From contig NC_086104.1 in the NCBI RefSeq assembly GCF_963921235.1, positions 4,030,001 to 4,094,000 of the forward strand: a DNA stretch of 64,000 nt, in the 5' to 3' direction. Each line of letters starts with the position of its first letter. Within the stretch, counting starts at the first letter, position 1. A program made the position numbers and the translations under genes. Positions 1 to 64,000 of this stretch are shown here, one piece after another. Under the pieces are notes generated by a model. That model did no database searches, was not told the DNA's origin, and saw only the letters and a list, made by a program, of their open reading frames with translations. Origin of the DNA: Mobula hypostoma (lineage: Eukaryota).

Positions 1-818
1 ATGGGGCCCCAAACTGTTGACAATACTCCAAGTACTGCATGACTAGTGTCTTACAAAGCCTCAGCATTATCTCCTTTGTTTCATATTGTATTCCCCTTGA
101 GGTAAAAACTGGGCATGGGGGAGTTGCACTGCTAATCAGGGACCAGAAATAAGACCAAAAGATATAGGAGCAGGATTTGGCCATTCAGTTCAGCGAATCT
201 GCTCCGCCATTCCATCATGGCTGATCCTGGATCCTACTCAACCCCAAACACCTGCCTTCTCACCATATACTTTGATGTCCTGACCGATATACCCACGGAC
301 TTGGCCTCCACCACAGTCTGTAGCGGAGAGTTTTACAGATTCACTACTCTCTGGTTGTAATAACTCCTCCTTACCTCTGATTAACTGATGTCCCAATGAA
401 CCGGAATCTACTGTATCTGCCTGGAACAGGTTACTGGGGTAGTAGTGGAGCAGGTAGTTTGTTTGACTTTAAGAGGATTTTCAATAGGTATGTGAATACA
501 ATGGGAATGGAGGGATATGAATGATACATAGGAGGAGGATATTTAACATAAATGAGCATCAAGGTTTTCACAACATCAAGGCCAGATGTTCTGTCCAGTT
601 CTGTACTGTTCCACGTTCAATTCGAAGTGGGTGGTGATTACCTGAAGCACATATTTATCACCCAGCATTGGTCTCGCCTGAACTCTGTAAACTCAGGAAC
701 AGCCGCAACATAATATTAATATCAGAAGCAATAAAGTGTTTGTACTTTCACAAGAGGTCATGTAACAAAAGATGTCTGCTTCAAGCTGGGGTTGAAGTGA
801 CGATATTCTCCCTTACAG

Positions 819-1163
819 GTGCAGACGTTCCTGTCCTTATCCAGTCCCCGAGCGTACAGCGTGTCACTGAGGGTCACACGGCGTGGTTATGGTGTACCAT
901 GAGCAAAGCCAGGGTGGAAGACACCGACGTCCACTGGTATCGGAAACTACCTGGGCAGGACATGGAGTGGGTTTTAACACACAGGGCAGGAGGCAGATCA
1001 GAGAGGGGACGGGGTTTCACTGAGAGGTTCCAGTCCTACAGAGACACGTCCAACAGCAGCTTCACCCTGACAGTCACAGACGTGGTGCACAGTGATTCTG
1101 CTGTCTATTACTGCAGAGTGTGGGAAAACATCGATGGGAATGGCGCCCAGCTCATCGTAACCA
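819..1163 (+). CDS. Exon V1a: VJ-type Ig V domain (GADVPVLIQSP...WLWC...VHWYR...DSAVYYCRVWENIDGNGAQLIVT)
   Basis: Acceptor ttctcccttacag|GT and donor ACCA|gtgagt, phase 1-1, 345 nt. Canonical B-strand Cys, C-strand Trp, DxAxYYC and a J-like GxG(T)xLxV end in one exon. Confidence 0.92.
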
Positions 1164-4100
1164 GTGAGTACAAGTTCTATTTATTCAGCAGTGTGTTCCT
1201 GCATTGGGAGTTATTCCAACACCACTCACTTCCCGTGGCTGGGCACATTGTACTGAAGAACACTCAGTGTAATACTGGAGCCCCATCACTGGGACACGAT
1301 CCAGAGCACTGTGGCCCCTAACTCATGGGTGGGGAGCACCGACGTGGTGACTGACCGTCTGCTCTGTGTGTCCAGTTGGATATTTGAAAATAAATTTCAA
1401 TGTGAAGTGTGTTATCACAGGAGAGAAAAGGAGAAACTGTTCAGTGTTCAGAGTCATAGATCAAGGTCTCTTAAATCTCAACCATCTCTCCTAAATGCTC
1501 TGAAAATAAGACATAAGAACATAAGAAATAGGAGTAGGAGTAGGAGGAGGCCATCTGGCCCATCGAGCCTGCCCCGCCATGCAAAAAGATCATGGCTGAT
1601 CTGTCTGTAAGCTCAGCTCCATCTACCTGCCTTTTCCCCATAACCCTTAATTCCCTTACTATGTAAAAACCTATCTAACTGTGCCTTAACTATATTTAGT
1701 GAGGAGGCCTCAACTGCTTCCCTGGGCAGAGAATTCTACAGATTCACCACTCTCTGGGAAAACAATTTCTCCTCATCTCCGTCCTAAATCTTCTCCCCTG
1801 AATCTTGAGGCAATGTCCCCTGGTTCTCGTGATAAGACGATAAAACGATAAGTGATGCAGAATCAGTTAACACTCTTAAACAGCATCTCAAAAAACTATT
1901 TATTTAACTTGCATTTAATAAAGATCTTTCAAAGTTCAAAGTAAATTTATTATCAAAGACCATATATAGAAACATAGAAACATAGAAACATAGAAAATAG
2001 GTGCAGGAGTAGGCCATTCGGCCCTTCGAGCCTGCACCGCCATTTATTATGATCATGGCTGATCATCCAACTCAGAACCCCGCCCCAGCCTTCCCTCCAT
2101 ACCCTCTGATCCACCTAGCCACAAGGGCCATATCTAACTCCCTCTTAAATATAGCCAATGAACTGGCCTCAACTGTTTCCTGTGGCAGAGAATTCCACAG
2201 ATTCACCACTCTCTGTGTGAAGAAGTTTTTCCTAATCTCGGTCCTAAAAGGCTTCCCCTCTATCCTCAAACTGTGACCCCTTGTTCTGGACTTCCCCAAC
2301 ATCGGGAACAATCTTCCCACATCTAGCCTGTCTAATCCCTTTAGGATTTTATACGTTTCAATCAGATCCCCCCTCAATCTTCTAAATTCCAACGAGTACA
2401 AGCCCAGTTCATCCAGTTTTTCTTCATATGAAAGTCCTGCCATCCCAGGAATCAATCTGGTGAACCTTCTTTGTACTCCCTCTATGGCAAGGATGTCTTT
2501 CCTCAGATTAGGGGACCAAAACTGCACACAATACTCCAGGTGTGGTCTCACCAAGGCCTTGTACAACTGCAGTAGTACCTCCCTGCTCCTGTACTCGAAT
2601 CCTCTCGCTATAAATGCCAGCATACCATTCGCCTTTTTCACTGCCTGCTGTACCTGCATGCCCACTTTCAATGACTGGTGTATAATGACACCCAGGTCTC
2701 GTTGCACCTCCCCTTTTTCTAATCGGCCACCATTCAGATAATAATCTGTTTTCCTATTTTTGCCACCAAAGTGGATAACTTCACATTTATGCACATTAAA
2801 TTGCATCTGCCATGAATTTGCCCACTCACCCAACCTATCCAAGTCACCCTGCATCCTCTTAGCATCCTCCTCACTGCTAACACTGCCACCCAGCTTCGTG
2901 TCATCCGCAAACTTGGAGATGCTGCATTTAATTCCCTCATCCAAGTCATTAATATATATTGAAAACAACTGGGGTCCCAGCACTGAGCCTTGCGGTACCC
3001 CACTAGTCACCGCCTGCCATTCTGAAAAGCTCCCGTTTATTCCCACTCTTTGCTTCCTGTCTGCTAACCAATTCTCCACCCACACCAATACCTTACCCCC
3101 AATACCATGTGCTTTAAGTTTGCACACTAATCTCCTGTGTGGGACCTTGTCAAAAGCCTTTTGAAAATCCAAATATACCACATCCACTGGTTCTCCCCTA
3201 TCCACTCTACTAGTTACATCCTCAAAAAATTCTGTGAGATTCGTCAGACATGATTTTCCTTTCACAAATCCATGCTGACTTTATCCGATGATTTCACCGC
3301 TTTCCAAATGTGCTGTTATCACATCCTTGATAACTGACTCCAGCAGTTTCCCCACCACCGACGTTAGGCTAACCGGTCTATAATTCCCCAGTTTCTCTCT
3401 CCCTGCTTTTTTAAAAAGTGGGGTTACATTAGCCACCCTCCAATCCTCAGGAACTAGCCCAGAATCTAACGAGTTTTGAAAAATTATCACTAATGCATCC
3501 ACTATTTGGGCTAGTTCCTTAAGCACTCTAGGATGCAGACCATCTGGCCCTGGGGATTTATCTGCCTTCAATCCCTTCAATTTACCTAACACCACTTCCC
3601 TACTAACATGTATTTCGCTCAGTTCCTCCATCTCACTGTACCCTCTGTCCCTTACTATTTCTGGAAGATTATTTATGTCCTCCTTAGTGAAGACAGAACC
3701 AAAGTAATTATTCAATTGGTCTGCCATGTCCTTGCTCCCCATAATCAATTCACCTGTTTCTGTCTGCAGGGGACCTACATTTGTCTTTACCAGTCTTTTC
3801 CTTTTTACACATCTATAAAAGCTTTTACAGTCCGTTTTTATGTTCCCTGCCAGTTTTCTCTCATAATCTTTTTTCCCCTTCCTAATTAAGCCCTTTGTCC
3901 TCCTCTGCTGAACTCTGAATTTCTCCCACTCCTTGAATATGTCGCAATATTCAACCCTGAAGTTCATTTTCTTGTGGGCATACCCAATAAATCCAGATTG
4001 CAATAGCAACTCTTGTTGCGTGAATGACATCGCAGAAGTAAATTACTGGTAGATTCAAAGCAGCTTCTTTATTCGACAAAACAAGGTACAGAAGGCATCA

Positions 4101-7100
4101 TATGGAGATGCTTCCGGTGGGAAAGTCTGCCGGCCCAATGTGTGGATTGATATTTGTTTGCAAAACACAAAGGACAATTCCATTTTACAAAGTATAGACA
4201 ATGCTTTTTTTGAAACTACATACAAACTTCACACCTTTTGATTCGTGTCCTTCCCACAGACGCCAGCATCATCTAGACTGGGGTCCGGAGTTTTTTGGAA
4301 TGCACCATTCCAAATTAAATCTACAATACATTGTCAAGGAACAGAAGACTGGTAGCCAAAGCCATTTGCTAAATATAAATGACCTAAAGCCAAAAATCAC
4401 TCTAACAATAACAATTATAGAGACAATGAAAGACTGCACAAACTTGGTGTTGGATGCAAGATGGTGTCAGAGAATCATGGCGACCTTCTCCGGGCTGTGC
4501 GCATCTTTCTGTCTTTAATTTTCATGTTCATGTTTATTTCTTTAATTTTATTTTGATGTTTCCTATTTATCTCATTTTAAAGCCCTTTGAACTACATCAT
4601 CTGTATGAAAAGTGCTCTACAAATGTTATTATTCTTATTACAGATGACACTGTGCAAAGGTGCCTGACTAAAAGCCCTGGAGAAGAGAACTCTGGGTGAT
4701 GATGGATTTAAATGAACCAACTCTCCCTCTTCATTCAAACTTATTGATAATTCTACCACTCACTGAACAGAAATCTGGAAGTTGTCAGAGACCACTTCCA
4801 TGGGGTTCTGGATAGCTTTGTCCCATTGAGTCAGGGAAAGGAAGGGAGGGTGAAGGAACCACAGTTGACAAGAGAAGTGGAACATCTGGTCAAGAGGAAG
4901 AAGGAAGTACACTTAAAATTTATGAAATAAAACATCAGATGGGGCTCTTGAGAGTTATAACGCTGCCAGAAACAATCTTCAGTTGGGACTTGGGAGAGCT
5001 GGAAGAAGCCTTGGCGAGTAGGAATAAGGAAACCCTCAAGACATTCTACACATACCTGAGGAACAGGAGAATGACTAGACTGAGAGGTGGACTGATCAGG
5101 GATAAAGGGAGAAATATTATCAACCGATGCAACATGGTCTTCAGAACCCTCTCCAAACTATAACAGACCCCATGACTGTAGGGCAGCCAAACCATCAAAA
5201 CCAGCCAGATATCACTGACTTCAGTAAAGAGGCTGTAAATTATTCTTGTGGTTAACATTTATTTAAATTTTAGGAATTGTTAAATGCTAGGGAAATATAC
5301 TGCCTTTTATTGAGCTCCATAAATATACATTAATGTCTACATATCCAACACACAGATCCCGCGGATGATCCCGTCCTTGTGCAGGATCCACCAATCAGCA
5401 AGGTGCCGGAGGGTGTAACTGTCCAGCTCCACTGTGCCTTGTATAATGCCAGTGTGACTGTCACCGATGTCCAGTGGTACCACCAGCGGCCGGGGAACAA
5501 GAGCGAGTGGGCGTTGAGTCACTTTGTGAATGACTCTGTGAGCAGGTCTGGGTGTATCTCTGACCGTTTTCAGTCTTACAGGAATGTCGTGAGTAACAGT
5601 TACATTCTGACCATCAGTAACACATCTATTAGTGACACTGCAGTGTACAACTGCAGTGTGTGGAGTTACATCTACGGAGGAGGAACACAGCTCAATGTAA
5701 CTGGTAAGTCAACGTCAGTTCACACCGACAATAACAGCATCTCAGTATTCAACCTTCACACGATGACTGTCAGACACAGGGGGTTCTGTAATGTCCCCAG
5801 TAGAACAGAGAGTCGGATGGTTTTCCCTGGAGTGTAAACTGGGAACAGTTGGGAAATGGAAAAGTGGGAAAGGACAAGTAGTCTGGAATAATATAGAAAA
5901 TTTTGGCAAATCTTTTGTGGATGAACAAGTTTTTCTCTGTAGCTCAGTACACGTGACAATTGTTACAAGAATCACCCCCTTATAATAATGCTCAGTGACT
6001 CGTAGAAAATCTGCAGTTACCGACAAATAACTTTTATTATTTCAAGTAAAAAGCAGGTGGGTTCACACTCTTATCTACCTGTGTGCTCCCCACTAGAACC
6101 ACTGATATTCCATGCACAGTCAATGAAGAGGAATGGTATTACCTGGGAAAGGAATCTGGGGTGGCCAGGAGTTCCTCGTGGTCCCAATCTCCTCCTGTCC
6201 ATGGGGTCCTCCGTATCTGCAATGGTTGCTCTCTGGCTGCTGGAGAGTTATCGCCCCTGTGTGTATGGATCTCCTGAGTCTTACACCGTTCCTCACCATT
6301 TGAACCATTGGATCTCCATCCCATTAGCTCAAGGTCACATGACCTACCTGGGTCACCTTCTTACTGGTCACTGTACAGGAGCTACAGCCAACATCATTTC
6401 ATGGTTCTGCCCACCCCGGACTTGTGTATTTGATCCTTTACACTCTGGCTGGTCCACACCAGTTAAATGAGGCAACCCAGGCAGCATCTGAGATTACAGA
6501 TTATTTCTTTGGTAGGTCTGACAGCTTACATAACAAGTAGCTACTCCTCTTATAATGGTCTCAGTTTTAGCAGATCATTACCTGAAGGTTCCTGTGTCCA
6601 CGTTCAGTTGCTCTGATTAGATTATCCAACAACAAGAATCAGTTCGGTGTCCACAAATTGCGGGGAAACAAAACAATTGGCTTGTCCGTTACTTCTGGCC
6701 AACATCTCCCTCCTTTTGATCCAAAGATATTTATCTTAGGATCATCATCCTCCTCTGCTTCAGTTGACGCTCCATAGGACAGCCATGGAACCCCAGTAGG
6801 TGTGCAACACTTACATTGTAGAAATAATATTAACATTTACTAATTAAATTCACCACTTTATACTGACAATCATGTCTGCTGTTTCATGAGAGTATTATCC
6901 TCAATTTTTGCCAGCATTTCAGCCTTCCATCTTTTCAGTTGATATTCATTGAGCAACACAATTATCAGGGTACATTAAATTAGTATTACAGCATCATATG
7001 GTACTATTCTTACCCATGGATGTAATTGAACATTTGGCCCCCAATTCCAAACCTTACTCCAAAAGCCTGGGTCACTCAGTATTTCATTTGCCTTACCAGC

Positions 7101-10100
7101 ATGAGTTTTAATAACTTTAGTGTGTTCATTCCATTGATGGATGATCTCCCTTGCCTCCTCCACAACACGTGTCCAGTCTGCAGTTAAGTGAGGAATTGGT
7201 GGCAACTCAGTAACAACATAGTCCCACAGATACTCATCTGTATCAGTGCATTGGATCTTGAAGTTCTCCTTCATTACTGTGTATAATACAAATTTGACTC
7301 CTCCATTTCTATTTCCATTGAGAAGATATGTTTTTTTGCTCACTGAGTGTTTTCCAAGCCATGATATCACTGTTGACATGTTTGTCCGCTGTTCTTGCTC
7401 TGGAACAAGACTGACCATGGCCCCAGTCATGGTTAATTCCATTGCAACAAAATACATTATTCGCTTCATGTTGAGTTAAACCTGTAACACACAAGGGTAA
7501 TATCTGCTCTTATTTCCAGTTTAAATCTTAAATTATTTTAAGTCCATTTTTGTTTTTCTAGACCATCTGATCTGGACTCTCAATTATTTTTGGATTCAAG
7601 GCATCCATTTTTCCTCACCCAATTTTGTTTCGGGATAGGATGAACAAGCACTGGCATATTTTCTTCCTCTTTGATTTTTTGACAAAACTCCCCTGGTTCT
7701 CAGGATGAGGGAACTGAAAATCACCCCCGTGATAAGACCTGTCCCCATCTTCTTGGAACAGTTGTTCCATCCGCAAGTCTCCCAAATCAGGGCTATCATA
7801 TGCATCAATTGTTACATGCCAATGGTGTTAACATTCCTGTTAACCCCATATCAACCAGCTTCAGCTTTTATCTGGAGAAGTCAGTACTTTGTACACTGAT
7901 GGACTTGTTTTGTCTACAATTTCATAGGACCCTGCGAACGTTAGATTTTAAGATAAGGTGGGTTGGTTTATTCTAATTATCACTCTTTCTATGGGACTGA
8001 CTTTTGAGTCAAAATAGGCTTTACTCTGTTGCTACTTCTTTCCTATTCGGTGGGTTACCACATAATTGGCCTCCTTCACTGTATCTACCAATTGTGGTAC
8101 CCATTTTACTGACACAATCCCATCTTTCCCAACAGGAATTAGAAAAGGCGAGTCAAAAGGGTAATGTTATGGTAGTCATGGGAGATTTTAACATGCAGGT
8201 AGATTGGGAAAATTAGGCTAGTAATAGATCTCAAGAGAGTGAGTTTGTTGAAGGCCTAAGAGATAGCTGTTTAGAGCAGTTTGTTGTTAAGCTTACTAGG
8301 GGAGCAGCTATACTGGTTTGTGTGTTATGTAATGAACCGGAGGTGATTAGGGAGCTTTCAAAAATCTTTGGAGTCTGGCATGTTGCCTGAGGACTGGAAA
8401 ATTGCAAATGTTGCTCCTCTTTTAAGAAAGGAGGAAGGCAGCAGAAAATAAATTATAGACCAGTTAGCCTGACCTCAGTGGCTGGGAAGGTGTTGGAGTC
8501 AATTGTTAAGGAAGAGGTGATGGAGTACTTGGTGACACAGGACAAGATAATACAAAGTCAGCATAGTTTCCTTCAGGGAAAATCCTGCCCGACGAACCTG
8601 TTGGAATTCTTTGAGGAGATTACAAGTATGATAGATAGAGGGGATGCAGTGAATGTTGTATATTTGGACTTTCAGATGGCCTTTGACAAGATGCCACTCA
8701 TGAGGTTGCTTACCAAGCTCAGAGCCCATGGTATTACAGGAAAGTTACTAACATGGTCAAAGCGCTGGCTGATTGGTAGGAGGCAGCAAGTGGGAATAAA
8801 ATGATCCTCTTCTGGTTGGCGGCCAGTGACTAGTGGTGTTCTTCAGGGGTTGCTGTTGGGACCACTTTTTTTATGCTGTATGTAAATAATCTAGATGATG
8901 GAATAGATGGCTTTTTTGCCAAGTTTGCAGATGATATGAAGATTGTTGGAGGCGCAGGTAGTGTTGAGGAAACAAGTAAGATGTACAAGGACTTAGACAG
9001 ATAAGGAAAATGGGCAAGAAAGTGGCAAATGAAATACAATGTTGGAAAATGCATGGTCATGCACTTTGGTAGTAGAAATAAATGTGTGGACTATTTTCTA
9101 AACCGGGAGAAAATACTGGAATCTGAGATGCAGAGGGACTTGGGAGCCCTTGTGTAGAACACCCTGAATGGTGAGGAAGGCAAATGCCATGTTAGCATTC
9201 ACTTTAAGAGGTCTAGAATACAAGAGCAAGGATGTGATGCTGAGGCTTTATAAGACAATGGTGAGGCCTCACCTTGAGTATTGTGAACAGTTTTGGGCCC
9301 CTCATCTCAGAAAAGATGTGCTGGCATTGGAGAAGGTCCAGAAGAGGTTCACAAGGATGATTCCAGGAATGAAAGGATTATCATATGAGGAACGTTTGAT
9401 GGCCCTGGGTCAGTACTCGCCGGAATTCAGAAGGATGTGGGGGGGGGGGAGGGTGGGATCTCACTGAACCTTTTGCCACCCAATTTTGCCAATTTGTGGC
9501 TGCCACTCCTGCCCAAATAAAGCACCTTGCTTCACCAATTCGTCGGCCTTTCTATTTCTCTCAGGAGAGAATGTTGAAAGGCCTAGACAGAGTAGATGTG
9601 GAAAGGCTGTTTCCCATGGTGGGAAGACAAGAGGGCATAGCCTCAGAATAGAGGGGCACCCTTTCAAAACAGAGATGCGGATAAATTTCTTTAGCAAAAG
9701 AGTGATGAATTTGTGGAATTTGTGGAATTTGTTGTGGAGGCCAGGTCAATGGTTATATTTAAGGCAGAGATTGACAGGCTCTTGATTGGACATGTCATCA
9801 AAGGTTACGGGGAGAAAGCCAGGAACTGGGGTTGAGGAGGAGATAGAAAAAAAAATCAGCTATGATTGAATGGCAGACCAGACCTGATGGGCCAGATGGC
9901 CTAATTCTGTTCCTATGTCTTATGGTCTTGTGGTCTATGGTTTCAGGATCTGACAAATCTAATCCTATCAGCTCCTCTATTCGTCTTATCTCAATTCTGG
10001 TCATGAGCTTATAAGGGGCATAACCTGTAGAAGATGGCACTGTATTCCTTTATTATCATCAGTACATAGGGCAAAACTTCCTGTTGTTGCTATGATGTTC

Positions 10101-13100
10101 CATGTTGCTGCACCATTTTTGCAATAATTTTTTATAGTGTTTGATTCATCCTCTCCACAATTCCATGAGACTGTGGTCTATAGAGTATATGAAATCTCTG
10201 ATTGATCCCTTAAAGTATCATGACATCTTGCATTATCTGGTCTGTGAAATGTGTGCCTTGATCCGATTTGATACTCTGGCGTAGTCCCTAGTGAGTGAAT
10301 ATCCTTTCCAATAAGATTTTTGCAGTGGCCTTTGCTGTGTTTGTCTTAACCAGGAAAGCTTCCACCTACTTTGTAAAGGTATCTATTACTACCAGAATAT
10401 ATTTGTACCCTCCTGAGGTGAGTGGTAAAGGACCAACATAATCTATCTGCAAATTAGTCCCAGGCCCTTCCATTGTCTGGTGTGTTGAAAGGCTCCTTTC
10501 TTTACATTTCTATTGAGATATATCAAACAATTTTTGACATAATGTTCCACGTCATCCTTTATCTTTGGACACCAGCCCACTTCCTTGATCTTTCCAGGGT
10601 GGATTCGCACCCGTGGTGTCCCCATGGTACCATTGGATCATTTGGTTTCTTCCTCCCTCTGGAACCACAAGCTTTCCTTCATGTAGGAAAACTCCATCTT
10701 TGACATTCTTGTGCTCTTTGTATATTTCAGACCCTGCACATATAATCAATTTTTAAAATTCTTTATCTTTCTTCTGTTCTTTCTGCTGATAAATCCATAA
10801 CCTTAATGTATTCTTCCTTCTGCCTCCCAATCTCGCCAATCTGTGGCTGCCATTCCTGCCCAAATGAAGCACTTTGCTTCACGAATTCGTCAGCCTTTCT
10901 ATTTCCCTCAAGAGATAATTTAGAGTGGGCTTTCTTTTCCCTTTGCATCTTCAAATATGTATTGTAATAAAGCAGCAGATGCTTCCTGTCAGCTGAAACA
11001 AACCCACAGTGGTTAAAGAAGAGATTAATGCAATAGAAAGGAAGGACATAAGCCGGGAAGATGTGGAATCGATATGGGTAGAGCTGCGTAACACTAAGGG
11101 GCAGAAGACGCTGGTGGGAGTTGTGTACAGGCCACCTAACAGTAGTAGTGAGGTCAGAGATGGTATTAAACAGGAAATTAGAAATGTGTGCAATAAAGGA
11201 ACAGCAGTTATAATGGGTGACTTCAATCTACATGTAGATTGGGTGAACCAAATTGGTAAAGCTGCTGAGGAAGAGGATTTCTTGGAATGTATGCGGGATG
11301 GTTTTTTGAACCAACATGTCGAGGAACCAACTAGAGAGCAAGCTATTTTGGACTGGGTTTTGAGCAATGAGGAAGGGTTAATTAGCAATCTTGTCGTGAG
11401 AGGCCCCTTGGGTAAGAGTGACCATAATATGGTGGAATTCTTCATTAAGATGGAGAGTGACATAGTTAATTCAGAAACAAAGGTTCTGAACTTAAAGAGG
11501 GGTAACTTTGAAGGTATGAGACGTGAATTAGCTAAGATAGACTGGCAAATAACACTTAAAGGATTGACGGTGGATATGCAATGGCAAGCATTTAAAGGTT
11601 GCATGGATGAACTACAACAATGGTTCATCCCAGTTTGGCAAAAGAATAAATCAAGGAAGGTAGTGCACCCGTGGCTGACAAAAGAAATTAGGGATAGTAT
11701 CAATTCCAAAGAAGAAGCATACAAATTAGCCAGAGAAAGTGGCTCACCTGAGGACTGGGAGAAATTCAGAATTCAGCAGAGGAGGACAAAGGGCTTAATT
11801 TGGAAGGGGAAAAAAGATTATGAGAGAAAACTGGCAGGGAACATAAAAACTGACTGTAAAAGCTTTTATAGATACGTAAAAAGGAAAAGACTGGTAAAGA
11901 CAAATGTAGGTCCCCTACGGACAGAAACAGCTGAATTGATTATGGGGAGCAAGGACATGGCAGACCAATTGAATAATTACTTTGGTTCTGTCTTCACTGA
12001 GGAGGACATAAATAATCTTCCAGAAATAGTAAGGGACAGAGGGTCCAGTGAGATGGAGGAACTGAGCGAAATACATGTTAGTAGGGAAGTGGTGTTAGGT
12101 AAATTGAAGGGATTGAAGGCAGATAGATCCCCAGGGCCAGATGGTCTGGATCCTAGAGTGCTTAAGGAAGTAGCCCAAGAAATAGTGGATGCATTAGTGA
12201 TAATTTTTCAAAACTCGTTAGATTCTGGACTAGTTCCTGAGGATTGGAGGGTAGCTAATGTAACCCCACTTTTTAAAAAAGGAGGGAGAGAGAAACCGGG
12301 GAATTATAGACCGGTTAGCCTAACGTCGGTGGTGGGGAAACTGCTGGAGTCAGTTATCAAAGATGTGATAACAGCACATTTGGAAAGCGGTGAAATCATC
12401 GGACAAAGTCAGCATGGATTTGTGAAAGGAAAATCATGTCTGACAAATCTCATAGAATTTTTTGAGGATGTAACTAGTAGAGTGGATGGGGAGAACCAGT
12501 GGATGTGGTATATTTGGATTTTCAAAAGGCTTTTGACAAGGTCCCACACAGGAGATTGGTGTGCAAACTTAAAGCACACGGTATTGGGGGTAAGGTATTG
12601 ATGTGGATAGAGAATTGATTAGCAAACAGGAAGCAAAGAGTGGGAATAAACGGGACCTTTTCAGAATGGCAGGCGGTGACTAGTGGGGTACCGCAAGGCT
12701 CAGTGCTGGGACCCCAGTTGTTTACAATATATATTAATGACTTGGATGAGGGATTTAAATGCAGCATCTCCAAGTTTGCGGATGACACGAAGCTGGGTGG
12801 CAGTGTTAGCTGTGAGGAGGATGCTAAGAGGATGCAGAGTGACTTGGATAGGTTGGGTGAGTGGGCAAATTCATGGCAGATGCAATTTAATGTGGATATG
12901 TGTGAAGTTATCCACTTTGGTGGCAAAAATAGGAAAACAGATTATTATCTGAATGGTGGCCGATTAGGAAAAGGGGAGGTGCAACGAGACCCATTGAAAG
13001 TGGGCATGCAGGTACAGCAGGCGGTGAAAAAGGTGAATGGTATGCTGGCATTTATAGCAAGAGGATTCGAGTACAGGAGCAGGGAGGTACTACTGCAGTT

Positions 13101-16100
13101 GTACAAGGCCTTGGTGAGACCACACCTGGAGTATTGCATCTCCCCCTCCCCCTCCAGCTTTCAAATCCCTTACTCACTCTTCCTTCAGTTAGTCCTGACG
13201 AAGGGTCTCGGCCTGAAACGTCCACTGCGCCTCTTCCTATAGATGCTGCTTGGCCTGCTGCGTTCACCAGCAACTTTGATGTATGTTGCTTGAATTTCCA
13301 GCATCTGCAGAATTCCTGTTGTCTGGAGTATTGTGTGCAGTTTTGGTCCCCTAATCTGAGGAAAGACATCCTTGTCATAGAGGGAGTACAAAGAAGGTTC
13401 ACCAGATTGATTCCTGGGATGGCAGGACTTTCATATGAAGAAAAACCGGATGAACTGGGCTTGTACTCGTTGGAATTTAGAAGATTGAGGGGGGATCTGA
13501 TTGAAACGTATAAAATCCTAAAGGGATTAGACAGGCTAGATGCAGGAAGATTGTTCCCGATGTTGGGGAAGTCCAGAACAAGGGGTCACAGTTTGAGGAT
13601 AGAGGGGAAGCCTTTTAGGACCGAGATTAGGAAAAACTTCTTCACACAGAGAGTGGTGAATCTGTGGAATTCTCTGCCACAGGAAACAGTTGAGGCCAGT
13701 TCATTGGCTATATTTAAGAGGGAGTTAGATATGGCCCTTGTGGCTATGGGGATCAGGGGATATGGAGGGAAGGCTGGGGCGGGGTTCTGAGTTGGATGAT
13801 CAGCCATGATCATAATAAATGGCGGTGCAGGCTCGAAGGGCCGAATGGCCTACTCCTGCACCTATTTTCTATGTTTCTATGTTTCTAAATGTTCTGTAAG
13901 GCTGTTACAGACGTACGTACTGTCAGAGTGTATGACTGACCCTGGCGGAAAATGTTCTGTGTGGCTAACCACATATGCTACACTGCTGATTCTGTTGCAT
14001 GTGCAATCATAGAAGAAGAAGAAGAAAGCCCTTAACTCCGAGTGGAGTCATCAGGATGCCGTCATGATGGCGTTTTTTTTTTAGCAGGCTTTCTTATTTT
14101 TACGAAGCCGAGTTGCTAGCTCTTGTTTCATTACGTGTGCCTTTTTAAGGTTTACGTTTAGTCCCAATGCAAATAATAATTGCAACAGTTCTGTCAATAG
14201 CTGATAATGTTCCTGCTTGGTTTCAGACGCAGGAGTAGATCTACATATTGTACCAGGCACTCGGGTTTTGAAAACCATTTTAACCCTTCAAATAAGCGTT
14301 GGTGAAATATAGATGGGGAATTATAGAACCCCTGTGGTAGGACAGTCCATGTATACTGTTGTTCCCAAAAGGTTAATGCAAACTTGTATTGACACTTTCT
14401 TTCTAGTGGGATTGACCAAAGTCCATTATTCATGTCACAAACTGTGATTCATAGAAACATAGAAAATAGGTGCAGGAGTAGGCCATTCAGCCCTTTCAGC
14501 CTGCACCGCCATTCAGTATGATCATGGCTGATCATCCAACTCAGAACCCTGTACCAGCCTTCCCTCCATAACCCCTGATCCCTTTTAGCCACAAGGGCCA
14601 TATCTAACTCCCTCTTAAATATAGCCAATGAACTGGCCTCAACTGTTTCCTGTAGCAGAGAATTCCACAGATTCACCACTCTCTGTGTGAAGAAGTTTTT
14701 CCTAATCTCGGTCCTAAAAGGCTTCCCCTTTATCCTCAAACTGTGACCCATTGTGATTCATTGTGCTCTTTCATTCTGTTTGACCGCTGTTCCCGGCAAG
14801 TTGCTACAGGTGGGGCTGTTAACGAAGTTACTTCATTCAGCTCTCGATAGTCTATTGTCAGTCTCCAACTACCATCTGGTTTCCTCAATGGCCATATGGG
14901 TGAGTTATTAGTGGAGGCAACTGGCCTCAGTACCCCTTGTTGTACTAAATTCTGTTTTATTGTGCAGATGGTCGCACTATATCCCGTTGGTAGTGTGTCG
15001 GTGGGAGTTCCTCGGGAAATGGTGCTTTGTAATTATTGTAACCGTATCTAGTAGCTTCATCTGCTAAATCATTCCAATCAGTGTCTCCATATTCACCTTC
15101 CTCTCCTTTATCAGATCCAAAAGCACATATTATTCCTCACTGTGCAGCAAGTTGGTCCTGCAGCTATTGAATGTGCTTTAAACACTTTGCATGATCACCA
15201 CTGTTACTCTTCCTTTCCTGTGCTGATTTCTGAATCACATTCAAAGCCGTCTTTAAATCACTGCACTGTTTCCTTAATCCTTCCACTTCATCCTTCACTT
15301 GTTCAGCTGCTTCCTCTAGTTTACTTTTGTCTGTAAGTAATTTCTCACACTTCAACTGAAATGGTTCATGTGCATCAAGCCCACACCTCTCTGACCCTGT
15401 AAATCAGTAACTCTTTCTCAATAGGTTTCTACCTCCTTTTGGAGCCTTTTGCAGACATCCCACCCTGCAAAAACTCATTTCAGGGAGGTAGCATCATCAA
15501 TTTGCGAGAGACTCCCGGAAGTTCTGGGAGAGGTGGGATGTGTGCATTAGAGTAGCTCCTTAGCAGCTAGCCAGCTAGTTTAAATAACGTTAGCTATGTT
15601 AATGAATGAATGACACCTGTTAAACTCACCTCAACATGTCTTTTACATTTTAACCCACCATGGGCAAAGAAAAGTCACTGTTGCAAACAGTGCAGCGAGC
15701 AACACTGTCATGATTTTTGACCCCTATTAGGCAGGGGTACACTTTAGGGTAGTCTGGGGTGACGTACGTTTTATATTTTCTTTTTTTGGAACACTCCGCC
15801 ACTCTGACTTTTTTTGGAACTCTCTCGCTTGTGGTCTTGCTCTCGCTCGCTCTCTTTTGCGCTCGCTCTCTCTCGCTCGTGGCCACTCTCACCCGCGCTC
15901 GCTCTCGGGCTTGTTTTCTCACTTTTGCTCTCTCACTCGTGCTTGCTTTCTCGCTCTTACTCTCGTTCGCTGTCTCTCGAGCACTCTCTCTCAGAAAAAT
16001 TGATTTCCGTGATATTGTATATAATTTGTGGGCATCAGGGAGCCACTATTAATATGCGGGAGACTCCCGGAACTTCCGGGAGAGGTGGGATGTCTGCTTT

Positions 16101-19100
16101 TCTGTTCTCCGTTTAACCTCTCTCGTTCGGCTTCAGCTTTTTGCCAACATTCATTTTCCAAGTCTAATCTGTGCTGTTCCGCTTTAACATTTTGTTGTAA
16201 TTCTATCAAATCCTCAATTAAACACCCAACTGCTACTGTTTTTTTGTAATTGTTTAAACTTCCTGCTCGACAGCTTCCCTTGGGCAATTCTCCACAGAGC
16301 ATCACCAGCAGTTTCCCCTTCACAGCCAGGGTAACCCACAAACTCCTCGTACTGTGGCCACTTCCCCAACACGTATTTCTGGAGGTGTCCCCTCCAATCA
16401 AAACAATCCAAGTCCCTTGGACTTGCAGAATTTCCTGAATTCATCATCCTGGGTTAGTAACCACTAAATACCCAGCCCCAGATCACTGTAACTCACCCAC
16501 GAGATCCGACTCAAATCTCCCTCTGAACAAAAAGATTTATCCTCGAACCCACCCAGGGATGCCAATTCTGTTACAGAAATCACTCCTTGTAAAAATGATC
16601 AGTGAGGCACAGGGAATCTGTAGTTACTGACAAGTAACTTTTATTATTTCAACTACAAAGCACATGGGTTCACACTTTTATCTACCCGTGCTCCCTACTA
16701 GTACCCCTGACACTCCATGAACAGTCAATAAAGAGGAAAGGTATTACCCGGGAAAGGAGTCTCCGCTGACCAGGCGTTCCTCATGGTCCCGATCTCCACT
16801 TGTCCGTGGCGTCCTCCTTATCCGAGATGGTTGGTCTCTGGCTCCTCGAGAGTTATCGCCCCTGAGTCTTATACTGTTCCTCATCAATTGAACCATTGGA
16901 TCTCCATCCCATTGGCTCAAGGTCACATAACCTACCTGGGTCACTTTCTTACCGGTCATTGTACAGGGCTACAACCAACGTCGTTTCATGGTTCTGCCCA
17001 TCCCAGCCTGTGTATTTGAGCCTTTACACTCTGGCTGGTCCAAACCAGTTAAATGAGGCAACCCAGGCAGAGCCTAACGAGATTACAGATTGCTTCTTTG
17101 GTAGGTCTGGCATTTTACATAACAAGTAGCTACTCCTCTGAGAACGTTCTCAGGTTTATTGCTCTGATTAGATTGTCCAGAATCAAGAATCGGTTCAGAG
17201 CCTTTACAGAACAAATGGCTATTTGTTTGAGAATAGTCTCAGGTTCAAAAGATCATTACCTGAAACTTCCCATGTCCACATTCAGTTGTTCTGATTAGAT
17301 TATCCAAGAGCAAGGATCAGTTCAGAGTCCATAAAAATGGGGGAAACAAAGACAACCGGTTTGTCTGCTTCCCCTGTCCTTGACCAGTCAGTAGTTTCTT
17401 CCTTCAATTAGTCCTGATGAAGGGTCTTGGCCTGAAGCATCGACTGTACCACTTCCCAGAGATACTGCCTGGCCTGCTGCGTTCACAGCAACTTTGATGT
17501 GTGTTACTGTAACAACCTTATGTTTCTTGCAACAGTGCAATCCCGAGGACGCTTCAGTTCATGTGCAGTATCCAACTATCGTTGAGCCAATTCTGAATCC
17601 ACTTCACTTTGCATCAGTCTTCACTGTGAAAGACACTAGCAGTGTGCCAGGTGCTGAAGGGTGTGAGAGAAGAGAAGTCAGTGTAGTTACTATAAGAGGG
17701 GAGAAGACGCTCAAAAAGATGAAAGTCATAAGTCATCTGAACCAGATGAACCAGGGTTCTGAACCTGGGCCAGGGTACTGAAAGCGGTAGCATTGGAGAT
17801 TATGGAGGCATTAATAATGATCTTTCAAAAATCATTGAACTCTGGCATGGTTTCAGAGGACTGGAAAATTGCAAATCTCACTCCAGTCATTCAGAAAGGA
17901 GGAAAGCAGCAGAAACGAAATTATAGACCAGTTAGCCTGACCTCAGTGGTTGGGAAGATATTGGAATCAATTCTTAAGGATGAGCTTATGGACTACTTGG
18001 TGACACAGGACAAGATAGGACTCAGTCAGCATGGTTTCTTTCAGGGAAAATTTTGCCCAACAAGCCTGTTGGAATTCTTGAAGGAGATTACAAGTAGGAT
18101 AGATAAAGGGGATACAGTGGCTGTTGTATATTTGGTCTGTCAGAAGGCCTTTGACAAGGTGCCATACATGAGGCTGCTTACCAAGTTAAGAGCCCATTGT
18201 ATTACAGGAAAGTTACTAACATAGTTAGAGAATTGACTGATTGGTAGGAGACAGCGAGTGGGAATAAAAGGGTCCTTTCCTGGTTGGCTGCCAGTAACTA
18301 GTAGTGTTCTGCAGGGGTTGGTGATGGGACTGCTACTTTTTATACTGTATATCAATGACTTAGATGATGGAATAAATGGTTTTGTTGTCATGTTTACAGA
18401 TGATGCGAAGATTGGTGGAAGGGCAGGTAGTGCTGAGGAAAGAGGTAGACTGCAGGAGGACTTAGACAGATTAGGAGAATGGACAAGAAAGTAGGAGGTT
18501 AAATACAATGTTGGAAATATATGGTCATGCACTTCGATAGTAGAAATATATATGCAGACCATTTTCTAAATGGGGAGAAAATCCAAAAATCTGAACGGCA
18601 AAGGGACTTAGGAGTCCTTGTGCAGAACACCCTAAAAGTCAGTGGTGAGGAAGGCAAATGCAGTGTTAGCATTCATTTCAAGAGGTTGAGAATACAAGAG
18701 CAAGGATGTGATGCTGAGGCATTATAAGGCAATGGTGAGACCTCACCTTGAGTATTGTTAACAGTTTTGGGTTCCTTGTCTATGAAAAGATGTGCTGGTA
18801 TTGGAGACAGTTCAGAGGAGGTTCATAAGGATGATTCCAGAAATAGTAGTCATAGTCATAGTCATAGTCATAGTCATACTTTATTGATCCCGGGGGAAAC
18901 TGGTTTTCATTATAGTTGCACCATAAATAATAAATAGTAATAGAACCATAAATAGTTAAATATTAATGTGTAAATTATGCCAGTACATTATGAAATAAGT
19001 CCAGGACCAGCCTATCAGCTCAGGGTGTCTGACCCTCCAAGGGAAGAGTTGTAAAGTTTGATGGCCACAGGCAGGAATGACTTCCTATGACGCTCTGTGC

Positions 19101-22100
19101 TGCATCTTGGAGGAATGAGTCTCTGGCTGAATGTACTCCTGTGCCCAACCAGTACATTATGTAGTGGATGGGAGACATTGACCAAGATGGCATGCAACTT
19201 AGACAGCATCCTCTTTTCAGACACCACCGTGAAAGAGTCCAGTTCCATCCCTACAACATCACTAGCCTTACGAATGAGTTTGTTGATTCTGTTGGTGTCT
19301 GCTACCCTCAGCCTGCTGCCCCAGCACACAACAACAAACATGATAGCACTGGCCATCACAGACTCGTAGAACATCCTCAGCATCATCCGGCAGATGTTAA
19401 AGGACTTCAGTCTCCTCAGGAAATAGAGATGGCTCTGACCCTTCTTGAGAACAGCCTCAGTGTGCTTAGACCAGTCCAGTTTACTGTCAATTCGTATCCC
19501 CAGGTATTTGTAATCCTCCACCATGTCCATACTGACCCCCTGGATGGAAACAGGGGTCACCGGTACCTTAGCTCTCCTCAGGTCTACCACCAGCTCCTTA
19601 GTCTTTTTCACATTAAGATGCAGATAATTCTGCTCACACCATGTGACAAAGTTTCCTACCGTAGCCCTGTACTCAGCCTCATCTCCCTTGCTGATGCATC
19701 CAACTATGGCAGAGTCATCAGAAAACTTCTGAAGATGACAGGACTCTGTGCGGTAGTTGAAGTCCGAGGTGTAAATGGTGAAGAGAAAGGGAGACAAGAC
19801 AGTCCCCTGTGGAGCACCAGTGCTGCTGGTCACTCTGTCAGACACACAGTGCTGCAAGCACACGTACTGTGGTCTGCCAGTCAGGTAATCAAGAATCCAT
19901 GATACCAGGGAAGCATCCACCTGCATCACCTGCAATGAAAGGGTTATCATATGAGGAACGTTTGATAGCTCTAGGTCTGTAGTCACTTGAATTTAGAAAG
20001 ATAAAGGGGCAGCTCACTGAGACATTTTGAATGTTGCAAGGCCTAGACATGGTAAATTTGGATAAGATATTTCCCATGGTTGGAGATTTTAGGACAAGAG
20101 GGCACAAACTCAGGATTGAAGAGCATCCATTTAAAGCAGAGATGCGGAGAAATTTCTTTAACCAGAAGGTGGAATACTTGTCGAATTCATTACCACAAGC
20201 AGCTGTGAATGCCAGGTCGTTGGGTGTATTTAGGGCAGAGCTTGATAAGTTCTTGATTGGACACGGCATCAAAGGTTATGAGGAGAAGGTAGAGAATGGG
20301 GCTGAGGAGGGGAAAAAGTATCAACCATGATTAGATGGTGGAACAGACTCGATGGACCAAATGGCTTAATTCTGCTCCCATGTCTTATGGTCTTATGGAA
20401 TTGGCTCCATAGCTGTCAGTTAGCAGTGAATTCCACAGTGTTATCACTCCCTTGATAAAGAAGTTCCTATTCATCTCTGTTCTAAAGGAACATCCTTCTT
20501 TTCTGAGGCTGTGCACCCTGGTCCTTGACTCCCCGATTATAGAAAACATTATTGCAACGTCCACCATACCTAGGCCTTTTAGTATCCGTAGTTTACAATG
20601 AGATTCCCCTTCATTCTTCTATAATACTGTGAATTCAGGCCCAGAACCATCAAATGCTCCACATACGTTAATCTTTTCTCCTGGGATTATTCTCTTGAAC
20701 CACCTCTCCAATTCCAACACATCCTTTCAAAGATGAGGGTTGAAAACTGCTCACCATATCCCAAGAGCAGTTTGATCCATGTCCGGTACAGCCTCAGCAT
20801 TGCACCTCTTCACCAAGTAAGGTGTGCAGTTCTAATCACCGATCAAAAGTTTGAAACAGTGCTGAGAAAACTTACATAGTTCATGCCAGGACTTCAGGAC
20901 CTGAGTTATCGGGAAACGTTGAATAGGCTAGGAGCATAGAAGATTGAGGGGAGATTTGATAGAGGTACACAAAATTATGAGGAGCATCGATAGGGTAAGT
21001 GTAAGCAGGTGTTTTTCCACTGAGGTTAGGTGAGACGAGAACTTGAGGTCATGGTCAAGGTGAAAGGTGAAGTATTTAAAGGGAAACTGAAAAGAAACTT
21101 CTTCTCTCGGAGGATGCTGTGAGTGTGGAATGAGCTGCCCATGAACTGGTGGATATGGGTTCAATTGCAACATTTAGAGAAGTTTGGATAGGTACATCAA
21201 CATGACAGGTGTGGAGGGCTGTGGTCTGGGTGCAGATAGATGGGACTTGGCAGAAAAACAGGTTGGCACAAAGTAGAGGGGCTGAAGGGCCAGTCATGTT
21301 ACAGATATTTAAAATTTTAGCTAGATCATATGATGTAGTTCATAGAGTTCCTGTTGTAGTAAGGATGTGGAGACTGTGGAAAGACTGCAGACGAGGTTCA
21401 CTGGGATGCTGCTTGGATTAGAGGGAATGAAATTCAAGAAATTCAATGAAATTGAAGGAAAGCGTGGGCAATCTCGGGTTGTTCTCCGTTGTAGCAGAAA
21501 TGTCAAACAGCAGACATGGTTTTAAGGTTTGAGCAGGGCGATGTTTAAAGGCGATGTGAGTTTACTGCTTGTTTCTCACCAACTATCAGCGACAAAATCA
21601 CTCCCTTTCGAACACAAGCAGATGCCACTGAGGCTATTTAAAATCTATTCGCTCGAAGCATGGTGTTGTCTGCAACGGCCTTGCAAAGATACATGACCAA
21701 CGTTATTTACAAACTGTTCAGCAACAACATCCTGTCCCAATTAAGTGAGATAGTGTCTCAAATAAACAAAGTGAATTCTGGCTATATTCTCAATTAGTTT
21801 TTGTTATTTGAGAGATGTCCCAAATAAGCGGCTCCCAACAGCCCAATGAACCGGAATCTGCTGTATCTGCCTGGAACAGGTTACTGGGGTAGTAGTGAAG
21901 CAGGAAGTGTGTTTGACTTTAAGAGGATTTTAGATAGACACGTGAATACAAAGGGAATGGAGGGATATGAATGATGCATAGGAGGAGGATATTTAACATA
22001 AATGACCATCAAGGTTGGCACAATATCAAGGCCAGATGTCCTGTCCAGTTCTGTACTGTTCCACGTTCAATTCGAAGTGGGTGATGATTACTTGAAGCAC

Positions 22101-24111
22101 ATATTTATCACCCATCATTGGTCTCGCCTGAACTCTGTAAACTCAGGAACAGCTGCAACATAATATTAATATCAGAAGCAATAAAGTGTTTGTACTTTCA
22201 CTAGAGGTCATGTAACAAAAGATGTCTGCTTCAAGCTGGGGTTGAAGTGACGATATTCTCCCTTACAGGTGCAGACGTTCCTGTCCTTATCCAGTCCCCG
22301 AGCATACAGCGTGTCACTGAGGGTCACACGGCGTGGTTATGGTGTACCATGAGAAACGCCAGGCTGGAAGACACCGACGTCCACTGGTATCGGAAACTAC
22401 CTGGGCAGGACATGGAGTGGGTTTTAACACACAGGGCAGGAGGCAGATCAGAGAGGGGACAGGGTTTCACTGAGAGGTTCCAGTCCTACAGAGACACGTC
22501 GAACAGCAGCTTCACCCTGACAGTCACAGACGTGGTGCACAGTGATTCTGCCGTCTATTACTGCAGAGTGTGGGGAGACATCAACGGGAACGGCACCCAG
22601 CTCATCGTAACCAGTGAGTACAAGTTCTATTTATTCAGCAGTGTGTTCCTGCATTGGGAGTTATTCCACCACCACTCACTTTCCGTGGCTGGGCACATTG
22701 TACTGAAGAACACACAGTGTAATACTGGAGCCCCGTCACTGGGACACGTTCCAGAGCACTGTGGCTCCTAACTCATGGGTGGGGAGCACCAACATGGTGA
22801 CTGACCGTCTGCTCTGTGTGTCCAGTTGGATATTTGAAAATAAATTTCAATGTGGAGTGTGTTATCACAGGAGAGAAAAGGAGAAGCTGTTCAGTGTTCA
22901 GAGTCATAGATCAGGCTCTCTTAAATCTAAACCATCTCTTCCAAATGTTCTGAAACTGTGGAGATGCAGCATCAGTTAACACTTTTGAATGCCAGCTCAA
23001 AAAATTATTTAGTTAACAATGAACATCTTTTCAAAGTTCAAAGGAAATTTATTGTCAAAGTCCATTTTTGTCACCATATTCAACCCTGCGATCCATTTTC
23101 TTGTGGGCATACTCCATAAATCCACAACAGAATAATCACCATTGTGGAATCAATGAAAGACTACACTAACTTGGTCTTGGATGCAAGATGGTGTCGGCGA
23201 ATCACCGTGACATTTTCTGGGCTACGTGCATCTTGTTGCCTTTAACTTTCATGGTTAGTTTTATTTTTTCATTTTATTTTCATGTTTGCCCTTTCACTCT
23301 TTTTAAAGTTTCTTTGAAATACACTATCTGTATGAAGAGTGCTCAATGAATAAGTTATTCTTATTATTATTACAGCTCAGCACTGTACAAAGGTGCCTGA
23401 CTAAAAGCCTTGGCTGGTGATAGATTTAGATGAACCAACTCAATTTAAGAGAAGGTTGAATAGATTTTTGCATAGTAAGGCAATTAAGGGTTATGGGGAA
23501 AAGGCAGGTAGGTGTGTCAGGTATACGCAACCTTGTAAAGGTATCAGCAGCAATAGAACACACCTGGAATCTGGTTTTGTTGTTAACAAAACACTATTTT
23601 ATTAGTTACTACGTCATTTAGTAACTTAAACCAGATAAATCAAGAGTTAACGGGGTTATGCATATATAATTGTAAACATATACATCCCCAAACTTCTTCA
23701 GAGTAAGGGTGGTAAGTGATATAGCCTTATGATGGTGTGGTAAGGAAATTCAGTTCAGTCCAAGGGTTTGAAGACAGAGAGAGAGAGAGAGTTTTGTAAT
23801 CCCGATAAACAGGTGTCATGATCTTCCTTGATGTCCTCCTAAACTTCCAAGTTAGCCAAACTTGACCAACTTAAATGCGCCGTCTTCAAGTGATAATCTA
23901 CCAACCCAGGCAAGGGTTAGACACACCAGTAGATTCCACAGGGTCTCCCTTACATGCACTGATAGTCACAGATCGATTCCACTTAATTGATCCTCAGCCC
24001 CACCCTTGTGGGCACTTAAAAGTTCAGTGGCGTCTGTGTGTCCTGCAAAAGAGACAGCCATGCTTGTTAAAATACCGGTGTGCTGAACACCAGCTGTCCA
24101 TCATGTAGCTC

Positions 24112-24171
<60 letters not shown>

Positions 24172-27100
24172 TCTCTCTCTCTGCAGCAAACTGCTTGCAC
24201 TGTACGTCTCTCTCTCTCTCTTACTGGCATGATTCCTAAAGGCACAGTCCATAATGAATAAAATTTAAAATTACGTCACACCTCCCTCCTTTCGAGAAAA
24301 AAATTTGATCAAAAAGCAAAGTTTTTTCCATCTATAGATTACAAAGCATAAAGCAATACATATGTAATTACCAGGTAACACGTTACAGAAGTGAACACAG
24401 ACCTTATCTTAACACCTGGACAAACAATCTGCTATAATGTTGTCAGTACCTTTAACATGTTTTATTTCCATGTCATATTCCTGCAAGATCAGACTCCAGT
24501 TCAATAACCTTCTATTCTTATCCTTCATCTTACTCAGAAATACTAATAGATTATGATCAGTGTAAATCACAAGTAGTTTCTGCACAGGACTAATGCAGAC
24601 ATCAAAATTTTGTAAGGCCAAAATAAGTGATAACAACTCTTTTTCAATAGTGGAATAATTCTTCTCATACTCATTAAATTTCTTTGAATAGTAAGCTGCA
24701 GGATGTTCAATATCATTGTCACCCTTTTGTAACAATACTGCCCCAGCAGCTTCATCGCTGGCATCTACAGCTATAGAAAATGGTTTTGAAAAATCAGGTG
24801 CTTTGAGCACAGGTTGATAACATAGAATAGTTTTTAGTTATTCAAATGCCTCTTGACAGGACTCATTCCAAACAAACCTTTCACCTTTTTTTAGTAGTGT
24901 CATTAGGGGGAGAGTGATATCAGCAAAGATTTTACAAAACTTACAGTAATACCCAACCACACCTAAAAACCTTCTTATAGCTTTCTTGCTCGTCAGAACA
25001 GGAGCCTGAACCTTGGCTTGAACAGGAGCCAATTGGCCTTGGCCTACTATGTAGCCAAGATAATTTTCAGTGGCATGGCCAAAGTCACTTTTAGCGAGGT
25101 TAACAGTATGGTTGGACTTGGAAAGCCTGTCAAACAGCTGCTCTACTGCCGAGATATGCTCTTCCCACGTGTCACTCCGTACAACCAAATCATCAATATA
25201 AGCCTCTGTATTTTCTAATTCTCCAATCACAGAACTAATTATTCTTTGGAATGTCCCTGGAGCATTTTTCATTCCAAAGGGTAAAACATTGTACTCATAC
25301 AATCCAGAGGGTGTTATAAACGCAGAAATTTAACCATATAACCATATAGAAACATAGAAACATAGAAAATAGGTGCAGGAGTAGGCCATTCGGCCCTTCG
25401 AGCCTGCACCGCCATTTATTATGATCATGGCTGATCATCCAACTCAGAACCCAGCCTTCCCTCCATACCCCCTGACCCCTGTAGCCAATTACATCACGGA
25501 AACAGGCCATCTTGGCCCATCTAGTCCGTGCCGAACTCTTACTCTCACCTAGTCCCACCGACCTGCACTCGGCCCATAACCTTCCATTCCTTTCCTGTCC
25601 ATATATCTATCCAATTTAACATTAAATGACAACATCGAACCTGCCTCAACCATTTCTGCTGGAAGCTCGTTCCACACAGCTACCACTCTCTGAGTAAAGA
25701 AGATCCCCCTCATGTTACCCCTACAACTTGGCAACTGTGATAGGTCCTGCAAAAAGTCACAACATCTTTCCTTAAATTAGGCCAGTAAAATTCCCTCATA
25801 TTCCTTTTCATGGTCTTATTCACCCCAAAATATCCACCTAAAGGCATATCATGAGCCATGTTTAAAATTTCAGTCCTGTAAACTTTTGGGGCCACAACTT
25901 GGTGCACAATGGCCCAATCCTCACTTACAGGCACAGTAGGTGGTCTCCACTTTCATTAACACCCCGTCCTTTAGGAAATAGCCGACTGACTCCCTCTGAA
26001 CTTCATCATCGGAGAAAACTGTTTCTTTTAAAGCCACAATCTAGGGATCTTGGTTTTGTTCCACCATAAATTCTTTCCTGGATAAAGATAAACCTTTCTC
26101 ATCAGCCTGGCTACTCAAATCCTGCTGAAACATGGTCAGCAGAAAAGTTTCTGACAAATCATCCTGATCTGAACCCCTATTTTGGCTATTATGAGCACCA
26201 AAATCCCCTTGCCCAGAACTACCTGCGTCAGCAGACCTTTTAGTCTTGCTGTGGTCTACTGCGCATCCAGGGTAAATATCCGTATCTATGTGTGGATTGT
26301 CTCTGTAGCAGGCTTGCTTGTTAGCTGTACTGCTGGATAAACATCACCACGTGCAAAGTCATTACCCAACAGCACATCCACATTCTTCATCGGTAAATTC
26401 AGATTATACCCCTATCTTAACAGGTCCTGATAACAATCTACAATTCAAAAACACCTTATTCAAAGGCACGGGCACAGTCCCCTTTCCAATTCCTTTAACA
26501 ATATTTACTTTGTCAGTTTTTGTCTTATCACCAAATTTCAAATCACTGTCCAATATCAGCCCCAATATCTCGCCAGATCCTGACTGGGACCGGGGTTGAC
26601 CCCTCCTTTATGGACACAAACCCATCTGAGACAAACTGATCGACTCCCTCCTGAGCTCAGTCAGGCCTTCCCTTCCCTGGCAGTGTCGCAACTATCTGAA
26701 CACAAGCATTTGTGGTTGCCTCCTTTCTTTAGATGCCACATGACCGGGCTTCTTAGAAAAGTAACAAGTAATACTGGAAAATTTTCCCTTCGACTGCTTC
26801 CCTTCATCCCTACTTTTGTCACTAGTCCCCGGCTTACTTTCTGATTTAGCCTGCGGGTTATCCTTGCTACTCCTTTGGTCGCCCTTATTTGGGAAAAACT
26901 TAACCTTATGACTTAAGGCAAACTCACCTGCTAACTCATCTGACAGGGTCGCAGCCTCTTTTTCATCTAGATACGTCCTTACTTCAACAGAGACGTGGTT
27001 TTTAAATTCTTCAGTCAAAACCAACTCTCTCAAGTTGTCAATATCCTCATTCGCCCCTTTTGAGGTACACCAATTTCTCATAGGCAAACTCCACATATGT

Positions 27101-30100
27101 TTGATTCCCAGACTTCCTCAAACCTTTAAACTTTTGTCTGTATGTCTCCGGAACAAACTCATAAACCTTAAGCACAGCGTCTTTCACTGTGTAATAATCA
27201 GTTGCCTCTGCCAGTCAGAGCAGAATACGTTTGCTGTGCTTTCTCTTTAATTACACTTTGTAACAAAACAGCCCACCGGTCCACCGGCCACTGCTGATTC
27301 TGGGCTACTTTTTCAAAATGCAGTAAGTACTTATCAACTTCTGCTTCATCAAATGGAGGTACTAGCTTAATTTCTCGGCTGACACTAAACCTATCATCAA
27401 GGTCTGGCACTTGACCTCTTTGCTGCATTCTCTCCCTCTCAAACTGTCTCCGTTTTTCTACTTCTTCAGCCTCGAGCTATTTTAGTTGCAACTGATGTTG
27501 TCTTCGCTCTTTCTCATCCTCCCTCTTTAATTTTTCTAACTGAAGCTGAAGCTCAGCCTCAGTAGTTTTACTTTCAGCAAACATTTCCAACACATCCTCT
27601 TCAAACTTTGCCTTGGATATATAATACTGCACTATTAACATTTGTATCTGAGCCTTCCTCATTCTCATGTTCATCTTAAGTTTTAACTTGTGAGCAATTT
27701 CCACCAGCATAACCCTCTTAGCATCATCTAATGCCTCAGATGTTGGTTCTGCCAGAAACCTACCAACCTCAACCTCCATTGCTGCTGATTTCTCACTGAA
27801 GAAAATCAAAAGGGATTTTCCCCAAACAGATCAACCATTAATCAATCAATTAAGCACCCAACAATTTTAAAATGGCTCCAAACAATTTGTTCATATCCCG
27901 GACGAACCTCCAATTTAGGTCACGCACATGCAAACTTGTAAAGGTAGCAGCAGCAATAGAACAAACCTGAAGTCTGGTTTTGTTGTTAACAAAACACTAT
28001 TTTATTAGTAACTAGGTCATATAGTAACTTAAACCAGATAAATCAAGAGTTAATGGTGTTATGCATATATAATTGTAAATATATAAATCCACAAACTTCT
28101 TCAGAGTAAGGGTGGTAAGTGATATAGCCTTATGATGGTGTGATAAGGAAATTCAGTTCAGTCCAAGGGTTTGAAGACAGAGAGAGAGAGATTTGTAATC
28201 CCAGTAAACAGGTGTTATCGATCTTCCTTGATGTCCTCCGAAACGTCTAAGTTAGCCAAACTTGACCAACTTAAGAGCGCCGTCTTCAAGTGATAATCTA
28301 CCAACCCAGGCAAAGGTTAAACACGCTAGTAGATTCCACAGGGTTGCCCTTACATGCACTAATTCCTCATAATCGATCCTCAGCCCCACCCTTGAGGGCA
28401 CTTAAAAGTTCAGTGGCATCTGCATGTCCCGCAAAAGAGCAGCTACACTTGTTTAAATACCGCTGTGCTGAACACCAGCTGTCCATCATGTAGCTCCTCC
28501 CCTCTCTCTCTTTCTCCACAGCAAGCTGCTTGCGCTGTACATCTCTCTCCCTCTCTCTCTCTCTCTCTTACAGGCATGATTCTTAAAGGCACAGTCGATA
28601 ATGAATAAAACTTTAAAATTCCGTCACAGGTGGCCAGATCAGCCATGATCTTATTGAATGGCGGAGTGGGCTTGGTGGGCCAGATTGCCGACTCCTACTC
28701 CTTTTTCTTCTGTTTTTGTGTTAACTCTCCCTCCTCATTCAAGCATTGATAATTCTACCACTCACTGAAGAGAAATGTGGAGGTTGTTTAGGAACCACTT
28801 CCATGGGGTTCTGGATAACTTTGCCCCATTGAGTCAGGGAAAGGATGGTAGGGTGAAGGAACCATGGTTGACAAGAGAAGTGGAACATCTGGTCAAGAGG
28901 AAAAAGGAACTGTACTTAAAGCTTAGGCAGTAAAAAATCAGACGGGGCTCTTGAGAATTATAAGGTCACCAGGAACGGTTTTCAGTTGGGACTTGGGAGA
29001 GCTGGAAGGAGCCTTGTCCAGTAGGAATAAGGAAACCCCCAAGACATTCTACACATACCTGAGGAACAGGAGAATGAATAGACTGAGGGTAGAACCGATC
29101 AGGGATAAAGGAAGAAATATTATCAACCGAACATGGTCTTCAGAATTCTCTCCAAACTATAACAGACCCCATGACTGTAGGGCAGCCAAACCATCAGAAC
29201 CAGCAAGATATCAGTAAAGAGGCTGTAAATTATTCTTGTGGCTAACATTTCTTTAAATTTTAGAAATTGTTAAATGCTGGGGAAATACACTGCCTTGTAT
29301 TGAGCTCCATAAATATACATTAATGTCTACATATCCAACACACAGATCCCGCGGATGATCCCGTCCTTGTGCAGGATCCACCAATCAGCAAGGTGCCGGA
29401 GGGTGTAACTGTCCAGCTCCACTGTGCCTTGTATAATGCCAGTGTGACTGTCACCGATGTCCAGTGGTACCACCAGCGGCCGGGGAACAAGAGCGAGTGG
29501 GCGTTGAGTCACTTTGTGAATGACTCTGTGAGCAGGTCTGGGTGTATCTCTGACCGTTTTCAGTCTTACAGGAATGTCGTGAGTAACAGTTACATTCTGA
29601 CCATCAGTAACACATCTATTAGTGACACTGCAGTGTACAACTGCAGTGTGTGGAGTTACATCTACGGAGGAGGAACACAGCTCAATGTAACTGGTAAGTC
29701 AACGTCAGTTCACACCGACAATAACAGCATCTCAGTATTCAACCCTCACACGATGACTGTCGGACACAGGGGGTTCTGTAATGTCCCCAGTAGAACAGAG
29801 AGTCGGATGGTTTTCCCTGGAGTGTAAACTGGGAACAGTTGGGAAATGGAAAAGTGGGAAATGACAAGTACTCTGGAATAATATAGAAAATCTTGGCAAA
29901 TTATTGTGTGGATGAACAAGTTTTTCTCTATACCTCAGTACGTGTGACAATAATAAACCAATTTACTAAGAGCTCACCCTGTGGGTGTGAGTTGTCAGAA
30001 CTGGACGATGTTACCAATCGGAAAAACAGTCAGAGCAAGTGGACGGGAGAAGAGGATAAAGTGATGTGGGTTGTATTCTTTAGGCATGCCGTGGGTTACT

Positions 30101-33100
30101 CATAAAGACATGTATTCTGGAGGAACATAACTAGAACTTTTATTTAACAGCAAACAGCAACCACGTCTTAACCATACAAGCTTCTAGATCATTCTGTGAG
30201 TTCTGCCCATAGTCCGACTTTGTCCAAATACGTACTGATACATTACACGTGATGTCACCACATCTTCCTCTCCTTAAAAAGAAAAACAGTTAGCAACATT
30301 AATCAAAACAAATGCATATTTAACATCTCTCTATCAGTCTCTCTGGGGGTTTATGAACACAAATAGACCTTCTAAGTGGCTCACGCAGTTCCTGTGTTTC
30401 ATTGTTATTTTCATGTTTCGTTTGGTCTGTACCAGTTAATGGAAACTCCAAAGTTGGCTCTTTCTTGAGGTCTTTGAGAGGAAATTACAATTCATTCATT
30501 AACTGTATAATCTCTTTTTTATTGAGACTTCATCATTTCAATAAAACTCAATTCCTTCACTTGTGCTTTCACTTCTTCAATTGGATCCTGATTCTTGTCA
30601 CTCTTTGGCTTCAGATCAGTATTGTCCTGTACTGGAATGTTTGGTTTTTGGTGGCAATGCTTTGCAGATGCTGGTAACAAAGGGATGGGTCTGGGAGCTT
30701 TCTTTATGACGTCTTTTACTTTTGCTGCATTAGAATCAAATTCTGTTCTCTCTCGCTCTTCCAACAAGTCACTGTATTCTGACTCTGTGTCACTGTCCAG
30801 GACTAATACTCTTTTCACTAAATTCAGTCTCTCACAGGCAGATAAATCAAGTATTGACTGTACATTTTTTGGCACGATGACAAATGAAAGCGTGTGCTCA
30901 ATATTTTTGTGCGATACTTTTTGCCACACATGTTCCTTCAACTGGAATGTCTGCACCTGAATGCCCAGTCACTTTTATATTTGTCTGATGTAACTTTGGT
31001 CTTGGCTTTAATGCATTAAACTCAGATTCTGCAAGAAAACTTACTTGTGCACCAGTATCCAATTTAAACAGAATAACGTTTTGGTTCACTTGCAATGGCA
31101 TAGTCCAGTCATTCTTACTTTGTTTGTTTTCGCAAAGCATTTCCGATATGCTGGACACTACTTTTAGATGATGTTGCTGCCCACAGTGATCACAAAGTTT
31201 TTTTCTTTCAGATGACGTCTTGCTTTCTGTCGGTTTCATTGTCGCTGAATTATTTTTTCTAAAATGTTCGTGTTTTACAGTGTCTACGCAGTCATTCTCG
31301 ATAAAAAGCTATTTAGACTGCGACATCACGGTCTCATAAGCTTTGCAGAGTGCCACTGCTGTTTCCAAATTCAAATCTTGTTCTAACAGTCTTTATCTCA
31401 GACCATTATCCAGAATGCCGCAAACAATTCTGTCTTTAATGAGAGAGTCTGTAAGCTCTGCAAACTCACATCTTTTACTGTGGTTTCTCAACTCCGTAAC
31501 AAATTGATCAATCGTTTGACCAGGTCTCTGCTGACATTTGAAAAATTTATAGCGCTCATACATCACAATATGCTTTGGTATACAAAATGCATCAAATTTG
31601 TCGATAGTAGCTTTTAGATTCAAATTATCTCCATTTTCAAAAACAAAATGGTTATATACCTCAATTGCATCGTCCCCTATTACGTGGAGTAGAATTGCAG
31701 CTTTCGTTTTTTCCGTTTTATTATCTGCTCCAATCGCCGATAAATAAATTTCAAAACGCTGTTTAAATCTTTTCCAGTTTTCAGCTACGTTTCCAATCAG
31801 CTGAAATGTCAATGGAGGTTGCAAAACTTCCATTTTTAAAGCTGTTAGCAAACAACCAAAAAGTTTGTGCTCTTTTTTTTCGATTATCTTCTCTTCTCCC
31901 ATGTTAGCGAAACATATTATTCTTCCAGACTGACTTCTGACACCATGTTCTGTTTTTTATACATACCGTGGGTTACTAAGAACAAACCATATTCTGGAAG
32001 AATTAAAACTAGAACTTTTATTTAACACAGTAAACAGCAACCACACGTTTCTTAAAGCCATGCTTTCTAGATCATTCTCTCATTTCTGCGCAAGCTCCAA
32101 ACTCCAAACTCTATCACATGACACATGATATCACCACATCTTCCTTTCCTTAAAAAGAAAAACAATTAGCAACATTAATCAAAACAAATGCATATTTAAC
32201 ATGTCTCTATCAGTCTCTCTGGGGGTTTATGAACACAAGTAGACCTTCTCAGTGGCTCACACAGTTCTTGTGTTTCGTTGTTATTTTCATGTTTCGTCTG
32301 GTCTGCATCAGTTAACTGAAACTCCGAAGTTGGCTCTTTCTTGAGGTCTTTGAGAAGAAATCGCAATTCATTTATTAACTGTGTGATCTCTTTTTTATGC
32401 TGAGACTTCATTTCAATAAAACTCAATTCCTTCACTTGTGCTTTCACTTCTTCAATTGGATCCTGATTCTTGTCACTCCTTGGCTTCAGATCAGTATTGT
32501 CCTGTACTGGAATGTTTGGTTTTTGGTGGCAATGCTTTGTCAGATGCTGGTAACAAAGGGATGGGTCTGGGAGCTTTCTTTATGACGTCTTTTACTTTTG
32601 CCGCATTGGAATAAAAATCTGTTCTCTCTCTTTCTCTCATCAAGACACTGTATTCTGATTCTATGTCACTGTCCAGGACTAATACTCTTTTCACCAAATT
32701 CAGTCTCTCACAGACAGATAAACCAAGTATTGACTGTACGTTCTTAGGGACGACCACAAATGAAAGCGTGTGCACAATATTTTTGTGTCATACTTTTGCC
32801 TCACATGTTCCTTTAACTGGAATGTCTGCACCTGAATACCCAGTCACTTTTAGATTTGTCTGATGTAACTTTGGTTTTGGTTTTAATGCATTAAACTCAG
32901 ATTCTGCAAGAACATTTACTTGTGCACCAGTATCCAGTTTAAACAGAATAATGTTTTGGTTCACTTGCAATGGAATAGTCCGGTCATTCTTACTTTGTTT
33001 GTTTTCACAAAGCACATCAATATAGAACTCCTCAAGTTCATTTTCAAGCACAGTATTTATGCGTTTTATTTCCTTTCTACTTCTGCATGTTGTGTTGGGC

Positions 33101-36100
33101 ACGTGGCCAAGTGGTTAAGGCGTTTGTCTAGTGATTTGAAGGTCACTAGTTCGAGCCTCAGTTGTGGCAGCGTGTTTGTGCCCTTGAGAAAGGCACTTAA
33201 CCACACATTGCTCTAGTGTCTGTGTGAGGAGTGGCGCCCCACACAGACTTCCGATCTGCACCTCGTAAGGCACGAAAATGCCCGACGCAGGCCTCTCATG
33301 GTCTGAGTCGACGTTCCCTCCCTACTCCTGCAACAGCGTGAAAAATGATTACTCTTACCACAGTTGTTGCACATTTTCCGATATGCTAGGCACTTTTTGA
33401 GGTCGGTGCTTCCACACATAGCAATCACATATTTTTTTCCTTTCAGATGACGCCTTGCTCACTGTCAGTTCCACTGCCATTTTATGATTTTTCCTAATAC
33501 GTTCACGCCTTACAGCCTTTACGCTGCCGTTCTTGATAAAAAGTTCTTCAGCCAGCAAAATCACAATCGCCAAAGCTTTGCAGAGCACCACAGCTTTTTC
33601 CAAATTCAAATCTTGTTCTAACAGTCTTTCTCCCAGACCATTATCCCGAATTCCGCAAACAATTCTGTCTTTAGTGAGAGAGTCTGTAAGCTCTGCAAAC
33701 TCGCATGTTTTGCTGCGGTTTTTCAACTCCCTAACAAATTGATCAATCATTTGATCAGGTCTCTGCTGACATTTGAAAAAATTGTACCGTTCATACGTCA
33801 CATTATGCTTCAGTATACAAAATGTGTCAAATTTGTTGATTATCGCTTTTAGATGCAAATTATCTCCATTTTCAAAAGTAAAATGGTCATATTCCTCAAC
33901 TGCGTCATCCCCAATCATGTGGAGTAGGATCGCAGCTTTCATTTTTTCCATTTTATTTTCTGCTCCAATCACCAATAATTAAATTTCAAATTGCTGTTTA
34001 AATCTCTTCCAGTTTTCAGCAACGTTTTCGGTCAGCTGAGGCGATTTCGGAGGTTGCAGGACTTCCATTTTTTAAAGCTGTTAGCAAACAATGAAAATGT
34101 TCGCGCACTTTTTTCCCCAATTATCTTCGCTTCTCCCGTGTTCGTGAAACATGTTATTTTTCCAGACTGACTTCTGACACCATGTTATGTTCTTTAGACA
34201 TGCCATGGGTTACTCATAAAGACACATATTCTAGAAGATCATAATTAAAACTTTTATTTAACAGCAACCAGCAATCATGTCTTAACCATACAAGCTTCTA
34301 GATCATTCTGTCAGTTCTGCACATGCTCCGACTCTGTCCAATCACGTACTGACACATGACACGTGATGTCACCACAATGTGTGTAAAAGAAATAGACCGG
34401 CCATTAAATTCAAAGTAAGTAAGAGAATACAATTAATGACAGAAGGAACATCATTAGAGTCATTAATTCATAGAAAAGTACAGTAGGTCCTTCAGCCCAT
34501 CTAGCCTGTGCTGAACGATTTAAACTGCTTACTCCCATCGACCTGCACTGAGATTTCCGCACCCTGATCATCCATGTACCTATTCAAACTTCTCGTGAAC
34601 ATTGAAATCGAGCTTGCATGCACCACTTGTGCTGGCAGCTCGTTCCACACTCTCATGATCCTCTGCGTGAAGAAGATTCCCCTCATGTTCCCCTTAAACG
34701 TTTCATCTTTACCCTCAATCCATGTCATCCAGTGGTAGTCCCACCCAACCTCAGCAGAAAAAGTCTGTTTGCATTTACCCTATCTATACACCCCACAATT
34801 CTGTATACCTCTAGCAAATCTCCCATCAATTTTCTACATTCTAAGGTATGAAAACCTAACCTATTAAATCTTTCCTCAGAGTTCAGGTCCTCTCGTCCTG
34901 GTGACATCCTTGAAAATCTTCTCTGTACTCTTTCAAACTTATTTATATCTTTCCTGACGAAAACTACACACAATATTCGAAATTAGTACTCACCGGCATC
35001 CTATACCACTTCAACATAACATCCCATCTCCTGTACTCAATACTTTGATTTATAAAGACCAATGTGCTGAAAGCTTTCTTTATAATCCTAAACACCTGTG
35101 ACGCCACTTCCAATGAATTATCAAACTGTATTCCCAAATCCCTTTGTTTCACCACACTCCTCAGTGCCCTGCCCTTGCACTTGTCTGCATTAAATTTTAT
35201 CTGCCACTTTTCAGCCCATTTTTCCAGCTGGTCCAGATCCTACTGCAAGCTTTGATAGACTTCCCTGTTGTCCACTACACCCCTAGTCTTAGTGCCATAT
35301 GTAAACCTTCTGATCCAATTAACCACATTATCATTGAGATCTTTTATACAGATGAAAAGTGACAATGGACCCAGCACCGATCTCTGTGGCACTTCATTAG
35401 TCACAGACCTCCAGTCAGAGAGGCAACCATCTGCCACCACTCTCTAACTTCTCCTACAAAGCCAATATCTAAACCAATTTCAAACAAGGGAGAATCTGCA
35501 GATGCTGAAAATCAAGTTAATACACACAAAATGCTGGAGGAACTCAGCAGGCCAGGCAACATCTATGGAAAAGAGAAAGTCAACTTCTTAGGATGAGACC
35601 CTTCATCAGGACCAACTTACACTAATTGGACTAATCAAATTTACTACCTCATTTTGAATGCTGAGTGAGTGAACCTTCCAGACCAACCACCCATGCAGGA
35701 GCTTTTCAAAAGTCTTGCTGAAGTCCATGTAGACAACATCCACTGCCTTGCTTTCATCAACATTCCTGGTAACTTCCTTGAAAGATTCTATAAAGTTCAT
35801 TAGACACAGCCTAACATGCACAAAACCATGCTGGCTATCCCAAATCAGATCATACCTATCCAAATATTCATATATCCGATCCCTTAGAGTACCTTCCAAT
35901 AACTTACGCACTTCTGATGTCTGGCTCACCTGTCTATAATTTTCTGGTTTATTTTCAGAGCCTTTCTGAAACAGTGGAACAACATTAGCTATCCTCCAAT
36001 CCTCCAGTACTTCTCCGGTCACTAAGGATGATTTAAATCTCTCTGCTATCTGTTGCGGTTTCTGCACTTGCCTCTCACAAGGTCTGGAGGAACACCTTGT

Positions 36101-39100
36101 CAGGTCCTGGTTGTCCCTTACAATCCTTCTGCTCCTAACATATCTGTAGAATCCCTTAGGATTCTCCTTCACCTTGTCTACTAGGATGAACTCATGCCTT
36201 CTTTTATCCCTCCTGATGGCTAACATGAGAGGGCACAGGTTTAAGGTGCTTGGAAGTAGGTACAGAGGAGATGTCAGGGGTAGGTTTTTATGCAGAGAGT
36301 GGAGGGTGCATGGAATGCACTGCTGGCAGCGATGGTGGAAGCAGATACAATCAGGTCTTTCAAGAGGTTCCTGGATAGGTACACGGAGCTTAGAAAAACA
36401 GAGGGCTGTGGATAACTTAAGGTAATTTCTAAAGTAAGTACATGTTCAGCACAGCATTGTGGGCCAAAGGGCCTGTATTGTGTTGTAGGTTTTCTATGTT
36501 TCTTTGAGTTTCACAACCTACACCTGTTGGTTAAAATAAGAAAAATTCACTAACGTTGCAGAGGAGGTCATGATAGAAACTAGACAGTGTTACTGATGTT
36601 CAAACTTCGACTCATTCAGATCACCGCTGCTGGACTTCTAAACAAAAACCAGGATGGAGAGCATATCACTGAATCCTAGCTACTCAGCATTGGCTTCCTG
36701 TATCTACTAGAAATGATTTTAAAGTTCTCTTACTTGTTTTTAATGTTCTTAATGGTCTGAGACCGGAGTACCTCACAGAATCATTTTTGTTTAGTAATCC
36801 AGCTCAAGCTCTCTGGTCGTCTTCTGCTGGTCTCTTAAATTTAAACAATCTCCCTTAAAAGGTAATTGGCAGATCACCTTTTTTGAACTATGTTCTTAAA
36901 CTGTGGAATTCAGTTCCTAAAACGATAAGAATGCAGACTCAGCGGATGCCTTTAAACACCAGATCAAAACCCATTTACTTAACCATGCTTCTAATCTATT
37001 TTCATGATTATATTTATTTTTTATTTTCATGTTTGTACTTCATCCCATTGTCAACATTTTCTGTATGAAAAGTCCTCTTTAAATAAATTATTACTATTAT
37101 TTTTATTATTATTGATCACCACGATGTCTTTCCTTCGGTACAATAGCAGCACAGTAAGTCCATCCTTCACACGGCACTCTCCCTTACTGACTGTTAATGA
37201 GATGTCTCAGGGAGAACTGTCGGCCTCTAGTGTTCACATATTAAACCTGTCATTCAAAGGACAATTCACATTACCAATGTTAAACTCTACCTCAATCTGT
37301 GTTATTTTTCAGAAGCAGATTATGGTTGGTCTTGGAAAGTCTTGGCCAGTATTCTCGCCAGTATCCTTGTACTCGTCCTCTTATTCTGCATCTTAGTAAC
37401 AACAATATGCTATGTGAAAAAATGGGCATGTTTTCAACAGAGATTGATGCCAGAAGGGTAAATAACATTTTATTTTGTATCTTCTTTCAATAATATTGAA
37501 TCACACATGGTTGGTAAAGGAATTGAATCTGAATGAAACAGTGGGAGAAGACAGAAGCTCCACCAGGATGTTGTCTGGGATGAAACAGTTCTGTTATGAG
37601 GAGAGACTGGAGAAGCTGGGTCTGGTCTCCATTGGGCAGGGGAGCTCAAGGGGGACGATTGAGGTGTACAAAGTTATGAGGGACATATGTAAGGTATAGA
37701 CTGCAGAAAACTCATCCCCATATCAGGGGTAGATAAAATTCGAGAACATGCTCTTAAGGTGATTGGGAGGAGATTCAGAGGGGATGTGCCAGGCCTCTTC
37801 AACCAGAGCAGGAATACCAGAACACACTGCCAGACAGAATGTCAGAAACTGGGTCACTGACAGCACTAACAATGAACACTTAGGCAGAGAGGGCGATGGA
37901 CAAGGTGCCAGATGATGGGGTTACTATGGAAGAGTCAGTATTGGTCGGCATGCAGCGTAAACACGTAAAATTACTGTAAATTCAAAATAAAAAGTGTGAA
38001 ACAATGAATAACAAAACTTTCAATAAACCATTCAGAAATCTGATGGCAGACTTTAGAAACCATTTCTGAATCCCTAACCTTAACAAGTTTAAACAGGAAA
38101 CACCAGGAGACTGTCTTACAAAGAGCAGATCGTTCAAGTAAAACACAAGGAACTCAAAGTGATTATAAAGTTTCATTAAACAACAATTAACCAATTCAGG
38201 TGCTTGAGAAACCTGGGAGCCCAGTGCTCTCCAGTGCCCCACACAGGCCAAAGAACCCATTACAGACGGTGCGACAAGAGCCTGAAGACACACACTCAAC
38301 ATTTCAGGAACCTTCACCTCTGCCCTCAGATCTCTGAATGGACAGTGAACCCTTGAATTGTACCTCTATTTATTTTTGTCTTGCTCTGTTTTTGCACAAC
38401 TTAGTTAACTTAAAATTATATATATACTTCTTATTGTAATTTATAGTTTATAATTATTATGCATTGCAATGTATTGCTGCCACAAAACAACAAATTTCAT
38501 GACATATGGCAGTGACATTACACCTGATGCTGATTCTCCCTGATGGTAGTAACAAGCAGGAAGATGTCTGGCTGACATATGCCAGTGATATTAAACCCGA
38601 TTCTGATTCTCCCTGACGGGAGTAACAAGCAAGGGGATGTCTGGGTGGTGAGGGTCCTGAATGGTGGATGCCGCCTTCTTGAGGTACTGCCTCTGTAATA
38701 GTCCTCGATGATGGGGACGGTTCTGATCCCCAGCTGGCTGAGTCTACAACCCTCTTGCAATGTGTGTGTTGGAGCCTCTCTCTCAGGCTGTTGTACAGCG
38801 AGTCACAATGTTCTCCACCGTCCCTCTGTAGAAATTTGCAAGAGCTTTTGGTGACATACCAAATCTTCTCAAACTCCTATTTTCGTTGAACTGTTGGCAT
38901 GTCCACTTCACGTTTGGATCAATGTGTTTATTTATTGAGATAAAGTGTGGAGTTGGCCCTTCCAGCCCTTTGAGCCACGCCACCCAACAAAACCTCTAAA
39001 TTTAATCCTAGCCTAGTCAGGGGATAATTTACAGTGACCAATCCAATTCCATCAGGAGTATCAAAACCTACGTGAAACAGACAACTGCTACTTTCACAGA

Positions 39101-42100
39101 ACTTCAATACACTGGAAAAGATAATCTGAGTAATTTAACTTCTCGTAAAGTTGTCAAATTGTTTTTAAGACATTAACATCTATCATATGACTAATTCACT
39201 AACATTATCTTCACCGTTTACCCAGGTGCTCTACTGAATATCAGGAAACATTGTATGCCACAGTCACAGGTAAAAAGTTAATTTCAGTGCTCATATTGGG
39301 AATTACTTCACATGATAGTTATGTTCAACAATGATGCGCAATGCAGGACAAGGGAGTAATCAATTGTTTCATCATCCTCAACGGCAACTCCAGTCCTGCC
39401 TTTTCACTTATCTTCAATATATGCAAATAAACATTCCTCATCCTCTGAAATAGAGAAGGATAAAGATTCAGAAGCCACATTAAAGAAAATTCTTCGCAAC
39501 TTTATCCTAACTTACTGACAGTCAGACCATACCAAGAGATTGAAATGGAATGAAAACCTCTACTCTTTTAAGATTTCAATTCCAATCAGATCCTGTATCG
39601 AAACAATCCAAACTTCAGCACTCAATATCTGCTTCAAATCAGAGGACAGCTTGCTCTAGGGCACTGTCACTGACTGGCATACAATTAATCTTGAGTTGAC
39701 TTTTAAAAAATTCTCAATTCATGCACATTTTCTAAAGTCAGTTCCCATTAGTGCAAAATTAATAGCAGAAATTTCCCAAGAACAATAATATAAGATCATA
39801 AGATATAAGAGAAATCAATAATCTTTCGACCTCTGCCTTAAATATACATTAAACTTGGCATCCACAGCCACCTGTGGCAACGGATTCCACAGATTCACCA
39901 CTCTCTGGCTAAAGAAATATCTCCTCATCTCCGTTCTAAAAGAACGCATGAGCAAGGACTTTCAAATTTTCATCCACTTGACCTTGGTTGAACTCAGACC
40001 TGTGATCATGAGTAAACTAAAGAACATACAGTAAGTTCTTTGATTAATCCTTTACTCCCAGTTGAAAAGTTTATGGAATAGCCAGCTGAAAGCAGCTTTG
40101 CATTGAAGCATTAGCCTGCAAGGTGTTGCACACGAACCAAACAAGATGAGAGCCCATGGTCTTACAGGACAGATACGGACATGAGTAGAGCATTGGCTGA
40201 CTGGCTGGAGGCAATGGGTGGGAATAAAGGGAGCCTTTTCTGGTTGGTTGCCAGTAAATAGTGGTGTTCTGCAGGGTCTGTGTTAGGACCCCATCTTTCC
40301 ACATTATATGTCAACAATTTGAATGAAGGAATTGATGGCTTACTGACCAATTTTGAGAACGATACAAAGATAAGTGGAGGGGCAGTTAGTGTTGAAGAAG
40401 AAGGGAGTCTGCAGAAGGACCTAGTCAGATAAGGAGAACGGGCAAAGAAGTGGCAGATGAAATAGTGTCAGGAAGTGCATGGTCATGAACTTTGGTAGAT
40501 GGAATAAAAGTTTAGACTATTTTCTAAACTGAGAGAAAAATCTGAATTCTGAGGCACAAAAGGACTTGGAAGTCCTTGTGCAGGATTCCCTAAAGCTTCA
40601 TTTGCAGGTTGAGTCAGTGGTGAGGAAGGAAAATGTGATGTTAGAATTTATTTCAAGAGAAACAGAATATAAAAACAAGGATACAATGCTGAAGCTTTAT
40701 AAAGCATTGGTCATATCACAATTGGAGTACTGTGAGCAGTTTTGAACCCTTTATCCAATAAAGGATGTGCTGACATGGGAGAGAGCCCAGAGGAGATTCA
40801 TGAGAACAATTCCAGACAAGAAAGGGATACTGAATGAGGAGCATTTGATTCCTTTGGGCTTGTACTTGCTAGAGTTTAGAAAAATGAAGGGGGGTCTCAT
40901 TGAGGGGGAACGTGCTATCCTAGATCTGGCCCTGTGCAATGAGACAGGTAAAATTAGTGATCTAGTAGTTAGGGACCCTCCTGGAATGAGTGATCACAGT
41001 ATGACTGAGTTTCTGATACAAATGGAGGGTGCAATAGTTTGATCTAAAACCAGTGAATTATACCTGAACAATGGAGACTACAATGGGATTTGGCCAGTGT
41101 CGACTGGGAACACTGGGCTAAATGGTGAGACAGCTGAGGAACAGAGTTTTACACGGAGCTCAGCAAAAGTGTATTCCAGTTAAAACCAAGCACAGTAAGG
41201 GTGGAAGAGCCAGCCTTTGATAGCTGAGGAAATAAAAGAAGGCATCAGACTAAAAGCACGTGCATAGAAAGTCACCAAGAGTAGTGGGAAACTGGACAAT
41301 TGGGAAAACTTTAAAAAGCAACCAAGAACCACTAAGGGAGCAATAAAGAAAGGGAAGCTAAATTATGAAAATAAACTCGCTCAAAATATAGAAACAGATA
41401 GTAAAAGTTTTTATAATTATATAAAGTGGAAAACGGTGTCTAAAGTGAATGTAGGTCCCTTGGAGGACAAGAAGGAGGAATCAATATTGGGTATTAAGAA
41501 ATAGCTGAGGCTTTGAATGACTATTTTGTGTTGGTCTACATGGAGGAGGACATGTCTAAAATGAAAGATGTTATGGAAGCAATGGGAAGTGAGGCCCTCA
41601 ACACAATAGCTATCACTGGAGAGGTAGTGCTGAGCAAACTTGTGGGCCTGAAGATAGACAAACCCCCTGGTCCTGATGGAATGCGTCCCAGGGTACTGAA
41701 AGAAATAGCAGAAGTTATAGCAGAGGCTTTGGTGATGATTTACCAAAATTCTCTGGACTATGGGCAGGTCCCAGCAGAGTGGAAAACAGTGAATGTCATG
41801 CCACTCTTCAAAAACGGATGCAGGCAAAAGGCAGGTAACTATTGGCCAGTTAGTTTAATATCTGTAGTTGGGAAAATGATTGCAGCTATCATTAAAGATG
41901 AAATATCGAGGCATCTGGAATGAAATGGATCCATCAGGCAGATGCAGCATGGATTCAGCAAGGGCAGGTCCTGTTTGACAAACTTACTGGAGTTCTTTGA
42001 GGACATAATGAGTTCAGAGGATAGAGGGGAACAGATAGACATTACTTACTCGGATTTCTAGAAGGTGTTCAATAAGGTGCCACATAAAAGACTTATCCAT

Positions 42101-45100
42101 AAGATAAGAATGCATAGAGTCGTGGTGATGTATTAGCATGGATAGAGAATTGGTTAACCAATAGAAAGTAGGGAGTTGGGGCACATGGATGCTACTCTGG
42201 CTGGCAATCAGTGGAGAACGGTGTGCCTCAGGGTTCGGTGCTGTGCAAGCAATTGTTCAAGATATACATTAACAATCTGGAAGAGGGGACCGAGTGTAGT
42301 GTATCTAGGTTTTCTGATCACACTAAATTGAGTGGAAAAGCAAATTTTGCAGAGCATACAGAGAGTCTGTGGAGAGCTATAGCTACGTTAAGTGAGTGGG
42401 CAAGGGTCTGGCAGATGGAGTACTACGTTGATAAATATGAGGTCATCCACTTTGGAAGAAAGAATGGAAGATAGGATTATTATTTAAATGGTGATAAATT
42501 GCAGCATGCTGTTGTGCAGAGGGACTTGGGAGTGCTTGTGCATGAATCGTAAAAGGTTGGTTTGCAGGTGCAGCAGGCTATCAAGAAGGCAAATGGAATG
42601 TTGGCCAGGGAACCAGGTTGAGGCCCATTGCATTTATCAGCTAGAATCTGTCGCCCTCTGAGAAAAACTATCCCAAGCACAAGCTGGAATATCTGGCGTT
42701 CAAATGGCCAGTGGTAGATAAGCTGAGTGACTACCTCTACGGGGCCAAGTTTGAGGTGAGGACGGACAACAACCCCTAACTTATATCTTGTCTTCGGTGG
42801 AAGTGGATGCCACAGGACAGCGTGGATGGCAGCGTTGTCTGCCTGTGATTTCAGCCTGAAATACTGGCCAGGAAGCAGGAACATTGATGCTGATGCTTCG
42901 TCCTGACAGGCGCCCGAGGGACTGGACAGGATGAGGAGTGGGAGAGCGTTCCTGCCCCGGGGGTGAAGGCCATGTGTCAGTTTGCCATCACCGTGAAGGC
43001 AGAATGAAAGGAGAGGCAGGATCGAGCGGTGGATCAATTGGGAGCTTCTGTTGACACCATTCCCCAAGATTACCGTAACCTGACTGCTCTGAAGACAAAT
43101 CAGCTGCCGGAATTGAGTTCTGGGGAAGAGGCAGCTGCTTAGCAAGATGATCTGGGCATTGGTACCATTCAGGCAGCCGTCAGAAAGGGAGACATGGATC
43201 AGTTGGAGAAGACAAAACATGCATCGGTGCCTCCGTTACCGTGAGAGGTCCTGGATTCAAATCCCACAATTGTAACTCTCGGTTCGGCTACCGGCTTAAT
43301 CTAGGTGATGATAGCCCCCGGCCCAGTCAAACTTAAGAAATCTCGTTTGAGTGGATGCTGAGTGATGTGTCCCCTGTTACAAATCAGTACCACGAGATAA
43401 CAAACGGTACACAATAAGCGATTAAACAGTTGGGTTTTATAATTCTTAATTCAACTATATGGTTAGTAAAGATACAGAAAAGAGAAAACAGCTCATTCTC
43501 ATGAAACAGTCTATTGCGTTAACGTTGGAGTTCACTGATAAACCGTTCGTCCACCATCGACCTCCGATTGTCACTGACCTTCGGACCCTCGCTTCAAGTC
43601 CAATCCATCCGGCAGTCTACCAACTCTCTCCATTCGCATCTTCTCTCCTCATCTCTCCCCGGCAAAAAGCCCGTGAAATCCCTCTCCCAGACACACAAGA
43701 AAGAACAACATCCTGCTTCGTTGGCTAACATGTGCCATTGTTTCCAGTCATCACCTAAATGTTGTTGCTGCAGAGAAACCATTACCTGAGCAGTGAAACA
43801 TTACAGCGGAGCAGTGAAACCTTTCCAAGGTGTTACAGAGAAGGAAAAGTGGAAGATCAGATTGTTATTTAAATGGTAAAAAAAATAGCAGCACGCTGCT
43901 GTGCGGAGGGACTTGGGAGTGCTCGTACATGACTCACAAAACGTTGGTTTGCAGGTGCAGCCGGCTATCAAGAAAGCAAATGCAATGTTGGCCTTCATTG
44001 CTAGAGGGATTGAATTCAAGAGCAGGGAGGTTAAGCTGGAACTGTACAAGGTACTGTTGGAGACACACCAGGAGTACTGTATGCAGTTCTTGTCTCCTTA
44101 CTTGAGGAAGGAGATACTGGCTTTGGTGCTGCTGCAGAGGAGGTTCAACAGGTTGATTCCAGAGATGAGGGTGTTAGACTATGAGGAGAGATTTAGTCGT
44201 CTGGGAGTGTACATGCTGGAATTCAGAAGAATGAGAGGAGATCTTATAGAAACATATAACTTTACGAAAGGGCTAGATAAGATAAAGGCAGGAAAGTTGG
44301 TTCCACTGGTAGGTGAGACTAGAACTAGGGGAAAAGCTTCAAGATTCAGGGGAGTAGATCTAGGACAGAAATGAGGAGGAACTGCTTTTCCCAGACAGTG
44401 GTGAATCTGCGGAATTCTCTGCCCAATGAAACAGTAGAGGCTACCTCAATAGATATATTTAAAACAAGGGTGGATAGATTTTTGTATAGTAGGGGGAATT
44501 AAGGGTTACAAGGCAAAGCAGGTAGGTGGAGATGAGTCCATGGTCATATCAACCATGATCTTATTGAATTGCAGAACAGGCTCGACAGGCCAGATAGCCT
44601 CCTCCTGCTCCTATTTCTTATGTTCTTATGAAACCTATCAAATATTGAAAGGCCTCGCTAGAGTAGACGTGGAGACGATGCTTCCTCCCTAGACTTCAGA
44701 GGGAGCCTTGGACCAGAGGCATAATCTCAGGATAGGAGGATGTCTCTTTAGAACAGACGTGAGGAGGAATTTCTTAAGTCTGAGGTGCTGAATTTGGAGA
44801 ATTTATTGCCACAGACCTTCGTGGAGGACAAGTCATTGGGTGTATTTAATACAGAGCTGTGACGATTTTGATCAGTAAGGGCATTAAAGATTATGGGGAG
44901 AAGGAAAGAGAATGGGGTTGAGAGGGATAATAAATCAGCCATGATGGAATGTGAAGTAGACCTGATGAGTTGAATGGCCTAATTCTGCTCCTCTGTCTTA
45001 TGGTTTACACTTTTGGCGTTAATTCCCCAAATAAGGCTTGATACAGCCTGAATAACACAAAAGTAATCAACTCTGGCCTTTGAGTCACGTGTGAGTCTTG

Positions 45101-48100
45101 CTTGCCAAGCCCCTGTGGAGGCTCCGATGGGAAATGCTTCACATGGGCATGTTCTGCAGTTTGCTGTCCCTGTCTGAATGCACCTGATAAGGGTGAATTG
45201 AAGACCATTCATCACAATGTGATTTCAGTTCAATTATCATTCTTGTGTTGCAACTCTCAAACAAATTCTCATTTTATTTCAGCTGAAACCGAGGTGAATA
45301 CACAGGCAGCCACAAATGTTACTGCGGTAAGTAACGTTCTTCAATATAACATTGAGGAATGTTTTCCATGAACACTTTTACTTCCTAATAAATCAAGTAT
45401 TGAAAGTCTGTTAAATAAACACCATTACTTCCTCTTTAACCTTTTATTTTGACACTAATTTGAATTAGCTTCTACCCCGTTGTTATAAGACTATTTCTAC
45501 TCTCCTCTACTCGCCTATTTCACCTCTACTTTCTGAGGGGGCTGAAGAGCGCTGGACTTTGCACATCCATACTCACGTCATTCTACAGATGTACAGTAGG
45601 GGCGTCCTACCAAACTGCATCACTGCACGGTACAGAAACTGCTCTGCTGCGGACAGGAACAATCTACAACAGGCAGTCCAAACTGTCCAACACGTCACCA
45701 GCACCAGCTACCCTCCATCAAGGACATAGATACAGAAAGGTGCTGGAACAGGGCCAGTAACATCATGAAGGATCCCACCCACCCTGCTCATGGACTGTTT
45801 GTCCCACACCCGTCAGGGAGGAGGCTGTATAGCATCCACACCAAGACCACCAGATCCAAAAACAGATACTTTCCCCAAGCAGAAAGACTGATCAACACCT
45901 CCACCCACTAACCCACCCCTGCACATCCCCAACCACCACTACTTTATCATTTCCTGTCAGTCACCTCATGTGCAGACAGTCCTGTGCCTGATCTCACTTT
46001 ATGGACATACAATCAATCTATGTATATAAGCTATTTATATAAGTATTTATATTTATTGTATATTTTTACTGGTGTGTTCTTTATCTTCTTGTGTTTTCGT
46101 GCTGCATCAGATCCAGAGTAACAATTATTTCGTTCTGCTTCACACTAGTGAAATGGAAAAGATATTGAACAATTTTGAATCTTGAAAGGATCCCCTGTAG
46201 TATAGACTCTTAACCCACAATCTACCTCGTTATGACCTTGTACCCTATTGTCAGCCTGCACTGCACTCTCTCTGTGACTGGCACACTTTACTCTGCACTC
46301 TGTTATTGGTTTATTTTGTCTTACCTCAGTGCACTGTGGTAATGATTTGATCTGTATGAACAGTGTTCAAGTTCTTGACTCTACCTCAGTACATGTGGCA
46401 ACAATACACCAGTTTAACAATTTACCCTCAGACCTGCCCTGTTGTTTATTAAGGTCACAGTGGTTCAATTGTAACTGCAGCTCCATAATCCCATCTCCTC
46501 CGGTAACTTTTCTTCCCTTTGCTTATCAGGAATCCATTTCTTTCTCTTTTAAAGACCGAAAGGCTCTTCTTCCAGTGTCCTATCAGGAAGAGAGATCCAA
46601 AAACTCAACCATCAGAGAGAGAAAATAAAATCACCTCTCTCCAAATAAAATGGACGACTCTTATTTTTAACCAGTGATGCTAATTCTGGATACTCTTTCA
46701 AAGCTAAAGTAAATTTATTATCCAAGTCCCCAAAACAATCCCGAGATTCATTTTCTTGCAGGCATTCACAGTAAATACAAAGAAACACTGTGGAATCAGT
46801 GACAAACCGCTCACAAGCTGGACAAACAACCAAAGTGTAAAAGACAACAAACAGTGGAAATACAAAAAGAGAGGGATAAAAATAAAATAATAATAATAAT
46901 ATTAATAATAAGTAAGCAAGAAATATTCAGAACATAAGTTGGAGAGTCCTTGAATTTGAGTCTGTATGTTGTGGGATCAGTTCAGTGAGATTTTGAGTCA
47001 TGTTCAAAGGAACATCTTGCCTGTCAAAATCCTTCTCTCTTCAAAACAGAAGCTCACCTGGTGAGTCCCACCTTTCCTGGTGAGACAGCATGCCCGTTCC
47101 CAGTTTTATCCTGGTTAACCTTTCCTGGACTATTCCCATCCTTCTGTAAACAGAGACCAGGTTTGAACACTGAACTCGGCACGGTAGTGTACTGGTTAGC
47201 AAAACGTTTTACAGTACGTGCGACTTGGGTTCAATTCCCACCGCTGTGGGAGTTTGACTGTTCTCCCCATGACCTTGTGGGTTTCCCCAGGTGCTCTGGT
47301 TTCCTCCCACAGTCCAAAGATGTACCAATTAATAGGTTAATTGGTCATTGTAAATTGTCCTGTGATTGGGCTGGAGTTAAATAGGTGGTTGCTGAGTGTC
47401 ACAGTCGAGGGGCCTATTCTGTACCGTATTTCAATTTTGTAAAAAAACTCCACGTGTAAATTGTTCTGAGGTATAACCTTGCAGGGAAACATTCAGCAAA
47501 TGTCATTCAGATTTATTTATCAATATACATCGAAACGTACATTAACAGCCAACACACCCAAGGGTGTGCTGCGACAGCTCGCAAGTGTCGCCACGTATTC
47601 GGCGCCAACACAACCAGCCCACAACGTTCAACAGAACTCAGTTCAAGTTCATTGTCATCTGACTGTACATGGATACAACCAAATGAAACAATGTTCCTTC
47701 GAACATGCGTGTATCACACAGCACATAAAACCAAATATCACCATCAATACATTAATGAAATATCATTCTGTATGCATGTAGAGCACAGCACAGGTAAACA
47801 ATAAACAGTACACTGTCCTGGTGATGAGACCTCAGTGGTGACAGGGTATCCATTAGTCTCACAGCCTGAGGGAAGAAGCTGTTACCCAGTCTGACAGTCC
47901 CAGTCCTGATGCTCCTGTCCCTCCTTCCTGACTGTAGTGGGTCAAAGAGATTGTGGGATGGGTGGTGGGGATCCTCAACAATGCTTCAGGCTCCTCGTCT
48001 GCGACACGCCCGGTAAATGTCACAAATAGGGGAGGAGGGAGACCCCAGTGATCCTCTTGGCAGTTTTCACTATCGTCTGCAGGGCCTTGCGGCATGATGC

Positions 48101-49752
48101 CTGGCAGCTTCCGTTCTACATAGTGATGCAGTCAGACAGGACACTGAATGACACAATAACAACAAGACAACAGCAAAACAAGCCCCTTTTCCACCCTCTC
48201 ATCCCCTTACATACCCAGGCTAACAACCCCAGGATAGGCCACCTCTGGGCCTCCAGTATTGGCTCCGGAATCTCATGCTGACAACCCCAGGAAAGGCGGC
48301 CTGTGGGCCTCCAGTCCTTGGTCCCGGACTCTCAATTTCCCATCTCTGGGCCATATGCACAGACTCGACCTTTGGGCCTCTACCTCAGTAGTCATTGACT
48401 TCGGTCTTCACCTTTTGGGCTTTCTACTTCTGAACTTGAACCACTGGGGATAAATTCACTTGCCCCATCACTGAACTGTTCCCACAAGCTATGGACTCAC
48501 TTTCGAGGACTCTTCACCTCAAGGTCTAATCTGCAGCTTGGTTCTTGTCCCTCCTGTCGGGTGAGGTCTTTCATTGACTCTGTTTTGTTTCCTTGTATTT
48601 TCTGTGAATGCCCACAAAAGAATGAAGCTCAGGGTTGTATATGATGACATATATGTTCTACAGCAAGTTGCCGTTGTTGAGTGCTGTCATCGACGACTCA
48701 TGGTAACCCTAAGGATAGTGTACTCGTCCATAGAGTTTTCGTGGCAAGATAGGGAAGTAGATTTCCAGGCCTTTCTTCTTCGCAGATATGCTGCTGCCCA
48801 GGTTGGGACCTGGCTTTAAATGAGATGTGAGCATTTAGCACACTTAGAAATCTGGCTAACAGCTATAAATCTCTGCCTGAGATAGTTTTGGAGTCAGATA
48901 CAATAAATTTTAGAGACATTTAAACAGGCACTCAAATATATAAGGTAGAGAGAGATGTGGAACAGACGGGGACCAATTGAATTCAGTCGATCGGGAAAAG
49001 ATCAGCATGGCCGTATTTCCCTGCTGTACGACTCGACGACTGTACGAGATGAAAGGGAGGTGTCGGATTCCAATGTTTTAACCCAAAGTTCCTTTGGAAG
49101 CCAGGAAATAGGCCCAAAACCTGTTGCTTCGAGATTGCTTTATTAAGTCCTAATAGAACAAAGAGACCTGGAAATGTAGAATTGCATAATAATCTGCCCA
49201 TCACCTACACCTTCTCCCTCTGGTTCCCCAGCCTTTATTCACAGTCTACTGTCCTTTCCTATCAGATTCCTTCACCTTCAGGCCCTTTCCCCTTCCACCT
49301 ATCACTTCCCAGCTTCTCACATCATCCCTTAACCCCACCTCCACCTCTCTCACCCTCCCCCCTAACCTGGACTCACCTGTCACCTGCCATCTTGTGATCC
49401 TCCATCTCCCTTCTACCCTTTTTATTCTGGCTTCTGCCCTCTTCCTTCCCAGTTTATTCCCCTCTCTAGATGCTGCCTAATCTACTGAATTCCTCCAGGA
49501 TTGTGTGTGTGTGTTGCTTCAAACTAACTACATCATCAGTATCTCTGGTGTCAATGTCCTGTGGGGATGGGTCAGATATAAACCAGGGGGTGAGTGGTTT
49601 GTTTCAGTACTGTAAACGTCTGTGTTTTTCTGTTCCAGTCAGAGGAATCAGAGATATTTTACGCTGATATTCAGTTCTTCCAGCAGAAGACAGCTCCAAA
49701 AATAAAAGTCACCGAGGAAACAACCGAATATGCCGTCATCAAACGTGACTAG
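819..49752 (+). CDS. Spliced gene model: inhibitory IgSF receptor with tandem germline-joined VJ-type domains (V1-V2[-V1-V2])-TM-ITSM/ITIM/ITSM; leader exon not found
   Basis: Eight AG/GT-bounded exons whose phases chain correctly (1-1,1-1,1-1,1-1,1-2,2-1,1-0,0-stop). The eight-exon sum is 1733 nt = 2 + 577 codons ending in TAG. The six-exon model starting at V1b (1040 nt) is also in frame. Confidence 0.8.
1966..3931 (-). mobile_element. CR1-clade LINE, 3' part of ORF2 (RT), young subfamily
   Basis: ORF 2072-3265 has [10 protein letters not shown] and KFADD; (GAAACATA)n tail at 1966-1995. Absent from duplication unit B. Confidence 0.92.
4014..4407. mobile_element. Possible solo LTR
   Basis: TGTTG...TAACA termini, about 395 bp, absent at the same site in unit B. 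No TSD seen. Confidence 0.35.
5356..5703 (+). CDS. Exon V2a: VJ-type Ig V domain (PADDPVLVQDP...LHC...VQWYH...DTAVYNCSVWSYIYGGGTQLNVT)
   Basis: Acceptor caacacacag|AT and donor ACTG|gtaagt, phase 1-1, 348 nt. V-set motifs and J-like YGGGTQLNV. Confidence 0.9.
5961..6704 (-). repeat. 3' LTR of the foamy/loki-like element
   Basis: TGTTAC...CCAACA termini; AATAAA on the minus strand at 6033-6038; polypurine tract AAAAGGAGGGAGA abuts it; homologous to 16569-17372. Confidence 0.85.
6860..7830 (-). pseudogene. Truncated env-like reading frame of the foamy/loki-like element
   Basis: Lies between integrase and PPT. Cys-containing segment (NNVFCC), heptad-like helix WTRVVEEAREIIHQWNEH, Trp-rich FWSKVWNWG, then a hydrophobic stretch interrupted by a stop. 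Confidence 0.55.
8130..10000 (+). mobile_element. Older CR1 LINE fragments nested in the ERV integrase
   Basis: APE and RT motifs ([19 protein letters not shown]) with many stops. Confidence 0.85.
13137..13322 (+). mobile_element. Penelope-like pseudo-LTR tail inserted in CR1
   Basis: Near-identical to 51804-51990; flanked by an 11-bp direct repeat CTGGAGTATTG (13126-13136 and 13323-13333). Confidence 0.8.
13191..13226 (+). ncRNA. Minimal hammerhead ribozyme copy with a stem I mismatch
   Basis: AGTC-CTGACGA-AGG...CCT-GAAACGTC-CACT; core intact, first stem I pair broken. Confidence 0.6.
14453..14751 (-). mobile_element. 5'-truncated CR1 (young subfamily)
   Basis: CR1 3' end flanked by a 10-bp TSD TGTGATTCAT (14443-14452 and 14752-14761). 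Confidence 0.88.
15451..16097. mobile_element. Non-autonomous DNA transposon (MITE) inserted in the ERV gag
   Basis: Perfect 14-bp TIR GCAGACATCCCACC and TTTT TSD. Removing it restores the gag-like frame ERLNGEQKRLQKEVET. Confidence 0.85.
16547..16564 (-). promoter_or_regulatory. Primer-binding site, tRNA-Asn
   Basis: Minus strand TGGCATCCCTGGGTGGGT, 4 nt from the LTR. 16/18 match to the complement of the vertebrate tRNA-Asn(GTT) 3' end as I recall it (TGGCGTCCCTGGGTGGGC). Confidence 0.75.
16569..17372 (-). repeat. 5' LTR of the foamy/loki-like element (outer end disrupted by a Penelope tail)
   Basis: Homologous to 5961-6704, with an internal duplicated motif at about 17150-17330. Confidence 0.8.
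17540..21560. mobile_element. Cluster of degraded CR1 fragments (both strands)
   Basis: RT and 3'-end CR1 motifs with stops and frameshifts. Confidence 0.8.
18846..19930 (-). mobile_element. Rex1/Babar-clade LINE, 3' part of RT
   Basis: ORF 19015-19986 has GAPQGTVLSPFLF and KFSDD; (AGTCAT)5 tail; interrupts a CR1. Confidence 0.88.
22269..22613 (+). CDS. Exon V1b: second copy of the V1 domain (...CTMRNARLEDTDVHW...YYCRVWGDINGNGTQLIVT)
   Basis: Same splice sites as V1a. 13 nt differences from V1a by manual alignment; frame open. Confidence 0.92.
23515..28628 (-). mobile_element. Gmr1-like Gypsy LTR retrotransposon (gag-PR-IN-RT-RH order), internally deleted
   Basis: LTRs 23515-24280 and 27918-28628; 4-bp TSD GGTG; PBS TGGAGGTTCGTCCGGGAT (tRNA-Pro-like, 27895-27912); PPT next to 24280. 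Gag LVPPFDE...FEKVA / LRELVLTEEF; IN zinc finger at 25710-25934 lies upstream of RT (YIDD, 24838-25302) and RH (24409-24810). Confidence 0.88.
24113..24185. repeat. (CT)n microsatellite expanded in the left Gmr1 LTR
   Basis: Long CT run, much shorter in the right LTR. Confidence 0.9.
29346..29693 (+). CDS. Exon V2b: second copy of the V2 domain
   Basis: Same splice sites as V2a. No difference from V2a seen over 348 nt. Confidence 0.9.
30069..34376 (-). mobile_element. Tandem three-LTR Gypsy derivative (LTR-int-LTR-int-LTR; gag + protease + IN tail, RT/RH deleted)
   Basis: LTRs 30069-30262, 31946-32138, 34183-34376; ATGTG TSD at 30064-30068 and 34377-34381; two tRNA-Leu-type PBS TGGTGTCAGAAGT; two PPTs; gag NWKRFKQRFEIY; protease FKLDTGA in both units. 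Confidence 0.85.
33097..33323 (+). mobile_element. tRNA-derived SINE
   Basis: A box GTGGCCAAGTGG and B-box-like AGTTCGAGCC, followed by a non-tRNA body; inserted in the Gypsy internal region. Confidence 0.75.
34480..36510. mobile_element. Degraded CR1 fragments with a Penelope tail (35490-35612, minus strand)
   Basis: CR1 RT motifs on the minus strand; decayed hammerhead-bearing tail. Confidence 0.75.
36610..36990 (+). mobile_element. L2-clade LINE 3' fragment
   Basis: Decayed HIT-L-HWLPV...DFKVL...LWNS.P pattern typical of L2 ORF2 ends. Confidence 0.6.
37313..37457 (+). CDS. Stalk/transmembrane exon: (E)ADYGWSWKVLASILASILVLVLLFCILVTTICYVKKWACFQQRLMPE(G)
   Basis: Acceptor gttatttttcag|AA and donor GAAGG|gtaaat, phase 1-2. 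About 26 uncharged hydrophobic residues followed by a KK stop-transfer. In frame with the V2 donor. Confidence 0.88.
39226..39269 (+). CDS. Cytoplasmic exon 1: (G)CSTEYQETLYATVT
   Basis: Acceptor tcaccgtttacccag|G and donor ACAG|gtaaaa, 44 nt, phase 2-1 matching both neighbours. Encodes TLYATV (TxYxxV). Confidence 0.8.
39790..44995. mobile_element. Cluster of degraded CR1 fragments
   Basis: APE, RT and 3' motifs with multiple lesions. Confidence 0.8.
42608..43836 (+). mobile_element. Gypsy RNase H fragment plus an LTR-like segment (TGTAAC...TTACA, 43271-43805)
   Basis: Frameshifted LRPIAF...EKNYPKHKLEYLAFKW...EVRTDNNP...NIDAD motifs. Confidence 0.65.
45283..45326 (+). CDS. Cytoplasmic exon 2: (A)ETEVNTQAATNVTA
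   Basis: Acceptor cattttatttcag|CT and donor GCG|gtaagt, 44 nt, phase 1-0 matching both neighbours. Confidence 0.78.
45540..46180 (+). mobile_element. Rex1-like LINE 3' fragment
   Basis: C-terminal RT-like remnants (FYRC..., DPTHPAHGLF) and a typical tail. Confidence 0.6.
47177..47432 (+). mobile_element. V-SINE (HE1-like)
   Basis: tRNA-like head (GGTTCAATTCCC) plus the conserved V core GGTTTCCTCCCACAGTCCAAAGA...GGTTAATTGG...TAAATTG. Confidence 0.8.
47800..48140 (-). mobile_element. Rex1-like LINE 3' fragment
   Basis: RIPTTHPTISLTHYSQEG-type frameshifted remnants and a typical tail. Confidence 0.6.
49639..49752 (+). CDS. Terminal coding exon: SEESEIFYADIQFFQQKTAPKIKVTEETTEYAVIKRD*
   Basis: Acceptor tgtgtttttctgttccag|TCA, phase 0. 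IFYADI fits the ITIM consensus and TEYAVI fits the ITSM consensus (Tyr-Tyr spacing 23 aa). TAG at 49750-49752. Confidence 0.9.
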   Translation, partial: SEESEIFYADIQFFQQKTAPKIKVTEETTEYAVIKRD

Positions 49753-49785
49753 TGTCTAAAAGTAATTGTTCTGCAGCCGCAGGTT

Positions 49786-49915
49786 ATTAAATATGTGTGT
49801 GCTTCTTGCTGGTAACTATCAGCACACGGGACTCCAGAACGTCACACCTTCTCAACTTCCATCAACTACAACATGATTGTTAGGGCAATTAATTTGCTGA
49901 GGATTTTCAATTAAA
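49786..49915 (+). terminator. Candidate polyadenylation signals (ATTAAA at 49786 and 49910)
   Basis: Variant hexamers in non-repetitive sequence just 3' of the stop codon. Not validated. Confidence 0.3.
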
Positions 49916-50757
49916 GTTGGTCACTAATGAATTGGACATGGACTGTGAAGTGACTAGAGAATAACTCATTCATGAATCAAGGAAGAGTGACTCACTAACG
50001 GTGTGATTGTCAAGTCTTCCAAAGAACAATAGTCACAGCCTTTTTTATATCTGCGCACAGAAAGTCAATTACATCAATCAAAGTTCAAAAAGTCATTCCT
50101 GTGCGTTGTATCCATTCCCACGAAAATGCCAAAGACGGTCTCTTGTCTGCCCACAACACATAGAGATGGGTTGTCAGAACATACTTCAAACTAAGATAGA
50201 CTATTGTAAGCATGCTGAGAACCCTGGCCAAATGATGAGTCTTTATTAGAACACTCAGTCCTCTTTTATTGTCATTTAGAAATGCATACATGCATAAAGA
50301 AATGATACAATGTTCCTCTGGAGAGATATCACAGAAAACAGGACAAAGCAAAGACTAACACTGACAGAACCACATAATTATGACATACAGTTACAGCAAT
50401 GCAAAACAATACCATAATTTGATAAAGAACAGACCATGGGCACGGTAAAAAAGAAATCTCAAGTCCCAATCGACTCCCGAGTCCACGATAGCAGGCGACA
50501 AAATGGAGAAACTCCCTGCCATAAACCTCTTTAAAGCACACGGTATTCGGGGTAAGGTATTGATGTGGATAGGGAATTGGTTAGCAGACAGGAAGCAAAG
50601 AGTGGGAATAAACGGGACCTTTTCAGAATGGCAGGCAGTGACAACTGGGGTACCGCAAGGCTCAGTACTGGGACCCCAGTTGTTTACAATGTATATTAAT
50701 GACTTGGATGAGGGAATTAAATGCAGCATCTCCAAGTTTGCGGATGACACGAAGCTG

Positions 50758-51993
50758 TCATCCTCCGTCTCCGCCGCATCTGCTCTCAGGATGAGGCTTT
50801 TCATTCTAGGACGAGGGAGATGTCTTCATTTTTTAAAGAAAGGGGCTTCCCTTCCTCCACTATCAACTCTGCTCTTAAACGCATCTCCCCCATTTCACGT
50901 ACATCTGCTCTCACTCCATCCTCCCACCACCCCACTAGGAATAGGGTTCCCCTGGTCCTCACCTACCACCCCACCAGCCTCCGGGTCCAACATATTATTC
51001 TCCGTAACTTCCGCCACCTCCAACGGGATCCCACCACTAAGTACATCTTTCCCTCCCCCCCCCTCTGCATTCCGCAGGGATCGCTCCCTACGCAACTCCC
51101 TTGTCCATTCGTCCCCCCCATCCCTCCCCACTGATCTCCCTCCTGGCACTTATCCGTGTAAGCGGAACAAGTGCTACACATGCCCTTACACTTCCTCCCT
51201 TACCACCATTCAGGGCCCCAAACAGTCCTTCCAGGTGAGGCATCACTTCACCTGTGAGTCGACTGGGGTGATATACTGCGTCCGGTGCTCCCGATGTGGC
51301 CTTTTATATATTGGTGAGACTCGACGCAGACTGGGAGACCGCTTTGCTGAACATCTACGCTCTGTCCGCCAGAGAAAGCAGGATCTCCCAGTGGCCACAC
51401 ATTTTAATTCCACATCCCATTCCCATTCTGACATGTCTATCCACGGCCTCCTCTACTGTAAAGATGAAGCCACACTCAGGTTGGAGGAACAACACCTTAT
51501 ATTCCGTCTGGGTAGCCTCCAACCTGATGGCATGAACATTGACTTCTCTAACTTCCGCTAAGGCCCCACCTCCCCCTCGTACCCCATCTGTTACTCATTT
51601 TTATGCACAGATTCTTTCTCTCACTCTCCTTTTTCTCCCTCTGTCCCTCTGAATATACCTCTTGCCCATCCTCTGGGTCACCCCCCCCCCCGTCTTTCTT
51701 CCTGGACCTCCTGTCCCATGATCCTCTCGTATCCCCTTTTGCCTATCACCTATCCAGCTCTCGGCTCTATCCCTCCCCCTCCTGTCTTCTCCTATCATTT
51801 TGCATCTCCCCCTCCCCCCCCTCCAGCTTTCAAATCCCTTACTCACTCTTCCTTCAGTTAGTCCTGATGAAGGGTCTCGGCCTGAAACGTCGACTGCGCC
51901 TCTTCCTATAGATGCTGCTTGGCCTGCTGCGTTCACCAGCAACTTTGATGTATGTTGCTTGAATTTCCAGCATCTGCTGAATTCCTGTTGTTT
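50758..51993 (+). mobile_element. Penelope-like element, 3' portion with GIY-YIG endonuclease and pseudo-LTR
   Basis: CKRNKCYTC...[30 protein letters not shown] (GIY-YIG) ending in [14 protein letters not shown]; hammerhead in the tail. Confidence 0.9.
51860..51895 (+). ncRNA. Minimal type I hammerhead ribozyme (Penelope pseudo-LTR)
   Basis: AGTC-CTGATGA-AGG(GTCTCGG)CCT-GAAAC-GTC^-GACT: intact core, stem II AGG/CCT, stem I AGTC/GACT, palindromic ACGT in place of stem III. Confidence 0.8.
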
Positions 51994-53647
51994 TTATTAT
52001 CTGAATGGTGGCCGATTAGGAAAAGGGGAGGTGCAACGAGACCTGGGTGTCATTATACACCAGTCATTGAAAATGGGCATGCAGGTACAGCAGGCGGTGA
52101 AAAAGGCGAATGGTATGCTGGCATTCATAGCAAGAGGATTCGAGTACAGGAGCAGGGAGGTACTACTGCAGTTCTACAAGGCCTTGGTGAGACCATACCT
52201 GGAGTATTGTGTGAAGTTTTGGTCCCCTAATCTGAGGAAAGACATTCTTGCCAAAGAGGGAGTACAAAGAAGGTTCACCAGATTGATTCCTGGGATGGCA
52301 GGACTTTCAGATGATGAAAGACTGGAGCGGCTAGGCTTATACTCTCTGGAATTTAGAAGATTGAGGGGGGATCTGAGTGAAACGTATAAAATCCTAAAGG
52401 GATTTGACAGGCTGGATGTAGGAAGATTGTTCCCGATGTTGGGGAAGTCCAGAACGAAGGGTCACAGTTTGAGGATAAAGGGGAAGCCTTTTAGGACCAA
52501 GATGAGGAAAAACTTCTTCACACAGAGAGTGGTGAATCTGTGGAATTCTCTGCCACAGGAAACAGTTGAGGCCAGTTCATTGGCTATATTTAAGAGGGAG
52601 TTAGATATGGCCCTTGTGGCTAAAGGGATCAGGGGGTATGGAGGGAAGGCTGGTACAGGGTTCTGAGTTGGATGATCAGCCATGATCATACTGAATGGTG
52701 GTGCAGGCTCGAAGGGCTGAACAGCCTACTCCTGCACCTATTTTCTATGTTTCTATGTTTTTATGTTTCCAAGGCACCGACAACTGCCGATGCCTTGGAA
52801 GCAGTCGACCACAGCCGACACGGAGTCCGTCCATCCGAAAAATTCGAGCCTCCGACCAGCCCCTCCGATACAGCCTCCTGAGCGCCATCCTCTACCGAGC
52901 ACCTTCGACTTATCCCCGGCCGCCAAAACAAGCAAAGCCAAGGATTTGGGGCCTTCTGCTCTGGAGATTCCAGTTACCACACAGTAGCAGCGACAGCGAA
53001 GCGGGTATTTCAGAAGTTTTCCAGATGTTCCTCCGTATTCTCACGTCTGTCTCCATCAAATCAGAATTGTGCACGGTCCCTTACTTGACAGATTACAGAT
53101 TTCATTCACCGGAGAGGCCGCGCCCGCTACGTCGTGCCGCCATCTTCTCCTCCCCTATTTTTTATGATATATTGAAAGATCATGAAATCCTGAGATCCAG
53201 TAAGTCATTAAAATACAAAAGTGTAATTTGTTTTGTGTGAGGGAAAACGAGGCACACTTTTTAATTGACAGAAAATTAACAGGTGACAGGGTCCTTCCTA
53301 CAATCTGTGACCCTCCCTGTCTCCATCTTGTTTACTGTGCTGTGTTATGCACTTTGGCCAGCATTCTGCATATTGCCAATTAAAGGAAGGTGCAGGGGGT
53401 TAACAGCTCAGACATTTTAACCCTTTATTCAGAATTTTCTTCCACAATTCTCCCACACCCCCCTCCCCACCGTAGACCGGTGTCTGCAAAAGAGACCTCA
53501 TAACCTGGGGGTAGCCGCCACATCTTTAAACAGTCTTCTTCATTGTATTCTGGGTCATACCTTTTGCCCTTAACTCGACGGTACATAGAAAAGAGGTGAT
53601 TTGTTGAAAAGGGTTAGATTGCACAATTGAATTAGATAGCCAAATCA

Positions 53648-53677
<30 letters not shown>
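53648..53677. repeat. (ATT)n microsatellite
   Basis: About 10 units; reads as poly-Ile on the env strand. Confidence 0.9.
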
Positions 53678-53678
<1 letters not shown>

Positions 53679-53769
53679 GTGACAATAATTCCATAATGCA
53701 CCAACTATCAAAGATGCTCCCCTGGGACCCACAGCCCTCAGAAGCATTATTCTCTTATCTCTACAATGA

Positions 53770-55606
53770 TAGAACATAGAATAGTACAGCACATTACAGG
53801 CCCTTCAGCCCACAATGTTGTGCCGACCCTCAGACCCTGCCTCCCATATAACCCCTCCCCCCCACCTTAGATTCCTCCATATACCTGTCTAGCAGATTCT
53901 TAAACTTCAGTAGTGTATCTGCCTCCACCACTGACTCAGGCAGTGCATTCCACACCCCAACCACTCTCTGAGTAAAAACCCTTCCTCTAATATCCCCCTT
54001 GACTAGTGACTAGTGGGGTACGGCAAGGCTCAGTGCTGGGACCAGTTGTTTACAATATATATTAATGACTTGGATGAGGGAATTAAATGCAGCATCTCCA
54101 AGTTTGCGGATGACACGAAGCTGGGCGGCAGTGTTAGCAGTGAGGAGGATGCTAAGAGGATGCAGGGTGACTTGGATAGGTTGGGTGAGTGGGCAAACTC
54201 ATGGCAGATGCAATTTAATGTGGATAAATGTGAATTTATCCACTTTGGTGGCAAAAATAGGAAAACAGATTATTATCTGAATGGTGGCCGATTAGGAAAA
54301 GGGGAGGTGCAACGAGACCTGGGTGTCATTATACACCAGTCATTGAAAGTGGGCATGCAGGTACAGCAGGCGGTGAAAAAGGCGAACGGTATGCTGGCAT
54401 TTATAGCGAGAGGATTCGAGTACAGGAGCAGGGAGGTACTACTGCAGTTGTACAAGGCCTTGGTGAGACCACACCTGGAGTATTGTGTGCAGTTTTGGTC
54501 CCCTAATCTGAGGAAAGACATCTTTGCCATAGAGGGAGTACAAAGAAGGTTCACCAGATTGATTCCTGGGATGGCAGGTCTTTCATATGAAGAAAGACTG
54601 GATGAACTGGGCTTGTACTCGTTGGAATTTAGAAGATTGAGGGGGGATCTGATTGAAACGTATAAGATCCTAAAGGGATTGGACAGGCTAGATGCGGGAA
54701 GATTGTTCCCGATGTTGGGGAGGTCCAGAACGAGGGGTCACAGTTTGAGGATAGAGGGGAAGCCTTTTAGGACCGAGATTAGGAAAAACTTCTTCACACA
54801 GAGAGTGGTGAATCTGTGGAATTCTCTGCCACAGCAAACTGTTGAGGCCAGTTCATTAGCTATGTTTAAAAGGAAGTTAGATATGGCCCTTGTGGCTACA
54901 GGGGTCAGGGGGTATGGAGGGAAGGCTGGGTTCTGAGTTGGATGATCAGCCATGATCATAATAAATGGCGGTGCAGGCTCGAAGGGCCGAATGGCCTACT
55001 CCTGCACCTATTTTCTATGTTTCTATGTTCCTATGAACTTCCCACCCTTTACCTTAAAGCCATGTCCTCTTGTATTGAGCGGTGGTGCCCTGGGGAAGAG
55101 GCACTGGCTATCCACTCTATCTATTCCTCTTATTATCTTGTACACCTCTATCATGTCTCCCATCCTCCTTCTCTCCAAAGAGTAAAGCCCTAGCTCCCTT
55201 AATCTCTGATCATAATGCATACTCTCTAAACCAGGCAGCATCCTGGTAAATCTCCTCTGTACCCTTTCCAAAGCTTCCACATCCTTCCTATAGTGAGGTG
55301 ACCAGAACTGGACACAGTACTCCAGGTGTGGCCTAACCAGAGTTTTATAGAGCTGCATCATTACATCGCGACTCTTAAACTCTATCCCTCGACTTATGAA
55401 AGCTAACACCCCATAAGCTTTCTTAACTACCCTATCTAACTGTGAGGCAACTTTCAGGGATCTGTGGACATGTACCCCGAGATCCCTCTGCTCCTCCACA
55501 CTACCAAGCATCCTGCCATTTACTTTGTACTCTGTCTTGGAGTTTGTCCTTCCAAAGTGTACCACCTCACACTTCTCCGGGTTGAACTCCATATGATATA
55601 AGTACA
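53770..55606. mobile_element. Stack of CR1 fragments (young subfamily + strand at 54010-55030; second subfamily - strand at 55030-55606)
   Basis: ORFs 54013-54936 (+) and 55023-55622 (-) carry CR1 RT C-terminal motifs. Confidence 0.88.
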
Positions 55607-56429
55607 TAGCTTCATTGCACATCTGTATTTTGCACTATTACTGTTTAATGCACGTTTTGTATTCTTTTTCACACTTCAATGCTTACATTTTGTATTTTAA
55701 GGTATATATATGTTTCTCACTGAGCAATCTCGCAACAATAATTGCCTTTAGGATAAATAAAGTTTTATCTGATCTTATGTATCTGTTTCACTCTTTTCTG
55801 GCACTGGTTGGCTCAGTGGGTTCTGTTTTCAGTTTCATCAGGAATATTGCCACAATGTTCTTGCCCTATAATGACACACGTTCCTCCTTTCACAGCTAAA
55901 ATAGAATCTGAAGCCATCCTGTTTTGCAAGGCCACAGTCTGAATGGCTATTACTTCAGAAGTTAAAGGCAGTTAATCTGCCTTTGTGTATCCTCCAAGGC
56001 TGAGGCAATGCCCTTAGCTAATTTTTCAAGGGTGAGGTCATATTAATCAGCTCCCGTGCCGCTTTCCCTATCCCATAATAAGGGAAGTCTATCATCCAGA
56101 ACTCCTCTGTGCTCATAATCACCTTTTTCTTCTGCGAGAGAGTAAGGAGGGGTTGGGTCATGAGAATAATGTACCATAGGCACCACAAATCCAGGGTGAC
56201 AGTGTCCTGTCCAGTTAAAATGTAGCCGGAGTAAGTTCGATCCCCGCATTTCCAATATGTGACCACAGAGATCTTTCAGAAGTAATATGGTCACCACACT
56301 GTAAACTAGAATTTTCTCTGCACATACTCATTCCCTTACATTGACCCATCTTAGCCATCTAACACCAGCACTTTTTAGCTGTCCAGTTAGCTCCATGCAA
56401 TCTTGGCATATTACAGTCTGTTAAATTGA

Positions 56430-59400
56430 ATTGAATTGACTTCATTACTTACATCTTTCACATACGTGAGGAGTAAAAATCAATACATTACATCTCCACC
56501 TCAATGTGTAATCATAGTAATTTATAATATTTTATAATAAATAGAACAGTCAATGTAATGCAGAGTACATCCAGATCGGCATCAGTTAATCAGTCTGATG
56601 GTCTGGTGGAAGAAGCTGCCCCGGAGCCCGTTGGTCCTGGCTTTTATGCTGCGGTACTGCTTCCCGGAAGGTAGCAACTGGAATGGATTGTGGTTGGGAT
56701 GACTTGGGTCCCCAATGATCCTATGGGCCCATTTTTACACACCTGTCTTTGTAAATGTCCTGAATCATGGGAAGTTCACAACTACGGATGCGCTGGGCTG
56801 TCCGCACCACTCTCTGCAGAGTCCTGAGATTGAGGAAAGTACAGTTCCCATACCAGGCAGTGATGCAGCCAGTCAGGATGCTCTCAATTGTGCCCCTGAA
56901 GAAAGTTCTTAGGATCTGGGGACCCATACCAAACTTCCTCAACTGTCTGAAGTGAAAGAGGAGCTGTTGTACATTTTTCACCACACAGCCGGTGTGGACA
57001 GATCACATGAGGTCCTCAGTGATGTAGATGCCGAGGAACTTAAAGCTGTTTAACCTCTCAACCCCAGATTCATTGATGTCAATAGGGGTTAGCCCACCTC
57101 CATTCCTCCTGTAGTCCAGAACCAGTTCCTTTGTTTTTGCGACATTGAGGGGAAGGTTGTTTTCTTGACATCACTGTGTCAGAGAGATGACTTCTTCCCT
57201 GTAGGCCACCTCATTATTGTTTGAGATAAGGGAGAGTGAGGCAGTCATAGATGAGAGCTACAGGGAGGTAGTCACACCTAGGCTGTCGGAAGCAGGTCGT
57301 TGGGTGACGGTCAGAGGGGGGAAAGCGAAGGTGAGCAGACAGGTAGTGAGAGCACCCCTGTAGCCATTCCCCTGAATAATAAGTTTACCGTCCTGGATAC
57401 TGTTGGCGGGGACGACCGACCAGGTGTGAGCCACGGTGGCAGGGCCTCCGGCACTGAGTCTGACCCTGTGGTGAAGGGTGGGACGGAGAAGAGGAGAGCT
57501 GTTGTCATTGGAGACTCTATAGTCAGGAGAGCAGACAGGAGATTTTGTGGACATGAGAAGGACACCCACATGGTTTGTTGCCTCCCGGGTGCCAGGGTCC
57601 GGGATGTCTCTGACCGGGTGCACGACATCCTGGTACAAGAGGGAAAGCAACCAGAAGTCGTGATACATGTTGGGACCAAAGACGTAAGCAGGAAGAGGGA
57701 TGAGGTCCTGAAGTGTGAGTTTCGGGAACTAGGTAGAAGGCTGAAGAACAGGACCTCAAGGGTGGTGTTCTCTGGATTGCTGCCAGTGCTACGTGACAGA
57801 GATGGTAAGAATTGGAGGAGATGGCAGTTGAATGTGTGGCTGAGGAGTTGGTGCAGGGAACAGGGTTTTAGATTTTTAGATCATCGGGATCTCTTCTGGG
57901 GAAGGTGGGACCTGTACAGATTGGATGGGTTGCACCTGAACTCGAGGGGGAGCAATATCCTTGCAGGTAGGTTTGCTAGCATGGTTCGGGGGGATTTAAA
58001 CTAATTTGCAAGGGGGATGGGACCCAGAGCAATAGAGCAGTGAAAGAAGTGCATGGAGTAAAGCCAGATCAAACATACAGAGAGGCTTTGAGGAAAGAGA
58101 AGCAGAATAAACAGTGTAAAGACAGTAAGGTAGAAGGGCTGAATTGTGTGTACCTCAATGCAAGAAGCATCAGGAACGAAAGTGATGCACTGAGAGCTTG
58201 GATACATACATGGAATTATGATGTAGTGGCCATTACAGAGACTTGGCTGGCACTAGGGCAGGAATGGATTCTCAATATTCCTGGATTTCAGTGCTTAAAA
58301 GGGATAGAGAGAGTGGGAAAAAGGGGAGGAGGGGTGGCATTACTGGTCAGGGATACTATTACAGCTACAGAAAGGGTGGGTAATGTAGCAGGATCCTATT
58401 TTGAGTCAATATGGGTGGAAGTCAGGAACAGGAAGGGAGCAGTTACTCTATTGGGGGTATTCTATAGGCCCCCTGGTAGCAACAGAGATACAGAGGAGCA
58501 GATTGGGAGGCAGATTTTGGAAAGGTGCAAAAATAACAGGGTTGTTATCATGGGTGACTTTAACTTCCCTAATATTGATTGGCACCTGATTAGTTCCAAG
58601 GGTTTAGATGGGGCAGAGTTTGTTAAGTGTGTCCAGGACGGATTCCTGTCACAGTATGTGGACAGGCCGACCAGGAGGAATGCCATACTAGATCTAGTAC
58701 TAGGTAATGAACCGGGTCAGATCACAGATCTCTCAGTGGGTGAGCATCTGGGGGACAGTGACCACTGCTCCCTGGCCTTTAGCATTATCATGGAAAAGGA
58801 TAGAATCAGAGAGGACAGGAAAATTTTTAATTGGGGAAAGGCAAATTATGAGGCTATAAGGCTAGAACTTGCGGGTGTGAATTGGGATGATGTTTTTGCA
58901 GGGAAATGTACTATGGACATGTGGTTGATGTTTAGAGATCTCTTGCAGGATGTTAGGGATAAATTTGTCCCGGTGAGGAAGATAAAGAATGGTAGGGTGA
59001 AGGAACCATGGGTGACAAGTGAGGTGGAAAATCTAGTCAGGTGGAAGAAGGCAGCATACATGAGGTTTAGGAAGCAGGGATCAGATGGGTCTATTCAGGA
59101 ATATAGGGAAGCAAGAAAGGAGCTTAAGAAGGGGCTGAGAAGAGCAAGAAGGGGGCATGAGAAGGCCTTTGTGAGTAGGGTAAAGGAAAACCCCAAGGCA
59201 TTCTTCAATTATGTGAAGAAAAAAAGGATGACAGGAGTGAAGGTAGGACCGATTAGAGATAAAGGTGGGAAGATGTGCCTGGAGGCTGTGGAAGTGAGCG
59301 AGGTTCTCAATGAATAATTTTCTTCATTATTCACCAGTGAGAGGGAACTTGATGATGGTGAGGACAATATGAGTGAGGTTGATGTTCTGGAGCATGTTGA

Positions 59401-62400
59401 TGTTAAGGGAGAGGAGGTGTTGGAGTTGTTAGAATACATTAGGACAGATAAGTCCCCGGGACCTGACGGAATACTCCCCAGGCTGCTCCACGAGGCGAGA
59501 GAAGAGATTGCTGAGCCTCTGGCTAGGATCTTTATGTCCTCGTTGTCCACGGGAATGGTACCGGAGGATTGGAGGGAAGCAAATGTTGTCCTCTTGTTCA
59601 AAAAAGGTAGTAGGGATAGTCCGGGTAATTATAGACCAGTAAGCCTTACATCTGTGGTGGGAAAGCTGTTGGAAAAGATTCTTAGAGATAGGATCTATAG
59701 GCATTTAGAGAATCATGGTCTGATCAGGGACAGTCAGCATGGCTTTGTGAAGGGCAGATCGTGTCTAACAAGCCTGATAGAGTTCTTTGAGGAGGTGACC
59801 AGGCATATAGATGAGGGTAGTGCAGTGGATGTGATCTATATGGATTTTAGTAAGGCATTTGACAAGGTTCCACACAGTAGGCTTACTCAGAAAGTTAGAA
59901 GGCATGGGATCCAGGGAAGTTTGGCCAGGTGGATTCAGAATTGGATTGCCTGCAGAAGGCAGAGGGTGGTGGTGGAGGGAGTACATTCAGATTGGAGGAT
60001 TGTGACTAGTGGTGTCCCACAAGGATCTGTTCTGGGACCTCTACTTTTCGTGATTTTTATTAACGACCTGGATGTGGGGGTAGAAGGTTGGCTAGTTTGC
60101 AGATGACACAAAGGTTGGTGCTGTTGTAGATCGTGTAGAGGATTGTCAAAGATTGCAGAGAGACATTGATAGGATGCAGAAGTGGGCTGAGAAATGGCAG
60201 ATGGAGTTCAACCCGGAGAAGTGTGAGGTGGTACACTTTGGAAGGACAAACTCCAAGGCAGAGTACAAAGTAAATGGCAGGATACTTGGTAGTGTGGATG
60301 AGCAGAGGGATCTTGGGGTACATGTCCACAGATCCCTGAAAGTTGCCTCACAGGTGGATAGGGTAGTTAAGAAAGCTTATGGGGTGTTAGCTTTCATAAG
60401 TTGAGGGACAGAGTTTAAGAGTCGCGATGTAATGATGCAGCTCCATAAAACTCTGGTTAGGCCACACTTGGAGTACTGTGTCCAGTTCTGGTCGCCTCAC
60501 TATAGGAAGGATGTGGAAGCATTGGAAAGGGTACAGAGGAGATTTACCAGGATGCTGCCTGGTTTAGAGAGTATGCATTATGATCAGAGATTAAGGGAGC
60601 TAGGGCTTTACTCTTTGGAGAGAAGGAGGATGAGAGGAGACATGATAGAGGTGTACAAGATAATAAGAGGAATAGATAGAGTGGATAGCTAGCGCCTCTT
60701 CCCCAGGGCACCACTGCTCAATACAAGAGGACATGGCTTTAAGGTAAGGGGTGGGAATTTCAAGGGGGATATTAGAGGAAGGTTTTTTACTCAGAGAGTG
60801 GTTGGTGTGTGGAATGCACTGCCTGAGTCAGTGGTGGAGGCAGATACACTAGTGAAGTTTAAGAGACTACTAGACAGGTATATGGAGGAATTTAAGTTGT
60901 GGGCTTATATGGGAGGCAGGGTTTGAGGGTCAGCACAACATTGTGGGCTGAAGGGCCTGTTCTGTGCTGTACTATTCTATGTTCTATGAGATTAGGCCAA
61001 TCAATGTAGTGTCATTGGCAAATTTAATGAGAAGATTAGAGCTGTGCATGGCGACACAGTCGTGGGTATACAGGGAGTAAAGGACGGGACTTAGTACACA
61101 GCCCTGAGGGGCTTCTGTGTTGAGAATCAGAGGGGTGGAGGTGGAGCCCACTCTTATCACCTACCTGTGATCTGCCATGAAGTCCAGGATCCAGTTGCAC
61201 AAGGCAGGGTCAAATCCGAGGTCTCTGAGCTTCTTGTCAAGCCTGGATGGAACTATGGTGTTGAATGCTGAACTGTAGTCCAAGAACTGCATCCTCATAT
61301 AAGCATCCTTCTTCTCCAGATGTGTAAGGACGGTATGTAGAGCAGGGGCTGTTGTGTCATCTGTCGATCAGTTGTATCGGTAGGTGAATTGTAGGGGGTC
61401 CAGTCTGGGTGGTAACAAGCTGCAGATGTAATCCTTGACCAGCCTCTCAAAGCATTTGTTTATTATTGAGGTGAGTGTGACAGGACGCCAGTCGCTCAGA
61501 TGTGCTACCTTGGTCTTTTTTGGTACAGGGACAATGGTGGATAATTTGAAGCAGGAGGGCACTCTACACTGGGAGAGGGAGGGATTAAAAACGTCTGTAA
61601 ACACAGCTGCCAGTTGTGCTGCGCACATCCTGACTACTCGTCCTGGGATGCCGACTGGTCGGTCCCGCAGCCTTGCGACTGTCCACTCGTTGGAAACATC
61701 TGCGTACCTCAGCCTCAGAGGTGACCAGGTTGCAGGTTGTAGCAGTGGCTTTCCTCGGAGACTCAGAGTTAGCGACATCGAACCGAGCGTGAAAGTGACT
61801 GAGCTCATCTGGGAGAGAGGCCGCGATGTTGGCACCACAACGTTTGGTTTTGAAGTCTGCGATGATATGCAGTCACGTGTGCTATTCCTTGTGAATCTCG
61901 ATTCAATCTTGTCCCTGTATTGTTGTTTCACAGCCTTGATAGCTTTGTGCAGATTGTAGCTGCTTTTCTTGAGCTCTAGTTGATATCCAGCGATGTAAGC
62001 TCCATGTCGCGTGGTAAGTGCTGCTCGCACGGAACTATTGATCCATAGTTTCTGGTTTGGGAAGATCCTGACTGACTTCTGGTGGACAGCATCATCAATG
62101 TCCCTCCAGATGTAACACCTGACTCCATTTGTGAACTCGGAGACATCCTCATCATGAAAGACATTCTAATTGACGTCATCGAAGCAGTCCTGCAGCATGG
62201 AGGCCAACTGGTCGGACCAACAGTGGACGGTTTTAACGATGGTCGCCTCTTGTTTCAGCTTCTGCCTGTACGTTGGCAAAAGCAGGATCGAAGAGTGATC
62301 TGATTTTCCAAAAGCTGGGCAAAGGAGAGTCTTGTAAGCATTGCGGAAGGGAGTGTAGCAGTGGTCAAGTGTCTTATCTCCACTAGTGCTCACCTGGATG

Positions 62401-63020
62401 TGCCGACAAAACTTCGGAGAGACTTTTGTTAGTGACACTCGACTAAAGTCACCCACCGGCAATGATGAAGGCAGCCTCTGGGTGTGCAGTCTTTAGCATG
62501 TTGTTGGTCTCGTACAGTTCCTTGGGAGCTGAGTCAGTATTAGCCTGCAGCGGAATGTACACCGCTGTGATGATAACAGCCATGAACTCCCCAGGCAGCC
62601 AGTAGGCAACACCAGATATTCCAGGTCTGGGGAACAAAATGATTTGAGGGCATGCACATTCTGGGGTTCGTACCAAGCATTGTTGGCCATGAAGCACACC
62701 CCTCCTCCTTTACTCTTCCCAGAGAGGTTTTTCAACCTGTCCACCCAGAACAGGAAGAACCCAGAGGGCTCGATAGCATGGTCTGGTATCTCCTCCATCA
62801 GCCAGGTCTCCATGAAACACAAAACGTTACATTCCTTTGTTTCCCACTGACAGGAGATTCTGGCTCTCAGTTCGCTCAGCTTGTTGTCCAGGGACTGAAC
62901 ATTAGCCAGGAGGAGGCTAAGGAGCGGCAGCCAATTAGCAGGCCATCTCAGCCTCACCAGGACGCCGACCCTTCTCCCTCACCTCCAGCACTTCTTCCAA
63001 GGTAGTGGCGGTCTAGGAGA
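56430..63020 (-). mobile_element. Rex1/Babar LINE (APE + RT) split by a nested CR1
   Basis: LLLANVQSLDNKLSELRARI, FMETWL, GDF, WRPVTLT motifs at 61000-63020; continues at 56430-57230; near-duplicate GAGATAAGG/GAGATTAGG at the CR1 junctions. Confidence 0.85.
57231..60990 (+). mobile_element. Near full-length CR1 LINE with ORF1 SGNH esterase and ORF2 APE-RT (few lesions)
   Basis: ORF1 57300-58004 has VVIGDSIVR, HVGT and DGLHLN. ORF2 pieces 58040-59317, 59369-60106, 60153-60404, 60432-60692; (TTCTATG)n tail. Confidence 0.92.
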
Positions 63021-64000
63021 CGAGTCTCCTATGGATTGCGAAAGCAGGGGTCCCATTGTAAGAAAGGTGGCACATAGTGGGTAAATGCCATTTTTCCAAT
63101 GTTCAGAAGGGTCAGCCTATCGATCCTGATGTGACTATCAGCTACTATAGTTCAGAAAATGCCATCCCTTGCAACAATCACTCCCAGAAACTGATAGCCA
63201 TTTCCATTTGTTAACTTGTACTTCATCTGCTTGCTTCATTATATCCATTGTTCCCCTCACCTGGCCAATAGTATGCAGCTAAGGCATTGGTTATACCTTG
63301 GAACCATTCCAGTCCCATTACGTTGAAGGGTATTGGCCGTAGCGACATACACCCACCTGCATTTGCAGGAATCCCCGGACATACTCTGTAACTTGACATA
63401 TTGGTCCGAGAAGCATAGTCATAAGCTAAGCCTGAACATTTATTAGAAGTGCAGGCAAATCTGGACACTAAAGTAATGAGGCAATTAAGTCCATATATCG
63501 TTAGCCACTTCACTTTTCTTTTTTCTGTTTTCCATCTTTTCCAGTACACTATCGGACTCTGGAAGAGAGGGATAATACAGCTTTCACTTGGTTCCATGCA
63601 CCCAGTCGGCATTGCCTTGTACCTTGACCCTCATACAGCTGGTTAGCAGCTCTTGAAAGGGCCCCTACCACGTAGGAGAGTGACTTAATATGTATATAAT
63701 CACCTGGTTTAAATTGATGTGTATTTTCTTCCCCAGGTTTGGGTCAGGCCTCAGTCACGTTTCCTTAATTCATTCTATTAGCTTCACCTAGAGCAGCCTT
63801 TCTCAACAGTTTTTGCTCTGGAAGAGCCCTTGAAATTATTTTCAGGTCCCTCAGCAAAAATCATTATATCTACAGCTCTCAATGATCAGTAAGTTGTAGA
63901 TATAATCATCAAAAATAATTATCAATGCTCTTTTGAGTAGAGAATGAATTTTTAGCCAACTTGTCTTGAAAAAAGCAACAGCTAGTTAAACTTAGCTTAC

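Follow-up and report, generated by a model that had tools for sequence, protein, structure and literature searches.

Teleost NITR, hagfish APAR and SIRP genes occur in clusters and encode ectodomains that are nearly identical but sit on either inhibitory (ITIM/ITSM) or activating tails, with variable domain number. The NITRs have a V plus an I domain with extra conserved cysteines, the SIRP ectodomain is V-C1-C1, and mammalian pIgR carries five tandem V-type domains. Non-rearranging VJ genes such as UrIg have been sought as relics of the antigen-receptor ancestor. Inhibitory/activating pairing is also described for CEACAM1/CEACAM3 (PMC5112662), and MDIR is presented as a skate activating/inhibitory multigene family (PMC3031540). 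UrIg and UrIg2 are described as non-rearranging elasmobranch VJ genes with a single-exon VJ and a split leader; UrIg2 grew longer when two neighbouring exons were duplicated, is homogenised by gene conversion and varies between species in domain number (PMC12227049).

A probable five-domain receptor gene and its relatives

The window, a 64,000-nucleotide stretch of Mobula hypostoma DNA whose base 1 is C22:4030001, contains four exons confirmed as V-set (Pfam, E 1e-14 to 2.5e-15), all flanked by AG...GT and in phase 1-1. The leader lies upstream, as does a fifth V exon (V0); both therefore fall outside the window. The features are as follows.

G000:C22:4009548-4009596: leader exon, 20 kb upstream of the window
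G000:C22:4023945-4024307: V0 exon, the additional V domain that brings the count to five, 6 kb upstream of the window
819..1163, plus strand: V1a exon, VJ domain in one exon, the gene's second V domain; Pfam V-set, phase 1-1
5356..5703, plus strand: V2a exon, VJ domain in one exon, six N-glycosylation sequons; both edges coincide with contig ends or joints
22269..22613, plus strand: V1b exon, 13/345 nt differing from V1a; Pfam V-set
29346..29693, plus strand: V2b exon, DNA identical to V2a (0 differences)
37313..37457, plus strand: transmembrane (TM) exon, hydrophobic stretch without a charged residue; predicted helix 607-641
39226..39269, plus strand: tail exon 1, encoding TLYATV (ITSM/ITIM-like)
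45283..45326, plus strand: tail exon 2
49639..49752, plus strand: last coding exon, with IFYADI (ITIM), TEYAVI (ITSM-type) and the stop codon
5961..17365, minus strand: decayed LTR retroelement (ERV-like), broken up by LINE pieces; antisense to the gene, intronic

Joined at GT-AG sites, the ten exons encode a 714-aa chain with the order L-V0-V1a-V2a-V1b-V2b-TM-tail and ITIM/ITSM-type motifs, and this translation is identical to the RefSeq model XP_062911014.1 (P0045, Mobula hypostoma), for whose gene two isoforms are listed, each with five V domains. The observed anatomy comprises the exon order and phases, a single leader upstream, and a single TM exon and tail downstream, with none between. 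Structure prediction for P0045 yields five separate sandwiches with linkers of 5-6 residues and one TM helix, and a Pfam search returned five V-set stretches and no C1-set match. No RSS heptamer was found near the ends of the four V exons, and the J-like strand sits inside the exon, unlike in a rearranging V segment.

Most likely, the four V exons of the window and V0 make up one ray gene with five V domains. We consider it probable that this gene encodes a type I membrane receptor whose ectodomain is a tandem array of five pre-joined VJ domains (V0-V1a-V2a-V1b-V2b) and whose tail is of ITIM/ITSM type, that the second V1-V2 block arose by unequal crossing-over, and that the receptor belongs to the inhibitory side of a paired receptor family of sharks and rays. 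A first-pass annotation of this DNA had suggested a four-V receptor, V1a-V2a-V1b-V2b; the single receptor with a single tail is retained, but V0 raises the count to five. RefSeq already contains this gene structure as a prediction, under the label of an uncharacterized protein, and the question of one gene or two is in itself a modest one.

The cluster to which the gene belongs spans 2.4 Mb and comprises ~14 loci, whose products have 2-5 VJ domains, each encoded pre-joined in a single exon, and a tail that is of inhibitory type or carries an ITAM; database matches of the family come from sharks and rays only. In this one cluster, six TM copies are followed by an ITIM-type and five by an ITAM-type tail, and the same V2 precedes both. 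In its gene organisation the family is a paired inhibitory/activating set, clustered and with common ectodomains on ITIM/ITSM or ITAM tails. In this it resembles NITR, APAR, SIRP and CEACAM1/CEACAM3, including the variable domain number; unlike them, its ectodomains are all VJ-type V, with no I, C1 or C2 domain, and its activating members have a built-in ITAM in place of a charged TM. No family domain has more than three cysteines, which separates it from NITR, and P0045 has no C1-set domain, which separates it from SIRP.

The same lack of a C1-set domain distinguishes P0045 from UrIg and UrIg2, defined as one VJ followed by C1-type domains (PMC12227049). The single-exon VJ and split leader are shared, and UrIg2 likewise grew by two-exon duplication with gene conversion; however, UrIg2 repeats C1-type domains behind one VJ, whereas the ray gene repeats V domains and sits in a paired ITIM/ITAM cluster. 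Tandem V-type domains are also found in pIgR, CD300 and skate MDIR, for which a YWC motif and two disulfides are defining (PMC3031540); the motif is present in 0/68 family domains, none of the 68 has a second disulfide (two cysteines in 55, three in 13), and a J-like GxG strand is present. The literature searched contained no description of the family, and this shark-and-ray on/off receptor family is apparently without a name.

The interval between the V1-V2 pairs and the V2a-V1b junction

The first-pass annotation had reported that 5704-22268 is occupied by an ERV and LINEs and holds no TM, cytoplasmic or signal-peptide exon, and both observations were borne out. Genome-wide DNA searches placed within this interval none of eight leader-exon copies, none of six TM-exon copies and none of six copies of the first tail exon. 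The second (ITAM) TM class has five copies in total, none of them within the window, and the second leader class occurs once among the loci examined, outside the window. The annotation had singled out 17.4 to 22.2 kb as the place where a leader would speak against a single receptor; no family leader was found near V1b.

A second copy exists among the loci examined for 74% of the interval, and the remainder, except for two gaps of ~100 bp each, falls between the two members of an LTR-like direct-repeat pair (5961-~6700 and 16569-~17365; 83% and 79% alike). LINE ORFs in the interval match RVT_1 in Pfam, and an integrase-like frame with many stops lies on the minus strand at ~10030-10560 (rve E 0.006, below Pfam's cut-off); Pfam gave no match for three ERV-like frames. 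A generic leader scan was not discriminating, as the true leader scored only 2.37; a candidate at 6201/6222 (score 2.63, weak donor) was rejected, being inside the LTR and without family likeness. In a generic TM scan the true TM scored 3.16, and the interval yielded two weak candidates derived from LINEs (1.95, 2.15), similar to two background ones in a control interval (1.82, 2.01).

V2a ends in ACTG before a GTAAGT donor and V1b starts with GTGCAGAC after AG, so that phases and edge sequences agree with the in-frame join proposed in the first-pass annotation and the reading frame is continuous. From this frame, the anatomy and the gene models, we infer a V2a-V1b splice. The first 53 nt of V1b are common to a V1 at C22:4240k.

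The sequencing runs are presumed to be RNA, and contig joints fall at exact exon edges, as expected of spliced RNA. RNA-type contigs contained V0-V1 and V1-V2 splices and, in a relative, a V2-V3 splice; the V1-to-V2 splice was recovered in 4/4 runs in each of two mappings, one of them onto paralog B. One contig of run X5 spans V1-V2-V3, and one of X3 has two differences from V1b. The V1-V2 contig of X1 matches paralog B exactly and is thus evidence for the family, not for gene A. Another X3 contig, of 344 nt, continues from 21954 into V1b without a splice, as would be expected of pre-mRNA or DNA but also of an internal start. The V2-V1b junction is not among the joints listed; contigs drop rare variants, and this therefore counts neither for nor against it. 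Moreover, with V2a and V2b identical, skipping is beyond the resolution of short reads, and a 5703/37313 junction is indistinguishable by sequence alone. RefSeq models are fallible here: P0016 links a V2 to a V1 250 kb distant and crosses other genes on the way, and in P0059 an ITAM tail runs into another V-domain pair. The simplest explanation of P0016, wrongly placed reads across a V2-to-V1 junction, would itself speak for such a splice.

Comparison across species adds a Mobula birostris model (P0003) with the layout V0-V1-V2-V1-V2 and the same TM type (93%; other M. hypostoma paralogs, 80-90%). The layout is thus not an error of one assembly, although the M. birostris prediction may have drawn on the protein of M. 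hypostoma. In the white shark model P0004, two V1-V2 units identical over 204 aa are followed by an ITIM-type tail.

Alternative readings and the origin of the repeated block

Alternative V-pair cassettes are plausible, but it seems unlikely that the main product of a single gene skips a block, leaving three V domains (V0-V1a-V2-TM, or V0 or the leader spliced to V1b), with the V1 exons as alternative cassettes and the five-domain form minor or absent. Since all V exons are phase 1-1, any such skip would stay in frame, and the shorter RefSeq model does lack exactly the last V exon in 4/6 isoform pairs compared (Heptranchias, Heterodontus, Stegostoma and M. birostris); the leader is spliced directly to a V1-type exon in the paralog models P0029 and P0031, and the V2a-V1b intron consists of 16.5 kb of retroelements. 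Both listed isoforms of the present gene nevertheless keep five V domains, V2-to-V1-type splicing is common in the family, V2 being directly followed by a V1-type domain in 19/44 database proteins, and the acceptors of V1a and V1b, which match for 20 nt or more, bear no mark of mutual exclusion. Much less probable still are two transcription units, in which L-V0-V1a-V2a would yield a secreted three-domain protein by reading 44 intron codons, and V1b-V2b-TM would be a leaderless remnant or have its own unrecognised promoter. Read-through from V2a does give a 44-residue tail and a stop, but the same read-through follows V2b, which marks it as shared intron rather than a secretory exon, and the V2a donor is the consensus GTAAGT. 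Fifteen AATAAA sites within the interval, the resemblance of units A and B to modules of different paralog lineages and the unspliced contig entering V1b would suit two units; against them stand the lack of a family leader near V1b and an intact TM and tail matching the five-domain M. birostris model. The suggestion in the first-pass annotation that unit A is an orphaned or secreted paralog is not supported, as unit A is attached to the only leader and unit B has none.

That the assembly set two haplotypes or collapsed paralogs in tandem is largely refuted and barely credible. The 100% identity of V2a and V2b might suggest it, but 4/6 full-length V2 copies, across 1.4 Mb, are identical as well, the two blocks differ in 13 V1 bases, in flanks (77-95%) and in intron elements, and the same order recurs in a second species.

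Within a single five-domain gene, the repeated V1-V2 module probably lengthened the ectodomain, as had been proposed, but its origin by internal duplication calls for qualification: unit A resembles unit B no more closely than either resembles the neighbouring genes, so that unequal crossing-over between paralogs fits equally well. The duplication breakpoint is bracketed to 5960-21290. V2 exons are homogenised across paralogs while V1 loops diverge, making this a clean case of exon-limited gene conversion misleading short-read annotation. Between V1a and V1b, 7/9 replacement changes fall in CDR-like loops, and over seven exons pN/pS is 2.33 in loops and 0.74 in framework, from few, non-independent changes and with loop borders set by us.

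Likeness to light chains and proposed function

By sequence, the V domains appear closest to type I light-chain V regions, with moderate support. The best non-family matches in the M. hypostoma genome (44-47%) have V and J already joined in one exon, closely followed by a CL-like exon, and are 71% identical to the skate 'type I immunoglobulin light chain' P0085. In a quick tree search with long TCR rows dropped, the family and type I V sequences group in one clade (SH-aLRT 87); with these rows kept, the tree, one row of which was cut to 86 aa, is unresolved. V0 is about equally close to another light-chain type, and the 60 matches listed in a PDB sequence search are antibody fragments. The C2 cluster was considered as TCR-gamma V segments and rejected, since its V and J are joined and a CL-like exon is present. 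Type I (sigma-2 / sigma-cart / NS5) light-chain VJ genes of cartilaginous fish share the single-exon pre-joined VJ, split leader and phase 1 splice, but consist of VJ followed by one CL and no TM, whereas the ray gene has five tandem V-set domains, no C1-set domain, a TM helix and tyrosine motifs. Positions that we take to be VL-VH contacts are altered in the family: V1 has no Phe before GxG, and V2 has a sequon at YNCS.

We tentatively raise the possibility that in sharks and rays a type I light-chain VJ exon, already joined in the germline, was returned to use as an innate receptor domain and gave rise to an entire paired ITIM/ITAM family, in which adding or skipping V1-V2 blocks tunes reach and valency, and in which gene conversion holds the V2 spacer constant as the V1 loops diversify; such an adaptive-to-innate hand-back would be new. 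The domains may descend from a re-joined antibody gene, its adaptive parts reused for innate sensing, or be a relic near the light-chain ancestor. The set has many genes, is found across the elasmobranchs, combines on and off tails, and has domains nearest one particular light-chain type.

ITIM/ITSM motifs of known receptors undergo tyrosine phosphorylation and recruit SHP-1/SHP-2. By analogy, the ray receptor likely acts as an immune-cell brake: ligand binding by the variable loops of V0 and V1 would lead to tail tyrosine phosphorylation and SHP-1/SHP-2 recruitment. The heavily glycosylated V2 may be a conserved spacer, a guess from its sequons and conservation, and the extra block would add reach and a second, slightly different V1 site; shorter in-frame isoforms are probably also made. 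The family is a candidate set of inhibitory receptors for shark and ray immunology. The 'SIRP-like' names on some relatives are automatic.

Exon structure and predicted product

The four V exons proposed by the first-pass annotation proved genuine, matching V-set profiles; each contains a J-like strand, and no RSS heptamer was found near any of them. Judged from exon content and order, they most likely belong, with a further V exon upstream of the window (V0), to one inhibitory-type receptor gene, so that the single receptor originally proposed is retained but its four V domains become five. The exons are as follows (plain positions, window, which covers C22:4030001-4094000; C22, contig).

C22:4009548-4009596, leader exon
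C22:4023945-4024307, V0, fifth V exon; first bases form the end of the split leader
819-1163, + strand, V1a, V-set exon, AG...GT, phase 1-1
5356-5703, + strand, V2a, V-set exon, AG...GT, phase 1-1
22269-22613, + strand, V1b, V-set exon, AG...GT, phase 1-1
29346-29693, + strand, V2b, V-set exon, AG...GT, phase 1-1
37313-37457, TM exon
Downstream of the TM exon, three tail exons, the last ending at 49752

Together, the ten exons encode 714 residues identical to XP_062911014.1 (P0045; 'uncharacterized protein', Mobula hypostoma), and this five-domain structure is thus already machine-predicted in RefSeq. The tail holds TLYATV, IFYADI and TEYAVI, which we take to match ITIM/ITSM patterns. Structure modeling yielded five separate beta-sandwiches spaced by 5-6 residues and one TM helix, with domain orientation undefined given a mean pLDDT of 75.6 and a pTM of 0.36. 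There are six sequons in V2 and one or two in V1. The M. hypostoma V2 copies (5358-5702, 29348-29692) also carry a third, unpaired cysteine, C66, absent from the relatives compared, which could permit disulfide-linked dimers.

Evidence for a single gene

The interval between V2a and V1b (5704-22268) had been attributed to an ERV and LINEs and said to lack TM, cytoplasmic or signal-peptide exons. Both statements were borne out: it contains the decayed remains of an LTR element in antisense orientation relative to the gene, plus LINE pieces, and in a whole-genome search none of the leader (0/8), TM (0/6) or first-tail-exon (0/6) copies fell there. Five copies of a second, ITAM-class TM exon were found, none in the window. 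In the V1b-V2b intron, an LTR retrotransposon occupies 23516-28628 and gave RT and RNase H matches; a LINE lies at that place in unit A (V1a-V2a).

We counted several observations in favor of one gene. The sole leader lies upstream of unit A, arguing against the suggestion that this unit is an orphaned paralog, and the sole TM exon lies downstream of unit B (V1b-V2b). In M. birostris, model P0003 shows five V domains in the same order and agrees in TM type, a V1-type domain directly follows V2 in 19 of 44 proteins, and the white shark model P0004 has its own V1-V2 repeat, with units identical across 204 aa.

In sequencing runs taken as RNA-type (X1-X5), V1-to-V2 splices were present in contigs of 4/4 runs in each of two comparisons (one study; two studies), the X1 contig belonging to paralog B. 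The V0-to-V1 splice occurred in X4 and X5, and a single X5 contig spanned V1-V2-V3. The contigs thus display V0-V1, V1-V2 and V1-V2-V3 splices, and the V2-to-V1b splice of this gene is predicted. V1b is likely transcribed, since a V1 contig from X3 differs from it by 2 bases and the remaining V1 copies differ from V1b by at least 8. An unspliced 344-nt X3 contig running into V1b would fit pre-mRNA or DNA, but it could also reflect an internal transcription start ahead of V1b.

RefSeq models in this region can err, given that P0016 couples a V2 at 4490k with a V1 and TM at 4240k and 4232k, and that P0059 continues beyond an ITAM tail. We infer that P0016 most simply reflects V2-to-V1 junction reads assigned to the wrong one of the identical V2 copies, in which case it would indirectly support one gene. 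At LOC134350038 (L082, L072, L071; C22:4493k, 4490k, 4240k, 4232k), one RefSeq isoform is ITAM-tailed and the other connects, across 250 kb, to the V1 and ITIM-type tail of another gene; the latter is likely a mapping artefact, although genuine tail swapping may occur.

All V exons can be skipped in frame, and the last V exon is the exact difference in 4/6 RefSeq isoform pairs compared. Because V2a and V2b are identical (V1a and V1b differ at 13/345 bases), V2a-to-TM reads are indistinguishable from V2b-to-TM reads, as are V1a-to-V2b from V1a-to-V2a reads.

Origin and homogenization of the repeated block

In the domain tree, V1b grouped with V1-type domains, apart from V3-type, and V2b with V2, indicating that the gene comprises V0 plus two V1-V2 blocks rather than the common V0-V1-V2-V3 layout. 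The internal duplication proposed earlier is upheld as regards a second block, which may have arisen in place or, equally well, by unequal crossing-over between paralogs: units A and B resemble each other no more than they resemble neighboring genes, a mid-intron segment of unit B being 77% like unit A vs 85-88% like three other genes. The breakpoint can be placed only within 5960 to about 21290, a stretch filled with mobile elements.

Six V2 copies differ pairwise by a mean of 0.3%, compared to 10-17% in the flanking bins, which begin 60 nt before and 82 nt after the exon, and Q39 with C66 occurs in 4/4 M. hypostoma domains compared vs H39 with Y66 in 5/5 from M. birostris. V2 is homogenized, in the pattern of gene conversion. 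V1 lacked this exon-versus-flank contrast, its copies differing by 3.0% within the exon and by 2.3-2.4% on either side, and its changes lean toward CDR-like loops (pN/pS 2.33 vs 0.74; 7 exons, few changes). V0 and V1 may be binding domains and V2 a spacer. The last two tail exons (45283-45326, 49639-49752) match their counterparts in gene B (L055), about 1 Mb off, at 100% identity, with TM exons 90% alike; gene conversion apparently touches the signaling tail too. The nearest precedent for the mechanism is UrIg2, in which two adjacent exons were duplicated, then homogenized (PMC12227049).

Relatives and the C22 cluster

Outside the family, the best matches were pre-joined VJ exons on contig C2, a short distance upstream of a CL-like exon and 71% identical to a type I light chain of skate. 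Genes in this region (235.9-238.0 Mb; L023-L030, L102, L104) form a cluster of germline-joined type I light chains, made up of a VJ exon and a CL-like exon, an arrangement also reported in skates. Family V1/V2 domains averaged 43-51% identity to type I VL vs 29-45% to other light chains; V0 had no clear preference. In a tree that left out three long TCR rows and near-duplicates (35 of 89 rows), the family formed one clade (98) sister to type I VL (87; SH-aLRT only), a relation not resolved with the long TCR rows kept. Tests of the gene's membership in light chains, UrIg, CD300/pIgR/MDIR, NITR and SIRP all failed. The family appears unnamed so far; no description was found in the literature searched, whose coverage omits most subscription journals.

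V2 matches (44/44) and TM plus tail matches (21/21) all came from sharks and rays, in a search that requires common 5-mers and may miss members in other groups. An isolated V0-like match (77%) lies on another contig (C62:20518112-20518454), with no intact V frame picked up in the fetched stretch around it. About 14 family loci lie within C22:2.2-4.6 Mb. Read from exon order, gene B is V0-V1-V2-V3-TM, the 4.24 Mb gene V0-V1-TM and gene F V1'-V2-TM; these orders and a second tail class, with an uncharged TM and an ITAM divided by an intron after the first Tyr-Met, indicate that the family is paired and that its members have 2-5 V domains. In two ITAM-type genes (C22:4147052-4148218 and 4485137-4486302), an insertion interrupts the V1 exon just before the TM exon. 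Finally, at L089 (C22 about 2219.7k-2214.6k, minus strand), a V3-type VJ exon continues in a single 1686-codon open frame through an extended stretch of Gly/Ser/Asn repeats, and a divergent V0-like exon lies 16 kb upstream; this locus may encode a family member on a very long stalk.
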